A stretch of 64,000 nt of DNA from an uncultured bacterium (GTDB taxonomy: Bacteria; Actinomycetota; Acidimicrobiia; Spongiisociales; UBA5794): assembly GCA_963801165.1 (NCBI GenBank), contig CAWDDT010000011.1, forward strand, positions 128,001 to 192,000, given 5' to 3'. Positions 1-64,000 of the stretch are shown here, piece by piece (positions within the stretch are counted from its first letter, which is position 1; the number at the start of each line of letters is the position of its first letter). The notes beneath the pieces are model-generated. The model searched no databases. It was given only the letters and a program-made list of their open reading frames with translations, and was not told where the DNA came from. A program made the translations under genes and the position numbers.

Positions 1-464
1 TTGAAGACACCGATCGACAGGTTGGCGAAACCGAGGATGAGACTGACCCGGGCAGGGATCCTCCAGAGCGATGCCAGCGGCCATCCCACGGCGATAAACA
101 GGAGGCCGAGTAGCAACGACGCCGCTGGACCTGCCAGCGTCACGGCTAGCTCATCAGACGGAGACTCGGCGTCGCCCTCGATCTCAGAGACACCACCGAA
201 AATGAACAGACGGATGCGGCGGACGGTGAACCCTCTCCGGATCGCAACCACCGAGTGGCTCAACTCATGCACAAAGATACTGCCGAAGAAGAGAACCCCA
301 CCGATGACGGCCGTTACCAGGAGCACATCGGAATCCGAATCGGGAAACACCTGATCGAGATCCACATACAGCGACCACGTCAGCAAAGAGGCGATGATGA
401 ACAGCGACAGGTCGGCGACTACCTCGACGCCGAGCACCGAACCGAGCCGGAAACCCCGCCGCAT
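1..464 (-). CDS. Site-2 protease (M50 family), 3' end truncated by the window edge
   Basis: Not in the ORF track. Manual translation from ATG 464: MRRGFRLGSVLGVEV...FVHELSHSVVA...LFIFGGVSEI...LAGPAAS...NLSIGVF. Has the HExxH motif. Confidence 0.85.
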   Translation of the reverse strand, partial: MRRGFRLGSVLGVEVVADLSLFIIASLLTWSLYVDLDQVFPDSDSDVLLVTAVIGGVLFFGSIFVHELSHSVVAIRRGFTVRRIRLFIFGGVSEIEGDAESPSDELAVTLAGPAASLLLGLLFIAVGWPLASLWRIPARVSLILGFANLSIGVF

Positions 465-473
465 CCGGAACCC

Positions 474-1484
474 CTAGCCGAGACGCAGCGACGAGCTGAC
501 ATCCACATTCCATGGGGTCACTTCGCCGCGCTCGAGCCGGAACTCGCCAGCCGCCGCAATCATCGCGCCGTTATCGGTGCACAGCGCCGGTGACGGAAGG
601 TGCAGGGCGACACCTCGCTTGTCCGCCTGCTCTTGAAGCTTCGCCCGCAATCGCCGGTTGGCGAGCACCCCGCCGCCACCCGCTACTCGCTGCACGCCGG
701 TCGCATCCACCGCGTTGAATGTTTTGGCAACCAGCACGTCGACGATGGCCTCCTGGACCGCGGCCGCCACATCCGGCAACGGTGGGACCGAGTTGGATGC
801 CTTGGCCTTCTCCAGATACGTCACAACCGACGTCTTCAATCCGGAGAACGAAAAGTGGTAGGGCCGGTCGGCGAGCGCGCGGGGGAACCGGATGCTATCC
901 GGGTCGCCGTCCTCGGCGGCCCGATCGATCGCAGGTCCACCGGGGAATCCAAGACCCATGAACCGGGCGATCTTGTCGAATGCCTCGCCGGCGGCGTCAT
1001 CAATCGTCGAACCGAGGACTTCGTAGTCCCCCCATCGTTTTGCGTACACGATCTGACTGTGACCGCCGGACGCCAGCAGCACGATCGCGGGTGGTTCGAA
1101 GCTGCCGTCCTCGAGACGGGGGGCAAACAGGTGCCCTTCCATGTGGTCGACACCTATGAACGGCGTTCCAAGCGCCCACGCCATGGCCTTGGCAAACGAG
1201 TAGCCGACCATCAGTGCCCCAACCAGACCGGGCCCGCGGGTAGCGGCCACGGCATCGAGCTGATCGGAATGCACACCCGCCTGACGAAGCGCGAGATGCA
1301 CCATCGGCCGGATCGCCTCGACATGGGCCCGGGCGGCAACCTCCGGCACCACACCACCGAATCGGGCGTGCGCATCGATTTGCGATGCCATTACCGAAGC
1401 CAGGATCTCATGGCCGCGCACGACGGCGACGCCGGTTTCGTCGCAGCTCGTCTCGACGCCGAGGATCAACGGTGAGTTACTCAT
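474..1484 (-). CDS. tsaD: tRNA threonylcarbamoyltransferase TsaD
   Basis: ILGVETSCDETG, HARFGGVVPEVAARAH, HMEGH, DDAAGEAFDK, CTDNGAMIA motifs. Confidence 0.97.
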   Translation of the reverse strand: MSNSPLILGVETSCDETGVAVVRGHEILASVMASQIDAHARFGGVVPEVAARAHVEAIRPMVHLALRQAGVHSDQLDAVAATRGPGLVGALMVGYSFAKAMAWALGTPFIGVDHMEGHLFAPRLEDGSFEPPAIVLLASGGHSQIVYAKRWGDYEVLGSTIDDAAGEAFDKIARFMGLGFPGGPAIDRAAEDGDPDSIRFPRALADRPYHFSFSGLKTSVVTYLEKAKASNSVPPLPDVAAAVQEAIVDVLVAKTFNAVDATGVQRVAGGGGVLANRRLRAKLQEQADKRGVALHLPSPALCTDNGAMIAAAGEFRLERGEVTPWNVDVSSSLRLG

Positions 1485-1992
1485 GGGTCTCCTGGAGGCC
1501 GGAACTGATCTGATCCAGCCGATCTGCGTAGTCGGGCTGGTCGATGTCGGTAGCCCACATGATGACGGCGTCGTCGTCGCGGTAATAGTGCTTGCGCAAA
1601 CCGACTGCAGTCAGCCCGAACCGCTCATACAGCCGCTGCGCCCCGGCGTTAGCCGCACGCACTTCCAACGTGAGGTTGCGAGCACCGCGGGCCAGACCAG
1701 CCCCGATCAGCTCCAGCATCAACCGTGAGCCGAGACCCCCCCGGCGGGAATCAGGGTGGACTGCCAGGGTGGTGACGTGAGCGTCCTCGGCGACGAGCAT
1801 CAACCCGGCGAACCCGACGGTGAGGCCGTCACGCTCGGCCACGACGTACACGCGGTCGTCAAGACTGAGCTCGTCACGGAAGATGCCCTCGCTCCAGGGC
1901 TGGGGATAGGTGATGCGCTCCAGCTCGAGAACAACCGGTATGTCGGCCATGGTCATAGGTCGGAAGGTGATTGCGGAAGCCACGGTCGTCAT
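1477..1992 (-). CDS. rimI: Ribosomal protein S18 alanine N-acetyltransferase
   Basis: GNAT motifs AHVTTLAV, LEVRAAN, RKHYY; lies between tsaB and tsaD; ATG 1992 overlaps the tsaB stop. Confidence 0.92.
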   Translation of the reverse strand: MTTVASAITFRPMTMADIPVVLELERITYPQPWSEGIFRDELSLDDRVYVVAERDGLTVGFAGLMLVAEDAHVTTLAVHPDSRRGGLGSRLMLELIGAGLARGARNLTLEVRAANAGAQRLYERFGLTAVGLRKHYYRDDDAVIMWATDIDQPDYADRLDQISSGLQETHE

Positions 1993-2705
1993 CCCGCCGC
2001 TCCCGGCCACACGCCCTCCTCGCGGAAATCGCTCCAGTTGATTTGAGCATCCGGCTCTCTCATGTACAACGGGCGCACGTCCTCAGGCCTTACGTAGTCG
2101 TCCCGACTGGCTTTGAGGTGAGCGATCTCGAGCAGGACATCGGCCGAGGGGTAGCGGGGGCGACCCTTCTTCGATCTGTGCAGACCGCGCATCACCGCGG
2201 CGGGAAAGCCGGCGGTATCACCGATGAGAAGCGTATCGACGGAATCGCTCTCCACCAGGTTGTGTAACCCCTCGGCGGTAACGACCTCGGCCGGCCCATC
2301 GGGAGCTACACCGCCCGGTACCGGCTGGAACGGACGGGTGGCGTACTGGCCACGGCGAACATCGACAACGGGCCAGATCCGGCGCCGTCCGGTGGCCGCC
2401 CGCACCGCCAGCGCGGTCAGCGAACTGACAGTCACCATTGGTGCGCCCACCGCAGCGGCGATGGCCTGTGCAGTGGCGATGCCGGCGCGAATCCCCGTGA
2501 ACAGACCGGGGCCAATGTCGACGGCGACCACGTCGATGTCGGAGGGCTGCCACCCGGACGAGTTGAATATGAAATCGATCGCAGGCATCAGGAAGCCACC
2601 GTGGCCGCGCCGGTCCACGCGCACCGACATGGCAACGAGCTCGCTACCGACGCCGAGGGCAACCGAGGATCCGCTTGTGGCGGTATCTATGGCAAGGATC
2701 TTCAC
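1989..2705 (-). CDS. tsaB: t6A biosynthesis protein TsaB
   Basis: ILAIDTAT, GPGLFTGIRAG, C-terminal PLYMREPDA; GTG start overlaps the tsaE stop. Confidence 0.93.
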   Translation of the reverse strand: MKILAIDTATSGSSVALGVGSELVAMSVRVDRRGHGGFLMPAIDFIFNSSGWQPSDIDVVAVDIGPGLFTGIRAGIATAQAIAAAVGAPMVTVSSLTALAVRAATGRRRIWPVVDVRRGQYATRPFQPVPGGVAPDGPAEVVTAEGLHNLVESDSVDTLLIGDTAGFPAAVMRGLHRSKKGRPRYPSADVLLEIAHLKASRDDYVRPEDVRPLYMREPDAQINWSDFREEGVWPGAAG

Positions 2706-3154
2706 AGCTTCAATTCTCCCAGGGGACGCTGCAGCCAGGAACCGGACGGCAGGAACCGGAACAGGCGGTCGGAGTCTCCCGTTATGTCGATACGCACCAC
2801 GAGGTGATCTTCGGGCACACCATAGGCAACGACGTCGCCCCATTCGATGAGCAGCACCCCATCGCGGGCCTGCTCGGGAAGGTCGAGATCCTCGAATTCG
2901 GCGCTCGTACCCAACCGGTACACATCGGCGTGCACCACAGGGAAGAACCCTTCGTGTACGCGCGCCAGGACAAACGACGGACTGGTCATTTGTTCCTCGA
3001 CACCGAGCCCGTCACCGACACCGGCCGCGAACACTGTCTTGCCTGCACCCAACCGACCCGAGAGCAGAACAACATCGCCGGCGCGCAACAATCCGGCCAG
3101 ATGACGACCCAACGCCAGTGTCTCGCTGGGATTCGCAGTCGCGATTTCGATCAA
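2702..3154 (-). CDS. tsaE: t6A ATPase TsaE
   Basis: GRLGAGKT P-loop, TSPSF, HADVYRL, LIEWG. Confidence 0.96.
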   Translation of the reverse strand: MIEIATANPSETLALGRHLAGLLRAGDVVLLSGRLGAGKTVFAAGVGDGLGVEEQMTSPSFVLARVHEGFFPVVHADVYRLGTSAEFEDLDLPEQARDGVLLIEWGDVVAYGVPEDHLVVRIDITGDSDRLFRFLPSGSWLQRPLGELKL

Positions 3155-3813
3155 TTGAACAGGTCCAGTTGCTCGGGGTCGGGGTCCGGTCCCTCCGGCT
3201 CGTTGGCCGGCTCCTCCGGACGTCTCGTGAGCTTACCGTCGATTACGGCGCGAATTATCTGAAAGTCCTCGCGCATCTCGTCGAGCACACGGGCACTACC
3301 ACGCAACGCTGCGGCCGGGTGGAAGGTCGGTACGAGCAGCCTCCCCCACCATTCGTAGGCGTTCCCCCGCAACCGGGTGATCCCCTTGTCGGTCCTCAGC
3401 AACAACTTCGACGCAAAGTTCCCGAGCGTCACCGCAACCATGGGCTGGATCAGCTCGAGCTGTGTGCGCAGATACCCCTTGCAGGCGTCGATCTCATCAG
3501 GTCGCGGATCGCGGTTCTTGGGAGGGCGGCACTTGACCACGTTTGCGATGTACACATCGCCTCTGGTCAGCCCGATCTCTCCTAGTAGTTGCTCGAGCAA
3601 CTGACCCGACCTACCCACAAACGGGAGGCCCTGCTCGTCCTCTTGCTGGCCCGGCCCCTCCCCGACGAACATCACATCGGCATCGGGGTTGCCCGATCCG
3701 AACACCACATTGCTCCTCGTCTCGGAGAGCCGGCACCTGGTGCACACATTCGCCTCGGACGCCAGAATCTCCAACGCCCCGACGCGCTCTGCGGCGGGTC
3801 TGGCGTCAGTCAT
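3151..3813 (-). CDS. Uracil-DNA glycosylase family 4
   Basis: CTRCRL, GEGPG..ED..GLPFVGRSG, NVVKCRPP, TFHPAA. Confidence 0.93.
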   Translation of the reverse strand: MTDARPAAERVGALEILASEANVCTRCRLSETRSNVVFGSGNPDADVMFVGEGPGQQEDEQGLPFVGRSGQLLEQLLGEIGLTRGDVYIANVVKCRPPKNRDPRPDEIDACKGYLRTQLELIQPMVAVTLGNFASKLLLRTDKGITRLRGNAYEWWGRLLVPTFHPAAALRGSARVLDEMREDFQIIRAVIDGKLTRRPEEPANEPEGPDPDPEQLDLFN

Positions 3814-4717
3814 CGCTCACCGCCCGAATCCCTGCCAGCGATGTCGCATGTACCACGGAGCTGATAACCGCGGCGGCGGTGGCTTTGAACGCGGTCTCGC
3901 CGAGCAGGTCGAGGTCGACCTCCTCCTCGCCACAAGACACGGCGAACACGACATCACCGTCGTAGCGGGTGTGGGCAGGGCGGATGGTCGCAGCGAGCGC
4001 GTCGTGGCTGCGCACGATGAGCCGCAGCAGATCCGATTTGTTGAGCTTGGCGTCGGTGGCGAGGGCAACCAACGTCGTGTTCTCGCGGGTTCCCATCTTC
4101 GCAGGGGCCTGCAGCGTGGGACCACCGGTGATCCAGTTTCCGTGCAGATCGACGATGTCGCCGACCGCGTTGACCGCGGTGAGGACCCCGAGCGTCACCG
4201 AGCCGACGCGGGTTGCCGCCGACCCGATACCGGCCTTTCTGATGTTCACGCCGCCGGTCCACTTGGAGACGGTTGCCCCCGTGCCCGCCCCGACCGTGCC
4301 CAGTGGCACGGGCCTCGCCGAGCGAGCGCGGAACGCGGCAGCACCGTGCTCGGCACGCGGCGGGGAGTTCTCGCCGACGAACAGGTCGTAGAGGATCGCG
4401 GCAGGGACGATCGGGACCGGGCCGGCCGGGGTGGGATGACCACGTCCGAGCGACGCTAGCTCTTGCATCACCCCGTCGGCTGCCGCCAGCCCGAATGCAG
4501 ACCCGCCGGAGAAGACCAACGCCTGTATGGTCTCCACCTTCATACTCGGCGCCAGCAGGGCCGTTTCCCTGGTGCCCGGGGCCCCGCCCCGAGCCTCGAA
4601 CGCCGCCAGGTTTGGCTCCGGCAGGTTGATAACGGTCACCCCGGTGGCTGCGTCGAGATCGGTCCAGTGGCCGACCTCGACGCCGGGGACGGCTGTGATC
4701 GTGTCGTTACTCTCCAC
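3806..4717 (-). CDS. P1/S58 family peptidase (DmpA-like)
   Basis: ITAVPGVEVGH, RGGAPGTRET, GGSAFGL, GAGTGA, ENTTL, PAHTRYDGD; start placed at GTG 4717. Confidence 0.88.
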   Translation of the reverse strand: MESNDTITAVPGVEVGHWTDLDAATGVTVINLPEPNLAAFEARGGAPGTRETALLAPSMKVETIQALVFSGGSAFGLAAADGVMQELASLGRGHPTPAGPVPIVPAAILYDLFVGENSPPRAEHGAAAFRARSARPVPLGTVGAGTGATVSKWTGGVNIRKAGIGSAATRVGSVTLGVLTAVNAVGDIVDLHGNWITGGPTLQAPAKMGTRENTTLVALATDAKLNKSDLLRLIVRSHDALAATIRPAHTRYDGDVVFAVSCGEEEVDLDLLGETAFKATAAAVISSVVHATSLAGIRAVSDD

Positions 4718-5822
4718 AACCGCTCCGATAGTGTCTCGGCAAGCGGGGACCGAAGTTGCACACGACCTCATATGTGATGGTGTTCATCCACTCCGCCCAC
4801 TCCTCGGCGGTCACCGACCCCAGCCCCTGGGTACCCATCACCACGACCTCATCACCCGCCTCGACCTCGTCTGCACCGACATCGACGACGATCTGGTCCA
4901 TCGTCACGGTCCCGGCGAACGGGTAGCGCTTGCCGCCGATGAGCACCTCGCCACCGACGCTGGACAGAAGCCGGTAGACGCCGTCGGCATAGCCGATCGG
5001 TACGGTGGCCACCGTGCCGTCGGCGGGCATGGAACGGCGTCTGCCGTAAGAAGGCCGGGCTCCGGCCGGCAGCCAGCGCGTGAATGAGACGGCCGACATC
5101 ACCCGCATCGCCGGACGGAGGTCCATCTCGGGGACAATGTCGGGAGCAGGACGAAGCCCATAAATGCCGAGTCCGGCGCGAACCATCGAGTAGCGCGCCT
5201 GATCGAACATCAACCCGCCTGCAGTGTTGGCGGCGTGGAGCATCGGCGGCTCGATGCCCCGGTCGGCGAGCGTGGCGACGAAGTCATCGAAACGTGCGAT
5301 CTGCTTCCTGGTGTAGTCGGGGTCCTCGTCGGCTACCGAGAAGTGCGTCCAGACTCCCTGCAAGTGGAGCCGGGGGTGCCGATGGATGAACTCGGCCAGC
5401 TCCAATGCGCTGTCGGGCGGGGCCCCCACCCGGTGCATGCCCGTGTCCACCTTGAGATGAACGGGGAGGATGGCATCGTCGGCAACGTGGGAGGCAAGCA
5501 GCTCGGCAAACGTGTGCCGGTACACCGTCGGCACGAGGTTCCACTGCACCGCCAGCGGCGCCTCCTCCTTGGTGGGCTCGGAGAGGAGGAGGATCGGGAC
5601 GTCGATGCCGGCCTCGCGGAGCCTGATGCCCTCTTCGACGAGCGCCACTGCCAACCATTGCGCACCGCCCTCGAGCGCCATCTCGGCAGCCGGGACGTCT
5701 CCGTGGCCATAACCGTCCGCCTTGACCACAGCACACAGCATCGCAGGCGCCACAGCGTCCGCAATGAGGCGTGCGTTGTGCCTGATGGCATTCAGATCTA
5801 CCTCGACATGCGATGGTCTCAC
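4707..5822 (-). CDS. alr: Alanine racemase
   Basis: AVVKADGYGHG PLP lysine, HLKVDTGMHRVG, PIGYADG, TMDQ. Confidence 0.96.
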   Translation of the reverse strand: MRPSHVEVDLNAIRHNARLIADAVAPAMLCAVVKADGYGHGDVPAAEMALEGGAQWLAVALVEEGIRLREAGIDVPILLLSEPTKEEAPLAVQWNLVPTVYRHTFAELLASHVADDAILPVHLKVDTGMHRVGAPPDSALELAEFIHRHPRLHLQGVWTHFSVADEDPDYTRKQIARFDDFVATLADRGIEPPMLHAANTAGGLMFDQARYSMVRAGLGIYGLRPAPDIVPEMDLRPAMRVMSAVSFTRWLPAGARPSYGRRRSMPADGTVATVPIGYADGVYRLLSSVGGEVLIGGKRYPFAGTVTMDQIVVDVGADEVEAGDEVVVMGTQGLGSVTAEEWAEWMNTITYEVVCNFGPRLPRHYRSGCGE

Positions 5823-7228
5823 AGGAACTCCCCGATGCTGTCTACCAACCCCGTTGCGGTGAGCGTACGTCTCGAGGCTAGATCGGCGCCGGCAACCCCG
5901 TGCCAGAACGCACCTGATCTGGCAGCCGTCTCACCGTCGAGACCACGAGCCCACAACGCCGAGACAACGCCGGCAAGCACGTCGCCGGTTCCGATCGTCG
6001 CCAGCTCGGGGCCGCCCGTGGTGACCACCCACTGCTCGGCTCCCAGAACAAACGTGGGGTTTCCCTTGAGCAGGACGACTGCACCGGTCTCGTCGGGGAC
6101 GGCCATCGCCGCCTGGTATGTCGCCTCCTCCCCGGTGAGCCGTTTGAACTCTCCGGCGTGCGGGGTGATGACGGTGGGATGATCACGCTGCGACAGCGGG
6201 TCCGTGCCGCCGAGGTTGTTGAGCCCATCGGCGTCGATGAGAAGCCGGCCTGCACGCCTGGCGACGATCTCTCTACAGAAACCGTCATCCTCACCGAGAC
6301 CGGGGCCGAGGACCACAACGTCGAAGCGGTCCGTATACGCCAGCACCCCATCGACGTCGCTCTTGGTGAAGCGGTCACCGTCGCCGATGCCCCTCGTCAG
6401 CAGCCCCGGATTCAACGCGGCCACCTGCGCTTGCATGGCTCCCGGGCAGACAACTGCGGCGCTGCCCGCTCCGGCCTGTAGCGCCGCGCTCGCCGCCAGG
6501 ACGCCGGCACCGACCATCCCCCGGCTGCTGCCCACGACGGCCACGGACCCGGCCGACCACTTGTGATCCGTCCGTTTCCTGGCCGGCACTGGTGCGTCTT
6601 CTGCCTCGCACAGTCTCAGCTCGGGCTCACCACCACGCAACCCGATGTCAACGATCTCGACGGCACCGCAACGCTCGGGACCTTCGCCAAGCAGATGACC
6701 GGGCTTGAGGGCATGGAATGTGACCGTTACGTCGGAGATGAACGACCCGCCTTCTACCTCCCCGGTGGCAGCCTGGAGCCCGCTCGGGACGTCCACGGCC
6801 AGCACCGCCGCGTCATGGTCGAGCCATGGTTCCACTCCGGCCGGCAGCTTGCCCCGAAACCCGACGCCGAAGAGAGCATCGATGATCAGATCGGCGGGCT
6901 CCGGATCACCCAGGTGGACCACTCTCACCCCGGACGCCGCCGCCCTGATCGCGGCGATCCGTGCCGCCGAGTAGTCGCCGCGGGGATAACCGAGGGCGTG
7001 AACGGTGACCGCGGCGCCCCGCCTGGCCAGGTAGCGGGCAGCGACATAGCCATCTCCGCCATTGTTGCCCGTGCCTGCCAGCACGATGACCCGCGATCCG
7101 TACCCGACACCCATCCCCGCCGCGGCCAGCGCCACCCCCACGCCGGCCCGCTCCATGAGAACCTCGACCGACTCCTCGGATGCGGCGTCGAGCCGATTCG
7201 ACTCCTCAGGGGTGATGACGAGACGCAT
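5819..7228 (-). CDS. nnr: Bifunctional NAD(P)HX epimerase/dehydratase
   Basis: LMERAG, GNNGGDG, DALFG, DADG, TPHAGEF, GTGDVLAG. Confidence 0.93.
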   Translation of the reverse strand: MRLVITPEESNRLDAASEESVEVLMERAGVGVALAAAGMGVGYGSRVIVLAGTGNNGGDGYVAARYLARRGAAVTVHALGYPRGDYSAARIAAIRAAASGVRVVHLGDPEPADLIIDALFGVGFRGKLPAGVEPWLDHDAAVLAVDVPSGLQAATGEVEGGSFISDVTVTFHALKPGHLLGEGPERCGAVEIVDIGLRGGEPELRLCEAEDAPVPARKRTDHKWSAGSVAVVGSSRGMVGAGVLAASAALQAGAGSAAVVCPGAMQAQVAALNPGLLTRGIGDGDRFTKSDVDGVLAYTDRFDVVVLGPGLGEDDGFCREIVARRAGRLLIDADGLNNLGGTDPLSQRDHPTVITPHAGEFKRLTGEEATYQAAMAVPDETGAVVLLKGNPTFVLGAEQWVVTTGGPELATIGTGDVLAGVVSALWARGLDGETAARSGAFWHGVAGADLASRRTLTATGLVDSIGEFL

Positions 7229-7234
7229 CCGCCG

Positions 7235-7240
7235 AGTTTA
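7235..7240 (-). promoter_or_regulatory. -10 box of a probable leaderless nnr transcript
   Basis: TAAACT-CGGCGG-ATG, no SD. Confidence 0.55.
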
Positions 7241-7324
7241 GGTCGGTGGCGCGAAGAGCCTTTGCTAAGCCTCGATCCACCGTTGCGGATCGCCGGATCC
7301 TCCTCCCCAATCCGAGGATCGAGG

Positions 7325-8134
7325 CTAGGGGAGGGTCAGGCCACCGCAGTCGAACTGGCCCAGAACCCCGGCCTGCTCTTCGGTGAGCGCGTCGGTAACG
7401 ACCTGCTGGGAGACCAGATCCGAACCGGTGACCGTGTAGTCCTCGTAGCCGCCCGCGAAGGTGGTTTCGTCGGTCCGCTGGGCAAACGTGCGTCGCACGA
7501 TCCCGTCACCTGCGCAACTCAAGCCCGAGACCGCGCCCACTGAGGCACCGACAGGAAACACCGTGTGGGCCCCGTTGACCGTCACCGGCGTGACAACACA
7601 TGCGGCGACGTCGAAGATCCCAACGTGGGTGGTCGAGGCGCCCGCACCTACGGTGAGGAACGCCTCCGCGGTGCCGTCGCCGTCGATATCAAAGCCTCCG
7701 ATCGGGCGCGGCGGGGCGAAGTCCATGACATCCTCGATCGTGGCGTCTGCCCCTCCTCCGTCGGCAAAGATCACCCGGAGCCGCCAATTGTCGGCCGCCA
7801 CCTGGTAGGTGAGCAGATCATCGCTGGTCCCGTCACCGTCGAAATCGCCCGAACCGCCCGCAAAAACCAACGTGCCTTCCGGGAGCGCCACCGGCAGCGG
7901 GCACACCGTCACCCCCATCGAGATCGTTGTTGTCGTCGTCGTTGTTGTCGAGGTCGTTGTTGTCGACGTCGTTGCTACCGTCGTTGTCGTGGGGCTGCTT
8001 GCGGCCGTTGTCGCCGCGGCAACGGTGGTCGAGGTGACCGGAGGGACACGAGACGTGGTTGTGGGCTCTGCTCCTCCACCACACCCGGCATCGATGAGCG
8101 CAGCCAGGAGCGCGAGGGCTGCGAGACGATGCAT
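7325..8134 (-). CDS. Putative lipoprotein with Thr-rich linker and DxDGDG Ca-binding-like motifs
   Basis: Signal peptide ending AGC, poly-Thr tract, GDFDGDG and DIDGDG. Confidence 0.7.
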   Translation of the reverse strand: MHRLAALALLAALIDAGCGGGAEPTTTSRVPPVTSTTVAAATTAASSPTTTTVATTSTTTTSTTTTTTTTISMGVTVCPLPVALPEGTLVFAGGSGDFDGDGTSDDLLTYQVAADNWRLRVIFADGGGADATIEDVMDFAPPRPIGGFDIDGDGTAEAFLTVGAGASTTHVGIFDVAACVVTPVTVNGAHTVFPVGASVGAVSGLSCAGDGIVRRTFAQRTDETTFAGGYEDYTVTGSDLVSQQVVTDALTEEQAGVLGQFDCGGLTLP

Positions 8135-8137
8135 CGT

Positions 8138-8512
8138 TCAACCTCCCAGCGAGAGGGCCATCACCAACGCCTGGCCACCGGCGTGGGTGATAGTGACCAT
8201 GACGCGTTCAACACCGATCATCTCGGCCCGGCGCGCTGCCTTGCCGGACAGCCGCACCCGCGGGGCACCACCACCGGTTATCTCGATGTCCTGCCACGGA
8301 ACGTGTCTCCACCCGACGCCGAGACTCTTCATGACCGCCTCCTTGCCGGCGAACCGCGCCGCCAACCGCTCCGCCGGATCCTTGTAGCGGTGGGCGTATT
8401 CCCACTCATGATCGGTGAAACACCGGTCTCTGAACCGCTCGCCGTCCTTGACGAGCAGATGCCGCACTCGATCGACCTCGGCCAGGTCGACACCCATGCC
8501 CACTATCTCCAT
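8138..8512 (-). CDS. acpS: Holo-ACP synthase
   Basis: GMGVDL, LAARFAGKEAVMKSLG, TITH; start ATG 8512 with TACGCT 6 nt upstream (leaderless). Confidence 0.94.
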   Translation of the reverse strand: MEIVGMGVDLAEVDRVRHLLVKDGERFRDRCFTDHEWEYAHRYKDPAERLAARFAGKEAVMKSLGVGWRHVPWQDIEITGGGAPRVRLSGKAARRAEMIGVERVMVTITHAGGQALVMALSLGG

Positions 8513-8553
8513 CCGCAAAGCGTACAGAGCACAACCGATTATCGAGCGATTTG

Positions 8554-10728
8554 CTAGCCGGGCGGCGTCCCAACTAGCACCATAAGACTTGCGGGATCCG
8601 ACCCCGGCTCGCTCGCCGAGGTCGCGTGTCCCGGACCGATGCCCGCGATGACGAGCTTGCCATCTACGAGAAGCAGTTGCCCTGCGCCGCCCAGACCCGC
8701 GCCTTCGGGAAGAACCGCTTCTACCCAATGGCCGTCCTCGTTGAGGAAGACGCTGATGGCGGATTCAACCGGACCTGCCCACTGCCAGTCGATTGCCGCG
8801 TATGCCTCGTCGTCGGTGATGGTGAGGATGTCACCGTTGCCGAGGTCGAACGAGGTGACGCCTCTGTCCCAGGTGACGATATCCGCGGCCCGACCACTTT
8901 CGAACGCCCCCCAACCGAGTGAGAGCACCACCTCACCCGATGCTGAGTCGGTGACGGTCAGTACCGTCGCCTCCGTGTCCTGAAAGGTCAGCGTGTATCC
9001 GTCCTTCTCGATATCGAGTGGACGATCCGACCAGACCTCGTGCGTCACCAGCACGGCAACGTTTCCCGCCGCATCGGTCGCAACATCGGTCACGTAGTCA
9101 TAGAACCCGTCGCCCCCGGACGGGATGGCGAATTCTGGCACCCACACCAATCCGTCTACCGAGGACCACACCCCCGACCCGACCTGGCCGTCACCGACTG
9201 CTACATAGCCCGATGATGTCCCGGCAACCTCGTTAAACGAGATGTCGCTGGATCCGGCCGGCATGCTCGACCATGCTCCGTCCTCCAGGGTCCACACCGA
9301 GGACTGGTCGCGGGAGTCGCCAAACGAGTGGACCCAGGCCATGAAGCCTGTATCGGTCGGGAGCAAGGCAGAGACGTAGCTCCCGTCCGCACCCGGTACC
9401 GCAGTTCCTGTCCAGACGAGCCCGTCGTTGGAGGTGAGCAACTCGGTCCGGCTCGTGTAGTCGGCGGGGTCGACCACCATGGCCACCCGGTTTGCCCGGT
9501 CCTCTGCGGCGAACCATCTGTCCCATGTGACGTCGAGAAGTACTTCACCTGTTTCGGGGTCGACCAGACGGGGTGCCGGGCCGTGATAGAGGTCGTTGAG
9601 CGTACCGGAGGCGATCTCATCACCGGTGGCGGCGTCGGTGACCTGATAGGTGCTCTGCACCTCGTTGACGGCGATCACAAACCCGTCGTATCCGATCGAC
9701 ACGGTGTCCGGCGGTGCGGTATCGGTCGCTGACACCGGAATCGGCAACGGTGAACCGCCTCCGCCGTAGTAGCTGAAACCGGCGTCCCACACCTGAGGGG
9801 GAATCGTCACGATCACCTCACCGCTGTCCGGGTCGTACACGGCGAGGCCATCGGCACTGACGCCTGGCAACAGCTCGTCGATCGGCCCCGAGAGCAGCAC
9901 GCTGCCCGACGCCGGCTCGATCACCTGATAGGTGTTGCCCCGATAGTCGAGCTTCACCTGGATGTCGCCAAAGTCGAGCAGTGGCACCTGATTGGGATAC
10001 GTCTCGAACGTCGCTGCCAATGTCATGCCCGCAGGCCCCGCCGCTACGCTCTGGAGATACGCAAACTCGTCCTCTGCTGCCCCCAGGTCGAGCGGCTGCT
10101 CCGTCCAAGCGGTGCCATCGGTCGTCTCGTACAGGAGCAGTTCGCTGCCGACGAATTCACCCTCCCAAACCCCGGCGAAGACATACAAGTGTTCCCCATC
10201 GCCCACCGCGTGCGACACGAAAGCGTTCTCCGGCAGCTCCTGGCGACCAACGGTCTCCCAGTTGACACCGTCCGTCGACCTGTTGCTGGCAAGGGTCTCG
10301 CTGCCCACGCCGTCCCAAACAGCAGCGACGGCGACTACTGCATCGTCGAGCTCACCGAGCCAGACGAGGTCCATAGACGCCTCCGAGGCGAGCTCCACTC
10401 GTTGCCAGCTGTAGTCGACGCGACGGAAAGAAGCAGGTGTGACCTCGCCATCGGATATCGCCGGATACAAGGAGCTGCCGGCCACGGTGGTGGGCGGTGG
10501 CTTCACGGGCACCACGGTCGTCGCCGTCACCGCCAGACTCGGGAAGGATGCGACCTCGACCTGCCCTGCCGCTTCTGGTTGCCCCACAGCGTCGCCGATG
10601 CCCGCAGAGAGACGCAACACGACACCCAGCGCCGTGACCGCGATGACCGCCACCACGATGCCAAACGATCTACCCGCCATCCGCGTGCCGCGTGGCTCGA
10701 GAAGGTCGTGTGTCTCGCCGTTCGCCAT
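8554..10728 (-). CDS. Membrane-anchored acidic hypothetical protein with Asp-box-like repeats
   Basis: 724-aa ORF, SD GAAGGGG, N-terminal TM segment, four (S/T)xDGxxW motifs. Confidence 0.75.
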   Translation of the reverse strand: MANGETHDLLEPRGTRMAGRSFGIVVAVIAVTALGVVLRLSAGIGDAVGQPEAAGQVEVASFPSLAVTATTVVPVKPPPTTVAGSSLYPAISDGEVTPASFRRVDYSWQRVELASEASMDLVWLGELDDAVVAVAAVWDGVGSETLASNRSTDGVNWETVGRQELPENAFVSHAVGDGEHLYVFAGVWEGEFVGSELLLYETTDGTAWTEQPLDLGAAEDEFAYLQSVAAGPAGMTLAATFETYPNQVPLLDFGDIQVKLDYRGNTYQVIEPASGSVLLSGPIDELLPGVSADGLAVYDPDSGEVIVTIPPQVWDAGFSYYGGGGSPLPIPVSATDTAPPDTVSIGYDGFVIAVNEVQSTYQVTDAATGDEIASGTLNDLYHGPAPRLVDPETGEVLLDVTWDRWFAAEDRANRVAMVVDPADYTSRTELLTSNDGLVWTGTAVPGADGSYVSALLPTDTGFMAWVHSFGDSRDQSSVWTLEDGAWSSMPAGSSDISFNEVAGTSSGYVAVGDGQVGSGVWSSVDGLVWVPEFAIPSGGDGFYDYVTDVATDAAGNVAVLVTHEVWSDRPLDIEKDGYTLTFQDTEATVLTVTDSASGEVVLSLGWGAFESGRAADIVTWDRGVTSFDLGNGDILTITDDEAYAAIDWQWAGPVESAISVFLNEDGHWVEAVLPEGAGLGGAGQLLLVDGKLVIAGIGPGHATSASEPGSDPASLMVLVGTPPG

Positions 10729-10896
10729 CTCCGCCCCTTCACCTGCTGTGCAACCGACCCGGTCGCGCCATTCCGGCCAACACTAAACGTCAGGCGGCCT
10801 CATTCTGGTTCCTGAGCCAACCGTTTCCTTCCCCGCTTGCGGCACGCTTACGACCGCGGCGGCAGCAACGGCGGTCGCCGCTCGTCCTTCCCCCTT

Positions 10897-10940
10897 CGGA
10901 CGGCCTAGGGGCCGTCCGATCCCCCCGAAATGGGGGGATA
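10897..10940. repeat. Palindromic REP-like hairpins
   Basis: CGGACGGCC-TAGG-GGCCGTCCG and TCCCCCC-GAAAT-GGGGGGA. Confidence 0.5.
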
Positions 10941-10997
10941 GCTGCACGAGACAGAACTCAAACCAAACCGAGCCATGCTTCGGACCCACGTACAGCG

Positions 10998-11048
10998 GAG
11001 TTTGGCGAAGCCAAACTCAAACCTGACTGAGCCTCAGGCTCAGTCAGG
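10998..11048 (-). terminator. Tandem hairpins after the glmS stop
   Basis: CCTGACTGAGCC-TGA-GGCTCAGTCAGG-TTT followed by GAGTTTGGC-TTC-GCCAAACTC. Confidence 0.7.
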
Positions 11049-11051
11049 CGA

Positions 11052-12875
11052 CTACTCCACCGTGACCGACTTCGCCAGGTTTCTCGGCTGATCGATGTCG
11101 TGACCGCGGAGCCGGGCGACGTGATATGCCAACAGCTGCAGCGGCACGATCGCGGCAACCGGGCCAAGCAGATCGTCTGCGCGCGGGATCCGCAGCACAC
11201 GGTCGGCATATTTGTGGATCTGCTCGTCGTCGTCGAACGCGACGGCGAGCACCCTGCCGCCACGAGCCTTGACCTCCTGCACCGCCGAGATCGTCTTGTC
11301 GTACACGCTGTGCTGGGTGAGCACGACGATCACAGGCGTGCCCCTGGTTACCAGAGCCAACGTGCCGTGCTTCAGCTCCCCGGCCGGCATCGCCTCAGAG
11401 TGGAGGTAGCTGATCTCCTTCAGCTTCAGCGAGCCCTCCATGGCGACGGCATAATCGAGGCCCCGCCCGATGAAGTAGACGTCGTCAGCCTCGAGGATCT
11501 CCTCAGCAGCCGCGACGACCTGATCATCGCGGTGTAACAACTCTTCGATTTGCGCCGGCAGCAGGCTGAGACCGTGCGCCACGCGGGCTGCCAGGTCCTC
11601 GTCGACAACACCGCGCACCCGGCCGATACGGAGAGCGAGCAGGTACTGGGCGATCAGCATCGCCACGTAGGCCTTGGTCGACGCCACCGATATCTCGGGA
11701 CCTGCCCTCGTATACAGAATGTCGTCTGCTTCGCGGGCCAGCGTGCTCCCGACGACGTTGGTCAGCGCCAGCATGCGCGAGCCGCGCTCTTTTGCCAGCC
11801 GGGCTGCGGCCAGCGTGTCGGCGGTCTCCCCCGACTGGCTGATGGCAACCGTGAGGCTCCGTGGCGAGATCAGGGGATCGTTGTACCGCATCTCGTGGGC
11901 GTACTCGACGAATGTGGGCACGCGCAGCAGACGGCGGAAGATCTCTTTGCCCACCAGCCCGGCGTGGTACGCCGTCCCGCACGCTGTGATCCACAGCTCG
12001 TCGAAGTCACGGGCGAAGGCGTCATCGAATTTGACGTCCTCGAGCCACACCGAACCCGACTCGTCGAGCCGGCCCGCCAGGGTCTCGGTTACTACTGATG
12101 GCTGCTCGTTGATCTCCTTCAGCATGAAGTGGTCGAAGCCGCCCTTCTCGGCCTGCTCGGCATCCCAGTCGATGTGGAGCACGTCACGTTCGACCGGCTC
12201 GCCGGCAATGGTTTCGATGACGGCACCATCGACGGTGACCGTCACCATCTCGCCGTCCTCGATCACCAGGAACTTGCGAGTCCGGTGCAGCACCGCCGGG
12301 ATATCGGAAGCAAGGAACGTCTCCCCCTCCCCGAGACCAACGATGAGCGGGCTGATCCTGCGCACGGCAACGATCTTGCCGGGCTCGCGTTTGGTCATGA
12401 CGACCAGGGCGTAGGCACCCTCCGCCTTGGCCACCGCACGCCTCACCGCAGCCTCGAGATCTCCGTCGTACTCGTCGGCAACGAGGTGGGCGAGGATCTC
12501 CGTGTCCGTATCGGACGCAAACGCGTGCCCCGCCGCCTCCAGCTCTTCGCGGAGGGACAGGAAGTTCTCGATGATCCCGTTGTGGACCACGACAAACTCA
12601 CCGGATGGATCCGTATGAGGGTGGGCATTTACATCGCTCGGCTCACCGTGGGTTGCCCACCGCGTGTGCCCGATCCCGATCGTTCCCTGGAGCGGGCTCG
12701 CCTCGAGCAACGCTGCCAGGCGATCGATCTTCCCTTGAGCCTTGCGAACGTCGATTTTGCCGTTGCTGACGGCGACCCCGGCCGAGTCGTATCCCCGGTA
12801 CTCGAGACGGCGCAGACCGTCGAGAAGTACTGGAGCAGCCTGCTGCGGGCCCACGTAGCCCATGATTCCGCACAT
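11052..12875 (-). CDS. glmS: Glutamine-fructose-6-phosphate aminotransferase
   Basis: N-terminal MCGIMG, GHTRWATHG, SQSGETADT, C-terminal PRNLAKSVTVE. Confidence 0.98.
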   Translation of the reverse strand: MCGIMGYVGPQQAAPVLLDGLRRLEYRGYDSAGVAVSNGKIDVRKAQGKIDRLAALLEASPLQGTIGIGHTRWATHGEPSDVNAHPHTDPSGEFVVVHNGIIENFLSLREELEAAGHAFASDTDTEILAHLVADEYDGDLEAAVRRAVAKAEGAYALVVMTKREPGKIVAVRRISPLIVGLGEGETFLASDIPAVLHRTRKFLVIEDGEMVTVTVDGAVIETIAGEPVERDVLHIDWDAEQAEKGGFDHFMLKEINEQPSVVTETLAGRLDESGSVWLEDVKFDDAFARDFDELWITACGTAYHAGLVGKEIFRRLLRVPTFVEYAHEMRYNDPLISPRSLTVAISQSGETADTLAAARLAKERGSRMLALTNVVGSTLAREADDILYTRAGPEISVASTKAYVAMLIAQYLLALRIGRVRGVVDEDLAARVAHGLSLLPAQIEELLHRDDQVVAAAEEILEADDVYFIGRGLDYAVAMEGSLKLKEISYLHSEAMPAGELKHGTLALVTRGTPVIVVLTQHSVYDKTISAVQEVKARGGRVLAVAFDDDEQIHKYADRVLRIPRADDLLGPVAAIVPLQLLAYHVARLRGHDIDQPRNLAKSVTVE

Positions 12876-12935
12876 GCGGGAACCTCCGTGTTGTGACCGG
12901 AGGCGCTGTTGCGAGGTCCGAGACCTCACTCCACT

Positions 12936-13075
12936 CGGGAGCGACTCTGTCCCCGGGATTGCGCCCGGGATTTACCGCTCCCTGACGGCCGTGGACGGCC
13001 GAGAGGGCACCCGCCGACTGATCGATCATCCCTCCACCTCGTCACCTCGACTCCCGTCGAGGGCTGGCGCTGCTG
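12936..13075 (-). ncRNA. glmS ribozyme (GlcN6P-activated riboswitch)
   Basis: Minus strand reads A^GCGCCAG-P1(CCTCGAC/GTCGAGG)-TGACGAGG-TGGAGGG-ATGATCGA..TCGGCGGGTG-CCCTC..., then P4 GGGAGCG..AAA..GCAA..ACAGAG..CGCTCCC; directly upstream of glmS. Confidence 0.92.
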
Positions 13076-13187
13076 GTTTGAACGACTCCGGTCGGTTTCA
13101 GTTGTTGGACGAACACTAACCCATGAGGAGAATTGCGCAGCTACCGCAGGCCTGCATTGGGTCACCGGTCGTCCCCCACGGGGTGGC

Positions 13188-14507
13188 TCAACTGAGCGAC
13201 TCGGCGACCACCGCGCCAACGGCGGTCGCCATCTCCTCGGCGCTATCCGCAGACGGAGCCTCCACCATCACCCGCACCAGCGGCTCGGTCCCCGAGGCGC
13301 GCACCAGGATGCGCCCGTCACCGCCGAGTTCCCGTTCGGCATCGGCGACCGCGTCCCAGATGGCAGCCGAGGTGTCGAGCCTCCCCTTGTCGGCAACGGG
13401 GATGTTGCGCAGCACCTGGGGATACTCGGTGATGATCTTGCGCAGCTCGGCGAGAGGTTCGCCGGTCGCCGCCAGCACCTCAGCCAACCGGACGGCGGTA
13501 CGCAGCCCATCGCCTGTGGTGCCCCGGTAAAAAATGATATGGCCCGACTGCTCGCCACCGAGAGCAGCCTTCACCCGGCGCATACCCTCGTAGACGTAGC
13601 GATCGCCGACCGCGGTCTCCTCCACCTCGATGTCGAGGTCTTCCATCGCCCGCCGGAAACCGAGATTGGCCATGACAGTGGTCACCACGACGTTGTTCTT
13701 CAGCTTGCCCGTGTCCTTGAGGTGCTTGGCGAACACGGCCATCAACACGTCACCGTTGGCGACCACGCCGTTCTCGTCAACAGCGATGAGACGATCGGCG
13801 TCACCGTCAAACGCGAGACCCACCCTTCCCTTGACCATCGCGGCGAGGAATGCCGGCGTGGTGGCCCCGCAGCCCGCGTTGATGTTCAGCCCATCCGGCC
13901 CGTCGGCGTGGACCTCGACGGCGGCACCGAGCCTTTCGAAGAGAAGGGGGGCAGCCCGGTAGGCGGCACCATTCGCACAGTCGAGCACGAACTCGAGCCC
14001 CTGCAGGCTGTACTCCACGTTCTCAGCGAGGTTGTCGACATAGCGACCAACCGGATCGTCGAGATCCATGCGGAGGCCGATGAGGGCGCTGTCTGGATGC
14101 TGCCACGGCGCACCGCGCCGGTAGCGGGTCTCGATGACCGACTCTTGTTCGTCGTCGAGCTTGCCGCCGTTGTGCCCGAGGAACTTGATCCCGTTGTCGT
14201 GTGCCGGGTTATGCGAGGCACTCACCATCACCCCCATTGGTGCGTCGAGCTGGCGGATCAACCGGGAAACACCGCCGACGGGCAAGATCCCAACATCTAT
14301 GGTGTCAACTCCGACCGCGCTAAATCCGGCGTGAAGCGCCGCGGTGAACATGGGCCCCGAACGTCGCGTGTCGCGCCCGATGATGACGGGCCCACCGGTG
14401 CTCTCGCCGGCGGCACGCGCCAGATCGAGAGCCATCTCCACGGTGAGATCCGCGTTGGCGCGACCCCGAACCCCGTCGGTGCCGAATAGGCGATTGACGC
14501 CGGCCAC
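13188..14507 (-). CDS. glmM: Phosphoglucosamine mutase
   Basis: LFGTDGVRG, SASHNP, FDGDADR, GGEQSGH, RASGTEP. Confidence 0.97.
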   Translation of the reverse strand: MAGVNRLFGTDGVRGRANADLTVEMALDLARAAGESTGGPVIIGRDTRRSGPMFTAALHAGFSAVGVDTIDVGILPVGGVSRLIRQLDAPMGVMVSASHNPAHDNGIKFLGHNGGKLDDEQESVIETRYRRGAPWQHPDSALIGLRMDLDDPVGRYVDNLAENVEYSLQGLEFVLDCANGAAYRAAPLLFERLGAAVEVHADGPDGLNINAGCGATTPAFLAAMVKGRVGLAFDGDADRLIAVDENGVVANGDVLMAVFAKHLKDTGKLKNNVVVTTVMANLGFRRAMEDLDIEVEETAVGDRYVYEGMRRVKAALGGEQSGHIIFYRGTTGDGLRTAVRLAEVLAATGEPLAELRKIITEYPQVLRNIPVADKGRLDTSAAIWDAVADAERELGGDGRILVRASGTEPLVRVMVEAPSADSAEEMATAVGAVVAESLS

Positions 14508-14518
14508 CGGCCCAGACC

Positions 14519-14911
14519 TCAGCGCTTGGTGAACTGTGGAGCGCGACGGGCCTTGCGGAGACCGTACTTCTTGCGCTCGACACGACGTGCGTCCCGGGTG
14601 AGCATCCCGCCCCGCTTGAGGGTAGGGCGGTGCTCCGGGTCGATCTCGATGAGCGCCCGGGCAATCCCCAGCCGGAGAGCGTCGCTCTGTCCTGTGGTGC
14701 CACCACCTTCGAGCCTGGCGACAATGTCGTACTGGCCTTCCACCTCGACGGCCCGTAGCGGCTCCATCACCCGCTGCCGCAGCGCTGCGTACGGGAAGTA
14801 ATCGTCGAGAGTGCGGCCGTTGAGCGAAATCGCACCAGATCCGGAATAGAGACGGACCCTGGCGATGGAGCTCTTACGACGGCCGGTAGCTTGAACAAGC
14901 GGCTTTGGCAT
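14519..14911 (-). CDS. rpsI: 30S ribosomal protein S9
   Basis: [24 protein letters not shown]. Confidence 0.98.
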
Positions 14912-15369
14912 CAGGCTCGCACCTTTCTGATATCGAGTGGCTGCGGCTGCTGCGCCGCATGCGGGTGCTCGGGGCCCGCATAGACCTTCAGCTTGCCGAG
15001 GATCTGACGACCGAGACGGTTCTTCGGCAGCATGCCCTTGACCGCGTTGGTGATGATGCGGTCCGGGAATGTCTCACGAACGTGTCGCAGCGACGAAGCC
15101 CGCAGGCCACCGGGGTATCCCGAATGGCGGTAGTAGATCTTCTCGTCTTCCTTGTGCCCCGTTACCGCGATCTTCTCGGCATTGATCACAATGACGTAGT
15201 CGCCCCCGTCCACGTGTGGGGCGAAGGTCGGCTTGTGCTTGCCACGCAGGATCTGCGCGACATTGGAAGCCAGACGGCCGAGCGGCACGTCGGCAGCGTC
15301 GACGACGAACCAGTCGTGGCTCAGGTCGCCCGGCTTGGGCGTAAAAGTCTTCTGTAGTTTCGGCTTCAT
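14911..15369 (-). CDS. rplM: 50S ribosomal protein L13
   Basis: WFVVDA, LGRLAS, GKHKP, HSGYPGG; start ATG 15369. Confidence 0.97.
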
Positions 15370-15432
15370 TAAGACAGTCCTCAAACAAGAAAAGCGCACA
15401 TGGAGGAACCCCTGGCGAGCGGGAGCCACCGC

Positions 15433-15462
15433 ATGATAAGCGATTGCTTGCTCGCGCGCCAA
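15433..15462 (-). promoter_or_regulatory. Putative sigmaA promoter of rplM-rpsI
   Basis: TTGGCG-N18-TATCAT. Confidence 0.5.
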
Positions 15463-15477
15463 CCCGGTGCCGGAGCG

Positions 15478-16209
15478 CTAGTAGTCCACCCGAACCAGCG
15501 TCAGCCCATGCGCTGGAGCGGCGCCCTTGGCGCGGCGACGATCCTTCGATTGGAGGATGACCGGCACGTCGTCCGGGTCGACTCTACCCCGTCCGATCTC
15601 GACTGACAGCGCCACAAGCGACCGCACCATCTGGTGGCAGAATGAGCTTGCGGAGACGTCGCACGCAAGGAGACAGTCTCCGCGGTCCGTCCACTGCACC
15701 ATGTCGAGTCGCCGCACCGTGCTACGGTCCCCGGCTTTGCGGCAGAACGCGGCAAAGTCGTGCTCGCCGACGAGATGGGCAACGCCGCGATTCATCAACT
15801 CGAGGTCGAGCGACGCCTCGTAGTGCCACGACGTTCCGGCGAGAAACGGGTCGGGAGTCTCCCGGTTGAGCACGAGATACGTGTAGGAACGGCCTTTCGC
15901 AGAGAAGCGGGCGTTGAAGCCGGGCGGCGCAATTGCAACGCTGCCAACTGCGATCTCAGGCCCCAGTTGCCGGTTCAAGGACCGTACGAGCCGGTTGGCG
16001 TCGAGCGCCCGGTCGACATCGAATGACACCACCTGCCCGGTGGCGTGCACCCCGCTGTCGGTGCGCCCGGCAACGGCCGTCTCCACCTCACCGGTGAGCT
16101 TGAACAGAGCATCTTCAAGCTCCCCCTGGACGGTACGGACGTGCGGCTGGCCGGCATAGCCGTGGAACCCGGTTCCGTCGTACGCGAGATCGATCCGGTA
16201 GGTCGTCAC
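15478..16209 (-). CDS. truA: tRNA pseudouridine(38-40) synthase
   Basis: YDGTGFHG, AGRTDSGVHA, F..QMVR, APAHGL. Confidence 0.96.
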   Translation of the reverse strand: MTTYRIDLAYDGTGFHGYAGQPHVRTVQGELEDALFKLTGEVETAVAGRTDSGVHATGQVVSFDVDRALDANRLVRSLNRQLGPEIAVGSVAIAPPGFNARFSAKGRSYTYLVLNRETPDPFLAGTSWHYEASLDLELMNRGVAHLVGEHDFAAFCRKAGDRSTVRRLDMVQWTDRGDCLLACDVSASSFCHQMVRSLVALSVEIGRGRVDPDDVPVILQSKDRRRAKGAAPAHGLTLVRVDY

Positions 16210-16222
16210 AGCTCGCCGCCGG

Positions 16223-16756
16223 TCAGATGAGGGGGGTGAGGGCGAAGATCCTGTTGACGATGACGAGCCCGATGAGCGCCCCGACGGCGGTCAGGAACGC
16301 CTTCTCGCGTGGCAAGTCGCTGGCATACCCCATCCCGGCGGCGATGATGAAGAGGAACCATATGTAGCCCAAGGCAAAAAAGAGCAGCCCGCGCCGTTGG
16401 AAGAAGAGAATGAGGATGGTGTGAAGAAGGGTTGTCGGATATGCAAAACCCGTGAAACGCAGATAGGTGCTGAACTCCCCACCGAGCTTGAGCCCGTAAT
16501 GCACGATCGCCCAAGAGATGCCCGAGTAGAGCAGCCACTGGATCAGCGCTCCGAGCACCAGTTCCAGCAGCAGGCTTCCGATGCCGACGCTGAACAACGA
16601 CCGCCCGCCGGCCACCAGCACGACAAAGGAAACCACGGGAGTGAGCGCCACCAGGATCAGCGCATCGCCGGTCGCCCGGTCGTTGAAGTCCATCCACACG
16701 AATGCGTCGCGCTTGATCTGCAGAGTCTGCAGGAACCTGCTGAAGACCTCACCCAT
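16223..16756 (-). CDS. Multi-pass membrane protein (YIP1-like)
   Basis: About 5 hydrophobic segments; SD GAGGT. Confidence 0.65.
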   Translation of the reverse strand: MGEVFSRFLQTLQIKRDAFVWMDFNDRATGDALILVALTPVVSFVVLVAGGRSLFSVGIGSLLLELVLGALIQWLLYSGISWAIVHYGLKLGGEFSTYLRFTGFAYPTTLLHTILILFFQRRGLLFFALGYIWFLFIIAAGMGYASDLPREKAFLTAVGALIGLVIVNRIFALTPLI

Positions 16757-16867
16757 CGGCTACCTCTTGCTCGGCAATGTCACCGGAGCATACCGGACGG
16801 CACGCGCCGGTCGGTTCCCAACGCCGCGGCCTCGTATAACCTCTCCCTGAGACAAAGAGAGGACCGC

Positions 16868-17854
16868 GTGGAGTACACACGTCTGGGAAGAACCGGCTTC
16901 GAGGTGTCACGGATAGGCTTTGGGGCCTGGGCCATCGGGGCCGACTGGGGTTCGGTCACCGAGACCGACGCCATCGCAGCTCTGGAGGCTGCCCTCGATA
17001 CGGGCATCACATTCTTCGACACCGCCGATGTCTACGGAGACGGTCGCAGCGAGCGCCTGATCGCCCGCCTTCGTGCCGAGCACCCGGAAGCCTCGTTCAC
17101 GGTCGCCACCAAGGCGGGACGCAGACTGGACCCCCACGTTGCTGCCGGATATACCCCGGAGAATATCGAGCGCTTCATCGATCGCAGCCTGCAGAACCTC
17201 CGCGTGGATAGCCTCCCGTTGGTGCAGTTGCACTGCCCGCCGACCGACGTCTACTACCAGCCTGCGCTGTTCGCCGGTCTCGACGCGCTCGTCGCCAAAG
17301 GGAAGATCCAGCACTACGGGGTCAGTGTCGAGCGGGTCGAGGAGGCGCTGAAGGCGATCGAGTATCCCGGCGTCGAGACGGTGCAGATCATCTTCAACAT
17401 GTTTCGGCACCGGCCCGCCGAGCTCTTCTTCCGGCAGGCGCAAGAGCGCGAGGTCGGCGTCATCGTTCGGGTACCCCTCGCAAGCGGCCTTCTCACCGGG
17501 AAGATGACGCCCGGGACGACATTCTCGGACGACGATCATCGCAAGTACAACCGCCACGGCGAGGCGTTCGACGTCGGCGAGACCTTTGCGGGAATCGACT
17601 ACGAGACCGGGCTGGTGGCGGTCGACGAGATCCGGCCGTTGCTACCGGAAGGAGCCACGATGGCGCAGCTGGCGTTGCGCTGGATCCTCATGTTCGACGC
17701 CGTCTCAACGGTCATCCCGGGTGGCAAGAACCCTGCACAGGTCAGGGACAACGCAAGCGCCGCGGACCTCCCAGCGCTCTCCGCCGCGACCATGGCCAAG
17801 ATCACCGACGTCTATGACCGCTATGCCCGCCCCCAGGTGCATCACCGCTGGTGA
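16868..17854 (+). CDS. Aldo/keto reductase
   Basis: GFGAWAIG, FDTADVYGDG, ATKAG, QLH, PLASGLL; GTG 16868 with SD GAGGA. Confidence 0.93.
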   Translation: MEYTRLGRTGFEVSRIGFGAWAIGADWGSVTETDAIAALEAALDTGITFFDTADVYGDGRSERLIARLRAEHPEASFTVATKAGRRLDPHVAAGYTPENIERFIDRSLQNLRVDSLPLVQLHCPPTDVYYQPALFAGLDALVAKGKIQHYGVSVERVEEALKAIEYPGVETVQIIFNMFRHRPAELFFRQAQEREVGVIVRVPLASGLLTGKMTPGTTFSDDDHRKYNRHGEAFDVGETFAGIDYETGLVAVDEIRPLLPEGATMAQLALRWILMFDAVSTVIPGGKNPAQVRDNASAADLPALSAATMAKITDVYDRYARPQVHHRW

Positions 17855-17919
17855 CCTCACCGCTTCTGGCGTCCATCGCGGCGACGATTAGCCGGTCTGG
17901 ACGCCAGAAGCGGTAGTTC

Positions 17920-20900
17920 TCAGAGCGGCTGGCGGGGGCTTTCGGGGGGGCCCTCGTCGGTGGGGACGAAACTGGCGTCCGTGGTGAGGATGATCTTGTC
18001 GAGAATGAGACCATCATCACCCATGAAGACCTGGAACGTATGCACCCCGCCATCCGAGACCTCGATCGAAACGGGCGTCGGCAAGCGACCCACGTTCGAC
18101 CACGTCCACTCCCCGACCCCATCGCTCCAGCTGCCGTTGCCGCCGGCCGCTACGCCCCCAGCCACATCTCCGTCGATCCCGACAAAGACCCCCTTGGACC
18201 GTATGTCAAGTGCCCATGCGCGCACCCAGACATAGTAGGTGCCCGTCGTGGTGAAATCGATGTCGAAGGTCATCTCGGGCGAGGTCGTCGGCAGATTGTC
18301 GCGCAACCGGGTGCCATCGTCCGGCAGCGCCTGCATCGCCGCCTCCCCGCTGAACCCGGCTGGATCGGTGACCTCGGTCCATGTGTCACCACTCCGGGTG
18401 ATGTTCTCGAAGTAGCTCTCGGCTTCGAAGACGACAGTGCCGTCGGCTTCGATGAAAGCTCCCTCGCCACCGCCCGCCGCAACCGTCACATCATTTGATG
18501 TCATACCAGTCGCACCATCATCATCGGTCGCCGTCAACGACACCGAATAGGTGCCACCACCAGCAAAGCTATGCGACGGTGACTGCAGCGTCGACGAACC
18601 ACCATCACCAAAGTCCCAATCCCAACTGACCACCGAACCATCCGAATCAGACGACGTATCGGTAAACGTGCAATCCAAATCCGTACACGACGAGGTGAAG
18701 TCCGCCGTCGGAGCAACATTCCCGGCAGCAACCGTCACATCATTCGATGTCATACCAGTCGCACCATCATCATCGGTCACCGTCAACGACACCGAATAGG
18801 TGCCACCACCAGCAAACGAATGGCTAGGAGACTGCACACTCGACGTGCCACCATCACCAAAGTCCCAATCCCAACTGACCACCGAACCATCCGAATCAGA
18901 CGACGTATCCGTAAACGTGCAATCCAAATCCGTACACGAGAACGTGAAATCAGCCGTCGGAGCAACATTGCCGCCGGACACCGTCACATCCTGCGCAAAT
19001 GTGCCGGTAGCGCCGTCATCATCGGTCACCGTCAACGACACCGAATAGGTGCCACCACCAGCAAACGAATGGCTAGGAGACTGCACACTCGACGTGCCAC
19101 CATCACCAAAGTCCCAATCCCAACTGACCACCGAACCATCCGAATCAGACGACCCGTCCGTAAACGTGCAGTCCAAATCCGTACACGAGAACGTGAAATC
19201 AGCCGTCGGAGCAACATTGCCGCCGGACACCGTCACATCCTGCGCAAATGTGCCGGTAGCGCCGTCATCATCGGTCACCGTCAACGACACCGAATAGGTG
19301 CCACCACCAGCAAACTATGGCGACGGAGACTGCACGTCGACGTGCCACCATCACCAAAGTCCCAATCCCAACTGACCACCGAACCATCCGAATCAGACGA
19401 CCCGTCCGTAAACGTGCAGTCCAAATCCGTACACGACGACGTAAACGAGGCAGTAGGCGCGACGTTACCCGACGCAACCGTCACATCCTGCGACAGTGCG
19501 CCGGTAGCGCCGTCATCATCGGTCACCGTCAACGACACCGAATAGGTGCCACCACCAGCAAAGCTATGCGACGGTGACTGCAGCGTCGACGAACCACCAT
19601 CACCAAAGTCCCAATCCCAACTGACCACCGAACCATCCGAATCAGACGACGTATCGGTAAACGTGCAATCCAAATCCGTACACGACGAGGTGAAGTCCGC
19701 CGTCGGAGCAACATTCCCGGCAGCAACCGTCACATCATTCGATGTCATACCAGTCGCACCATCATCATCGGTCACCGTCAACGACACCGAATAGGTGCCA
19801 CCACCAGCAAACGAATGGCTAGGAGACTGCACACTCGACGTGCCACCATCACCAAAGTCCCAATCCCAACTGACCACCGAACCATCCGAATCAGACGACG
19901 TATCCGTAAACGTGCAATCCAAATCCGTACACGAGAACGTGAAATCAGCCGTCGGAGCAACATTGCCGCCGGACACCGTCACATCCTGCGCAAATGTGCC
20001 GGTAGCGCCGTCATCATCGGTCACCGTCAACGACACCGAATAGGTGCCACCACCAGCAAACGAATGGCTAGGAGACTGCACACTCGACGTGCCACCATCA
20101 CCAAAGTCCCAATCCCAACTGACCACCGAACCATCCGAATCAGACGACCCGTCCGTAAACGTGCAGTCCAAATCCGTACACGAGGCAGAGAAGTGCGCCG
20201 TCGGAGGAACGTTGGGTGGCGGTGCACCGAGATGAGCGGCGAGACGCGCCGCTAGATCCGCCTGGACTGCGGCGTAGTCTCCGTTGTCCCAGAGGTTCAC
20301 GATCTCCCAAGGGTCGTCGTTGAGGTTGTACATCTCGAACTCGCCCGCTTCGGTCAGATCGACATATTTGTACCAATCACCGTCTGTACCAATCCCGACG
20401 ATCCCGTCGTAGAAGGGATCATTGCCGTGGATGAACCATTCATCTCGCCACGTCGTCTGCGGATCGTTGAGTAGCGGCACCAGGCTCATGCCCTCGACGC
20501 CTATCGTCGGAGTCGCACCGGCAAGATCCGCAAGCGTCGGCGCGATGTCGATGTTGAGCACGTAATCGTCGCTGTTGACGCTCCCCGGGGTGGCTCCGGG
20601 ACAGACGTTGGGCGGGCACACCACTACGTACGGCACCTGATGGCAGGTGTAATACTCGCAGCCCTTGTTCCGCCAATGTTGCTCGCCGTTGGCCATCCCG
20701 TTGTCAGAGATGAAAATCCAGACGGTGTTGTCGAGCCGCCCATCACTCGCCAGTTGATCGTGAAGGGCACCGACCATGTCATCGACCGACAACGTCATCT
20801 CAATGGAATTCGTCATCGTGCGCTCGATCCGGTCAAGGACCCTGTCCGGCAGATCGGTAGTAGGCAGATGAGACGGAGTGTTCGGCGATGGAAGCACGTT

Positions 20901-21803
20901 CGTGGACGGGTAGTGCGGGATGTTGATCCCCTGAAACGCTCCCACGTGTCGATCCTCGACGTTGATCGGCAGATGCGGGCTCGCCGGGTTCAAATCGAGG
21001 AAGAACGGCGTCTGCGTATCCTCCTGAAGGAAGTCGAGCGCCAGCCTGCATACGTAGTCGGTCGAGTAGTAGTTGCCGACGGCGCACGCCTCACCCGATG
21101 TCGAGTCGGCGTTATTGAAGCGCGTGATCAGAGGCTCCTCGTCACCGGCTTGCCAACTGATCCATGGATAGTCGGTGTACGGATCGTCACTGTTGTGAAA
21201 GTCGTGATAGACCTCCCACGTGTCCCAGCCCGGTGGGATGTACCCGGAGAATGGCCCATAGCCGTAACCGTTGAGGTACTTTCCCATCAGCGCATTGCGG
21301 TAGCCGGCAGCCTGCAGCCAGGTGGCGATGGTTGACGAGTCGTCGAGCAGTGATCCGTTGTTATACGTGACGCCGTGGGTGGTCGAGTACTGACCGGTGA
21401 GGATGCTGGCGCGAGAGGGACAGCAGAGCGATTGGGTGACGTTCCCATGGAGAAACGTTATCCCCGCAGATTGGAGAAGGCTCTGGACGTTGGGCATACA
21501 GGCGTCGGCACCCGCGTGGAAGTCATATGGATCCAGTTCCGGACTGCAGCGACCGATCGTGTCCCACTTCTGGTCGTCCGTGACAATAAGGACGAAGTTC
21601 GGTTGACTGGCGCTCTCGGTTGCGGACGGCGCCGGGGGCACTGCAGCGACGGGCGCCGGTGCCACGGTAGTGGTAGGCGCAGCCGGCACAGGCCCGGCCT
21701 CGGATCCAATAGCTTGTGGCTGAAACCCCGAAAACAAGCTCATGAACATCAACACTGCCGACAAGATCGCGAAATACCGATATCTAGATAGACTCGCCCG
21801 CAC
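17920..21803 (-). CDS. Secreted formylglycine-dependent sulfatase + 7 PKD domains + C-terminal carbohydrate-binding-like domain; 1-nt frameshift near 19320-19340
   Basis: Signal peptide, PNFVLIVTDDQ, CCPSRASILTG, GKYLN, SDNG; WDWDFGDG PKD repeats continue across ORFs 19281..21839 and 17920..19290; GTG 21803 with SD AGGAGG. Confidence 0.88.
18472..20213 (-). repeat. Seven tandem 249-bp PKD-coding units; units 1-3 recur near-identically as 5-7 at a 995-bp offset
   Basis: Identical shadow ORFs at 18551/19546 and 18800/19795, and matching N-terminal halves at 19049/20044. Confidence 0.95.
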
Positions 21804-21983
21804 GATGACCCCTCCTATTGCTCGGCGAGCTGTAGCCATCAGACCAGAGGCTCACCTGCCCGCCTCCCTCTGTGCGGGCAATCTCCCAAGCGAACATACG
21901 CGGGAGAGCGCGACGCTGTGCCACTTATTACCGTCTATGACCCGGGACAGGGCAGCGCACAGCCAGGAAGCATCCGTACCGGG

Positions 21984-22490
21984 CTAATACACCAGCTTGC
22001 GCACCGCACGAAGCACGGACCCGTCGGTAACGAGATCGGGCACTGCCGGGAGCGGAACCCAGCGGACGGCGAGCACTTCATCCGAGTCGGCAAGACGCTC
22101 GCTCTTTGCCTCGAGCAGGAACCTGACATCGAAGTGGAGATGGCCCGGTCTATCCCCGTGCGGCGGAATGTCATGCACGTCGACATCGAAGATGCCATCG
22201 CGGAGCGGTCCCCCCACGACACCCGTCTCCTCCTCTACCTCACGGATAGCCGCGGTCAGCACGTCCTCACCCGGTTCGACATGGCCACCCGGCTGGAGCC
22301 AGGTTCTCAGCTTGCCGTGAAGGATGAGCAGCAGGTTGGCATGGGTGGAGTCGAGGACAAAGGCGCTCGCAGTGACATGGCCGGGCGTGTAGAAGCCGGC
22401 GGACATGACCGCGCCTTCGGCACCGATCAGGTCGAGGATCGCCGCGACAGCGTCGCTCTCGCCGGGTGACGGTTCGAAACGCTCGAGCAA
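21984..22490 (-). CDS. NUDIX hydrolase (start uncertain)
   Basis: GHVTASAFV, Nudix box GGHVEPGE...AAIREVEEETG, HLHFDVRF. Confidence 0.9.
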   Translation of the reverse strand: MLERFEPSPGESDAVAAILDLIGAEGAVMSAGFYTPGHVTASAFVLDSTHANLLLILHGKLRTWLQPGGHVEPGEDVLTAAIREVEEETGVVGGPLRDGIFDVDVHDIPPHGDRPGHLHFDVRFLLEAKSERLADSDEVLAVRWVPLPAVPDLVTDGSVLRAVRKLVY

Positions 22491-22529
22491 GGCTCGCAGC
22501 TGGAGGCGGTGCTGGTCGGAGATGGTTGG

Positions 22530-22880
22530 CTAGACGAACTCGATGATGGCCATCTCGGTGCCATCACCACGCCGTGGGCCCAACTTGACGATTCGTGTGT
22601 AACCGCCGTCACGATCCTCGTAACGCGGCGCGACATCGTCGAACAATTTGGTCACCACAGCCTTGTTCTGGATTCTGCGGAGAACCAGCCGCCGGGCATG
22701 GAGATCGCCGCGCCGGGCCTTGGTGACCATCTTCTCAACGTACGGACGGAGCAACTTGGCACGCGTCGCGGTGGTCGTTATCCGCTCTTCCTGGATGAGC
22801 GATGCCGCCATGTTGGCGAGGATCTTCCGCTGATGCGACGGGCTCCCCCCGATACGGGGACCCTTCTTCGGCTTTGGCAT
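22530..22880 (-). CDS. rplQ: 50S ribosomal protein L17
   Basis: ITTTATRAK, GGYTRIVKLGPRRGD. Confidence 0.98.
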   Translation of the reverse strand: MPKPKKGPRIGGSPSHQRKILANMAASLIQEERITTTATRAKLLRPYVEKMVTKARRGDLHARRLVLRRIQNKAVVTKLFDDVAPRYEDRDGGYTRIVKLGPRRGDGTEMAIIEFV

Positions 22881-23830
22881 CAGACACGCTCCTCGACTTC
22901 ACCCGAGTGAGTGAGAGAAAGACCCAGCTCGTCGAGCTTTGCGGTGACCTCTTCAAGGCTCTTCTGCCCGAAGTTGGTGATGTTGAGCAGCTCGTCTTCG
23001 GTCTTCTGCACCAGCTCGCCCACCGTCTGGATCTGCGCCCGCCGCAGACAGTTGCGAGGACGTTCGGAGAGGTCAAGCGCCTCGATGGGAAGATCGAGGT
23101 CGGGTGACGTCGATTCGGCGGTGACGATGTCGCCGAGCTCCAGCCCTTCGCCCTCGTCCATGTCGGCGAACAGGCCAAGCAGCTCGCGCAGCGTCTTGCC
23201 GGCCGACGAGACGGCTTCGCTGGCCGACAGCGACGAGTCCGTTTCGACGTCGAGAATGAGCCGGTCGAAGTTGGTCACCATGCCCACCTGGGTGTCATCG
23301 ACACGGAAGGCGACCTTGCGTACCGGAGAGAAAATGGAGTCGATGGGGATGACGCCGATCGTGTCGCTCTTGGAGTTGTGCTCGGCGGAGCGGTAACCGA
23401 CGCCCCGCTCGGCCGTCATCTCGACTTCGAGGGCCCCCGACGACGAGAGCGTCGCCAAATGGAGATCGGTGTTGACGACCTCGATACCTGCAGGCACCTT
23501 GATGTCGCCGGCGGTCACCTCGCCGGCACCCTTGGCGGAGAGGTACAGGGTGTGTGCGCCGTCGCCCTCGACCCGCAGCACGACCCGCTTCAGATTGAGG
23601 ATGAAATCGACAACGTCCTCGACGACTCCCTCGATCGTAGAGAACTCGTGATGGACTCCTTCGATTCGTACCGAAGTGATCGCGGCACCGGGGATACGGG
23701 CGAGCAGGGCACGCCGCAGAGTGTTGCCGAGCGTGTGGCCGAAACCGCGCTCGAGCGGTTCCACAACGAACCGCGAGCGGTTGTCGCTGACCTTCTCTTC
23801 TTCAATATGGGGACGCTGGACGATGAGCAC
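22880..23830 (-). CDS. rpoA: RNA polymerase alpha subunit
   Basis: EPLERGFGHTLGNTLRR, DSIFSPV, alpha-CTD NFGQKS. Confidence 0.98.
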   Translation of the reverse strand: MLIVQRPHIEEEKVSDNRSRFVVEPLERGFGHTLGNTLRRALLARIPGAAITSVRIEGVHHEFSTIEGVVEDVVDFILNLKRVVLRVEGDGAHTLYLSAKGAGEVTAGDIKVPAGIEVVNTDLHLATLSSSGALEVEMTAERGVGYRSAEHNSKSDTIGVIPIDSIFSPVRKVAFRVDDTQVGMVTNFDRLILDVETDSSLSASEAVSSAGKTLRELLGLFADMDEGEGLELGDIVTAESTSPDLDLPIEALDLSERPRNCLRRAQIQTVGELVQKTEDELLNITNFGQKSLEEVTAKLDELGLSLTHSGEVEERV

Positions 23831-23857
23831 GCTCTGCTCCTCCGACTCGGGCTAGGA

Positions 23858-24463
23858 CTACTTCGAGTAAAGCTCGACAACTAGTTGTTCTTTGATCTCT
23901 GTGTCGATCTGTTCACGGCTGGGAACGACGGTCACCGTGGCGGTGCGGGTGTTGGCATCGACGTCGAGCCACTCGGGTGCCGAGCGGTCGATTGTGTCGA
24001 TGGCCTGCTGCACCGCAAAGGTATCTTTGCTGCGCTCCTTGATGGTCACGACATCGCCTGCCCGTACCTGGTACGAGGGGATGTCGACCTTGCTGCCGTT
24101 GACGCGGAAATGGCCATGATTGACCAGCTGCCGCGCCTGGGGGCGGGTACGCGCAAAGCCAGCGCGATACACCACGTTGTCTAAACGACACTCGAGGATC
24201 TGCAAGAGGGTCGTACCGGTGATGCCGGAAGCGCGGTTCGCCTGTTTGTAGTAGCGACGGAACTGCTTCTCGAGCACACCGTAGATGTGACGCAGCTTCT
24301 GCTTCTCGCGAAGCTGGACGAGGTACTGCGATTCACGGATACGACCGCGCCCATGGTCACCCGGCGGGTAGGGCCGACGATCGAAGTACTTGGCCTTGTT
24401 CTCGTCGAGAAGCTGGCGCGCCCTGCGGCTGACCTTGGTACGGGGTCCGGTGTATCGAGCCAT
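23858..24463 (-). CDS. rpsD: 30S ribosomal protein S4
   Basis: MARYTGP, LREKQK, RLDNVVYR, VELYSK. Confidence 0.98.
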   Translation of the reverse strand: MARYTGPRTKVSRRARQLLDENKAKYFDRRPYPPGDHGRGRIRESQYLVQLREKQKLRHIYGVLEKQFRRYYKQANRASGITGTTLLQILECRLDNVVYRAGFARTRPQARQLVNHGHFRVNGSKVDIPSYQVRAGDVVTIKERSKDTFAVQQAIDTIDRSAPEWLDVDANTRTATVTVVPSREQIDTEIKEQLVVELYSK

Positions 24464-24853
24464 CTAGCGACCCTTCCGCTTCTTCGGACGGCAGCCGTTG
24501 TGCGGGATCGGTGTGTTGTCCCTGATCCCGGTGACCTCGATACCCATGTTCTGCAGGGTTCGGATGGCCGTATCACGCCCGGAGCCCGAACCGGCGACGA
24601 TCACGTCGAGTTTCCGCATCCCCATCTCACCTGCTTTACGGGCGGCCTGTTCGGCTGCAACCTGGGCCGCATACGGTGTCGACTTGCGGGACCCCTTGAA
24701 ACCGACCGAGCCGCCGGAGGTCCAAGCTTGAACCCGGCCCTCTTGATCGGTGATGGTGATGATTGTGTTGTTGAAACTCGCCTTGATGTGCGCCTGGCCG
24801 TGGGAGATATTCCTCTTGACCTTGCGACGGCTGCGTTGCTGGGGCTTCGCCAC
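24464..24853 (-). CDS. rpsK: 30S ribosomal protein S11
   Basis: [20 protein letters not shown]. Confidence 0.98.
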
Positions 24854-24871
24854 TTGCTACCTCTCCGCGAC

Positions 24872-25249
24872 CTACTTGGTGACCTTCTTCTTACCCGCAA
24901 TGGCAACGGCCTTGCCTTTGCGGGTGCGCGCATTGGTGTGGGTGCGCTGCCCACGAACCGGGAGACCGCGACGATGACGGAAACCCTGGTAGGAACCGAT
25001 CTCGATCTTCCGCTTGATGTTCTGGGAGACCTCGCGACGTAGGTCACCTTCAACCGTGAGGTTGGCGTCGATGTACTGGCGGATCCGAACAACTTCGCTG
25101 TCGGTGAGATCACGCACCTGCGTACCCCGATCGATATCGAGATCGTCGAGGATCTGGTGTGAGGTCCTCAGACCGACACCGAAGATATAGGTGAGACCGA
25201 TCTCGACACGCTTATCTCTGGGAAGGTCGGTTCCGGCAATACGAGCCAT
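24872..25249 (-). CDS. rpsM: 30S ribosomal protein S13
   Basis: [24 protein letters not shown]. Confidence 0.98.
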
Positions 25250-25253
25250 ACAG

Positions 25254-25367
25254 TTACCCCTGACGCTGCTTGTGGCGCGGGTTGGAGCAGATCACCCAAA
25301 CGCGCCCATGCCGGCGAATCACCCGGCATTTCTCACACATCTTCTTTACGGACGCTGATACTTTCAT
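25254..25367 (-). CDS. rpmJ: 50S ribosomal protein L36 (Zn type)
   Basis: Manual translation [37 protein letters not shown]. Confidence 0.97.
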
Positions 25368-25585
25368 CGGTACCTGTAAATAATCCTGCCGCGTTCGAGG
25401 TCATAGGGAGACATCTCGATGCGCACCTTATCTCCGGGCAGGATCCGGATGTAGTTCATCCGCATCTTGCCAGAGATATGGCACAACACTTCGTGCCCAT
25501 TGTCGAGCTTCACCCTGAACATGGCGTTCGGAAGAGGCTCGACGACGGTGCCTATTACCTCAATTACGTCGTCTTTTTTAGCCAC
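25364..25585 (-). CDS. infA: Translation initiation factor IF-1
   Basis: [20 protein letters not shown]; GTG 25585. Confidence 0.97.
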
Positions 25586-25696
25586 AAGAAATTGCCGGCC
25601 CGGACTTGGGCCGGACGGCAACTATAGAAACTCCTGCAAGCGTGAGCAAATCGCACGCGCAAACCACGTGCAACCAGAGACGAGCTGCCTCACTAC

Positions 25697-25731
25697 ACAG
25701 TATACGGTCGTCACCGGCTGTTCAAGGGTCT
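25697..25731 (-). promoter_or_regulatory. Putative promoter of the infA-alpha operon
   Basis: AGACCC-TTGAAC-N17-TACTGT (overlapping TATACT). Confidence 0.6.
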
Positions 25732-25841
25732 GGCACCAACACATGACCAGGCCGTCTCGTCGGGAATCGAGCTGTGTCACAGCAACTGATCCGGCGAAGC
25801 GGCACACGAACCGCTTGCTCGATGCTTCCTAGACTCCCCTG

Positions 25842-26915
25842 ATGGGTCAATTGAGTGTCGGCATCATGGGAGCAGGATCGATCGGCTGCTACGTCGGCGG
25901 CCGGCTGCTCGCCTCCCGAGCCGCCGACGTCACGTTTGTTGGTCGTGAGCGAGTGGCACAAGAGCTCGCTGAACACGGTCTGACCGTACGGGACCACAAC
26001 AACGCGGTGACGATCTCGCCCGAGCACATTACGTTCGCAAGTGATCCGGCGGCTGTTGCCGGATGCGACGTCATCGCCGTCTCCGTCAAGAGTGCACATA
26101 CCCCTGAGGTGGGTCAAGACCTCGCCGACGTACTACCGCCGGGAACCACCGTCGTCAGCATCCAGAACGGTGTCCGCAATGCCACGACCCTGCGGGAGAG
26201 CCTCCCCACCTGCACGGTGGTCGCCGGCGTCGTCGACTTCAACGTGGTTTCGCTCGGCGACGGGGTGTTCCACTGTGGTCTCGGCGGTGGCCTGTCGTTC
26301 GCCCGCGGCGCCGCAGCTCTAGCGGACTCGCTTCGCAATGCTGGTTTCGCCGTCACCGAGCATGCCGACATCGCCCCGATCCAGTGGACCAAACTGCTCG
26401 TCAACCTCAACAACGCCGTTAGTGCGCTTTCCGATGTTCCGACCCGCGAGATGCTTGCTAGCCGCAGCTACCGGAGAGTGATCGCCGCTCTCATCACCGA
26501 GGGTGTAGCCACTCTACGAACTGCGGGGATTCGCCCGGCGCCATTGCGAGGTCTGCCCGTGGCACTGATGCCAAGGATTCTGCGTCTTCCCGACGCCCTT
26601 GCCCACATCGTGTTGCGTGCCCAGATCCGCGCCGATCCGCACGCCCGGTCCTCGATGTGGGAAGACCTGACCCGGCGGCGCTCGACCGAGGTCGATTTTC
26701 TCAATGGTGAGATCGTGAGACTCGGCGCCGACGCTGGTGTATCCGCCCCGCTCAACAGCCGCATGGTCGAGCTGGTCCACGCCGCAGAAGCTGCCGGCGC
26801 GGGCCCGCCGGGCATCAGCGCCGGTGCGCTGTGGGATGAGCTGCGCGCCGCGGGCAGGTTTGACTTCGCTCCCGCCGCGCGGTGGCTCCGCCGCGCTACT
26901 CGGTCGTGGTTCTAA
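25842..26915 (+). CDS. panE: 2-dehydropantoate 2-reductase family protein
   Basis: GAGSIG, QNG, WTKLLVN, SSMWEDL, TEVDFLNG; TAGACT 6 nt upstream of ATG (leaderless). Confidence 0.85.
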   Translation: MGQLSVGIMGAGSIGCYVGGRLLASRAADVTFVGRERVAQELAEHGLTVRDHNNAVTISPEHITFASDPAAVAGCDVIAVSVKSAHTPEVGQDLADVLPPGTTVVSIQNGVRNATTLRESLPTCTVVAGVVDFNVVSLGDGVFHCGLGGGLSFARGAAALADSLRNAGFAVTEHADIAPIQWTKLLVNLNNAVSALSDVPTREMLASRSYRRVIAALITEGVATLRTAGIRPAPLRGLPVALMPRILRLPDALAHIVLRAQIRADPHARSSMWEDLTRRRSTEVDFLNGEIVRLGADAGVSAPLNSRMVELVHAAEAAGAGPPGISAGALWDELRAAGRFDFAPAARWLRRATRSWF

Positions 26916-27004
26916 GGATGTCGTGGTTCCAAGGATGTCGTGGTTCTAAGGATGTCGTGGTTCTAAGGATGTCGTGGTTCTAAGGATGTCGTGGTTCTAA
27001 GGAT
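26903..27004 (+). repeat. Six tandem copies of 17-bp GTCGTGGTTCTAAGGAT
   Basis: Direct reading; copy 2 has one T>C change; copy 1 contains the panE TAA stop. Confidence 0.97.
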
Positions 27005-27124
27005 ATTGAAGGGCGACATCCGCAAGGGCCAGCAATCCCCCATCTCGGGGGGATCGGACGGGCGCAGCCCGGCCGAGGGGGACACAGCCAACGGCGACCA
27101 TCGCTTGTCCTTCCGCCCGGTTTC

Positions 27125-27147
27125 TTGTCACTGGCGGTTGATACCTT
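27125..27147 (+). promoter_or_regulatory. PafBC / RecA-NDp-type DNA-damage promoter, leaderless
   Basis: TTGTCACTG-GCGGTTGA-TACCTT versus consensus tTGTCRGtg-N8-TAnnnT; ATG 6 nt downstream. Confidence 0.7.
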
Positions 27148-27153
27148 GTCGTC

Positions 27154-28270
27154 ATGTTGTTTACCGATCCCGATGTTGTCGTCGATTTCCGGGCCGAGTT
27201 GGCAGAGAACAATGCCGACATTGCCCGTCTCCAGGCACGCCAGTTGACCCTGCTCAACCAGCTACACCGGGCCGGGGTCGCTCAGGCCGACGGGGCCCGC
27301 TCCATGATCGACTGGACCGCAGCCACCCTGGACGTCAACCACAACAACGCTCAGCAAATGGTCGATGCCGCCAATCGCATGTACCGCACCGACCCGCACC
27401 TATACCGACAGTTCGAAGCCGGCGACATCACCTTCGACCGGGCCATCGCCACCCTCAACCTGATCGGCACCCAAGCCCCCACCGCTGTCATCGAACGCAG
27501 CCTCCACATCGATCTGACCGCAGTCAACCGGCTCACCCACCAGTACCGGCGGATCACCCGCAAAGACGAACAACAAGCCTTCTGTGACCGCTACTTCACC
27601 ATCCAACCCAACCTGGACAACACACAATGGCGGGGCAGCTTCGAACTCCCCGCCACCGAAGGCTCCATCGTCGACCAAGCCATCGCCGGGCAAGCAGACC
27701 AGCTACGACGGCTCCCCGGCTCGGACCGTTACACCCGCAGCCAACTCAACGCCGACGCCCTGGTGATGATCTCCCAAGACTCCCTCGACAACAACACCAC
27801 CGGCACATCTTCAGGCTGTTCGGCGGCCACGGTGTTTGTTGATTTGGACCGGGCCAACGGCACATCCGGTGAGATGGGTGTCGAGCTGCGAATACGGACC
27901 GAGGGTCGGACCAACCGTCCTTGAAGAAGTTCTGTGTGGCGGCACCGTCCGCATCGTCGGACTAAAAGACGGTCAACCCGTCGTCACCACCCGGGCAACC
28001 TCGACAATCCCACCCGCGATACGTGACTTTGTGGCCTGGCGCGACAAAAGCTGCATCGTCAACGGCTGCCACAGCCGCTACCGCCTCCAAATCCACCACA
28101 TCAACCACCGAGCCCACGGCGGCGACCACGACCCCAACAACCTCGCAACCTTGTGCTGGTTCCACCACCACATCGCCATCCACCACACCGGATTCACCCT
28201 CAACCTGAGCGACCCACCCCACTGTCGCAGACTCATCAAACCCAACCACGCCCACGACCCACCCCGGTGA
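27154..28270 (+). pseudogene. DUF222 / 13E12-repeat-family HNH endonuclease, 1-nt insertion frameshift near 27886-27889
   Basis: N-terminal DGARSMIDW..., ADALV; C-terminal RDKSCIVNGC...IHHI...GG.....NLATLCWFHH; frames join at GTC GAG CTG c GAA TAC. Confidence 0.8.
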
Positions 28271-28471
28271 CACGACGTCCACTTCCCCCAGCCGAGGCCA
28301 CGACCCACCCTGGTGATGCTGCCGTGACTTCCCCCTGCCGTACTCCGCCGAGCCGACCAACCCGCCAACCCGCCGGCCCGGATCGAGCCCCCTACCTAGA
28401 GAACCCTCGCATCGGAGGGCGCTTTGGCGCGCCCGCATGAACGGGTCCGACCAGCCGCGCCAAATACCTGT

Positions 28472-28903
28472 TCAGCGGATGTCCATCGTGAACGTGTACG
28501 ACGTCTTGTTGCTCTCGAAACCGAGGCTTTTGTAGAAGGCGTGTGCGTCGTGACGAACCACGTTCGACCGCAATCGCACCTCCGTGTGCCCACGCTTGCC
28601 GCCCCAAGCAACCGCAGCATCCATCAGAGCCCTGCCGATACCGCTCCGGCGGACGTGATCGGCCACCACAAGACCACCGATCTCGAGGAATCGGGGGTAG
28701 ACGAGCAGCTCGACGTCGTGCGCCTGCACCCAGCCCGCCACCTGACCGTCGACAACGGCAACAAACGCTACGTCGGGCTCCCCGGCACCGGTGATCCACC
28801 GCTCGATCGCAGCCGGAGACCGCTCGTAGCCGAGCTGTCGGCACAGGTCGCTGAGTACCGGAGCATCCTCAACCACAGCAGAACGGATCTCGATGTCAGC
28901 CAC
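28472..28903 (-). CDS. GNAT acetyltransferase
   Basis: QLGY, LVV...RRSGIGRALM, AHAFYKSLGF. Confidence 0.88.
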   Translation of the reverse strand: MADIEIRSAVVEDAPVLSDLCRQLGYERSPAAIERWITGAGEPDVAFVAVVDGQVAGWVQAHDVELLVYPRFLEIGGLVVADHVRRSGIGRALMDAAVAWGGKRGHTEVRLRSNVVRHDAHAFYKSLGFESNKTSYTFTMDIR

Positions 28904-29402
28904 GGCCAGCACGCCTCATCCAGCGCCGCACTGCCACACCGAACGGCTCCTCTCGCTCCGTCAGCATCACCGATGCCCGCTCAGCGGAAGCATGGGCGCT
29001 CGTCACCAGGGCCGTCGGGTACTCGTACTTCACCTGGTGCTCGGCAAACTCGTCCTCGTCTAGAACCTCGACCGAACCATCGACTTTGCGTACCACGTCG
29101 AGATCGAGATCGACCTGCCGCACCGTGGCGTTGTTCCACTCCGGCGGGGTGCCGATGTTGACGTAGATCTCGTGCCATGGATGATCCCAGTAGTACTCGA
29201 CCATCCACCATTCCTCTTCGGGCACCAGACCGACAAAGCCGCTCCGTAGCTGCCGAGGTGGCTCATGGCCCCTCCGGGCAACCGTCTCCTCCGGCACGTA
29301 CAACCAGACGCCGTGCTCGTCGTCACCGAGACGCACGGCGTCGAACTGCCAGTGCAGTCCGTCCGGCCACTTCCGCTCGTCGACGTGCACTATCTCAACC
29401 AT
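28896..29402 (-). CDS. DUF402 (FomD-like) protein
   Basis: KWPDGLHW, YVNIGTP, VDLDLDV, DEDEF; TAGGCT 6 nt upstream of ATG. Confidence 0.85.
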   Translation of the reverse strand: MVEIVHVDERKWPDGLHWQFDAVRLGDDEHGVWLYVPEETVARRGHEPPRQLRSGFVGLVPEEEWWMVEYYWDHPWHEIYVNIGTPPEWNNATVRQVDLDLDVVRKVDGSVEVLDEDEFAEHQVKYEYPTALVTSAHASAERASVMLTEREEPFGVAVRRWMRRAGRG

Positions 29403-29546
29403 GTCCGGAGCCTAGGCCTGATACCCCTGCTGCTGGTCAGGCCGGGCAACGCGATGATGACGGTGAAGAATGCAAACAGCCGGCAGCCGGTCGAGTACGA
29501 CCTACAGTCGTCTGGTATGTCGTGCCGGCCAACATCTGAGCGCTGC

Positions 29547-30326
29547 TCAGACGCTGACCAACTTCGGCTCGGGTAACGTCGACACCACAGGACCGTCTTC
29601 GGTGATCAATACGGTGTGCTCCCAGTGCGCCGACAGCGCCCCGTCCTCGGTGACCACGGTCCAACCGTCGTCGAGCACGGCGGTCTCGGCTGTGCCGAGG
29701 TTGAACATCGGCTCGATGGCGATCGCCATTCCCACCTTCAGCTTGAGCCCGCGGCCCTTCTTCCCATAATTGGGCACGTCGGGTGCCTCGTGCATCTGAC
29801 GGCCGATCCCATGGCCGATGTATTCACGCACCACCCCGTATCCGTATGGTGCCGCGATTGCAGAGACGGCCGCACCGACGTCTCCGAGCCGGTTGCCCGC
29901 CCGAGCCGCGGCGATGCCCGCCCAGAGGCCCTGCTCGGTGACCTCGATCAGCTGCTTCGCCTCCGGGGACACGTCACCGATTGCCATGGTGAAGGCGGCG
30001 TCACCGTGCCACCCGTCGTAGATGGCACCGGCGTCGATGGAGAGGATATCGCCGTCGCGCAGCTTGTACTTGCCGGGAATCCCGTGGACGATCACCTCAT
30101 TCGGAGACGTGCAGATCGTCGCCGGGAACCCGTGGTAACCGAGAAAAGAGGATCGGCAATCAGCTTTACGTAACACCTCATGAGCGATGGCATCGAGCGC
30201 GAGCATCGTGACGCCCGGGACCGCGGCCTCTCGGACCGCGGCGTGCACGGCTGCCACGACCTTTCCTGCGGTCTTCATCTTCTCGAAGTCCGCCGCCGTC
30301 TTCATCGTCATGAAACGCCCGCTCAT
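29547..30326 (-). CDS. map: Methionine aminopeptidase
   Basis: SPNEVIVHGIP, HGD, GHGIG..MHEAP, IEPM, HWEHT. Confidence 0.97.
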   Translation of the reverse strand: MSGRFMTMKTAADFEKMKTAGKVVAAVHAAVREAAVPGVTMLALDAIAHEVLRKADCRSSFLGYHGFPATICTSPNEVIVHGIPGKYKLRDGDILSIDAGAIYDGWHGDAAFTMAIGDVSPEAKQLIEVTEQGLWAGIAAARAGNRLGDVGAAVSAIAAPYGYGVVREYIGHGIGRQMHEAPDVPNYGKKGRGLKLKVGMAIAIEPMFNLGTAETAVLDDGWTVVTEDGALSAHWEHTVLITEDGPVVSTLPEPKLVSV

Positions 30327-30892
30327 CAATCGACCGCCAATGCCAGTGCCACGCGGGCGAAGACCTCGTCGATCGCGCCGAGGCCGTCAACACGAAAAAC
30401 CTTACGGCCACCGTCGCGGTAATAGTCGGACAAGGGGGCGGTTTCCTCCCAGTAGATCGCCAGACGACGCGAGATCCCCTCTTCGGTGTCGTCGGCCCGA
30501 CCCTCGCGCTCGGCGCGCAGCAACATCCGCTCCATCAGCTCGTCGTGGGGAACGTCGAGCTGTACCAGACCGTCGAGCGGCGTGGCGAGGACCTCATCGA
30601 GCGCTCTGGCCTGGGCTACGTTGCGCGGGAAACCGTCGAGGATGTAGCCGCAGGCAGCGTCTTCCTGCGCCAGCCGCTCCCCGACCATTGCCACCACGAG
30701 GTCGTCTGGAACTAGATCGCCGGCCTGCATGATGGCATCCGCCTTCTTGCCGAGCTCGGTGGCGTCGGCAACCGCCTGCCGCAACATCTCACCCGTCGAG
30801 ATGTGCGGTACGCCCATGAGGCGGGCCAACCGCGATGCTTGTGTTCCCTTACCCGAGCCTTGTGGTCCAAGAAAAATGAGCCGGAGACCCAT
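30326..30892 (-). CDS. adk: Adenylate kinase (short LID)
   Basis: GPQGSGKGTQ, STGEMLR, LDGFPR, GRADD. Confidence 0.97.
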   Translation of the reverse strand: MGLRLIFLGPQGSGKGTQASRLARLMGVPHISTGEMLRQAVADATELGKKADAIMQAGDLVPDDLVVAMVGERLAQEDAACGYILDGFPRNVAQARALDEVLATPLDGLVQLDVPHDELMERMLLRAEREGRADDTEEGISRRLAIYWEETAPLSDYYRDGGRKVFRVDGLGAIDEVFARVALALAVD

Positions 30893-30951
30893 CGGTCACT
30901 CCTTCGTGAGTCGCGTGCCCACGATGTTAAAGCGCTCAGATCAGCCCGGAT

Positions 30952-32259
30952 CTAAGAGAGGAAGCCCTCGTAGTTGCGCATCATCAGCTGGCTCTCCACT
31001 TGTTTCATCGTCTCGAGCGCAACTCCGGACACGATCAGGATGGACACACCGCTCAGACCGACCGGGATCTTGAACATGTATCCCATCAGCGATGGCACGA
31101 TCGCTACGACCGCCAGATACAACGATCCGGGCAGCGTGATCCTGTTGAGGATGTGGGAGAGATGCTCCACCGTCGCCCGTCCGGGCCGGATGCCGGGGAT
31201 GAACCCGCCCTGCCGCTGGATCTGTTCGGCCTGTCGCTCCGGATCGAACTGGATGGCCGTGTAGAAGTAGGTGAAGAACACGACCAGGACGCCGAGCAGC
31301 GTTATGTACGGCAGCGTCGGCGACAACGCACCACCACCCCGCGACAGCAGGTTGTCGTTGATCCAGGTACGAACAGCGTCGCCCCAACCCGTCGCCGGCA
31401 GCGACGAGGCGACCAGTACGGGGAAGTACATGATCGATGTGGCGAAGATGACCGGGATAACGCCGGCCATGTTCACCTTGAGAGGGATGTAAGTGCTCTG
31501 GCCACCGAGGACCTTGCGACCGCGGACCCGGCGGGAGAACTGGATCGGGATGCGGCGCTGACCCTGGTCCATGAAGATGATTCCGACTGTCAACGCCAGC
31601 ATCACCAGAGCCACGAGAGTGAACTCAAAGGTGTTCGAGTTGGCGTACAGCAGCCCGAACTGGCTGGGGAGCCGGCTGACGATGCTGACGAAGATGATCA
31701 GCGACATGCCGTTGCCTACCCCGCGCTGGGTGATCAGCTCGCCCAGCCACATGATCATCGCGGTACCCGCGGTCATCGTGACGATGATCGTGAGCACGTT
31801 ACGCAGGCTGTAGTCGGGAACCAGGTCGATCCCGTTGAAGAACTGACCGCTGTGAAACAAGAAGGTGAAGCTGGTCGACTGGATGAGCGCGATCGCGACA
31901 GTGAGATAACGCGTCCACTGTGTGACCACCTTCCTGCCGGACTCGCCCTCGTCCTGAAGCGACTGCAGCTTGGGGATCACTACCGCCAGCAGCTGCATGA
32001 TGATCGACGACGTGATGTACGGCATGATGCCGAGCGAGAACACCGACAGGTTGCCGAGGGCGCCGCCGCTGAACAGGTTGAGCAGACCAAGGAATCCGTT
32101 TTGATCAGCGCTGTTGCGCAGGTTCGCAAGAGCTCCGAGATCGATGCCGGGCACCGGGACGGCGGCACCGAGACGGTAGATCGCAAAGACCATCAACGTG
32201 AACAGGATCTTGTTGCGAAGATCCTTGATCCGGAACATGTTGCGGAAAACTGACAGCAT
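30952..32259 (-). CDS. secY: Preprotein translocase SecY
   Basis: LGIMPYITSSII, GVGNGMSL, FIPGIRPG. Confidence 0.98.
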   Translation of the reverse strand: MLSVFRNMFRIKDLRNKILFTLMVFAIYRLGAAVPVPGIDLGALANLRNSADQNGFLGLLNLFSGGALGNLSVFSLGIMPYITSSIIMQLLAVVIPKLQSLQDEGESGRKVVTQWTRYLTVAIALIQSTSFTFLFHSGQFFNGIDLVPDYSLRNVLTIIVTMTAGTAMIMWLGELITQRGVGNGMSLIIFVSIVSRLPSQFGLLYANSNTFEFTLVALVMLALTVGIIFMDQGQRRIPIQFSRRVRGRKVLGGQSTYIPLKVNMAGVIPVIFATSIMYFPVLVASSLPATGWGDAVRTWINDNLLSRGGGALSPTLPYITLLGVLVVFFTYFYTAIQFDPERQAEQIQRQGGFIPGIRPGRATVEHLSHILNRITLPGSLYLAVVAIVPSLMGYMFKIPVGLSGVSILIVSGVALETMKQVESQLMMRNYEGFLS

Positions 32260-32311
32260 TTTCGGTTACCTCGGGAACTTCGTCACCTGGGGACGATAGT
32301 GGTTGGGGTGG

Positions 32312-32749
32312 CTACTCGACGACCTGGGTGGCGCCACCGGCGGCCTTGATCTTCTCGACGGCGCCCAGGCTGAACGAATGGGCGTGCACGGTCAGGGCAC
32401 GGTCGATCTCGCCCTCACCGAGAATCTTGATGAGACCCCGCTTCTTGGCGAGCCCCCGTTCTCTGAGGTCGTCGGGGGTCACGGTTGCTCCGCTGTCGAA
32501 CACGTTGAGACGGTCGACGTTGACGACGGCGTACACGTCCTTGTTCCGGCTCTTGAAGCCCTTGAGCTTCGGCATACGCCGCTGCATCGGCATCTGGCCG
32601 CCCTCGAAACCGGGACGAACCTTGCTCCGCGCCTTCTGACCTTTGGTGCCGCGCCCGGCCGTCTTGCCCCGCCTACCGGCTTCACCACGCCCGACGCGGA
32701 TCTTTTTCTGTTTTGAGCCCTCGGCGGGTCTCAAATGGTGCAGTTTCAT
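32312..32749 (-). CDS. rplO: 50S ribosomal protein L15
   Basis: GKTAGRGTKGQKAR, FEGGQMP. Confidence 0.98.
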   Translation of the reverse strand: MKLHHLRPAEGSKQKKIRVGRGEAGRRGKTAGRGTKGQKARSKVRPGFEGGQMPMQRRMPKLKGFKSRNKDVYAVVNVDRLNVFDSGATVTPDDLRERGLAKKRGLIKILGEGEIDRALTVHAHSFSLGAVEKIKAAGGATQVVE

Positions 32750-32931
32750 CAGACTTCCTCCACATCGAGCAGATGCCGAGCGCGATAGATCAACCCGCGC
32801 ACATCCAGCGTGTCGGGACGCTCAACGGACTGCCGGATCTTCCGCAGACCCAATGTCTCGACAGTTGCCCTCGTCTTGGGCTTCTCGCCGATGGTGCTCT
32901 TCACCAGGGTGATCTTGAGTGTCTTCGCCAT
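32749..32931 (-). CDS. rpmD: 50S ribosomal protein L30
   Basis: LKITLVKSTIG, LGLRKI; position in spc operon. Confidence 0.96.
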   Translation of the reverse strand: MAKTLKITLVKSTIGEKPKTRATVETLGLRKIRQSVERPDTLDVRGLIYRARHLLDVEEV

Positions 32932-33557
32932 CAGCCTTTACCTACCTCGGTCCTCATCAGCTCGGCGGAGTTGTAGGCAGCCAGCAGCGCCGGCGGGAAG
33001 ATCTCCTCGGCTCGCTTGCCGCGTGCCCTGGCAACCACGTCGGGACGCTGCTGACCTAGCAGCGCCTTCATGGTGGCCCGAGCAACGTTGATGTGCGTCG
33101 GCGAACCTTGCGACTTGGCAAGCACGTTGTGGATGCCTGCGGCCTCGAGGATCTGACGCACCGCACCGCCGGCGATGACGCCGGTGCCCGGTGCCGCCGG
33201 TTTGAGTAACACCCGGGAAGCTCCGTGCACACCCGTGATCGTGTGGATGATCGTCTGGCCCGCCATGGGCACGGGAACCATCTCCTTGCGGGCAAGCTCC
33301 ATACCTTTCTGGATTGCTGCCGGGACCTCTTTGGCCTTGCCGTAGCCGATACCGACCCGGCCCTTACCGTCACCAACTGTCACGAGAGCGGTGAACGAGA
33401 AACGACGACCACCCTTCACGACCTTGGCTACACGGTTGATCGCAATGACGCGCTCATCGAACTCCGGTACCTCCCGGGCTCGCTCGCGTCGCCGACCACC
33501 CTGATCGCCGCGACGGTCCTGGCTGCGACCGCCGCCATGTGGATTCTGTGTCGTCAC
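32931..33557 (-). CDS. rpsE: 30S ribosomal protein S5
   Basis: [23 protein letters not shown]. Confidence 0.98.
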
Positions 33558-33577
33558 CGCTTTCTCCTGTATCTGCG

Positions 33578-33931
33578 TCAGAACTTCAGGCCGCCCTCGC
33601 GGGCGGCATCGGCCAGGGCTTTGACCCGGCCGTGATAGGGAAAACCACCGCGGTCGAATACAACCGCCTCCACACCCGCGTCTCCGGCGCGTGCGGCGAT
33701 CAGCTTGCCGACCTCGGCAGCCGTATCAGTGGACAAAGTCTTGCTGCGCAGCTTCTTCTCCTGTGAAGACGCTGCTGCCAAAGTACGGCCGGCGTCATCG
33801 TCGATGACCTGGGCGTAGATGTACCGATTCGAGCGATACACCGCCAGCCGGGGACGCTGGCCACTTCCGTTGACTTGCTTGCGCACTCGCTCGTGACGAC
33901 GCCGTCGTGCGTCGGCCCTCGTGCCTCTCAT
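33578..33931 (-). CDS. rplR: 50S ribosomal protein L18
   Basis: [20 protein letters not shown]. Confidence 0.98.
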
Positions 33932-34470
33932 CCTGAGACTCCTGCCTTGCCTGCCTTGCGCCGCACCTGTTCACCGGCGTAGCGAATGCCCTTGCCTTTG
34001 TACGGCTCGGGGGGGCGTACCCTGCGGATGTCCGCAGCGACCTGCCCCACCAGCTGTTTGTCGATCCCGGTCACGGTGATCTTGGTGTTCTCCGGCACCT
34101 GGAACTCGATCCCTTCCGGGGGCTCGACGAGCACCGGGTGCGAGAACCCAACGAGCAGCTCGAGTGCCGTACCCTTGAGCGACGCGCGATAGCCGACGCC
34201 AATCATCTCGAGGTTCTTCTGATAGCCCTCGGATACGCCGACGACCATGTTGTTGAGCAGCGCCCGGCTGAGACCGTGCAGTGCCCGGGTCTCCCGCTCG
34301 TCGTTCTGGCGTGCGACCTCTACTCGCCCCTCGCCCACATTGAACGAGATGCGCGAGTCGAACGTGCGCTCCAGGCTGCCTTTAGCCCCCTTCACGGAAA
34401 CGTCGGAGCCGCTGACCGCGATCTCGACGCCGCCGGGGATCGGCACGGGATTGTTACCTATACGGCTCAT
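33928..34470 (-). CDS. rplF: 50S ribosomal protein L6
   Basis: [19 protein letters not shown]. Confidence 0.98.
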
Positions 34471-34473
34471 ACG

Positions 34474-34872
34474 TCACCAAACCTCACAGAGGACCTCGCC
34501 ACCGACGTTGCGCCGGCGTGCCTCTCTATCGGTGAGCAAGCCCTCTGACGTCGAGACGATCGACACCCCGATACCGCCGCGCACTCGCTCGAGGTCCTTG
34601 GCGCCCTTGTAGATGCGGTGCCCGGGGGTGGAGATGCGGCGGATACCCTGGATGACACGATCGCGGTTGTTGTTCACGTACCGCAACGTCATCGTGAGCT
34701 CCTTGCCCACCCTGGCTTCCTCGACCTTGAAGCTGTCCACGAAGCCCTCGGAGGCAAGGATCTTGGCGATCTCCTCCTTGAGCTTCGACGACGGCATCGA
34801 TACCTGCGGGTGCAAAGCCATGTTGGCGTTGCGCACCCGGGTCAGCATGTCGGCGATCGGATCAGTATTCAT
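34474..34872 (-). CDS. rpsH: 30S ribosomal protein S8
   Basis: [22 protein letters not shown]. Confidence 0.98.
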
Positions 34873-35057
34873 TACCAGGAGGCCTTTCTGACTCCGGGGA
34901 GCTCGCCGCGATGGGCCAGCTCACGAACGCAAATGCGGCACATCCCGAACTTGCGCATGTACGCACGAGGGCGACCGCAACGCCGGCAACGGCTGTAGGC
35001 GCGCACCTCGAACTTCGGCTTGCGTTTGGCCTTGGCGATCATCGACTTCTTCGCCAT
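34872..35057 (-). CDS. rpsN: 30S ribosomal protein S14 (Zn type)
   Basis: RCRRCGR...[13 protein letters not shown]. Confidence 0.97.
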
Positions 35058-35614
35058 CACACACCTGCCTGTTGCTTACGGAACGGGAATCCGAACGCGT
35101 CGAGCAAGGCCTTGCCCTGCTCGTCGTTCTCGGCAGACGTCACAAACGTGATGTCCATGCCACGTACCTTCTGGACACTGTCATAGTTGATCTCAGGAAA
35201 TATCAGCTGCTCGTCGACGCCGAAGCTGTAGTTGCCGCGACCATCAAAACCTTTCGGGCTCAGCCCGCGAAAGTCACGGATCCGGGGAATCGCTGCCGAC
35301 ACGAGCCGATCGAAGAACTCCCACATGCGCGCACCGCGCAGGGTCACCGACGCGCCGACAGGAAGACCCTCACGCAGCTTGAAGTTGGCGATGGACTTCC
35401 GGGCTTTGCTCACCTTGGGGTGCTGCCCGGTGATGATTCGAAGATCCTCGACGGCACCGTTGATCAGCTTGCCATCCTGGACGACGTCGCCGACACCCAT
35501 ATTGACAACGATCTTCTGCAAGTGCGGCACCTGCATCACATTGCTGACACCGAGCTGCTTTTGCAGCGCGTCGCGGATCTCCTTGTCGTACTTCTCCTTG
35601 AGCCTGGGAATCAT
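35057..35614 (-). CDS. rplE: 50S ribosomal protein L5
   Basis: [21 protein letters not shown]; start ATG 35614. Confidence 0.98.
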
Positions 35615-35919
35615 CCGAGGTCTCCCCCACACTTGCGGCAGACCCGGTACTTGACGCCGTCTGCGTCGTTCCGGACGCCGATCTTGGTAGGGCCACAGTC
35701 CGGGCACACGATCATGACGTTGGAGACGTCGATCGGCATGTCCTTGTCGATGATGCCGCCCTGCATCGTCTGGCCCTGAGGACGTTGGTGGCGTTTGGCG
35801 GTGGCAACACCCTCGACGATCACACGGTTCTTGCGCGGGATCACCCGGGCGATCTTGCTCTCCGTGCCCTTGTCCTTGCCTGCGATCACCTTCACGGTGT
35901 CACCGGTCTTGAGCTTCAT
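35611..35919 (-). CDS. rplX: 50S ribosomal protein L24
   Basis: [16 protein letters not shown] motif. Confidence 0.97.
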
Positions 35920-36287
35920 CACAGCACCTCCGGAGCCATCGAGACGATTCGCATGAACTGCTTGTCACGCAACTCGCGGCCGACCGGGCCGAAGATACGG
36001 GTGCCCCTGGCCTGCTGCTGGTCGTTGATGATCACACAGGCGTTGTCGTCAAATCGTATGTAGGTTCCGTCCTTGCGGCGACTCTCCTTGCGAGTGCGCA
36101 CAACGACGGCCTTGACCACGTCACCCTTCTTGACCCCACCGCCCGGTATGGCGTCCTTGACGGTGCCGACGATGATGTCGCCGAGACCGGCGTAGCGGCG
36201 CGATGAGCCACCCAGCACGCGGATGCACAGCAGCTCGCGGGCGCCGCTGTTGTCCGCGACCTTGAGTCGCGTTTCTTGCTGAATCAT
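35919..36287 (-). CDS. rplN: 50S ribosomal protein L14
   Basis: [15 protein letters not shown]. Confidence 0.98.
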
Positions 36288-36541
36288 CGGGCTCTCTCCA
36301 CAACTTCGCTGACACGCCAGCGCTTCGTCTTCGACATGGGTCGGGTTTCTACGATCCGGACGGTGTCACCGAGGTGCGCATCATTCAGCTCGTCGTGAGC
36401 ATGGAATTTCTTGCGCACCCGAACCGTCTTGCCGTATCTCGGGTGAGTCTTGGACTCGACGATCTCTACGGTAACCGTCTTGTCCCGTACATCGGAAATC
36501 ACGACACCGGTTCTGATCTTCCTACGGGCACGTTCTGTCAT
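36284..36541 (-). CDS. rpsQ: 30S ribosomal protein S17
   Basis: [17 protein letters not shown]. Confidence 0.97.
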
Positions 36542-36759
36542 CACGCTTCCTCCTGGAGGTTCTCCCAGGCAGCGATCTCCTGTTCACGGAGGACCGTGCT
36601 GATTCTGGCGACCTCACGCCTCACCTGGCGGAGCCGGGCGGTGTTATCGAGTTGGTTGGTTGCCAGCTGGAATCGCAGGTTGAACATCTCTTCCTTGGCT
36701 TCGTTGAGCTTCTCGGCCAGCTCGGCCGAGTCCAGATCTCGGAGTTCGAACGCCTTCAT
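36541..36759 (-). CDS. rpmC: 50S ribosomal protein L29
   Basis: [17 protein letters not shown]. Confidence 0.96.
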
Positions 36760-37169
36760 CAATCCTCCCGGGTCACGAACTTGGTCTTTATCGGGAGCTT
36801 GTTCCCGGCGAGCCGCATTGCTTCACGAGCCAGGTCCTCTTCGACACCGGCCAGCTCGAACATGACACGCCCCGGCTTGATGACGGCAACCCAGTATTCA
36901 GGATTCCCTTTTCCGGATCCCATTCGGGTCTCTGCAGGCTTCTCGGTTACCGGCTTGTCGGGGAAGATGTTGATCCATACCTTCCCGCCACGCTTGATCT
37001 TCCGGGTCATGGCGACACGAGCTGCCTCGATCTGACGGGCCGTGATCCAGCCCGGCTCTTGCGCCTGCAGACCGAACTCGCCGAAGGTGACGCGGGTGCC
37101 ACCCTTGGCCTTTCCGGCCATCCGGCCCTTCTGGACCTTGCGGTACTTGGTGCGCTTGGGCATCAGCAT
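36759..37169 (-). CDS. rplP: 50S ribosomal protein L16
   Basis: [18 protein letters not shown]. Confidence 0.98.
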
Positions 37170-38347
37170 CAGTCGTCACCCCCCTGATCGTCGGCGACGT
37201 CTTCGGGCTTCGAGTCATCGGCAGCCGCTTCGGGCTTCGAGTCGTCAGCGGCCGCTTCGGGCTTCGAGTCGTCAGCGGCCGCTTCGCCGGACGCGGCATC
37301 CTCTACAGCCTCGGTGACCGGCTCGGTCTTCGCCTCGACTACCTCGACCACCTCGGCACCGGCTTCGACCGTCTCGACCGCCTCGGCGCCGGCGCCGGTA
37401 TCGGTGACTTCTTCGGTGGCGACAGCCGCTGTCTCATCGGCGAGGACATCTTCGGCATCGGAGCGAGCCATCTCGAAAGCGTCCCTGGCGTCGCTCGTCG
37501 TCATGGTGTCGTCGCCATCCTCGGAGCGCTTGCCCCGCCGCTTGCCACCACCGGCCTCGATAAGACGCTTGCCCCCACCGGCCTCGATGATGCGGCGTTG
37601 CTTGCCACCACCGGCCGCTTCTTCGGCACGAGACTTGGCGGACTTGCGTCGGCGCGCCGACGGGCCGCCCGCGGCGAGCCGCGCCTCGGCCTCGATCTTC
37701 TCGCGATTCGCTGCCAGCGACGGGATGACCTCACCCTTGTAGACCCATACCTTGACGCCGATGGCGCCGACGGCGGTGCGCGCAGTCGCCTGCCCGTAGT
37801 CGATATCGGCACGGAGGGTATGGAGCGGAACCCGTCCTTCCAGGTACCACTCGCGTCTACCCATGTCGGCGCCGCCAAGACGACCTGCCGCCTGCACCCT
37901 TACCCCTTCAGCGCCGGCCTTGAGCGCGGTGGATACGGCGCGCTTCATCGCCCGACGGAACGAGACGCGTCCCTCGAGCTGATCGGCAACGCTGCGGGCG
38001 AGCAGCGTGGCGTCGGTCTCGGCGTTCTGCACCTCGTTGACGTTGAACTTGACGATCTTCCGGGTCAGCTTCTCGAGCCCGGCACGAAGCCGTTCGGCCT
38101 CAGAGCCGCCACGTCCGATGACGACACCGGGGCGGGCGGTATGTATGTCGACCTGAACCTTCTTGTCACCGATGCGCTCGATGTCGATACGGGACACAGC
38201 GCCACGCCGGAGCTCGTTCTGCAGGTATTTGCGAATGTCCCAGTCTTCGTTGACGTGATCGGCGTAGTCGATATCCGAGTACCAGCGCGACTTCCAGTCG
38301 GTGACGATGCCCAGGCGGAAGCCGTATGGGTGTACTTTCTGGCCCAT
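37169..38347 (-). CDS. rpsC: 30S ribosomal protein S3 with long C-terminal extension
   Basis: [27 protein letters not shown]; about 185 extra C-terminal residues. Confidence 0.97.
37202..37285 (-). repeat. 3x 27-bp in-frame repeat (EAAADDSKP) in the rpsC tail
   Basis: Direct reading. Confidence 0.9.
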
Positions 38348-38703
38348 CAGGCGTCCTCTCCTTCGAATTCCTCGTCGTCGGCCACCACAATGGTGATGTG
38401 GCTTGTTCGTTTGTTGATCCGTGTAGCACGACCACGGGCACGGGGGCGCCAGCGCTTCAAGGTCGGTCCCTCATCTGCGTATGCCTCGGCAACAAACAGC
38501 TCCTCGGCATCAAGCGCCAGGTTGTGCTCTGCGTTGGCGACGGCAGACTCGAGCACCTTCTTGATCGTGGGTGCCGCACGCCGGTTCGTAAAATCGAGTG
38601 TCGCCCTGGCCTCATCCACCGGCATGCCGCGCACGAGATCAAGGACGCGACGCACCTTGTATGGCGATTGCCGCACGTATTTTGCTTGCGCCCGAGCCTT
38701 CAT
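38347..38703 (-). CDS. rplV: 50S ribosomal protein L22
   Basis: [21 protein letters not shown]. Confidence 0.98.
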
Positions 38704-38978
38704 CGTCTCCTCGCCGACTTGTCACCAGAATGGCCGCGGAAGGTGCGCGTTTGGGCAAACTCGCCCAACTTGTGCCCAACCATCGATTCGCTGACATAGA
38801 CCGGCACGTGCTTGCGGCCGTCGTGCACCGCGATGGTGTGGCCCACCATCTCCGGTGTGATGGTGGAACGCCGGCTCCACGTCCGGATTACTTTCTTCTC
38901 ACCTCTGGCGTTCGCCGCTTCGACCTTCTTCATGAGATGGTCGTCGACGAACGGGCCCTTCTTCAAAGATCGAGCCAT
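38700..38978 (-). CDS. rpsS: 30S ribosomal protein S19
   Basis: [21 protein letters not shown]. Confidence 0.98.
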
Positions 38979-38980
38979 GT

Positions 38981-39814
38981 TTATCTCCGACCCTTCTTGG
39001 TCCTGCGGCGGACGATGTACTTATCGCTTGCCTTGTTCTTCTTGCGGGTCCGGCCCTCCGGCTTGCCCCATGGGCTGACCGGGTGACGCCCACCCGAGCT
39101 ACGGCCCTCTCCACCACCGAGCGGATGATCGACCGGGTTCATGGCGACACCACGCGATTGGGGGCGATTGCCTTTCCACCGGCTGCGCCCGGCCTTCCCG
39201 AGCTTCACCAGCTCGGCATCCTGGTTTCCGACCTGGCCAACGGTGCCACGGCAATCCAGCTCGACCTGCCGCATCTCGCCTGAGGGGAGGCGTAGCAACG
39301 CGTAGCCGCCTTCCTTGGACATCAGCTGGATGGCGGTACCTGCGGCCCGACCGAGCTTGGCCCCGCCTCCGGGACGGAGCTCGACGGCGTGGACCGTTGT
39401 GCCGGTGGGGATGTTGCGCAGCGCCAGAGCGTTCCCGGGTCGGATATCGGCCCCCGAACCGGATTCGACGATGTCGCCAACCTCGAGGCCGACCGGGCTC
39501 AGGATGTACCGCTTCTCACCATCGTGATAGTGGAGCAGTGCGATGCGGGCGTTGCGGTTGGGGTCGTACTCGATCGAGGCAACAGTGGCGGGAACCCCGT
39601 CCTTGTTGCGCCGGAAATCAACGATACGATAACGACGCTTGTGACCGCCGCCGCGATGGCGCGAGGTTATGCGCCCGTAGGAGTTGCGGCCGGCCGAGCT
39701 CGGCTTCTTGGCGAGCAGGCTCTTCTCGGGTTTGCTCGTTGTGACGCTCTCGAAGTCGGAGACGGTCTGAAACCGGCGTCCCGGTGATGTCGGTTTTAGC
39801 TTCTTGACGCCCAT
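38981..39814 (-). CDS. rplB: 50S ribosomal protein L2
   Basis: [23 protein letters not shown]; start ATG 39814. Confidence 0.98.
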
Positions 39815-39815
39815 G

Positions 39816-40106
39816 TCAGACCTCGAAGATGTCGATTGAATTGCCAACAGCGAGCGTGACCATGGCCCGCTTGGTGTCGGGGCGTCTGCCCGTCTTCCAA
39901 CCGGTCCGCTTCAGCTTGCCCTTACGGTTGATTGTGTTCACCTGGAGCACCTTGACGTCGAAGATGGACCCGATGGCCTGCTTGATCTCCGTCTTGTTGG
40001 CACGCTTGTCCACGACAAAGGTGTAGGTGTTGCTCTCCTGGATGAGGTCGTAGGACTTCTCGGAGACAACCGGTGCGAAGACGATGTCGCGCGGGTTCTT
40101 GCTCAT
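39816..40106 (-). CDS. rplW: 50S ribosomal protein L23
   Basis: PVVSEKS, ANKTEIK. Confidence 0.97.
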
Positions 40107-40789
40107 GAGTCCTCCCGGGTGCTCTCATTGACACCGGCGGCGTGTTCCATGGTGCCGCGGGGCGTTCCTTGACCGAGCTCGAGCGTTCCCTGGCTCATGA
40201 CGATGGTGTCCGCCCACAGCACGTCGTAGGTGTTGGCCTGGCCAACCCTGCTGGCGATCACGCCATCGATGTTGCGGAACGACTTGATCGCGGTCTGCTC
40301 ATGGTCCTCAGCGAGCAGGAGGACCTTGCCTGCGACACCCATGGCATCCAGCAGGTTGAGTGCATTCTTGGTCCTGGGGGTGTCCCAGACGTCAAAGGTC
40401 TCCACAACTTTGATGCGACCGTCGGCGGCGCGCACCGACAGTGCGCTCCGGAGAGCCAGCCGCTTCATCTTCTTCGGTGTCCGTTGCGAGTAGTCGCGTG
40501 GCTTCGGCCCATGAGCGACCCCGCCGCCTATCCACTGCGGGGAGCGAATCGAACCCTGCCTGGCCCGACCCAAACCCTTCTGCCGCCACGGTTTCCTACC
40601 ACCGCCACGAACCTCGCCACGGGTCTTGGTCGAATGGGTGCCGGCACGGGCCGCGGCCAACTGCGCCGTTACGACCTGGTGCATAACCGCCATGTTGGGC
40701 TCGATGCCGAAGATCTCGCTCTTCAGCTCGACGGTCCCCGTCATGGTTCCGTCGGCGCTGTATAGATCGGCCGTCAACTTGTCAGCCAT
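40103..40789 (-). CDS. rplD: 50S ribosomal protein L4
   Basis: [19 protein letters not shown]. Confidence 0.98.
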
Positions 40790-41420
40790 TGCTCTTCACC
40801 GCCTCTCGCATGACCAGAACCGCACCTTTAGGACCGGGAACGGCGCCGCGCAACATGACGACGTTACGCTCGGCGTCGATCTTGACGACCTCCAGATTCA
40901 TCATCGTCACCTGGTCGCCACCCATACGGCCCGGGAGCCGCTTGCCCTTGAAAACACGGGACGGGGTGGCACAGGCTCCGATAGAACCGGGTGCCCGGTG
41001 CACCTTGTGGGCACCGTGGCTGGCTCCTTGTCCCTGGAAATTGTGTCGCTTCATGACGCCGGCAAAGCCTTTGCCCTTGGTGATCCCGGTCACATCCGCC
41101 TTCTTGCCCTCGGCGAGCACATCGGCGATACCGATCTCCTGACCCAGCTTGTATTGATCGGGGTCGTCGACACGAACTTCGACAATGTACTTCGCCGGAG
41201 GGGTATTCGACTTCGCAAAGTGACCGGCCGTCGCACTGTTGACGTGTTTGCTCGCCATCTCCTTGAAGGCAATCTGAATTGCCGAGTAGCCGTCTGTGCC
41301 GGCGCGCTTGATCTGAGTGACCCGAACCGGCCCAGCTTTGATGATGGTCACGGGGATGGCCCGTGCTTCATCATCAAAGATCTGAGTCATGCCCAGTTTC
41401 TCTCCGAGGATGGTATTCAC
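40782..41420 (-). CDS. rplC: 50S ribosomal protein L3
   Basis: [22 protein letters not shown]. Confidence 0.98.
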
Positions 41421-41728
41421 CTCTTGATCTCCACTTCCACGCCGGCAGGGAGGTCAAGACGCATCAGGGACTCGACTGTCTTGGGGGTGGGCTCCAGAAT
41501 GTCGATGAGCCGCCGGTGGATACGCATCTCAAAGTGCTCCCGGCTGGTTTTGTCTACATGCGGGCCCCGGATTACGCAGTAGCGATGAATCCGGGTCGGC
41601 AGTGGCACCGGACCCTTGATTTTCGCTTGAGTGCGAATCACGGTCTCTGCAATCTTGCGCGCCGACTCGTCGACGACCGAATGGTCGTACGCCTTGAGTC
41701 GGATGCGGATCCGATGTTCGTCTGCCAT
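41417..41728 (-). CDS. rpsJ: 30S ribosomal protein S10
   Basis: [17 protein letters not shown]; start ATG 41728. Confidence 0.98.
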
Positions 41729-41773
41729 TGTCTTTCTCAGTCCTCTCTGCGTGGAGCTGCGGAGCAACTCCAA

Positions 41774-41795
41774 CCTGACCGCCTACGCGGTCAGG
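41774..41795 (-). terminator. Hairpin immediately after tuf
   Basis: CCTGACCGC-GTAG-GCGGTCAGG; weak U tail. Confidence 0.5.
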
Positions 41796-41798
41796 CGG

Positions 41799-42992
41799 CT
41801 ACTTGATGATGTTGATGACCCGACCAGCACCGACAGTACGGCCACCCTCCCGAATCGCAAACCGCAACCCCTCATCCATAGCAATCGGCTTACCCAACTC
41901 CACCGTCATCTCAGTGTTATCACCAGGCATCACCATCTCAGTACCCTCAGGCAAAGACACCGTCCCAGTCACATCCGTCGTCCGGAAATAAAACTGCGGC
42001 CGATACCCATCAAAAAACGGGTTATGCCGACCACCCTCATCCTTAGTCAACACATACACCTGAGCCACAAAATTCGTATGAGGCGTAATCGAACCAGGCT
42101 TAGCAACCACCTGACCCCGCTCCACCGCATCCTTCCCAATCCCCCGCAACAACAACCCAACATTGTCCCCAGCCTGACCCTCATCAAGCAACTTACGGAA
42201 CATCTCAACACCAGTCACCGTCGTCGACTGCACATCCCGCAAACCAATGATCTCAACCTGCTCACCAACATGAATCACACCAGTCTCAATACGGCCAGTC
42301 ACCACCGTCCCCCGACCAGTAATCGAAAACACATCCTCAATCGCCATCATGAACGGCTTATCCGTCTCCCGCACCGGCTCAGGAATATACGAATCAACCG
42401 CATCCATCAACTCATGAATAGACGCAACCGCCGCCGGATCATTCTCCTCCAAAGCCTTCAAAGCAGACCCACGAACAACCGGAATGTCATCCCCAGGAAA
42501 CTCATACTCAGTAAGAAGATCCCGAACCTCGAGCTCAACCAGATCCAACAACTCCTCATCATCAACCTGATCAGTCTTATTCATATACACAACAATGTAA
42601 GGAACACCAACCTGACGAGCCAACAACACATGCTCACGAGTCTGCGGCATCGGACCATCAGCAGCAGACACCACCAAAATCGCCCCATCAACCTGAGCAG
42701 CACCCGTAATCATGTTCTTCACATAATCAGCATGCCCCGGCATATCAACATGCGCATAATGACGATTCGCCGTCTCATACTCCACATGAGCAATCGCAAT
42801 CGTGATACCCCGCTCCCTCTCCTCAGGAGCCTTATCAATCTCATCAAACGCCGTAAACTTCGTCGACCCCGACCCCTCCTCAGACAACACCTTCGTAATC
42901 GCAGCCGTCAAAGTCGTCTTCCCATGATCAATATGACCCATAGTCCCAACATTCACATGCGGCTTCGTCCGCTCGAACTTCTCCTTAGCCAT
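41799..42992 (-). CDS. tuf: Elongation factor Tu
   Basis: [32 protein letters not shown]. Confidence 0.99.
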
Positions 42993-43006
42993 CTTTGATC
43001 TCCTAG

Positions 43007-45091
43007 TTACTCGCCTCGAACCTTGGCCACGATCTCGCGTGCTGCTTCGGTCGGAACTTCCTGATACGAATGAAACTGCATGGTGTATTGCGCCCGTCCC
43101 TGAGTTCGTGACCTCAGGTCGGTGGCATAGCCGAACATCTCTGCCAGCGGCACCAGAGCGGTGACGAGCCGGGCATTGCCACGGGTGTCCATGGCCTCGA
43201 CCTTGCCCCGACGCGAGGAAAGGTCGCCGATGACATCGCCCATGTACTCCTCTGGTGTTACCACCTCGAGCTCCATCACGGGCTCGAGGAGCTTCACGCC
43301 GGCTTGTCTTGCGGCATCCTTCAGTGCCATAGAGCCCGCAATTCGGAACGCCATCTCGGACGAGTCAACCGCGTGGCTGCTTCCGTCGGTGAGTGTGGCC
43401 TTCAGATCGACAAGCGGGTAGCCCGCCAGCACGCCACCCTCGAGAGCGTCACGGAGACCCTTCTCGACGGCGGGGATGTACTCACGAGGCACACGGCCGC
43501 CCCTGACCTTGTCCTCGAACTCGAACCCGGTGCCGGGTGGCAGCGGATCGAGGCTGATGACCACCTCGGCGAACATACCGGAGCCACCGGTCTGCCGCTT
43601 GAGACGAAGCCTGAAACCGGAGACACCCTTCTTGACGGTCTCGCGGTAGGCGACCTGGGGGCGCCCCACGTTGGCCTGGACCTTGAACTCACGCATCAGA
43701 CGATCGACGATGATCTCGAGGTGAAGCTCGCCCATGCCGCTGATGATGGTCTGGCCGGTGTCCTCATCGGACCTGACCGTGAAGGTTGGATCCTCCTCGG
43801 CGAGCCGGCCCAGGGCGGTGGCGAGCTTGTCCTGGTCGCTCTTGGTTCTGGGCTCGATGGCAACTGCGATCACCGGAGCGGGAAAGGTCATCGACTCGAG
43901 TTGGATCTGGGCATCGGTTGCGGCGAGGGTATCCCCGGTCCTGGTGTGCTTGAGGCCGACTGCGGCAACGATGTCGCCGGTGTGGATCTCGTCGATGTCC
44001 TCCTGCGCGGCGGCGTGCATACGGAGGAGACGACCGAAGCGCTCCTTCTTCCGGTCCGTCGTATTGGTCACAGCATCGCCCTTGCCCGCCGTGCCCGAAT
44101 AGACACGGAAGTAGGTGAGCTTGCCAACATATGGGTCGGACATGATCTTGAAGGCGAGGGCGCTGAACGGCTCTTTGTCGTCGGCGTGCCTCTGGAGTGG
44201 CCTGTCCTCGTGCCCGGGTTGGAAGCCCTCGATCGGTGGCATGTCGAGCGGGCTCGGCAGGTAGTCGACGACCCCGTCGAGAAGCGGTTGGACACCTTTG
44301 TTCTTGAACGCCGAGCCGCACATCACCGGTACGAAGTCACGATCGATGGTGCCCTTGCGTATGACTTTGCGGATCTCCTTCGGGTCGAGATCGTCCTCCT
44401 GAAGGTACTTCCCCAGCAACTCCTCGTCCTCTGAGGCAACGACATCGAGCATCTTGTGATGCCATTCGTTGGCGAGATCTGCGAACTCCTCGGGAATGCC
44501 GACGATCTCTCGCTGCTTGCCTTCCTCGTCGTGCCAGATGATCGACTTCATCTCGACGAGGTCGATGACACCGTGGAAGTTCGCCTCGGCGCCCATCGGA
44601 ACCTGGATGGCAACCGGATTGCCACCGAGGCGCTCGACGATCGCCTCGACTGTGCCAAAGAAATCGGCGCCGACCCGGTCCATCTTGTTGATGAAACAAA
44701 TACGGGGGACCCGGTACTTGTCGGCCTGACGCCACACCGTCTCCGATTGGGGTTCGACACCAGACACGGCGTCGAACACGGCGACGGCACCGTCGAGGAC
44801 ACGCAGCGAGCGCTCCACCTCTACGGTGAAGTCGACGTGACCCGGCGTGTCGATGATGTTGATCACGTGGTCGTTCCAATGTGCGGTCGTCGCCGCCGAA
44901 GTGATGGTTATGCCGCGCTCTTGTTCCTGCTCCATCCAGTCCATCACGGCCGCGCCCTCATGGACCTCACCCATCTTGTAGGTGCGGCCCGTGTAATAGA
45001 GAATCCGCTCGGTGGTCGTGGTCTTCCCAGCGTCAATGTGGGCCATGATCCCGATGTTGCGGATTTTCTCGAGGGGGATGGTGCGTGCCAT
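43007..45091 (-). CDS. fusA: Elongation factor G
   Basis: [21 protein letters not shown]. Confidence 0.99.
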
Positions 45092-45099
45092 TTGGATTG

Positions 45100-45567
45100 T
45101 TACCAGCGGTAGTGGGCGAAGGCTCGGTTGGACTCCGCCATCTTGTGGATGTCTTCACGGCGCTTCACAGCAGAGCCGGTGCGGTTGGAGGCGTCGAGGA
45201 TCTCGTTGGCGAGTCGCAACGACATGGTGTTCTCTTTGCGCTTTCGGGCGAACTCAACGAGCCAACGGACCGCCAGCGTCTGCGCCCTGCGGGGAATGAC
45301 CTCGACCGGTACCTGATACGACGAGCCACCAACTCTGCGGGACCGCACCTCGACGGCGGGCCGGATGTTGTCGATCGCACGCTTCAGCACCTTGACGGGG
45401 TCGTCCCCCGTCCGCTTCTGCACAGTCTCGAGAGACCCATAGACGATGCGGCGAGCCGCGCCCTTCTTGCCCCGCCACAGCACTTTGTTGATCACCTGGG
45501 TGACCAAAACGCTGCGGTAGATCGGATCTGGCTCGAGTTTGCGGATTTCGGCTGGAGCCCTGCGCAT
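45100..45567 (-). CDS. rpsG: 30S ribosomal protein S7
   Basis: [23 protein letters not shown]. Confidence 0.98.
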
Positions 45568-45938
45568 CAGCCCTCCTTCTTCGTGCCGTAGCGGGAACGG
45601 GACTGCTTGCGGCCGTCGACGCCGGCGGCGTCGAGCGCTCCGCGAATGACCTTGTAGCGAACACCGGGAAGGTCCTTGACACGACCACCACGCACCAGCA
45701 CGATCGAGTGCTCCTGGAGGTTGTGGCCCTCTCCGGGGATGTACGCCGTGATCTCCATCTGTGAAGTCAGACGGACACGAGCGACCTTGCGCAGCGCGGA
45801 GTTCGGCTTCTTCGGTGTGACGGTGTAAACACGCGTGCAGACGCCTCGCCTCTGCGGCGAGCCGGCGAGACCGAGTGTCTTGGTCTTCTTCGGCTTAGGC
45901 TGACGGCCTTGTCGAATCAGTTGCTGCACAGTCGGCAC
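45567..45938 (-). CDS. rpsL: 30S ribosomal protein S12
   Basis: [18 protein letters not shown]. Confidence 0.99.
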
Positions 45939-46118
45939 AGTGCCTTCTTCTCTCTCTTCGGCGCACCCCTACTCCGATTCCGGAGCGGGTTCTTACAGAC
46001 AAAAATCGGCGCCACCGCAAAAGCGGGGGCCGCCGACCCCTTGTCGGACTACTCCACTCACAACAGCGCCGGGGCGCCTCCGGGTAAGTGGGAATCCCAA
46101 CGGGAAAACCGGGGCGGG

Positions 46119-46148
46119 ATTATAGATGGCACACGGGTAGGAGCGCAA
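46119..46148 (-). promoter_or_regulatory. sigmaA promoter of the str operon
   Basis: TTGCGC-N18-TATAAT, about 180 nt upstream of rpsL. Confidence 0.7.
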
Positions 46149-46193
46149 GACGGCCCCCGCCACCGGGGCTTGCCGCACACACCATACCCGATC

Positions 46194-47204
46194 TCAGACC
46201 AGTTGGTAGCCGAATCCGATCGGATCGTCCTCATCCAGCCAGTAGGTACCCACGCCGGTGCGGAAAGCGCGGCCCTCGACCTCGGTGACAACACCGTGAA
46301 TGCCGCCCACCTCGCCGTCACCGACAACCCTTGCGGAGAACCTGCCACCGACAAATGACTCGTTGACCAGCGCATCGCCTCTCGCCAGCTCAGCCGTATT
46401 ATCAAGCAGGGCCACCCGGGCGGAAGTGCCTCCGCCGCAAGGGGATCGGTCGACCCGGCCGTCGGTGGAGACGGTGACGCTGCGCTGCTGGCGTCCCGGC
46501 CCGGACACCTCGACATCCTCGTAGAAGACAGTGGCCGTGAGCCCGGAGAGACGGTGGTCGGTCGGGTGAACTACTGCCGGGTTGTCCGCGAGGATCGCGC
46601 CGATCTCCCGGCCGTAGCGAACAAACGCATCGAGGTTGCCCGGGGCGATCACAAGATCGAGTTCCCCGACGTCGACGGCTGCGTAGTAGGCACCGCCATA
46701 GGCGATATCAACCGGGACGACACCGTCTGCGAGCTGCATAGGGATGAAACGGCCGGCGACGTAGCTGGTCACGTTGCGAAACGAGACCGATTCGACACGA
46801 CCGTTGCTGATGCGGGCGTTGGCCTCCACCGTACCGGCGGGGGTGTCGAGCGTGACCGGGCCCTGCGGAGCGTCGGCGGGAACGAGACCCGATTCAATGG
46901 CCCATGTGACGAGTGCGATCGTGCCCCGCCCGCTCACGGTGCTGTAGCCGGCCTGGTGAAAGAACACCGCCTCGAGATCTGCCCCGGAGTGGCCGGGCGA
47001 GTAGGCGTACCCCCCATGCAACCCGTCATGGCCCCGGGGCTCGTTGACCAGGAGCCGGCGCAGATCGTCACCGACGTTTCGCGCCTCGCCGACCCGGGCG
47101 AGCGGATCGGTCCCCCTCACTTGCGGGAAGCCGGACGTGACGACACGAAACGGTGCCCCGGCGACGTGGTAGTCGACGACCTCGATCGGGCCCAGGCTAT
47201 GCAT
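46194..47204 (-). CDS. Proline racemase / hydroxyproline epimerase family protein, non-canonical active site
   Basis: EPRGH, DIAYGGAYYA, DRSPCGGGTSAR; first catalytic motif reads STVSGRG. Confidence 0.85.
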   Translation of the reverse strand: MHSLGPIEVVDYHVAGAPFRVVTSGFPQVRGTDPLARVGEARNVGDDLRRLLVNEPRGHDGLHGGYAYSPGHSGADLEAVFFHQAGYSTVSGRGTIALVTWAIESGLVPADAPQGPVTLDTPAGTVEANARISNGRVESVSFRNVTSYVAGRFIPMQLADGVVPVDIAYGGAYYAAVDVGELDLVIAPGNLDAFVRYGREIGAILADNPAVVHPTDHRLSGLTATVFYEDVEVSGPGRQQRSVTVSTDGRVDRSPCGGGTSARVALLDNTAELARGDALVNESFVGGRFSARVVGDGEVGGIHGVVTEVEGRAFRTGVGTYWLDEDDPIGFGYQLV

Positions 47205-47295
47205 CGATCGGATGCTCAACCTGAATCACACCGGTCTTCATGCCGATGGCAACCAGAATTCCCAGCAGGACGACTGCGACGAACAGCTTTTTCAC
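47197..47295 (-). CDS. Putative 32-aa single-TM small protein
   Basis: Manual translation MKKLFVAVVLLGILVAIGMKTGVIQVEHPIDA*; GGGGTGGA upstream of GTG; stop overlaps the next ATG. Confidence 0.6.
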   Translation of the reverse strand: MKKLFVAVVLLGILVAIGMKTGVIQVEHPIDA

Positions 47296-47342
47296 TCCAC
47301 CCCGATGCTCGCTCTTCTATCAGCGTAGTGCCCCACCGCGGG

Positions 47343-47948
47343 TTAGGAGGGTGCCTGATTGCTCGGCGAGGTCGTTGCCACTTCCGGATCTGCGATGACG
47401 AAAGCCGCAAGAACGCCCGCTACAAGACCAAACAGGTGCGACTCCCACGACACCCAGCTCGCGACAGGGACGACACCATGCAACACCACACCACCGAAGA
47501 GGATCCCGACAACCAACGCGACGGCCACGCCCTTCAGGGACTTCTCGACGAACCCGGCCACGAGCAGGAAACCGGCGTAACCGAAGATCAGCCCGCTGGC
47601 GCCGATGTGGATCGCCGGTCTGGCGAGCAGCCACGTTGCCAGACCACCGACGATCATGACGAATAGGGTCACCGAGACCCACCGCCGAATCCCGCCGAGG
47701 GCGACCAGGCCACCCAGTAGGAGGAACGGGAGCGTGTTTGCCAGCAGATGGCCAAAGCTCCCGTGCAGCCACGGTGCCCAGAGGATCCCATCGAGACCAC
47801 CCCACGTACGCGGAACGATGCCTTGCCGATCGAGACTGTGGTGGAAGATCAGCGAGTCCGCAGCTTCGACCACCCACATCAGGGCGGTAACCGCAACAAC
47901 CAGTTGTATCGCCTCGACCGCCGGTGACCTCTTCGGCTCGACCAGCAT
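47343..47948 (-). CDS. Rhomboid family intramembrane serine protease
   Basis: HLLANT, HIGASGLIFG (catalytic Ser), SHLFG (catalytic His). Confidence 0.9.
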   Translation of the reverse strand: MLVEPKRSPAVEAIQLVVAVTALMWVVEAADSLIFHHSLDRQGIVPRTWGGLDGILWAPWLHGSFGHLLANTLPFLLLGGLVALGGIRRWVSVTLFVMIVGGLATWLLARPAIHIGASGLIFGYAGFLLVAGFVEKSLKGVAVALVVGILFGGVVLHGVVPVASWVSWESHLFGLVAGVLAAFVIADPEVATTSPSNQAPS

Positions 47949-47949
47949 C

Positions 47950-48663
47950 TCAGGTTTGAGGGTCGTCGTCGAAGATCGACAAGACCGATCCGGGGTCGAC
48001 CGGTGGCTGCGGCCGCGGACGTGGTGCCTGTGGATGCGTCTCGGGTGTCTGCAAGCCCTGAAGCGCGATAACTCCGACGAAGATCGCACCAATCATGTTG
48101 TCCCACAGGTGGATTGCGAGATAGGCGACTACAGCCGCTGCGATCACGGTCAGGCCCTTGGCGATGCGCAGCGCATAGCGAGGTGTGACAAGGGCCAACG
48201 CGTGGCGGGCCATACTCCCGCCATCGAGCGGCAGAATCGGGAGCCAGTTGAGCGCACCCCACATCAACCCGGCTATGACGGTCCCCACCCCGATCGCATA
48301 AACGAAGCTCGGCACGTCGTGGGCCAGACCGGTGTCGCGAAGCAGGTAGACCGACCCGCCGATGGTCATCCCGACCGCCGACCCGCTGGCAGCGATGAGG
48401 AACTGCCGCCCCTCGGTCATCGCCGGGGTTAGCGGATACTGGGTCAGCCCGCCCAGTCCGAACAGCGTGATCTTGATCGACGTGGCCCCAAAGGCACGGG
48501 CGGTCAAGGCATGGCCGACCTCATGGCACAGGACCACGATGAAGACCCCTATGACAAATGCCACCACCAGCTCGAGCGGGTTGTTGGTGATCACCAAGAT
48601 CCCGATCAACACAAAGCTCCAATGGACGCCAACCGGGATGCCAAACACCTTGAGCCTTAGCAT
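47950..48663 (-). CDS. Site-2 protease (M50 family)
   Basis: HEVGH, NWLPILPLDGG; start ATG 48663. Confidence 0.9.
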   Translation of the reverse strand: MLRLKVFGIPVGVHWSFVLIGILVITNNPLELVVAFVIGVFIVVLCHEVGHALTARAFGATSIKITLFGLGGLTQYPLTPAMTEGRQFLIAASGSAVGMTIGGSVYLLRDTGLAHDVPSFVYAIGVGTVIAGLMWGALNWLPILPLDGGSMARHALALVTPRYALRIAKGLTVIAAAVVAYLAIHLWDNMIGAIFVGVIALQGLQTPETHPQAPRPRPQPPVDPGSVLSIFDDDPQT

Positions 48664-48797
48664 CAGCGATACGTCGCCGAGGATTTGGTGCGGATTCGAC
48701 GTTGCGAATCGTGCCGGAGCAGGCAAAGCCGGCAGAGACCGGCTCGGCTGACGGTGACCGCCCGACCGCAGTCGCGGCACATCGTGAACAACTTCAT
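48663..48797 (-). CDS. Putative 44-aa CxxC-x11-CxxC zinc-finger protein
   Basis: MKLFTMCRDCGRAVTVSRAGLCRLCLLRHDSQRRIRTKSSATYR; TACAAT 7 nt upstream; TGATG overlap with the M50 gene. Confidence 0.6.
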   Translation of the reverse strand: MKLFTMCRDCGRAVTVSRAGLCRLCLLRHDSQRRIRTKSSATYR

Positions 48798-48915
48798 GCT
48801 CCTGATTGTACGGGACATACCCATTTGCAAACACCGACCGGTGGTGGACGCGTACGGCACCCTCGAGCCTTCTTGCCGCTCCGATACGCCCCGGCCCTCA
48901 TTACGCTCATCGTCT

Positions 48916-50313
48916 ATGCAGCCATGGACGAGCCGAGTCGTTGTGATGACCACTGTCCTGCTCACTGTCGTCGTCACGGTTTTACCGGCGGTAGTGACGG
49001 CCCAGGAGCCCGCCGCTTCAGCCGCGGGCACCACGACCACAACAACGACCGAACCGCCCCCGGTGCTCCCGTACTACGAGCAATTCGAGACCGACAACTG
49101 GCACGACGATTGGATCGACTGGCGCTATGCCGATGACCAGAACACGTCGATCTTACGGGCGTACCAGGAGAACGGTCTCCGGGTGAACATTCCACCAAAC
49201 CAGCGCCGCGGCACAGGACCGCTGTGGAAGCTGCCCGACGATGTCGAGGAGGCATGGTTCCGCTACCGGATACGCTTCGACGACTTCTACCCCATCACGG
49301 CAGGCAAGCTGCCCGGCTTCGCCGGCATGCCCAACTACACGGCCCGGGGCTGCAACCCGTCGACCGAGGCGTACCCCGGATGGTCTGCTCGGATGCTCTT
49401 CGAGCCGTCGGGCTACGGGGGCCGCGAAGACGGCCAGATCCAGATCGGCTACTACACCTATCACCTCGACCAGGCAGGTACGTGCGGCGACTACATGCTC
49501 TGGGACGGCGACGGGGTGTTGGGCCAGGACCAGTGGTATTGCGTCGAGGGCCGGGTTCGTATGAACACCCCCGGTGCAGCGGACGGCATTCTCGAAGGCT
49601 GGGTGGACAACAAGCTGGCATTCACCCGGGATGGCTTGAGGTTCCGCAGGGCGACCGAAGACTCGCTCGACGTGCGCACGTTCTGGCTCGACGTGTATTT
49701 CGGCGGCTCGACGATTCCCAATGATCGGAATCTCACGATGCGGATAGACGATCTCGCCGTGAGCGACACCGGCCGTATCGGATGCCCGAACCGCTTCCGC
49801 GACGACGACGGCAACCCACACGAGAGCGACATCGAGTGGATGTTCCAGCGCGAGTACATCTACGGCTGCGACACCCTGCTGTACTGCCCGAGTGCCAAGC
49901 TGACCCGGGCCGCGACCGCCGCCCTCATCGATCGGATCCTCCAGCCACCGGCAACGAGCGGGAACTTCTTCACCGACGACAACGGGCACTGGGCGGAAGG
50001 CGCATTGAACCGGCTTGCCGCGGCAGGCATTCTGCGCGGGTGCGGCGAAGCACTTGCGTGTCCCGACGAGCCGGTGACCCGGGGCCAGTTCGCCGCGCTG
50101 CTGTCACGGGCCTTTGCCATACCGGGCACGTCGACCGATCATTTCGTTGACGACGACGGCAACATATTCGAGAGCGCGATCAACTCCATCGCGGAGATCG
50201 GTATCACCAAGGGCTGTCACAACACCGACGACCACTACTGCCCCGGCGAGGCGGTGCTCCGCGACCAGGCGGCCACGTTGCTCGCCCGCACCGTCCGCTG
50301 GTGGGAGGGTTGA
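48916..50313 (+). CDS. Secreted polysaccharide-lyase-like (PL14-type motifs) domain + 3 SLH-like repeats
   Basis: Signal peptide; GKLPG, WYCVE..V.MNTPG..DG.LEGWVD, YFGG; three F.DD.G...E..I/L......GC....CP repeats. Confidence 0.75.
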   Translation: MQPWTSRVVVMTTVLLTVVVTVLPAVVTAQEPAASAAGTTTTTTTEPPPVLPYYEQFETDNWHDDWIDWRYADDQNTSILRAYQENGLRVNIPPNQRRGTGPLWKLPDDVEEAWFRYRIRFDDFYPITAGKLPGFAGMPNYTARGCNPSTEAYPGWSARMLFEPSGYGGREDGQIQIGYYTYHLDQAGTCGDYMLWDGDGVLGQDQWYCVEGRVRMNTPGAADGILEGWVDNKLAFTRDGLRFRRATEDSLDVRTFWLDVYFGGSTIPNDRNLTMRIDDLAVSDTGRIGCPNRFRDDDGNPHESDIEWMFQREYIYGCDTLLYCPSAKLTRAATAALIDRILQPPATSGNFFTDDNGHWAEGALNRLAAAGILRGCGEALACPDEPVTRGQFAALLSRAFAIPGTSTDHFVDDDGNIFESAINSIAEIGITKGCHNTDDHYCPGEAVLRDQAATLLARTVRWWEG

Positions 50314-50349
50314 CCTACCCCGTTCACACGTAGCCCCTTCGCCAAAGAC

Positions 50350-50377
50350 AGAGAGACCCCCACTTGGGGGTCTCTCT
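50350..50377. terminator. Hairpin between the convergent SLH gene and rpoC
   Basis: AGAGAGACCCCC-ACTT-GGGGGTCTCTCT. Confidence 0.7.
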
Positions 50378-50439
50378 CGTACAGTGCTGCAGTTTCGCGG
50401 AAACTGCCAACGGATCCGGCCTGCGGGCCGGACCCGCGG

Positions 50440-53400
50440 TTACTCGTCGTCTTCGGCGTCGAATGACTGTGTGCCCAGGCTGGCCAGCCACTGCGCCGGA
50501 TCGGCCGGAAGAGCCTCCTCGTCGCTGCCAGAGCCGTCGAGCTGGGCGTCGGGGAACAAGCCGAGCGCCGATACCACCGTCGCATCCGGTAGTGACGGCT
50601 GGATCGACTGGTACTTCGCCGAGCCCGTGCCGGCGGGGATGAGCTTGCCGATGATGACATTCTCCTTGAGACCCCGCATGAAGTCCGACTTGCCCTGAAG
50701 CGAAGCCTCGGTGAGCACCCGGGTCGTCTCCTGGAACGAAGCAGCCGACAGCCAGGAATCCGTGGCCAGCGAAGCCTTGGTGATACCCATGAGCTCCGGA
50801 CGGCCCTCTGCAGGGGCCTTGCCCTCTTCGACGAGAGACCGGTTGACGTCCCTGAACTCCTGCTCGTCGACCAGCTCGGCCGGGAGGAAGTGCGAGTCAC
50901 CGGAATTGACCACACGCACCTTGCGCAGCATCTGGCGCACGATCAGCTCGATGTGCTTGTCGTGGATATCCACACCCTGGCTGCGGTACACCTCCTGGAC
51001 CTGGTCAACCAGGTAACGCTGGCAGGCGCGCACACCCCGAATCTCCAGCACCTCCTTCGGATCCAGCGGACCTTCCGTGAGCTGGCTCCCGGCGGTGATG
51101 ATGTCGCCCGTGGCGACCTTGAGCCTGGCACGGCGAGCGAGCGGGTACTCGCTTTCCTCGTCCTTTTCGGTAACCACGACCCGGCGCCCCTCATCGTCGT
51201 CGATGAGCTGCACCACACCGCCGTGCTCGGCGAGCAGCGCCTTGCCCTTCGGGGTCCGAGCCTCGAACAGCTCGACCACGCGGGGAAGACCGTGGGTGAT
51301 GTCGTCGCCCGCAACACCACCAGTGTGGAAGGTACGCATGGTGAGCTGGGTACCCGGCTCACCGATCGACTGGGCGGCCATGATCCCAACTGCCTCACCC
51401 GATTCGACCATCAGGCCGGTTGCCAGGCTCAGACCGTACGACTCCTTGGAAATCCCGTAGCGAGACTGGTCGGTGAGAGGTGAGCGGACCCGCACCTCTT
51501 CGAGTTCAGCCTCCGCCTCGATGGCCTGGAGTGCGTCGCGGTCGACGAGCTCACCGGCACGCAGCTTGCGTCCACTAAATGTCTCGAGCAGTTTGCGCCC
51601 GACCTTGATGTCCTCGGCAAGTATCCGACCGTAGATCCGGTTCCGCAGGTTCCTGATCGGCTGACCGTGCTCACGCACCCGGATGAGAAGACCCGTATCG
51701 TCGGTCACCTCGTCATGGATGATGATCTCCTGCGACACGTCGACCAGCCGGCGGGTCAGGTACCCGGAGTCGGCAGTTCGCAGCGCCGTGTCGGCGAGAC
51801 CCTTGCGGGCACCGTGCGTTGAGATGAAGTACTCGAGCACGGACAGGCCCTCACGGAAGTTCGACTTGATCGGCTGCGGGATGATGTCACCCTTCGGGTT
51901 GGCCACCAGGCCACGCATACCGGCGATCTGACGCAGCTGCATCATGTTGCCGCGGGCACCCGAGCGCACCATCATGTCGATCGGGTTGAACTTCTCCGCC
52001 TCGAGCGTCGCCTGCATGGCCTCCTTGACCTCGTCGGTCGCCTCGGTCCAGATCTCGATGAGCTCCTGGCGACGCTCGTCATCAGTGATGACGCCTTTCA
52101 GATAGAGAGACTCCACCTTCTCGGCGCGTGCATCGTAGGCCGCAAGGATCGCCGCCTTCTGTGGCGGGGTCTTGACGTCCTCCAGACCGATGGTGAGACC
52201 GGCCTTCGTGGCGAACTTGAACCCGAGACTCTTGATCGAGTCGAGTGTTTCCGCGACATCCGGCTTGTCGTAGTCGTTGATGACCTCGGCAACCAGCGTC
52301 CGGATATCCGACTTCATCACCGGGGCATCGATGAACGGGAACGTCTCGGGGAATGCCGTGTTCATCACAGCACGCCCATACGAGGTCTCGAACAAGGCCG
52401 TGCCGTCGACCGGCTCCTCGGTAAGGAGATGACCGATGTATCTCTTCAACTCGGCGTGTCGCTCGGGGTCTCCGGCCAGGTCGCCGATACGCATCTTGAC
52501 CCTGGCATGGATATCGATGTCGCCCAACTCGTAGGCCATCGCCGCCTCGTCGATGTCGACGAACACACGGCCCTCGCCCTTGGCCCCATCGACGATCTCC
52601 GACAGGTAGAACATTCCAATGACCATGTCCTGAGACGGGGTGACGATCGGGCGCCCGGATGCCGGGGACAGCATGTTGTTCGTCGACAACATGAGAACCC
52701 GCGCCTCCGCCTGCGCCTCTGCCGACAACGGGAGATGCACAGCCATCTGGTCACCGTCGAAGTCGGCGTTGAAAGCCTCGCACACGAGCGGGTGGATCTG
52801 GATGGCCTTGCCCTCAACGAGAACGGGCTCGAAGGCCTGGATGCCGAGCCGGTGCAGCGTGGGGGCCCGGTTCAAGAAGACGGGGTGTTCCTGAACAACC
52901 TCGGATAGCACGTCCCACACCTGGGGGCGGCGCCGCTCGACCATCCTCTTTGCCGCCTTGATGTTCTGGGCGTGATCGAGATCGACCAGACGCTTCATGA
53001 CGAACGGCTTGAACAGCTCGAGCGCCATCGACCGCGGCAGGCCACACTGGTGCAGCCTGAGTTGCGGGCCGACGACGATGACCGAACGGCCGGAGTAGTC
53101 GACGCGCTTACCCAGCAGGTTCTGACGGAATCTTCCCTGCTTGCCCTTGAGCATGTCGGAGAGCGACTTGAGCGGCCGGCTCCCCGGTCCGGTCACCGCA
53201 CGACCGCGACGACCGTTGTCGAACAACGCATCGACGGCCTCCTGGAGCATCCTCTTCTCGTTGTTGACGATGATCTCGGGAGCACCCAGGTCGAGAAGCC
53301 GCTTGAGACGGTTGTTTCGGTTGATCACCCGCCGGTACAGGTCGTTGAGGTCCGAGGTGGCAAACCGACCACCGTCGAGCTGGACCATCGGGCGCAGATC

Positions 53401-54360
53401 GGGCGGGATCACGGGTACGGCCTCGAGAATCATCCCGGCGGGGTCGTTCTTGCCCCCGGCAAACGGGCTCACGACCTTGAGCCGCTTCATCGCCCGCTGG
53501 CGACGCTGCTGCGACCGGGAATCGAGGTCCTCACGGAGCGACTCCATCTCGGCATCGAGATCAGTGCGCTGGATCAGGTCCTTGACCCACTCGGCCCCCA
53601 TCCCGCCTGAGTAGTAGTCACCGTAACGGTCCACGATCTCGCGCCAGAGCTGCTCAGACTCGATCAGCTGCTTCGGCTTGAGGGTCTTGAACGTGTCGAA
53701 AGCCTCTTTGAGGAGGTCCTCCTCGACCGAGGCTCGTTCCTCGCGATCCTTGATCTCACGCTCGACGTCACGCCGACGAGCCGAGATCTCCTGGGTCGGG
53801 GCTTCGGCCTCCTCCATCTGCTTCAGCTCGGCTTCGAGCTGTTCGAGACGCGATTCCTTCCACTCCTCGAACTCTTCCCGGATCAGCTCGAGCTCATGGC
53901 TCGTTGCCTCCTCGAGCTCCGAGAGATCCGCAGTGCGCTTGTCGACGTCTATGGACGTGATCAGATACGCGGCGAAGTAGATGACCTTCTCCAGGTCCTT
54001 CGGGGACATGTCGAGCAAATAGCCGAGACGGCTGGGAACGCCCTTGAAGAACCAGATGTGTGTCACCGGTGCGGCCAGCTCGATGTGGCCCATCCGCTCC
54101 CGGCGAACCTTGGCGCGGGTCACCTCGACCCCACACCGCTCACAGGTGATGCCGCGGAAACGGACCCGCTTGTACTTGCCGCAGTAGCACTCCCAGTCCC
54201 GCGTGGGACCAAAGATGCGCTCGTCAAACAAGCCGTCCTTCTCCGGCTTGAGCGTCCGGTAGTTGATAGTCTCCGGCTTCTTGACCTCACCAAACGACCA
54301 CGACCGGATCTGGTCGGAGCTGGCCAGGCTGATTCTCAGTTCGTCGAATAAGTCAACCAC
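50440..54360 (-). CDS. rpoC: RNA polymerase beta' subunit
   Basis: [15 protein letters not shown] Zn finger, actinobacterial coiled-coil insertion. Confidence 0.99.
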
Positions 54361-54405
54361 GTAATGCCCACCTTCCGGCTCTTTCCAGCATCTTTGTAAT
54401 CCTCA

Positions 54406-57759
<3,354 letters not shown>

Positions 57760-57910
57760 GGGAGACTCCTCTTCAAGTTGTGGGACGACGGTCAAGTCAG
57801 TCGAAACGGATGGGCAGGGTGTAGACGACGAAAGACCAGGATAGCACACAGCTATCCTGGCGATGCAAACGCGGCGTCGCTGGGAACGTACTCTTCAAAT
57901 GTTGTTGCGC

Positions 57911-57945
57911 ACGATACAAAAGATTCGTCGCCGGTTCAAGGGTCT
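57911..57945 (-). promoter_or_regulatory. Putative promoter of rpoBC
   Basis: AGACCC-TTGAAC-N17-TATCGT; 5' UTR hairpin at 57835-57859 (CCAGGATAGC/GCTATCCTGG). Confidence 0.65.
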
Positions 57946-58076
57946 ACCGGCCCATCTCCGGCGGGAAGGTCCCGACCCCTACCGCTCCTAACCATCGAAG
58001 TCCGGCCACGCAGCGATGTCGATACCGTGCCCATTCCCGGGTGCAGCCCGAGGGGCAGCCGTCTCGATGCGGACGC

Positions 58077-58108
58077 AAAAGAGGAGCGGGCATGCCCGCT
58101 CCTCTTTT
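58077..58108 (-). terminator. Intrinsic terminator after rplL
   Basis: Perfect 32-bp palindrome AAAAGAGGAGCGGGCATGCCCGCTCCTCTTTT. Confidence 0.85.
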
Positions 58109-58155
58109 CTACCTGTGCTTTTTCTGTCTGTGCTTCTTCTATCTGTGTTCGCCTG

Positions 58156-58539
58156 CTACTTGAGCTCGACTGTGGCCCCGACCCCTTCGAGCTGCGCCTT
58201 GGCGGCCTCGGCTGCCTCCTTGTCGACACCCTCGAGGACCGCGTTCGGAGCACCGTCCACGACCTCCTTGGCCTCCTTGAGACCCAGGCTGGTCAATCCA
58301 CGGACGACCTTGATGACCTGAATCTTCTGTGAGCCTGCCGAGGTGAGGACGACGTCGAACTCGTCTTGCTCCTCCTCGACAGCTTCCGCTGCTGCCGCGG
58401 GAAGCGCTGCGGCCATTGCCATAGGAGCGGCCGCAGTGACGTCGAACTTCTCTTCAAATGCCTTGAGAAACTCGGAAAGCTCGAGGACGCTCATCTCCTC
58501 GAAGACACCTAGGAGCTCCTCGGTCTTCATCTTTGCCAT
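58156..58539 (-). CDS. rplL: 50S ribosomal protein L7/L12
   Basis: [28 protein letters not shown]. Confidence 0.98.
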
Positions 58540-58540
58540 G

Positions 58541-59344
58541 TCATTCCTCCTCGGCCGAATCGGCCGGGTCTTCGTCATCGGACTTCGCGTCGTCGCCGTC
58601 TACCGATGCCTCTGGCTCGGCTTGTGTCACGGCAGCCTCTTCAACCTCTGCTTCGGCTTCCGGAACGTCTACGGCTTCGCCGGTCTCTTCTTCGCCTGCC
58701 GCTTCCGGCTCCTCGGCTGAGTCGGTCTCTGCAGCCGGCGTCTCTGCGGGAACGTCCCCGGCTTCTGGGACCTCCGCCTCGATCACCGGCTCGGCGTCAG
58801 CGGCCGGTTCCTCGACCGGCTCGGCTGCTGCTTCCCTCTTCTCAACGAGCTGCTGCATCGCAGATGCCATGTTGCGAGGAAGGGCCGCAAGCAAACCGGC
58901 GAGGTTTGCCATCGGCGCCTTCAGCAACCCGGCGATCTTGCTCAGCAACACATCGCGGGATTCGATCTCGGCGAGCTGGCTGATCCGTTCGGGCGTGAGG
59001 AATTCGTTCCGCAGGAGCCCACCTTTGACGGTGAAGGCTTCGTTGTCGTTGGCGAAGTCCTTGAGCGTCTTTGCCGCGGCGACCGGGTCTCCCTCGGCAA
59101 AAGCGATACCAGTGGGCCCGAGGAGCAGCTCCTCGAGTTCGGTCAGCTCCAGCTCGGCAGCCGCCCGGCGGGCCAGGGTCATCTTGACGACCTTGAACTC
59201 GGCTCCGCCTTCGCGCAGCCCGCGCCGCAGCGCCTGCTGCTGCTTGACCGACAGACCGGCGTACTCAGCGAGGAACACTGCGTTTGCGCGCTCGAGAAGT
59301 TCTTTGATCTCAGCGACGGCCTGGACCTTCTCTGGTCTTGGCAT
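58541..59344 (-). CDS. rplJ: 50S ribosomal protein L10 with acidic C-terminal extension
   Basis: MPRPEK, YAGLSV, VVKMTL, GPT; SD AGGAGG before ATG 59344. Confidence 0.96.
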
Positions 59345-59491
59345 GTGTCTTCCTCCTACTGGTCTACGCAACACGACCTCGCTTCGGCAGTGAAGCCCGA
59401 GCCTCGTGCAACAAGACTCGAGCCTCGCAGCTTGAGCTGCCCCAGTAAGAACTGAAGCTCCCAACCCAAGAGGGAGGGAGCCTTTGAGAAA

Positions 59492-59545
59492 GCAACCTGC
59501 GCCGGCGCCGCTGCTGCGGACTTAGTTACCTGCGGTCTTGGGTCG
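59492..59545 (-). promoter_or_regulatory. L10 leader (L10-L12 autoregulatory RNA) core
   Basis: AAGACCGCAGG-T-AA...CCGGCGCAGG upstream of rplJ resembles the conserved L10-leader core. Confidence 0.7.
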
Positions 59546-59613
59546 AGATATGAGGTTGTGCGGACGAGACACTAACGAAGGCGGTTCCGCTACGCAAGGT
59601 GAGACCACTCGTT

Positions 59614-59662
59614 CCTCTCCCTCCGGGAGAGGATGCCGAGCGAAGCGAAGGCGGGCGAGGGC
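59614..59662. repeat. REP-like palindromic element
   Basis: CCTCTCCC-TCC-GGGAGAGG...CGAAGCG...GGGCGAGGG, a widespread intergenic palindrome architecture. Confidence 0.6.
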
Positions 59663-60107
59663 CTCAGCAAATGTGCGAGACCAGTCCGCACCCCCTGAGT
59701 CTGCAAAGCAAAATCACATGCCGCCTCACACAATGGGTGAGGCGGTGACGAATAGACGAAACGCCCGTCACCGGGCGCTTCGTCGGTAACGGGCTAACTC
59801 TCGGTCGGGAGAGCGGTTCGCTCATGAGGATTCGGGCAGACGGCGGGCCAGGAAGCCATCTACACGTACCACCAATGACGACCAGGGTAGGGGCTGGTAT
59901 TTGTCAAAGTGGCCGAAACCCGCCCTCGGAACGGTGGTGGATCGTTCCTGCCACCGACCTCGGAGTTTCCCCGTTGATCTTTAGTTGTGGGACGATCATA
60001 TCGCGGGGATACGTGGTCCGCCAGTGAAATGTAGTCAAAAATCGCGAATATGCCACTCTCTGTGGTCGAGCGACTCCCCGAAGATGACATAACCGTCGCT
60101 TGCGGTG

Positions 60108-60824
60108 CTAGCGAAGCGCCTTGAGGTCATCCTCGAGCCGGCTCGGATCGAGGTTCACGCCGGGGCCCATCGTGGACGAGACGGTCACCTTGCGCACAAA
60201 ACGACCCTTGGCGGCCGCAGGACGCGCCCGGATGATCTCGTCGGCGAGGGCAACGAGGTTGCCGATGAGCTGTTCCGGCTCGAAGGAGACCTTCCCGATG
60301 GGCACATGCACGTTGCCATACCGGTCGTTGCGATATTCGACACGGCCGGCCTTGAACTCCTTGATCGCCTTGCCGACGTCCTGGGTGACCGTGCCGCTCT
60401 TCGGATTTGGCATTAGCCCGCGTGGGCCGAGAATCGAGCCGAGCTTGCCGACGACCGACATCATGCTCGGGGTGGCGATTGCGATGTCGAACTCGATGGG
60501 ACCACCGGCCGAGATCTGGTCTGCGAGATCTTTGCCGCCGATCACGTCGGCGCCCGCTTCCTCCGCCTCGGCGATCGCCGCACCATCGACAAAGGCGGCG
60601 ACGCGCACGTCCTTGCCCGTGCCGTTGGGCAGGCTCACGGTGCCACGTACCAGCTGGTCTGCCTTGCGGGCGTCGATACCGAGGTTGAAAACCACATCGA
60701 CACTCTCATCGAACTTGGCGTACGCCATGCTCCGCACCAGAGCAACCGCATCCTCGGAACTGAGGAGAGCGCTCTTGTCGTACTGCCGTCGCACTGCGGC
60801 GACGTTCTTCGACTTCTTTGCCAT
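60108..60824 (-). CDS. rplA: 50S ribosomal protein L1
   Basis: KFDESV, LGPRGLMPNPKSGT, STMGPG. Confidence 0.98.
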   Translation of the reverse strand: MAKKSKNVAAVRRQYDKSALLSSEDAVALVRSMAYAKFDESVDVVFNLGIDARKADQLVRGTVSLPNGTGKDVRVAAFVDGAAIAEAEEAGADVIGGKDLADQISAGGPIEFDIAIATPSMMSVVGKLGSILGPRGLMPNPKSGTVTQDVGKAIKEFKAGRVEYRNDRYGNVHVPIGKVSFEPEQLIGNLVALADEIIRARPAAAKGRFVRKVTVSSTMGPGVNLDPSRLEDDLKALR

Positions 60825-60837
60825 TTCCGTTTACCTC

Positions 60838-60872
60838 CTGTGGTGCCGGCGGGGATGGCTCCCCTCCCACTT
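60838..60872 (-). promoter_or_regulatory. Putative L1-binding mRNA site upstream of rplA
   Basis: GTGGGAG-GGGAGCCATCCCC-GCCGGC-ACCAC stem next to SD AGGAGG. Confidence 0.55.
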
Positions 60873-61000
60873 ATCTGTTGTCACCCGACCGCTGCCGGCC
60901 GGGACATTTCCCGTCACGTTCTGCTGGTTTCTCACCATCGAGGCGTGTAACCGTCAGATGGTATCTCAGGCGGGCGACCTCGCTGAATCCCGCCACCTCA

Positions 61001-61429
61001 TCAGCCGTCGACGGTGATCCCCATCGAGCGGGCGGTACCCTCGACAATCTTCATCGCGGCGTCGATATCGTTGGCGTTGAGATCCACCATCTTCGTCTCG
61101 GCGATATGACGTACCTGTTCTCGCGTCACCCTGCCCACCTTCTCCTTCTGCGGCTCCGCCGACCCCTTCTCGACTCGAGCGGCCTGTCGCAGCATCACCG
61201 CGGCGGGTGGGGTCTTGGTCACGAAGGTGAAACTGCGATCCTCGTAGATCGAGATCTCCACCGGGATGATGGTGCCTACTTGTGACGCGGTGGCATCGTT
61301 GTATGACTTGACGAAATCCATGATGTTGACGCCGTGCTGACCGAGGGCAGGGCCCACGGGCGGTGCCGGGCTCGCCTGCCCGGCAGGGATCTGCAGCTTG
61401 AGCATGGTCATCAGTCTCTTGCGACCCAT
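61001..61429 (-). CDS. rplK: 50S ribosomal protein L11
   Basis: [24 protein letters not shown]. Confidence 0.98.
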
Positions 61430-61450
61430 TGGTTGAACCTCGCTTGGGAA

Positions 61451-62092
61451 TCAGTATTTGAGAATCTGGTCGAAGTTGAGTTCGACGGGGGTTTCCCGGC
61501 CAAAGATATCAACGAGCACCCGCACCTTCGACTGGTCCACGTTGATGTCCTCGATGATGCCGTTGAAATCGGCGAAGGGGCCTTCGACCACCCTGATCGT
61601 CTCCCCGACCTCCCAGGCCGGCTTGAACGTGGGCTCCTTCTTGTCGGCCGAGTCCTCGTCCTTGGCGACGCCGAGAATGCGCTCGACCTCGCGCCGCGAT
61701 AGCGGCGTCGGCTTGGATGCGGATCCGACGAATCCGGTCACGCCCGGGGTGTTGCGAACTGCATACCAGGTGTCGTCGTCCATATAGAGACGAACCAGGA
61801 TGTAGCCGGGGAACTTCTTGCGCTCCACGGTGACCTTGCGCCCGGCCTTGAACTCGACGACCTCTTCCATCGGGATGACCACGTCGAAGACGCGATCCTC
61901 GAGGTGCATCGATTTGACCCGCGTCTCGAGGTTTGCCTTCACCTTCTTCTCGTACCCCGAGTACGAGTGCACGACGTACCAGCCGCCGGGCAGGTCGTAC
62001 GGGCTCGAAGGTCCCTTGGGCTTGACGGCCTCGGCTTCCGCGGCAGTCTCGTCCTCGACTATGTCCTGGCTATCAGGAGCTTCCAGCGTCAT
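61451..62092 (-). CDS. nusG: Transcription elongation factor NusG
   Basis: WYVVHSYSGYE, FPGY, TPGVTGF, IFGRETPVEL. Confidence 0.98.
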   Translation of the reverse strand: MTLEAPDSQDIVEDETAAEAEAVKPKGPSSPYDLPGGWYVVHSYSGYEKKVKANLETRVKSMHLEDRVFDVVIPMEEVVEFKAGRKVTVERKKFPGYILVRLYMDDDTWYAVRNTPGVTGFVGSASKPTPLSRREVERILGVAKDEDSADKKEPTFKPAWEVGETIRVVEGPFADFNGIIEDINVDQSKVRVLVDIFGRETPVELNFDQILKY

Positions 62093-62095
62093 GGC

Positions 62096-62374
62096 TCACC
62101 CGGCCCCGAGCAACTGCAGGATCGTGTTCTTGAGACCGAAGTCGAGTGCAAAGGTGAATCCCGTCACCGCAACGGTGACGATGAGCACGACAATCGTGAA
62201 CGTGGTCGTCTCTTCCCTGGTAGGCCAGGCGACCTTCTTCAGCTCTTGTCGCACTTCGTGCAGGAATTGACGGAAACCGACGCGCTCGCGCTTGTGCTGC
62301 TGCGGGACAGCTTTGCGGCGTTTCTTGGCGCGCTCTTCCTCCTTGGCCTGGAGGCGTCGCATCTCTCGGTTCAC
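62096..62374 (-). CDS. secE: Preprotein translocase SecE
   Basis: EVRQELKKVAWPT plus one TM segment; GTG 62374 with SD AAGGAAGG. Confidence 0.95.
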   Translation of the reverse strand: MNREMRRLQAKEEERAKKRRKAVPQQHKRERVGFRQFLHEVRQELKKVAWPTREETTTFTIVVLIVTVAVTGFTFALDFGLKNTILQLLGAG

Positions 62375-62396
62375 GTTTGATTCCTTCCTTGCCGAG

Positions 62397-62470
62397 CAGG
62401 GGTGGCGGGACTCGAACCCACAGCCTACGGTTTTGGAGACCGTCGCTCTGCCAATTGGAGCTACACCCCT
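62397..62470 (-). tRNA. tRNA-Trp (CCA); 3' CCA not encoded
   Basis: AGGGGTG/CACCCCT acceptor stem, anticodon loop CTCCAAA, GTTCGAGTC T-loop. Confidence 0.97.
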
Positions 62471-62496
62471 CAACATAGGCCTGGGGCCGGGGGTGG

Positions 62497-62525
62497 AGTA
62501 TATGAGGTCGCCCCCTAAGTGTAAA
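62497..62525 (-). promoter_or_regulatory. sigmaA promoter for tRNA-Trp-secE-nusG
   Basis: TTTACA-N17-TATACT. Confidence 0.8.
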
Positions 62526-62638
62526 CCTGACGCGGTCCTCCCGGGTCGGTTCATCCGCTCGCCCGGACCGTGACCAGAGTCGAGGTGGTCTTTGGGGCAC
62601 AAACGAATCCTAGCCGGAGCGGCCCGCAGTGCTCGAGG

Positions 62639-62992
62639 TCACCGCACGGCGGGTCGGGAGCTTCGCCAAAGGGCGACCACAGCGACTCCGGCGGCAGCGG
62701 CCACAACGGCGCCGGTTGCCGCCGCGATCCGTCCGACCTGACCGGAACCGGTACCCATCCGCAGCCCATCTGGTGAAGATGCGATCACGGTCGCCACCGC
62801 CGCAGACAGCGGCTCAGGAGCAGCCACCATCACGTCCGCCAGCGCGGCAAGTTGCCGGCGCAACTTTCCATAGCGGGCGATCTCGGCCTGACAGGTGAGA
62901 CATGTGCTCACGTGAGCATTCAGGCGCACCGACAGAAACCCGCCTCCCTGCGATGGTGCCAGCGCCTGGACGACACGACATGCCGGCCTCAT
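62639..62992 (-). CDS. Putative zinc-binding anti-sigma factor (zf-HC2) with C-terminal TM segment
   Basis: HVSTCLTC (HxxxCxxC), hydrophobic C-terminus, ATGA overlap with the ECF sigma gene. Confidence 0.75.
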   Translation of the reverse strand: MRPACRVVQALAPSQGGGFLSVRLNAHVSTCLTCQAEIARYGKLRRQLAALADVMVAAPEPLSAAVATVIASSPDGLRMGTGSGQVGRIAAATGAVVAAAAGVAVVALWRSSRPAVR

Positions 62993-63561
62993 ACGCTCTC
63001 CTCGAACTCGACCCAGAGACGATCCCGCAATTGCTTGCGACCGCGATGGAGACGCACCTTGGCGGCAGCGACGCTGATGCCGAGATGGCCGGCGATCTCG
63101 CTGTGGGTCCATCCGTACACGTCCTTCAACACAACTACGGTCCGGGTGGGGAGAGGTAGATCGTTGAGGGCGTCCCGCAGCCTGTCCCCGATCGCCGCAG
63201 ACTCCGCAGCACGCTCGGGGGAGATCGTCTCGGCCACGGGTTCAGTGAAGGACTCGTCGATCGGATCTGCCCGATGCTTGCGCTGCTTGCGACGCTGGGT
63301 CCACGCCACATTCACCGTGATGCGATGCAGCCATGTCGAGAACTTGGCGTCGCCGCGGAAGTTGGGGAGCGCCCGCCAGGCCCGGACAAACGCCTCCTGC
63401 GAGACGTCGGCAGCCAGCTCACGATCTGCGACCAGTCGCAATGCCAATGTGTAGACCTCGTCCTGATGGATTCTGACCAGATCGGAGAATGCCGCCCGGT
63501 CACCGCGTCGTGCCCGAGCCAGCAGCTCTCCGTTCTCCGGTCTGACTCCCTCATGGGGCAT
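62989..63561 (-). CDS. ECF sigma factor
   Basis: ADVSQEAFVRAW, FSTWLHRITVN, region 4 EIA..LG.....KVRLHRGR. Confidence 0.93.
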   Translation of the reverse strand: MPHEGVRPENGELLARARRGDRAAFSDLVRIHQDEVYTLALRLVADRELAADVSQEAFVRAWRALPNFRGDAKFSTWLHRITVNVAWTQRRKQRKHRADPIDESFTEPVAETISPERAAESAAIGDRLRDALNDLPLPTRTVVVLKDVYGWTHSEIAGHLGISVAAAKVRLHRGRKQLRDRLWVEFEESV

Positions 63562-63565
63562 CGGG

Positions 63566-64000
63566 TTACCCCTCCAACCTGACGACACAACCGGCCGTGA
63601 CCAGCTTCTCGTCTCCCCTGGCGACCTCGACGTCCATCTGACAATCCTCGCCGTCGGCGGCCAGGTCGCGCACCACAGCGCTCACCATCGCCGGCTCGGC
63701 AGGGCGCAACGCGCTCCGGAATCTGAGCTTGATGTGAGCGAGAGGGTCGGGCCGAGCACTCATTGCCCCGGCGAGTTGGATTGCCCAGGCTGCCATCAAG
63801 AGGCCGTGAACAACGATGCCGTCGAGACCGGCGTGGCGGGCGGCGTCGTGGTCAAAATGTATCGGGTTGTAGTCGCCTGACGCTCCGGCGTACTTGACGA
63901 GGTCGATTCGACTCGCCGACTTGGACAAGGCGGGCAGCGTCCCGCCGATGCCGGGTCGAGGAACGACGTGGGGGCGTTCGTTGAGTTCCCGCTTCCACAC
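63566..64000 (-). CDS. MaoC/HadB-type dehydratase (probably 5'-truncated)
   Basis: YAGASGDYNPIH..D..A...GL..IVVHG hydratase motif. Confidence 0.88.
   Translation of the reverse strand: MWKRELNERPHVVPRPGIGGTLPALSKSASRIDLVKYAGASGDYNPIHFDHDAARHAGLDGIVVHGLLMAAWAIQLAGAMSARPDPLAHIKLRFRSALRPAEPAMVSAVVRDLAADGEDCQMDVEVARGDEKLVTAGCVVRLEG

Follow-up and report, generated by a model that had tools for sequence, protein, structure and literature searches.

Why do three unrelated sequences at one actinobacterial locus share the same strand bias? In the window (the whole stretch of 64,000 nucleotides that was analysed), a tandem array of PKD units, the EF-Tu gene tuf and a DUF222-HNH gene were described in a first-pass annotation as C/A-rich on the plus strand regardless of coding direction. 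The bias was proposed to track repeat status and the replication strand rather than transcription, and was likened to fungal RIP. The proposal was followed through this genome, its congeners and other bacteria.

Strand-biased sequences in the window

The features of the locus are collected in Table 1. Base composition was measured on the plus strand in 300-base windows. In the PKD array (18.5-20.0 kb), GC was 0.55-0.57, GC skew was -0.19 to -0.29 and AT skew was +0.30 to +0.36. GC skew was -0.25 to -0.44 and AT skew +0.26 to +0.34 in DUF222-HNH (27.2-28.4 kb). The tuf gene (41.9-42.8 kb) had a GC of 0.48-0.53, a GC skew of -0.38 to -0.43 and an AT skew of +0.24 to +0.30. These values and the codon counts confirm the C/A-rich plus strand at all three places. 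Within the whole genome, |AT skew - GC skew| exceeded 0.55 in 50 of 22,731 600-base windows, which merged into 25 regions. The three sequences are among these regions, and the second tuf copy is a fourth. The leading strand here is the minus strand, as had been supposed; this is indicated by the contig GC skew (-0.031) and by the majority of genes being minus-coded.

Table 1 Features of the locus, with positions in the window.
Feature	Positions	Strand	Basis or remark
Tandem array, 7.0 PKD units of 249 bases, 89% matches	18473..20210	minus	TRF; Pfam PKD_4/PKD
Sulfatase - PKD x7 - GH115_C-like gene	17920..21839	minus	ORFs, Pfam
Unique sulfatase part, within-gene control	20220..21839	minus	third positions G175 T96 A48 C221
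DUF222-HNH gene, frameshifted	27154..28267	plus	Pfam; DUF222 27154-27924, HNH motif in other frame 27770-28267
tuf (EF-Tu), copy after fusA	41799..42992	minus	Pfam, codon counts
fusA, upstream neighbour of tuf; control	43007..45091	minus	silent sites normal, TS 0.03

Silent sites were scored by TS, a synonymous index of the G/T shift read on the coding strand. The third positions of the 397 tuf codons are G 201, T 175, C 21 and A 0, so 376 codons (95%) end in G or T and none in A. The tuf TS is an outlier among the genes of the genome at 12.6 SD (z=12.6). Leucine is encoded by TTG in 19 of 24 cases, T-ending codons make up 84% of the two-fold codons, and each four-fold amino acid takes both G- and T-ending codons (GGG 16 and GGT 21, GCG 13 and GCT 17, GTG 24 and GTT 18). 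GC falls to 0.52 in tuf versus 0.64 in the genome, third-position GC is 0.56 versus about 0.78, and T at third positions is up to 0.44. The four-fold log-odds shifts are 3.9 for T:C, 4.0 for G:A, 2.95 for G:C and 4.9 for T:A. The ribosomal/RNA polymerase cluster has 34 other genes on the minus strand, fusA among them, and their TS has a mean of 0.036 and a maximum of 0.13. The tuf reading frame is open, and its protein is 92% identical to those of congeners. The second copy lies at C11:192944-194137, 944 bases past the window end, with identical codon statistics and protein; self-BLAST of the genome recovered both copies as a 1231-base repeat.

The PKD array offers a comparison within one gene. 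Third positions of the PKD part are T 123, G 122, C 58 and A 5. Two-fold pyrimidine codons end in T 60 times and in C 22 times in the PKD part, versus C 82 and T 35 in the sulfatase part. TS is 0.637 in the array versus 0.065 in the remainder of the gene. The sulfatase domain thus serves as the within-gene control with normal codons that the annotation had seen in it. A single-base deletion in array unit 4 splits the gene into two ORFs (19281-21839 and 17920-19290). Unit alignment revealed mosaic blocks common to PKD units, a pattern that fits continuing conversion among them.

Repeats, replication orientation and copy identity

Similarly, 36 coding tandem arrays of this genome were scored. 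TS averaged +0.314 in the 16 leading-coded arrays (positive in 14) and -0.145 in the 20 lagging-coded ones (negative in 15; p=5.6e-5). Outside the arrays, the same genes had a TS of +0.003 when leading-coded and -0.058 when lagging-coded. Arrays with an identity of 85% or more showed a stronger effect (+0.40 vs -0.21). First and second codon positions were shifted also (0.536 in leading- vs 0.459 in lagging-coded arrays, p=0.001). In a frame-free check, the leading strand was G+T-rich in 61 of 71 arrays, with a mean of +0.128 vs +0.032 in the flanks (p=1.6e-6), and in 17 of the 20 arrays that are non-coding by the gene calls made here. The annotation had expected that the skew of repeats would exceed that of unique DNA and would flip with replication orientation, and both were found. 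Repeat TS reaches 0.3-0.9 versus 0.05 in unique leading-strand genes, a strand asymmetry several-fold to about 20-fold that of unique genes. Two exceptions are a lagging-coded array at C6:178881-180021 with a TS of +0.38 and an array at C5:313280-313685, leading-coded by local skew, with a TS of -0.24. The arrays keep frame, save for the one deletion in the PKD array.

At four-fold sites of leading-coded arrays, the log-odds shifts were 1.34 for T:C, 1.00 for G:A, 0.98 for G:C and 1.36 for T:A, and the within-class shifts were -0.36 for G:T and 0.02 for C:A. The T:C, G:A, G:C and T:A odds are affected equally. This is a keto-versus-amino partition, and it matches the substrate partition of the mismatch endonuclease NucS.

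The reversal was also seen in congeners. In G005, SLH arrays had a TS of +0.12 when leading-coded (n=22) and -0.17 when lagging-coded (n=23; p=1e-4), and in G016 the effect was weak (p=0.03); the p-values in this study overstate the case, since kin are not independent. The sign agreed in 10 of 10 G005 arrays with |TS|>0.35 and usable skew. SLH is a single domain family present in both orientations, and the sign reversal includes its members. An underpowered attempt to look beyond Acidimicrobiia gave 4 arrays, 2 of them in other classes, and 0 of these 2 supported the drive.

The tuf genes of Acidimicrobiia were grouped by how many copies a genome has and how alike these are. In 18 of 18 genomes whose two copies share at least 98.1% identity, TS was 0.30-0.80 for tuf and -0.07 to +0.06 for adjacent fusA. 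With copies 85-87% identical, TS was 0.04-0.14 (2 of 2 genomes). Single-copy tuf had a TS of -0.16 to +0.08 in 14 of 14 genomes, from assemblies of at most 10 contigs. One genome, G024, has two tuf matches of equal score, yet its K3 is only 0.56. In the first orthologue pair of a normal and a G/T-rich tuf, the changes were C->T 105, C->G 40, A->G 4 and A->T 5, and none went from G/T to C/A. Among six such pairs, changes from G/T to C/A numbered 0-2 in four; the two cross-family pairs had 5 and 12, versus 175 and 140 the opposite way. These results show that the G/T enrichment is restricted to repeats, reverses with replication orientation and, throughout a bacterial class, depends on the copies being nearly identical (converting).

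Four named Proteobacteria with tuf copies 99.4-99.8% identical had a tuf TS of 0.01-0.15 and a fusA TS of 0.01-0.18. A fifth, with 100% identical copies, had a TS of 0.22, and its fusA was not recovered for comparison. MutS_V was searched for in two of these five, G185 and G187, and confirmed in both. In the MutS-bearing MAGs G190 and G192, tuf is moderately G/T-rich (TS 0.50-0.55 vs fusA 0.15); therefore, some enrichment arises without NucS, or there is another cause in those MAGs. As evidence on whether the bias depends on NucS, this comparison is mixed.

The dispersed genes gave a different result. Third positions of the plus-coded DUF222 part are C 145, G 53, A 32 and T 26, with a TS of -0.23 (about -2.7 SD). 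Its coding strand, here the lagging one, is rich in C and A, with a shift weaker than that of tuf and PKD. Three further tblastn matches have 95%, 71% and about 39% amino-acid identity, and relative to the C5 paralogue K->M changes number 58 versus 31 M->K. All five of the five DUF222-type copies are on the lagging strand, so that strand and gene family are inseparable for them. Among genes with |z|>3, sign and strand were not associated: 15 of the 19 outliers with positive sign were leading-coded, and so were 18 of the 33 with negative sign (Fisher p=0.13). The negative tail consists mostly of mobile or foreign genes on either strand, so DUF222-HNH is not attributable to the drive, and its status as a product of it is ambiguous. 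A plus-coded flagellin paralogue has a positive TS like its minus-coded relatives, which counts against a replication-strand rule. The proposal that the bias tracks repeat status and replication strand therefore holds for homogenising repeats (arrays and tuf) and fails for dispersed mobile genes; it is not a general rule for repeated DNA.

Candidate causes of the G/T enrichment

The earlier pointer to nucS was apt. A profile search of this 98%-complete genome found NucS_C (133 bits) and did not find MutS_V or MutL_C. Similarly, in the Acidimicrobiales MAG G194, NucS_C was present and MutS_V was not found. In the accessible text of the cited studies, NucS cleaves G/T, G/G and T/T mismatches (PMC6159521). 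Oligonucleotides on the lagging-strand template are rejected when they form G-T or G-G mismatches and accepted when they form C-A, A-C, C-C, A-A or G-A mismatches, and the repair patch in this assay is 5-6 bp (PMC11551744, accessible part).

For the recombination-homogenised repeats (two tuf, tandem PKD, SLH and other arrays), the sequence patterns suggest a strand-asymmetric, keto-biased gene conversion with NucS as its candidate cause, a reading with about an even chance of being right. A strand copied from one repeat unit, as nascent lagging strand, would anneal to the lagging-strand template of another unit. NucS/EndoMS, the sole mismatch repair found, would act on G/T, G/G and T/T mismatches only. 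At mismatches of G and T alone, repair would then restore the template sequence, and C/A, C/C and A/A mismatches would escape it and become conversions. The template, which is the leading-strand sequence, would therefore gain only G or T. Variants bearing G or T on the leading-strand sequence would spread between copies, and those bearing C or A would be erased. The sign hangs on the assumed lagging-strand topology, so other recombination topologies predict the opposite sign.

Several features of the data agree with the parts of this reading. Confinement to exchanging near-identical copies and a uniform log-odds shift are found, as for biased gene conversion in the broad sense. nucS with mutS/mutL not found, and the partition of G,T versus C,A, are those of a NucS cause. 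Replication asymmetry appears as G>C and T>A on the leading strand, with sign reversal between replichores.

The most probable rival, though we judge it unlikely, is the idea of the annotation, repeat- or recombination-linked asymmetric mutagenesis. In repeats, slipped structures, stalled or restarted forks, or intermediates of recombination would keep the lagging-strand template single-stranded for longer, and its C and A would be deaminated (C->T, A->G) far more frequently than in other DNA. Both the sign with respect to replication and the limitation to repeats agree with this, and C->T is the commonest change (105 of the 154 C/A to G/T changes in the first tuf pair). In wild-type mutation-accumulation lines of Corynebacterium glutamicum, a like-directed genome-wide asymmetry is described, the leading strand favouring C->T and A->G (PMC6159521, accessible part). 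At equilibrium, C and A would both be depleted also, and the composition could mostly be mimicked by a strongly asymmetric mutation process. However, A:G is shifted as strongly as C:T, and G:C and T:A by an equal amount, although cytosine deamination is much faster than adenine deamination. With all four keto:amino odds moved equally, a bias of fixation (conversion) is a better fit than mutagenesis of the deamination type. The genes also stay intact. Conversion between tuf copies is rare, the accessible text on repair-proficient Salmonella giving a rate of 2e-8 to 1e-5 per generation (PMC5485169). Recombination seems to expose the DNA for too short a time to be the dominant source of mutation. 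The diverged tuf pairs of the same family in two genomes are unaffected, which a homology threshold could explain.

Three coincident causes, namely mRNA codon selection in tuf, amino-acid or codon peculiarities of the duplicated PKD units and foreign codon usage in DUF222-HNH, are improbable as the joint explanation, and for tuf and the arrays this reading is largely refuted. Chance agreement of three signs is 1 in 4, the negative TS of DUF222-HNH is of the kind that other mobile or foreign genes show on both strands, and the five lagging-coded copies of the DUF222 type also suit this reading. Nevertheless, the sign reverses with replication orientation in the 36 arrays here and the 45 in G005, with SLH in both orientations; arrays that are non-coding by gene calls are affected too; and tuf is normal in all 14 single-copy and both diverged-copy genomes. 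Translational codon selection on tuf was rejected, since tuf makes free use of GGG and of two-fold codons ending in T, in contrast to known translational optima, and fusA, rpoB/C and ribosomal protein genes are normal.

Transcription-associated asymmetry (C->T and A->G accumulating on the non-transcribed strand of heavily transcribed genes) would suit the positive coding-strand TS of tuf and flagellin, typically highly expressed genes, the plus-coded flagellin copy included, but it is scarcely credible: lagging-coded arrays shift the opposite way on the coding strand, a reversal that already contradicts it and would need antisense transcription of every lagging-coded array, non-coding arrays show the effect, and no such shift is seen in single-copy tuf, fusA, rpoB/C or the ribosomal protein genes.

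Significance and comparison with known systems

Tentatively, and with somewhat more doubt than for these repeats themselves, keto-biased conversion may be a general force wherever NucS is the sole mismatch repair, recoding recombining repeats towards leading-strand G/T. If so, a non-adaptive drive would prevail over selection on codons in tuf, the gene with the highest expression, and recode an essential gene to about 95% G/T-ending codons. The amino-acid content of surface-protein repeats would be biased according to their orientation, and repeat families of other Actinobacteria and of NucS-bearing Archaea could be shaped likewise. Methods that score codon usage or detect horizontal transfer would take driven genes for foreign or weakly expressed ones, and the silent-site rates of such repeats would not be neutral clocks. 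In draft genomes, repeat composition may show replication direction and recent inversions. The repeats would also give a natural, genome-encoded readout of NucS-type repair on recombination heteroduplexes in vivo, now approached only by oligonucleotide recombineering.

A literature search found no published description of a G/T drive in recombining repeats, and we know of no earlier case of biased gene conversion polarised by replication strand and favouring a keto/amino class rather than G+C. GC-biased gene conversion (gBGC) was reportedly proposed for bacteria too by Lassalle et al. in 2015. It is likewise a fixation bias from heteroduplex mismatch repair, acts where recombination is frequent, resembles selection and can override codon preference. 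However, gBGC moves A/T to G/C on both strands alike; here G+T is favoured on one strand, the sign is set by replication orientation and the GC of tuf is lowered, so gBGC was rejected.

Fungal RIP also affects duplicated DNA. It makes strand-coordinated transitions only (C->T and G->A) and inactivates repeats. The RIP analogy did not survive: the genes look functional, tuf being open and conserved and the arrays in frame save for one deletion, transversions (C->G 40, A->T 5) stand beside the transitions (C->T 105, A->G 4), and the outcome has a direction set by replication; in the first tuf pair, no site moved towards C or A.

In the concerted evolution of Salmonella tufA/tufB, conversion also homogenises two tuf genes and mismatch recognition decides whether a site converts, with a preference for poorly recognised mismatches (PMC5485169, accessible part). 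Unlike here, the accessible text reports no compositional drive, and tuf TS is near that of fusA in the four named Proteobacteria. The paralogous regions of Mycobacterium tuberculosis likewise link gene conversion, NucS and reshaped base composition; their altered substitution spectrum is ascribed to reduced NucS repair in recombination (preprint PMC13061034, accessible part). That case differs in an enrichment of T>C that has no polarity of strand or replichore and in involving less NucS action rather than NucS-selective correction, and the accessible text does not mention near-complete recoding of a core gene (PMC13061034).

A further likeness is to the NucS/EndoMS asymmetry, in which the leading strand gains G+T with the same base partition in Actinobacteria lacking MutS/MutL (PMC6159521, PMC11551744). 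As described in the accessible text of these papers, that skew is modest, genome-wide and mutational, whereas the enrichment found here is much larger and occurs in recombining repeats only.

Composition of the repeated regions in the window

In the genome under study (G000; 4.55 Mb, 13 contigs, 64% GC), the minus strand of the window encodes the str/S10/spc/rpoBC cluster. The GC skew of contig C11 is -0.031 and the majority of its genes are on the minus strand; the leading strand at the window was therefore taken to be the minus strand. Gene calling was performed with our own ORF and codon-likelihood script, which gave an approximate set of 3,783 genes, and the key results were redone without gene calls. 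Silent-site composition was measured as TS, chosen to remove amino-acid effects and calculated as T/(T+C) - A/(A+G) at third codon positions of the coding strand. The unique-gene baseline was +0.046 (SD 0.068) for leading-coded genes and -0.034 (SD 0.073) for lagging-coded genes.

The first-pass annotation had described a PKD array, tuf and a DUF222-HNH gene as repeat-type sequences with a plus strand rich in C and A. This composition was found for all three, and each is repeated in G000. They fall among 25 merged outlier regions, obtained from 50 of 22,731 windows genome-wide.

The TS of tuf is 0.893 (z=12.6), with 201 G, 175 T, 21 C and no A at third positions. Its four-fold sites hold 102 T, 104 G, 6 C and no A, its two-fold pyrimidine codons end in T 53 times and in C 10 times, and 19 of its 24 Leu codons are TTG. 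The second copy, 23 kb away, has identical codon statistics and an identical protein, and self-BLAST gives a 1231-base repeat. The 34 genes around tuf, including fusA, rpoB, rpoC and ribosomal protein genes, are normal (mean TS 0.036, maximum 0.13). The closest named tuf relatives belong to uncultured Actinomycetes and Acidimicrobiales MAGs. For the PKD gene, the sulfatase part proved a valid within-gene control, as had been suggested: TS is 0.637 inside the array of seven 249-base units versus 0.065 in the remainder of the gene.

The DUF222-HNH gene, identified by Pfam, has the same physical polarity as tuf and the PKD array, with a TS of -0.23 on its plus coding strand that deviates by only about 2.7 SD. 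Further copies are present in G000. The two closest copies (95% protein identity, both lagging-coded) have TS values of -0.22 and -0.29, and a 71% paralogue has -0.12. Relative to this paralogue, the 95% pair shows 58 G/T->C/A changes and 31 in reverse. The direction agrees with the prediction of a proposed drive, that is, a gene conversion favouring keto bases (G/T), polarised by replication strand and acting in recombining repeats. However, the attribution is ambiguous because all five DUF222/HNH-type genes are lagging-coded, which confounds strand with gene family, and because the mobile genes of G000 have negative TS on either strand.

Locations of the repeated features and outlier genes in G000 (window positions count from C11:128001)
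Feature	Location	Coding strand	Observation
PKD array	window 18473-20210	minus (leading)	
PKD unit 4	window 19281-19290; about 19300-19340	minus (leading)	1-base deletion (a genuine frameshift, or a mistake of assembly within the repeat) that divides the sulfatase-PKD-GH115_C-like gene between two ORFs that overlap
17-base array	window 26903-27004		just upstream of DUF222-HNH; six units, 97% matches; G+T-rich on the plus (lagging) strand, against the general trend
DUF222-HNH	window 27154-28267 (C11:155154)	plus (lagging)	frameshifted; DUF222 and HNH in separate frames
tuf	window 41799-42992	minus (leading)	
DUF222-HNH, intact copy	C6:358527-359645	lagging	371 residues
DUF222/HNH-type gene	C5:444217	lagging	
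DUF222/HNH-type gene	C4:269009-270059	lagging	
DUF222/HNH-type gene	C4:17306-18916	lagging	
SLH array	C4:812154-812603		example pair with C5:178878-179347, differing in residue make-up by orientation
SLH array	C5:178878-179347		example pair with C4:812154-812603
Surface-protein array	C6:178881-180021	lagging by local skew	390-base units; TS +0.38
Segment of inverted GC skew	C5:280000-320000		40 kb
Array within that segment	C5:313280-313685		
Transposase-like fragment	C6:521610-522122		TS -0.61 (z=-8.4), the lowest of all; 0.69 C and 0.17 A at third positions
Response-regulator-like gene, non-repeated	C8:14758-15438		TS +0.53 (z=7.2), strongest unexplained positive outlier; on a 21 kb contig (estimated contamination of G000, 5.6%)

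Tandem arrays and repeated genes at large

Replichores were assigned by GC skew, with origins not mapped. Among coding tandem arrays of confident replichore, the 16 leading-coded arrays have a TS of +0.314 inside (14 positive) and +0.003 outside in the same genes. The 20 lagging-coded arrays have -0.145 inside (15 negative) and -0.058 outside. The two orientations differ with a Mann-Whitney p=5.6e-5; this and the other p-values are too strong, as related arrays and related genomes are non-independent. Leading- versus lagging-coded values are +0.398 versus -0.206 for arrays of at least 85% identity, and +0.130 versus -0.069 for those below 85%. Arrays of the SLH family (Pfam) are found in both orientations with opposed signs. 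Codon positions 1 and 2 are also moved (keto fraction 0.536 in leading- versus 0.459 in lagging-coded arrays, p=0.001), which indicates that the drive reaches the protein, and the SLH units differ in residues accordingly by orientation: FVDDDGSVFE... when leading-coded (G/V/F/W-rich) and FTDDNSSIHE... when lagging-coded (T/H/N/P-rich). In the analysis without gene calls, the leading strand is G+T-rich in 61 of 71 arrays (+0.128 versus +0.032 in the flanks, p=1.6e-6). The same holds for 17 of the 20 arrays outside called genes. A transcription-linked asymmetry was rejected because lagging-coded arrays have the reverse sign and the effect extends to non-coding arrays, which bears out the first-pass view that the bias does not follow transcription.

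The surface-protein array on C6 is an exception, located about 20-40 kb from the GC-skew switch of that contig (at about 200-220 kb). The 40 kb segment on C5, whose skew is inverted versus its surroundings, may be a recent inversion; the silent-site sign of the array inside it is that of the surrounding replichore, not of its own segment. Flagellin provides a further exception, in which a plus-coded gene with 92-93% identity to minus-coded copies retains their positive TS.

Repeated genes in general gave a different result from the arrays. For the 100 genes that are at least 50% repeat-covered by self-BLAST, the mean TS is moved only slightly towards leading-strand G/T (0.091 versus 0.041). 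Their TS values are much more widely spread, and numerous genes, for the most part from mobile elements, run counter to the trend. No association between sign and strand was found among genes with |z|>3, where leading-coded genes make up 15 of the 19 positive outliers and 18 of the 33 negative ones (Fisher p=0.13). Genes of transposase, integrase, HNH and toxin-antitoxin type, coded on either strand, make up most of the negative tail. A drive acting on all repeated DNA was not supported by this test, and the claim was therefore narrowed to homogenising repeats. The earlier proposal that the bias tracks repeat status and chromosome strand thus stands for tandem arrays and is weak for repeated genes at large.

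SLH arrays of the congener G005 have a TS of +0.12 when leading-coded (n=22) versus -0.17 when lagging-coded (n=23; p=1e-4), and the sign is as predicted in all 10 of its arrays for which |TS|>0.35 and the local skew is usable. In another relative, G016, the effect is weak (p=0.03) and the arrays are more diverged. Phylum-wide, only 4 TRF-detectable PKD arrays were obtained in 20 regions. One, from Acidimicrobiia and lagging-coded, has a TS of -0.27, and another has unusable skew. Two come from other classes; by K3, a third-position index, one is unshifted (0.37 versus 0.35) and one is shifted the wrong way (0.39 versus 0.51). With so few arrays the comparison has little power, and it lends the drive no support in other actinobacterial classes.

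Copy number and composition of tuf across genomes

Genomes for the tuf comparison were drawn from a class-wide search and selected by copy number and assembly quality; one comparator locus (L016) is from an unpublished genome (G021). Close relatives differ in their tuf third positions, which are normal in some and up to 95% G/T in others. All 18 genomes with two copies of 98.1-100% identity have a tuf TS of 0.30-0.80, with adjacent fusA at -0.07 to +0.06. Where the two copies have diverged to 85-87% (2 of 2 genomes), TS is 0.04-0.14, and the family of both genomes also includes members with G/T-rich tuf. Single-copy genomes in at most 10 contigs (14 of 14) range from -0.16 to +0.08. Six fragmented MAGs with one assembled copy are mixed (0.05-0.75), with tuf at a contig end in two. 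One genome with two equal-scoring tuf matches is a weak case, with a K3 of just 0.56. GC skew in the flanks of 60 tuf loci, a test of leading-strand placement, gave a weak result (mean +0.02, positive at 37 of 60). Many independent assemblies show the tuf pattern, which makes an assembly artefact improbable; horizontal transfer of tuf was considered and rejected.

In a background panel of 80 tuf genes from a broad bacterial sample, the sole extreme gene is from another Acidimicrobiales MAG with two identical copies. NucS is present in this MAG, and a search of it for MutS_V gave no match. Four named Proteobacteria with tuf copies of 99.4-99.8% identity have a tuf TS of 0.01-0.15, near that of their own fusA. 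In a fifth, whose two copies are identical, tuf TS is 0.22 and no fusA was recovered as a reference. These near-normal values indicate that two copies are insufficient outside Acidimicrobiia. Two non-actinobacterial, MutS-bearing MAGs with identical tuf pairs (G190, loci L240/L245; G192, loci L244/L247) have a tuf TS of 0.50-0.55 versus 0.15 for fusA, and Leu TTG is common in their tuf. This moderate G/T excess could be a weaker form of the drive, or codon selection.

Proposed keto-biased conversion, NucS and known systems

Normal and G/T-rich tuf orthologues were compared in six pairs at sites of identical amino acids. The first pair shows 105 C->T, 40 C->G, 4 A->G, 5 A->T and 29 G<->T differences, and no G/T->C/A. 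Changes from G/T to C/A number 0-2 in four of the six pairs, and 5 and 12 in two cross-family pairs (reverse 175 and 140). At four-fold sites of leading-coded arrays, the log-odds shifts are 1.34 for T:C, 1.00 for G:A, 0.98 for G:C and 1.36 for T:A, with G:T and C:A nearly static; the keto:amino shifts in tuf are about 3-5. A uniform keto-over-amino shift is the prediction of a fixation bias. Deamination is expected to raise C->T far more than A->G. Deamination alone was rejected, since the shifts are near-uniform and that of G:A is about as large as that of T:C. Translational selection was rejected because GGG and T-ending two-fold codons are freely used and codon endings are normal in the other highly expressed genes. 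The core of the first-pass reading holds, namely a bias that is repeat-linked, replication-strand-polarised and non-transcriptional. Of the processes considered, the likeliest is a gene conversion that is keto-biased, differs between strands and is linked to NucS as the only mismatch repair.

NucS is present in G000, and a search of this genome for MutS_V and MutL_C found neither. In the accessible text of one study, NucS cleavage is limited to G/T, G/G and T/T mismatches (PMC6159521). In another, on Mycobacterium smegmatis, an oligonucleotide paired with the lagging-strand template is rejected if a G-T or G-G mismatch results and accepted with C-A, A-C, C-C, A-A or G-A; repair patches are 5-6 bp, with a strong preference for lagging-strand targeting (PMC11551744). 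Gene conversion of Salmonella tuf passes preferentially via poorly recognised mismatches, according to the available portion of a third (PMC5485169). In the mechanism we infer, one repeat copy would serve as template for a strand that then anneals, as nascent lagging strand, onto another copy. The surviving donor alleles would be those placing C or A opposite the template, and the template, which is the leading-strand sequence, would acquire G or T without ever losing either. Such a model would explain why G and T are set against C and A, why the effect acts site by site, why exchange must be ongoing and why the sign is as observed. This last point is its weakest link, as a recipient 3' tail invading the donor predicts the opposite sign.

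The loose analogy with RIP-like mutagenesis drawn in the first pass was not sustained: unlike in RIP, the G000 genes stay intact and transversions occur. The literature searches gave no account of a tuf recoded towards G/T, nor of a repeat composition polarised by replichore. The nearest published statement found is a 2026 preprint on M. tuberculosis, the accessible part of which describes a changed substitution spectrum (T>C) for paralogous regions and raises the possibility that repair asymmetries which accompany recombination and involve NucS reshape their composition (PMC13061034). The spectrum in that part of the preprint is given without strand polarity, unlike the polarised composition of the G000 repeats.

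What the first reader, a model, noticed from the sequence alone, without database searches (positions are those of the whole stretch)
41799..42992. tuf is almost completely recoded to G/T-ending codons, opposite to its operon neighbours
Seen: 49 of the first 50 tuf codons end in G or T (one ends in C, none in A), e.g. CAT, AAT, ATT, GAT, TTT, TTG. In adjacent fusA, 16 of the first 30 codons end in C. The bias runs through the gene, then reverts in the last codons (GTC ATC AAC ATC ATC AAG). Established: highly expressed bacterial genes prefer C-ending Phe/Tyr/Asn/Ile codons, so this is the reverse of translational selection. tuf is also often duplicated and homogenised by gene conversion. Inference: a process confined to repeated DNA drives C>T and A>G on one strand (the ssDNA deamination spectrum). 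The reversion at the gene end would mark the edge of homology with a second tuf copy, which is not visible in this window.
Basis: partly seen in the sequence, partly recalled or inferred. Interest (0 to 1): 0.85.

Follow-up and report, generated by a model that had tools for sequence, protein, structure and literature searches.

The report
Duplicated tuf recoded by biased conversion
This EF-Tu gene is one of two identical copies whose silent codon positions are almost all G or T, and the same one-strand bias marks other repeated genes here, so it probably comes from biased copying between repeats, possibly caused by this group's unusual mismatch-repair enzyme.

Summary
Third positions of tuf (window 41799-42992, minus strand) are A 0.00, C 0.05, G 0.51, T 0.44. 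That is z = 9.9 against 3011 long ORFs of the genome; fusA next door has C 0.46.

A second, 100% identical tuf lies 23 kb upstream, just beyond the window. The bias is not special to tuf. In this genome, 21 of 41 short repeat segments are G+T-rich on the leading-strand sequence. The bias is confined to the repeated part of each gene and is mirrored in lagging-strand genes. That excludes translational or mRNA selection and transcription as causes. The EF-Tu tree excludes horizontal transfer.

Across the phylum:
- 21 of 21 genomes with two near-identical tuf copies and the mismatch endonuclease NucS are skewed (G+T3 0.65-0.95).
- 17 of 17 two-copy genomes without NucS range from 0.37 to 0.65.
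- Single-copy relatives are normal.

Published work shows NucS recognises G/T, G/G and T/T mismatches but not A/C, C/C or A/A. That is exactly the keto/amino split seen here.

Best reading: strand-asymmetric, keto-biased gene conversion. The NucS step is inferred, not shown.

The parts
41799..42992 (-). tuf (EF-Tu), the tufA-type copy downstream of fusA. Third positions are 94.7% G or T, with no A-ending codon.
41766..42996 (.). Repeat unit of 1231 bp, 100% identical to G000:C11:192911-194141 (the tufB-type copy, 23 kb upstream and just outside the window). Identity runs from 4 nt upstream of ATG to 33 nt past the stop codon.
41774..41795 (-). Inverted repeat (9-bp arms, 4-nt loop) just after the tuf stop codon, shared by both copies. 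It looks like a terminator, but I did not run the terminator scan.
   Evidence: read from the sequence
41799..41840 (-). Last 14 codons of tuf, where C-ending codons persist (7 of 14). This is the weak 3' end of a 5'-to-3' gradient.
43007..45091 (-). fusA (EF-G), with normal codon usage (C3 0.46). It serves as an internal control in the same operon.
45100..45938 (-). rpsG (45100-45567) and rpsL (45567-45938), the start of the str operon.
41417..41773 (-). rpsJ (S10) ORF downstream of tuf. The homology between the two tuf copies ends before it.
18473..20214 (-). Tandem PKD-domain repeats (91-97% identical) spanning two ORFs (17920-19290 and 19281-21839). They carry the same signature inside the repeat only: A 0.02, C 0.18-0.19, G 0.39, T 0.40 inside, against C 0.41-0.47 and T 0.14-0.18 outside.
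41631..42998 (+). Antisense open frame of 455 codons in codon register with tuf. It is a by-product: with no A-ending tuf codon, no antisense codon can start with T, so no stop codon can arise.
   Evidence: inference

Best explanation
tuf is one of two copies kept identical by gene conversion. One copy follows fusA; the other follows a tRNA-Tyr/Thr/Met cluster. Its G/T-ending codons are the strongest local case of a wider process in this genome: sequence tracts that convert each other become enriched in keto bases (G, T) and depleted in amino bases (A, C) on the strand that has the leading-strand sequence. Protein sequence is held fixed by selection.

Proposed mechanism (inferred). In ectopic recombination at replication forks, the recipient's strand in the heteroduplex is always the leading-strand-sense strand. 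This could be the nascent leading 3' end or the lagging-strand template. The only mismatch-repair enzyme found, NucS/EndoMS, recognises G/T, G/G and T/T mismatches but not A/C, C/C or A/A. Conversions that would replace a resident G or T by A or C create recognised mismatches and are undone. Conversions that replace a resident A or C by G or T create invisible mismatches and go through. The result is a steady drive toward G/T on that strand.

Invasion from a 3' end would also explain why the drive weakens toward the 3' edge of tuf.

My confidence that this is a conversion-linked, replication-oriented bias rather than selection, transcription or horizontal transfer is about 0.85. My confidence in the NucS step is about 0.45.
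For: Shown:
1. The two copies are identical, and identity is limited to the CDS plus a few flanking bases. The second copy follows tRNA-Tyr, tRNA-Thr and tRNA-Met.
2. In the ten two-copy genomes of the order compared so far, the copies differ at only 0-16 nt.
3. The bias is confined to repeated DNA. Two adjacent SLH paralogues share 491 bp at 99.8% identity. Inside that segment third positions are A 0.01, C 0.11-0.12, G 0.52, T 0.35-0.36. Outside they are C 0.45-0.48, T 0.12-0.14 (Fisher on C:T two-fold sites, p 3e-8 and 8e-11). PKD repeats in the window behave the same way (p 3e-11 and 2e-7).
4. The orthologous SLH pairs in two other species (G005, G014) also share 520-528 bp at 98% identity and show the same inside/outside contrast.
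5. The orientation follows replication. dnaA sits where GC skew flips from minus to plus, so the G-rich strand is the leading strand. In 13 of 14 skewed repeats the G+T-rich strand is the leading-sense strand.
6. Of 41 repeat segments under 3 kb, 21 have leading-oriented keto skew above +0.10 and 2 below -0.10. Random windows give 8.1% and 1.4%. Eight of 41 exceed 0.2, against 0.45% of random windows.
7. A lagging-strand Big_7 gene shows the mirror image on its coding strand: A:G at two-fold purine sites is 44:9 inside the repeat and 7:25 outside (p 4e-8).
8. Both A and C are depleted, and both G and T are enriched.
9. Comparative data. All 21 genomes with a NucS_C hit above 100 bits and two tuf copies differing at 22 nt or fewer have G+T3 of 0.645-0.947. 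The 17 two-copy genomes with no NucS_C hit above 30 bits have 0.37-0.65. The 11 single-copy genomes have 0.39-0.55.
10. MutS_V was found in 0 of 38 relatives and not in G000. G000 has a full NucS with both N and C domains.
11. In the EF-Tu tree, single-copy normal lineages are interleaved with two-copy skewed ones.
12. Polarity. The fraction of A/C-ending codons by gene decile is 0.15, 0.15, 0.13, 0.15, 0.15, 0.18, 0.24, 0.17, 0.22, 0.39 in 22 NucS-positive two-copy genes. The correlation is positive in 21 of 22, and controls are flat.

From papers (passages read):
- NucS prefers G-T, G-G and T-T and shows no activity on A-C. Its loss raises homeologous recombination tenfold at 90% identity (PMC8228993).
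- In vivo in M. smegmatis, oligonucleotide-borne C-C, A-A, G-A, A-G, C-A and A-C mismatches escape repair, while G-G and G-T are rejected (PMC11551744).
Against: - No experiment links NucS to the bias. NucS presence is clade-structured, so the 21-against-17 contrast rests on perhaps two to four independent gains or losses.
- G+T3 ranges touch: G051 without NucS scores 0.65 and G317 with NucS scores 0.645.
- G147 has NucS and two copies but is barely skewed (C3 0.40-0.42). Its copies differ at 42 nt.
- In the genus of G030, C3 ranges from 0.19 to 0.46 and NucS was found in only 2 of 6 incomplete genomes, so that group can be used neither for nor against.
- The sign of the drive depends on two assumptions I could not test: which strand is resident in the heteroduplex, and that the incoming strand is the one corrected.
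- Some keto-skewed regions of G000 are not repeated today (C9:431201-432100, C8:14701-15500, C6:14901-15800).
- One repeat, the DUF11 gene at C6:178875-180021, is skewed against the local leading strand. It lies about 20 kb from the skew switch of that contig.
- Wild-type C. glutamicum already shows leading-strand excess of C>T and A>G point mutations (PMC6159521). A purely mutational route in the same direction therefore exists.
Confidence: 0.55

Rival explanations
1. Recombination- or replication-linked single-strand damage. The leading-sense strand of repeats spends more time single-stranded, in gaps, resected tails or D-loops. It suffers cytosine and adenine deamination, or uncorrected misincorporation, and gene conversion spreads the resulting C>T and A>G changes to both copies.
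For: - The two dominant changes are C>T and A>G on one strand.
- The orientation matches the strand classically thought to be exposed during replication.
- Wild-type C. glutamicum mutation-accumulation lines show leading-strand C>T at 1.04 against G>A at 0.57, and A>G at 0.84 against T>C at 0.22, all x1e-9 (PMC6159521, passages read).
- The confinement to repeats fits.
Against: - At four-fold sites G gains much more than A loses. In SLH paralogue A, G goes from 40/124 to 57/92 while A goes from 11/124 to 1/92. In tuf, G is 104/202 against 61-75 of about 215-222 in G016, G015 and G034, three single-copy relatives of the same order. This needs C>G or T>G flux that deamination does not give.
- A is removed as fully as C, and in weakly skewed repeats A goes first. 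From recall, adenine deaminates far more slowly than cytosine.
- 17 of 17 two-copy genomes without NucS lack a strong keto skew, even though their copies are 0-14 nt apart.
Confidence: 0.27
2. Selection on the tuf message. A C-poor, G/U-rich mRNA might resist a C-dependent ribonuclease, avoid Rho loading, or fold less, and so be favoured in the most abundant transcript.
For: tuf is probably among the most expressed genes, and C is avoided at nearly every synonymous opportunity, including Leu CTN to TTG. The ideas about RNase E cleaving next to C and about C-rich Rho sites are recalled, not tested.
Against: - The same signature occurs in surface-protein repeats (SLH, PKD), only inside the repeated segment.
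- Lagging-strand genes carry the mirror image on their mRNA, with A/C-rich third positions.
- fusA, in the same operon, is normal.
- Single-copy tuf of close relatives is normal.
- Arg stays CGN: AGG accounts for 1 of 22 Arg codons.
Confidence: 0.04
3. Horizontal transfer of tuf from a donor with G/T-ending codon usage, or an assembly artefact.
For: The GC content of the tuf repeat (0.52) is below that of the genome (0.64).
Against: - EF-Tu nests within its own genus and family in a 52-row tree.
- Both copies sit in the conserved tufA and tufB contexts.
- No donor with such usage was seen among 80 diverse tuf genes.
- The changes are strictly synonymous, which is not an error pattern.
- The same pattern appears in 20 other genomes.
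Confidence: 0.02

Closest known systems
Concerted evolution of tufA and tufB by gene conversion (Salmonella and E. coli; reported for 6 phyla including Actinobacteria)
   Same: There are two copies in the conserved fusA and tRNA contexts. Identity is limited to the coding sequence, and the copies are nearly identical within each genome (PMC5485169 and PMC6053082, passages read).
   Different: In the passages I read, those reports describe homogenisation with uniform initiation and no compositional drive. Here conversion goes with near-total loss of A/C at silent sites on one strand and a 5'-to-3' polarity. Two-copy tuf in 17 NucS-less genomes and in the sampled proteobacteria shows no such bias.
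GC-biased gene conversion (gBGC)
   Same: A transmission bias during recombination changes base composition regardless of fitness. It acts only where recombination occurs.
   Different: gBGC favours G and C on both strands. Here T rises from about 0.09 to 0.44 and GC3 falls. The favoured set is G+T, on one strand only.
Replication-associated GC and keto skew of bacterial chromosomes
   Same: The direction is the same (G+T excess on the leading-strand sequence) and so is the orientation rule.
   Different: The magnitude is about ten times larger: 0.3 against 0.03. It is confined to repeat tracts of a few hundred to about 2700 bp.
NucS/EndoMS non-canonical mismatch repair
   Same: The enzyme's published substrate split (G/T, G/G, T/T against A/C, C/C, A/A) is the same keto/amino partition as the bias. 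NucS limits homeologous recombination (PMC8228993, PMC11551744, PMC6159521). NucS is present and MutS was not found in G000.
   Different: I found no published role for NucS in shaping repeat composition. A 2026 preprint on M. tuberculosis (PMC13061034, passages read) reports T>C/A>G enrichment in paralogous regions. It speculates about recombination-linked repair asymmetry, but without strand orientation or a keto rule.
Repeat-induced point mutation (fungi) and APOBEC-type strand-coordinated clusters (recalled, not tested)
   Same: Both are repeat- or single-strand-linked, and both involve strand-coordinated C loss.
   Different: RIP hits both strands and destroys genes. Here the genes stay intact, the changes are synonymous, A is lost as well, and there is no sign of a dedicated deaminase (I did not search for one).

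Membership tests
EF-Tu (tuf) | GTP_EFTU, GTP_EFTU_D2 and GTP_EFTU_D3 domains in a protein of about 395 aa | tested here: met
   215.6, 69.6 and 132.7 bits, in a 397-aa protein
tufA/tufB concerted-evolution pair | Two copies in distinct conserved contexts, more alike within a genome than between species, with identity ending at the CDS borders | tested here: met
Translational-selection codon bias | The same preferred codons shared by other highly expressed genes of the genome | tested here: not met
   fusA has C3 0.46. No other ORF of at least 300 aa exceeds G+T3 0.71.
GC-biased gene conversion | G and C favoured over A and T, symmetric between strands | tested here: not met
   T3 is 0.44, GC3 falls, and there is a mirror image on lagging-strand genes
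Replication strand skew | G+T excess on the leading-strand sequence, changing sign at the origin | tested here: met
   The direction is met in 13 of 14 skewed repeats, and the dnaA position validates the polarity. The magnitude and the confinement to repeats are atypical.
Single-strand deamination spectrum | Only C>T (and weaker A>G), with no transversion flux | tested here: inconclusive
   C>T and A>G dominate, but the G gain exceeds the A loss at four-fold sites. GC pressure acting on T could mimic this.
Repeat-induced point mutation | C>T on both strands of repeats, leading to gene inactivation | tested here: not met
   One strand only, frames intact, no shift at the second codon position
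NucS/EndoMS-dependent repair | NucS_N plus NucS_C protein present and MutS absent | tested here: met
   genome 98% complete
NucS/EndoMS-dependent repair | NucS acts on heteroduplex between the repeats and causes the bias | not testable with these tools
   Only a correlation across genomes and published specificity

The most novel reading that the evidence does not exclude
NucS/EndoMS, because it sees G/T, G/G and T/T but not their complementary mismatches, turns every ectopic recombination at a replication fork into a keto-biased gene conversion. This would be a previously unrecognised evolutionary drive in NucS-bearing, MutS-less Actinomycetota, and perhaps in Archaea. It would recode multi-copy genes against codon preference. 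It would also leave a genomic record of which strand is resident in recombination heteroduplex and of the polarity of strand invasion.
Probability: 0.35. Interest if true: 0.9.

Novelty: new variant of a known kind. Interest (0 to 1): 0.8.

Why it matters
If this is right, a repair enzyme's substrate asymmetry is enough to overwrite codon preference in one of the most strongly selected genes of a cell.

- It would add a strand-specific form of biased gene conversion beside the GC-biased one.
- It warns that codon-usage, dN/dS, horizontal-transfer and expression predictors will misread multi-copy genes in NucS organisms.
- It offers a purely genomic read-out of fork-associated recombination: which strand invades, and from which end.
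- It gives a clean, testable phenotype for NucS in recombination.
- It may also bear on how paralogous gene families evolve in other NucS-bearing actinobacteria.

Tried and rejected
I used it only as a background sample.
- Treating G030 (two copies, C3 0.43, no NucS hit) as a natural NucS knock-out was dropped. Its genus has NucS in 2 of 6 genomes, those genomes are 72-93% complete, and C3 there ranges from 0.19 to 0.46.
- Transcription-coupled asymmetry and R-loop ideas were rejected because lagging-strand repeat genes carry the mirror image.
- mRNA-level selection (RNase E, Rho, folding) was rejected for the same reason and because single-copy tuf genes are normal. I ran no folding.
- I looked for a protein-level shift and found none: keto fraction at codon position 2 is 0.456 against 0.460.
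- Large repeats of 3 kb or more (6 segments) and the roughly 1.42-kb repeats show no skew. I assume these are mobile elements but did not annotate them. The bias is therefore not a property of every repeat.
- Literature searches for a prior description found none. The closest is a speculative sentence in preprint PMC13061034. The library lacks most subscription journals, and I read no supplements.
- G027 and G038 are unpublished genomes. Their tuf appeared only in the listings.

Full report
THE OBSERVATION

The ORF at window 41799-42992 (minus strand) is tuf. It has 397 codons and Pfam GTP_EFTU, D2 and D3 domains. It lies in the order rpsL, rpsG, fusA, tuf, rpsJ. Its third codon positions are A 0.000, C 0.053, G 0.506, T 0.441. 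fusA, 14 nt upstream, has A 0.075, C 0.464, G 0.331, T 0.130.

The first 50 tuf codons end in G 32, T 17, C 1. The first 30 fusA codons end in C 16, G 9, T 3, A 2. Leucine has also moved from CTN to TTG (19 against 5). Arginine stays CGN: AGG accounts for 1 of 22 Arg codons.

Among 3011 ORFs of at least 300 aa in the 4.55-Mb genome, G+T at third positions has mean 0.471 and sd 0.048. The two tuf copies score 0.947 (z 9.9), and the next ORF scores 0.706. The plus strand over tuf has GC skew down to -0.51 and AT skew up to +0.30, against about -0.05 in the flanks.

A SECOND COPY

The window is G000:C11:128001-192000. A second tuf lies at C11:192944-194137 on the same strand, 23 kb upstream and 944 nt beyond the window end. 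It is 100% identical over all 1194 nt. Identity starts 4 nt before ATG and runs 33 nt past the stop codon, through a shared hairpin. This copy follows tRNA-Tyr, tRNA-Thr and tRNA-Met, which is the classical tufB arrangement.

NOT ONLY TUF

A genome-wide self-comparison (at least 90% identity, at least 400 bp) gave 47 merged repeat segments. Several carry the same signature, and only inside the repeated part of the gene.

| Gene | Third positions inside the repeat | Third positions outside | C:T at two-fold sites, inside vs outside |
|---|---|---|---|
| SLH paralogue A (C11:378790-379887); shares 491 bp at 99.8% with B | A 0.01, C 0.12, G 0.52, T 0.35 | A 0.08, C 0.48, T 0.12 | 8:33 vs 35:9 (p 3e-8) |
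| SLH paralogue B (C11:379898-381892) | A 0.01, C 0.11, G 0.52, T 0.36 | A 0.06, C 0.45, T 0.14 | 7:34 vs 90:30 (p 8e-11) |
| PKD repeats in a sulfatase and its neighbour (window 17920-21839) | A 0.02, C 0.18-0.19, T 0.40 | C 0.41-0.47, T 0.14-0.18 | p 3e-11 and 2e-7 |

The orthologous SLH pairs of two other species of the genus (G005, G014) also share 520-528 bp at 98% identity and show the same contrast. These are surface-protein genes, not top-expressed ones.

THE STRAND RULE

dnaA lies at C5:498529-499011, exactly where GC skew flips from negative to positive. In this organism the G-rich strand is therefore the leading strand.

In 13 of 14 skewed repeats, the G+T-rich strand is the strand that is G-rich in the 40 kb of flank on each side. 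Of 41 repeat segments under 3 kb, 21 have leading-oriented keto skew above +0.10 and 2 below -0.10. For 8200 random windows of the same lengths the figures are 8.1% and 1.4%. Eight of 41 exceed 0.2, against 0.45% of random windows. These segments are pairs, so the number of independent families is roughly half. Six segments of 3 kb or more show none.

The rule holds against gene orientation. A Big_7 gene on the lagging strand (C4:764068-767790) contains three tandem repeat units of about 900 bp. Its coding strand shows A:G at two-fold purine sites of 44:9 inside the repeats and 7:25 outside (p 4e-8). Third positions are C 0.63 and A 0.13. Three further lagging-strand repeat genes show the same mirror image more weakly.

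This excludes transcription, translation and mRNA properties as the source of the asymmetry.

The exception is a DUF11 gene at C6:178875-180021, about 20 kb from the skew switch of that contig.

RELATIVES

EF-Tu of G000 nests within its genus and family in a 52-row maximum-likelihood tree, so it is not foreign.

Within the order and class, every genome with two near-identical copies is skewed to some degree, with C3 from 0.05 to 0.35. Single-copy genomes have C3 0.44-0.54 and T3 0.06-0.15. These are G016 in 9 contigs, G100, G206 and G252 complete or nearly so, and G015 and G034 where tuf sits contiguously in its contig. They are interleaved with skewed lineages in the tree. The bias therefore needs two copies and fades when one is lost.

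Elsewhere in the phylum, many lineages keep two copies 0-14 nt apart without any strong skew.

THE NUCS CORRELATION

G000 encodes a full NucS with N and C domains, and no MutS_V was found in a 98%-complete genome. MutS_V was found in 0 of 38 relatives searched.

| Group | Genomes | G+T at third positions |
|---|---|---|
| NucS_C hit above 100 bits; two tuf copies differing at 22 nt or fewer | 21 | 0.645-0.947 (mean 0.82) |
| No NucS_C hit above 30 bits; two copies | 17 (11 families) | 0.37-0.65 |
| Single copy | 11 | 0.39-0.55 |

Exceptions and caveats:
- G147 has NucS and copies 42 nt apart, and is barely skewed.
- The two ranges touch, at G051 and G317.
- NucS presence follows clades, so independent contrasts are few. 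The skewed NucS-positive set comprises the class of G000 plus a separate clade (f25, f62).
- The genus of G030 cannot be scored, because its genomes are 72-93% complete and NucS was found in only 2 of 6.

WHY NUCS IS A GOOD CANDIDATE

Passages read in PMC8228993, PMC11551744 and PMC6159521 state three things:
- NucS/EndoMS prefers G-T, G-G and T-T and does not act on A-C.
- In vivo, oligonucleotide-borne C-C, A-A, G-A, A-G, C-A and A-C mismatches escape repair, while G-G and G-T are rejected.
- Loss of NucS raises homeologous recombination tenfold at 90% identity.

Suppose the recipient's strand in the heteroduplex is always the leading-sense strand, and the incoming strand is the one corrected. 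A resident G or T facing a donor allele A or C then gives G/T, T/G, G/G or T/T, which is recognised, and the conversion is undone. A resident A or C facing a donor G or T gives A/C, C/A, C/C or A/A, which is invisible, and the conversion goes through.

The net flux is toward G and T on that strand, for transitions and for C>G and A>T transversions alike. This matches what is seen:
- Both A and C are lost, and both G and T are gained.
- G gains more than A loses at four-fold sites. In SLH paralogue A, G goes from 40/124 to 57/92 while A goes from 11/124 to 1/92. In tuf, the counts are A0 C5 G104 T93, against A6-10 C112-128 G61-75 T17-29 in G016, G015 and G034, three single-copy relatives of the same order.
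- Weakly driven tracts lose A first, because that direction agrees with GC pressure. C is replaced by T only where the drive is strong.

POLARITY

In 22 NucS-positive two-copy tuf genes, the share of A/C-ending codons by decile is 0.15, 0.15, 0.13, 0.15, 0.15, 0.18, 0.24, 0.17, 0.22, 0.39. Spearman rho is positive in 21 of 22, and controls are flat at 0.5-0.6.

The 5' edge is fully converted although homology ends within 0-13 nt of ATG. Only the 3' edge is spared. This is what invasion by a leading-sense 3' end would give. A site is covered by heteroduplex only if the end lies downstream of it but still inside the homology. This step is inference.

RIVALS

- Single-strand deamination or uncorrected misincorporation on the leading-sense strand, spread by conversion, remains plausible (about 0.27). 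Wild-type C. glutamicum lines show leading-strand excess of C>T and A>G. This rival handles the G gain, the complete A loss and the NucS-less two-copy genomes less well.
- Selection on the message (about 0.04), and horizontal transfer or artefact (about 0.02), are contradicted as described above.

NOVELTY

Concerted evolution of tuf, including in Actinobacteria, is known (PMC6053082, PMC5485169; passages read). A one-strand, keto-directed bias of conversion tracts was not found in five searches of the held library.

The nearest statement is in a 2026 preprint on M. tuberculosis (PMC13061034). It reports that paralogous regions are enriched in T>C/A>G and suggests that recombination-linked repair asymmetry might reshape their composition. 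A Haloferax study reports that nucS deletion impairs gene conversion (PMC11276520). I read no supplements, and most subscription journals are not in the library.

I rate this as a new variant of biased gene conversion. The descriptive part is well supported. The NucS mechanism is an inference that a simple reporter experiment can test.

Noticed in passing
window 41631-42998 (+): A 455-codon open frame runs antisense to tuf, in codon register with it. Because no tuf codon ends in A, no antisense codon can begin with T, so the frame is open by necessity. It is not evidence of a gene.
   Followed up: partly
window 27121-28299 (G000:C11:155121-156299): A DUF222-family ORF (window 27154-27921, plus strand) is 93% identical over 1183 bp to a copy at C6:358494-359673. 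Both copies lie on the lagging strand and both have leading-oriented keto skew of 0.19-0.22. I could not tell whether this is conversion or the element's own composition.
   Followed up: partly
tuf codons 6, 63, 93, 132 and 214 (window about 42975-42977, 42804-42806, 42714-42716, 42597-42599, 42351-42353): The same few C-ending codons (TTC, ATC, AAC, TAC, TTC) persist at the same positions in most skewed tuf genes, including those from other families. This suggests site-specific selection that resists the drive.
   Followed up: no
G000:C9:431201-432100, C8:14701-15500, C6:14901-15800: These regions have keto skew of 0.24-0.31 but no other copy in the genome. The C9 region is oriented against the local leading strand. 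They are unexplained; they could be former repeats or acquired DNA.
   Followed up: partly
L002 and L003 (G009, G001), tuf codons about 140-210: The tuf genes of two species of the same genus are mosaics. C-free stretches alternate with a block rich in both A- and C-ending codons, as if a segment had been imported or only part of the gene were being converted.
   Followed up: no
L184, L185, L186 (G337, G340, G339): The second tuf copies in three genomes of family f7 match EF-Tu in two frames, a frameshift near residue 160 or 320. In G337 the two copies differ in skew. This could be assembly error in low-completeness genomes, or decaying copies.
   Followed up: no
G000:C5:498529-499011 and C6 near 200 kb: dnaA coincides with the minus-to-plus GC-skew switch on contig C5. 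Contig C6 has a plus-to-minus switch near 200 kb, which looks like a terminus. Only 55.6% of long-ORF residues are encoded on the leading strand.
   Followed up: partly
G005, G014, G016: The triple-SLH N-terminal module is a very large paralogue family, with 61, 40 and 28 matches per genome. It offers many more tracts on which the strand rule could be tested.
   Followed up: no
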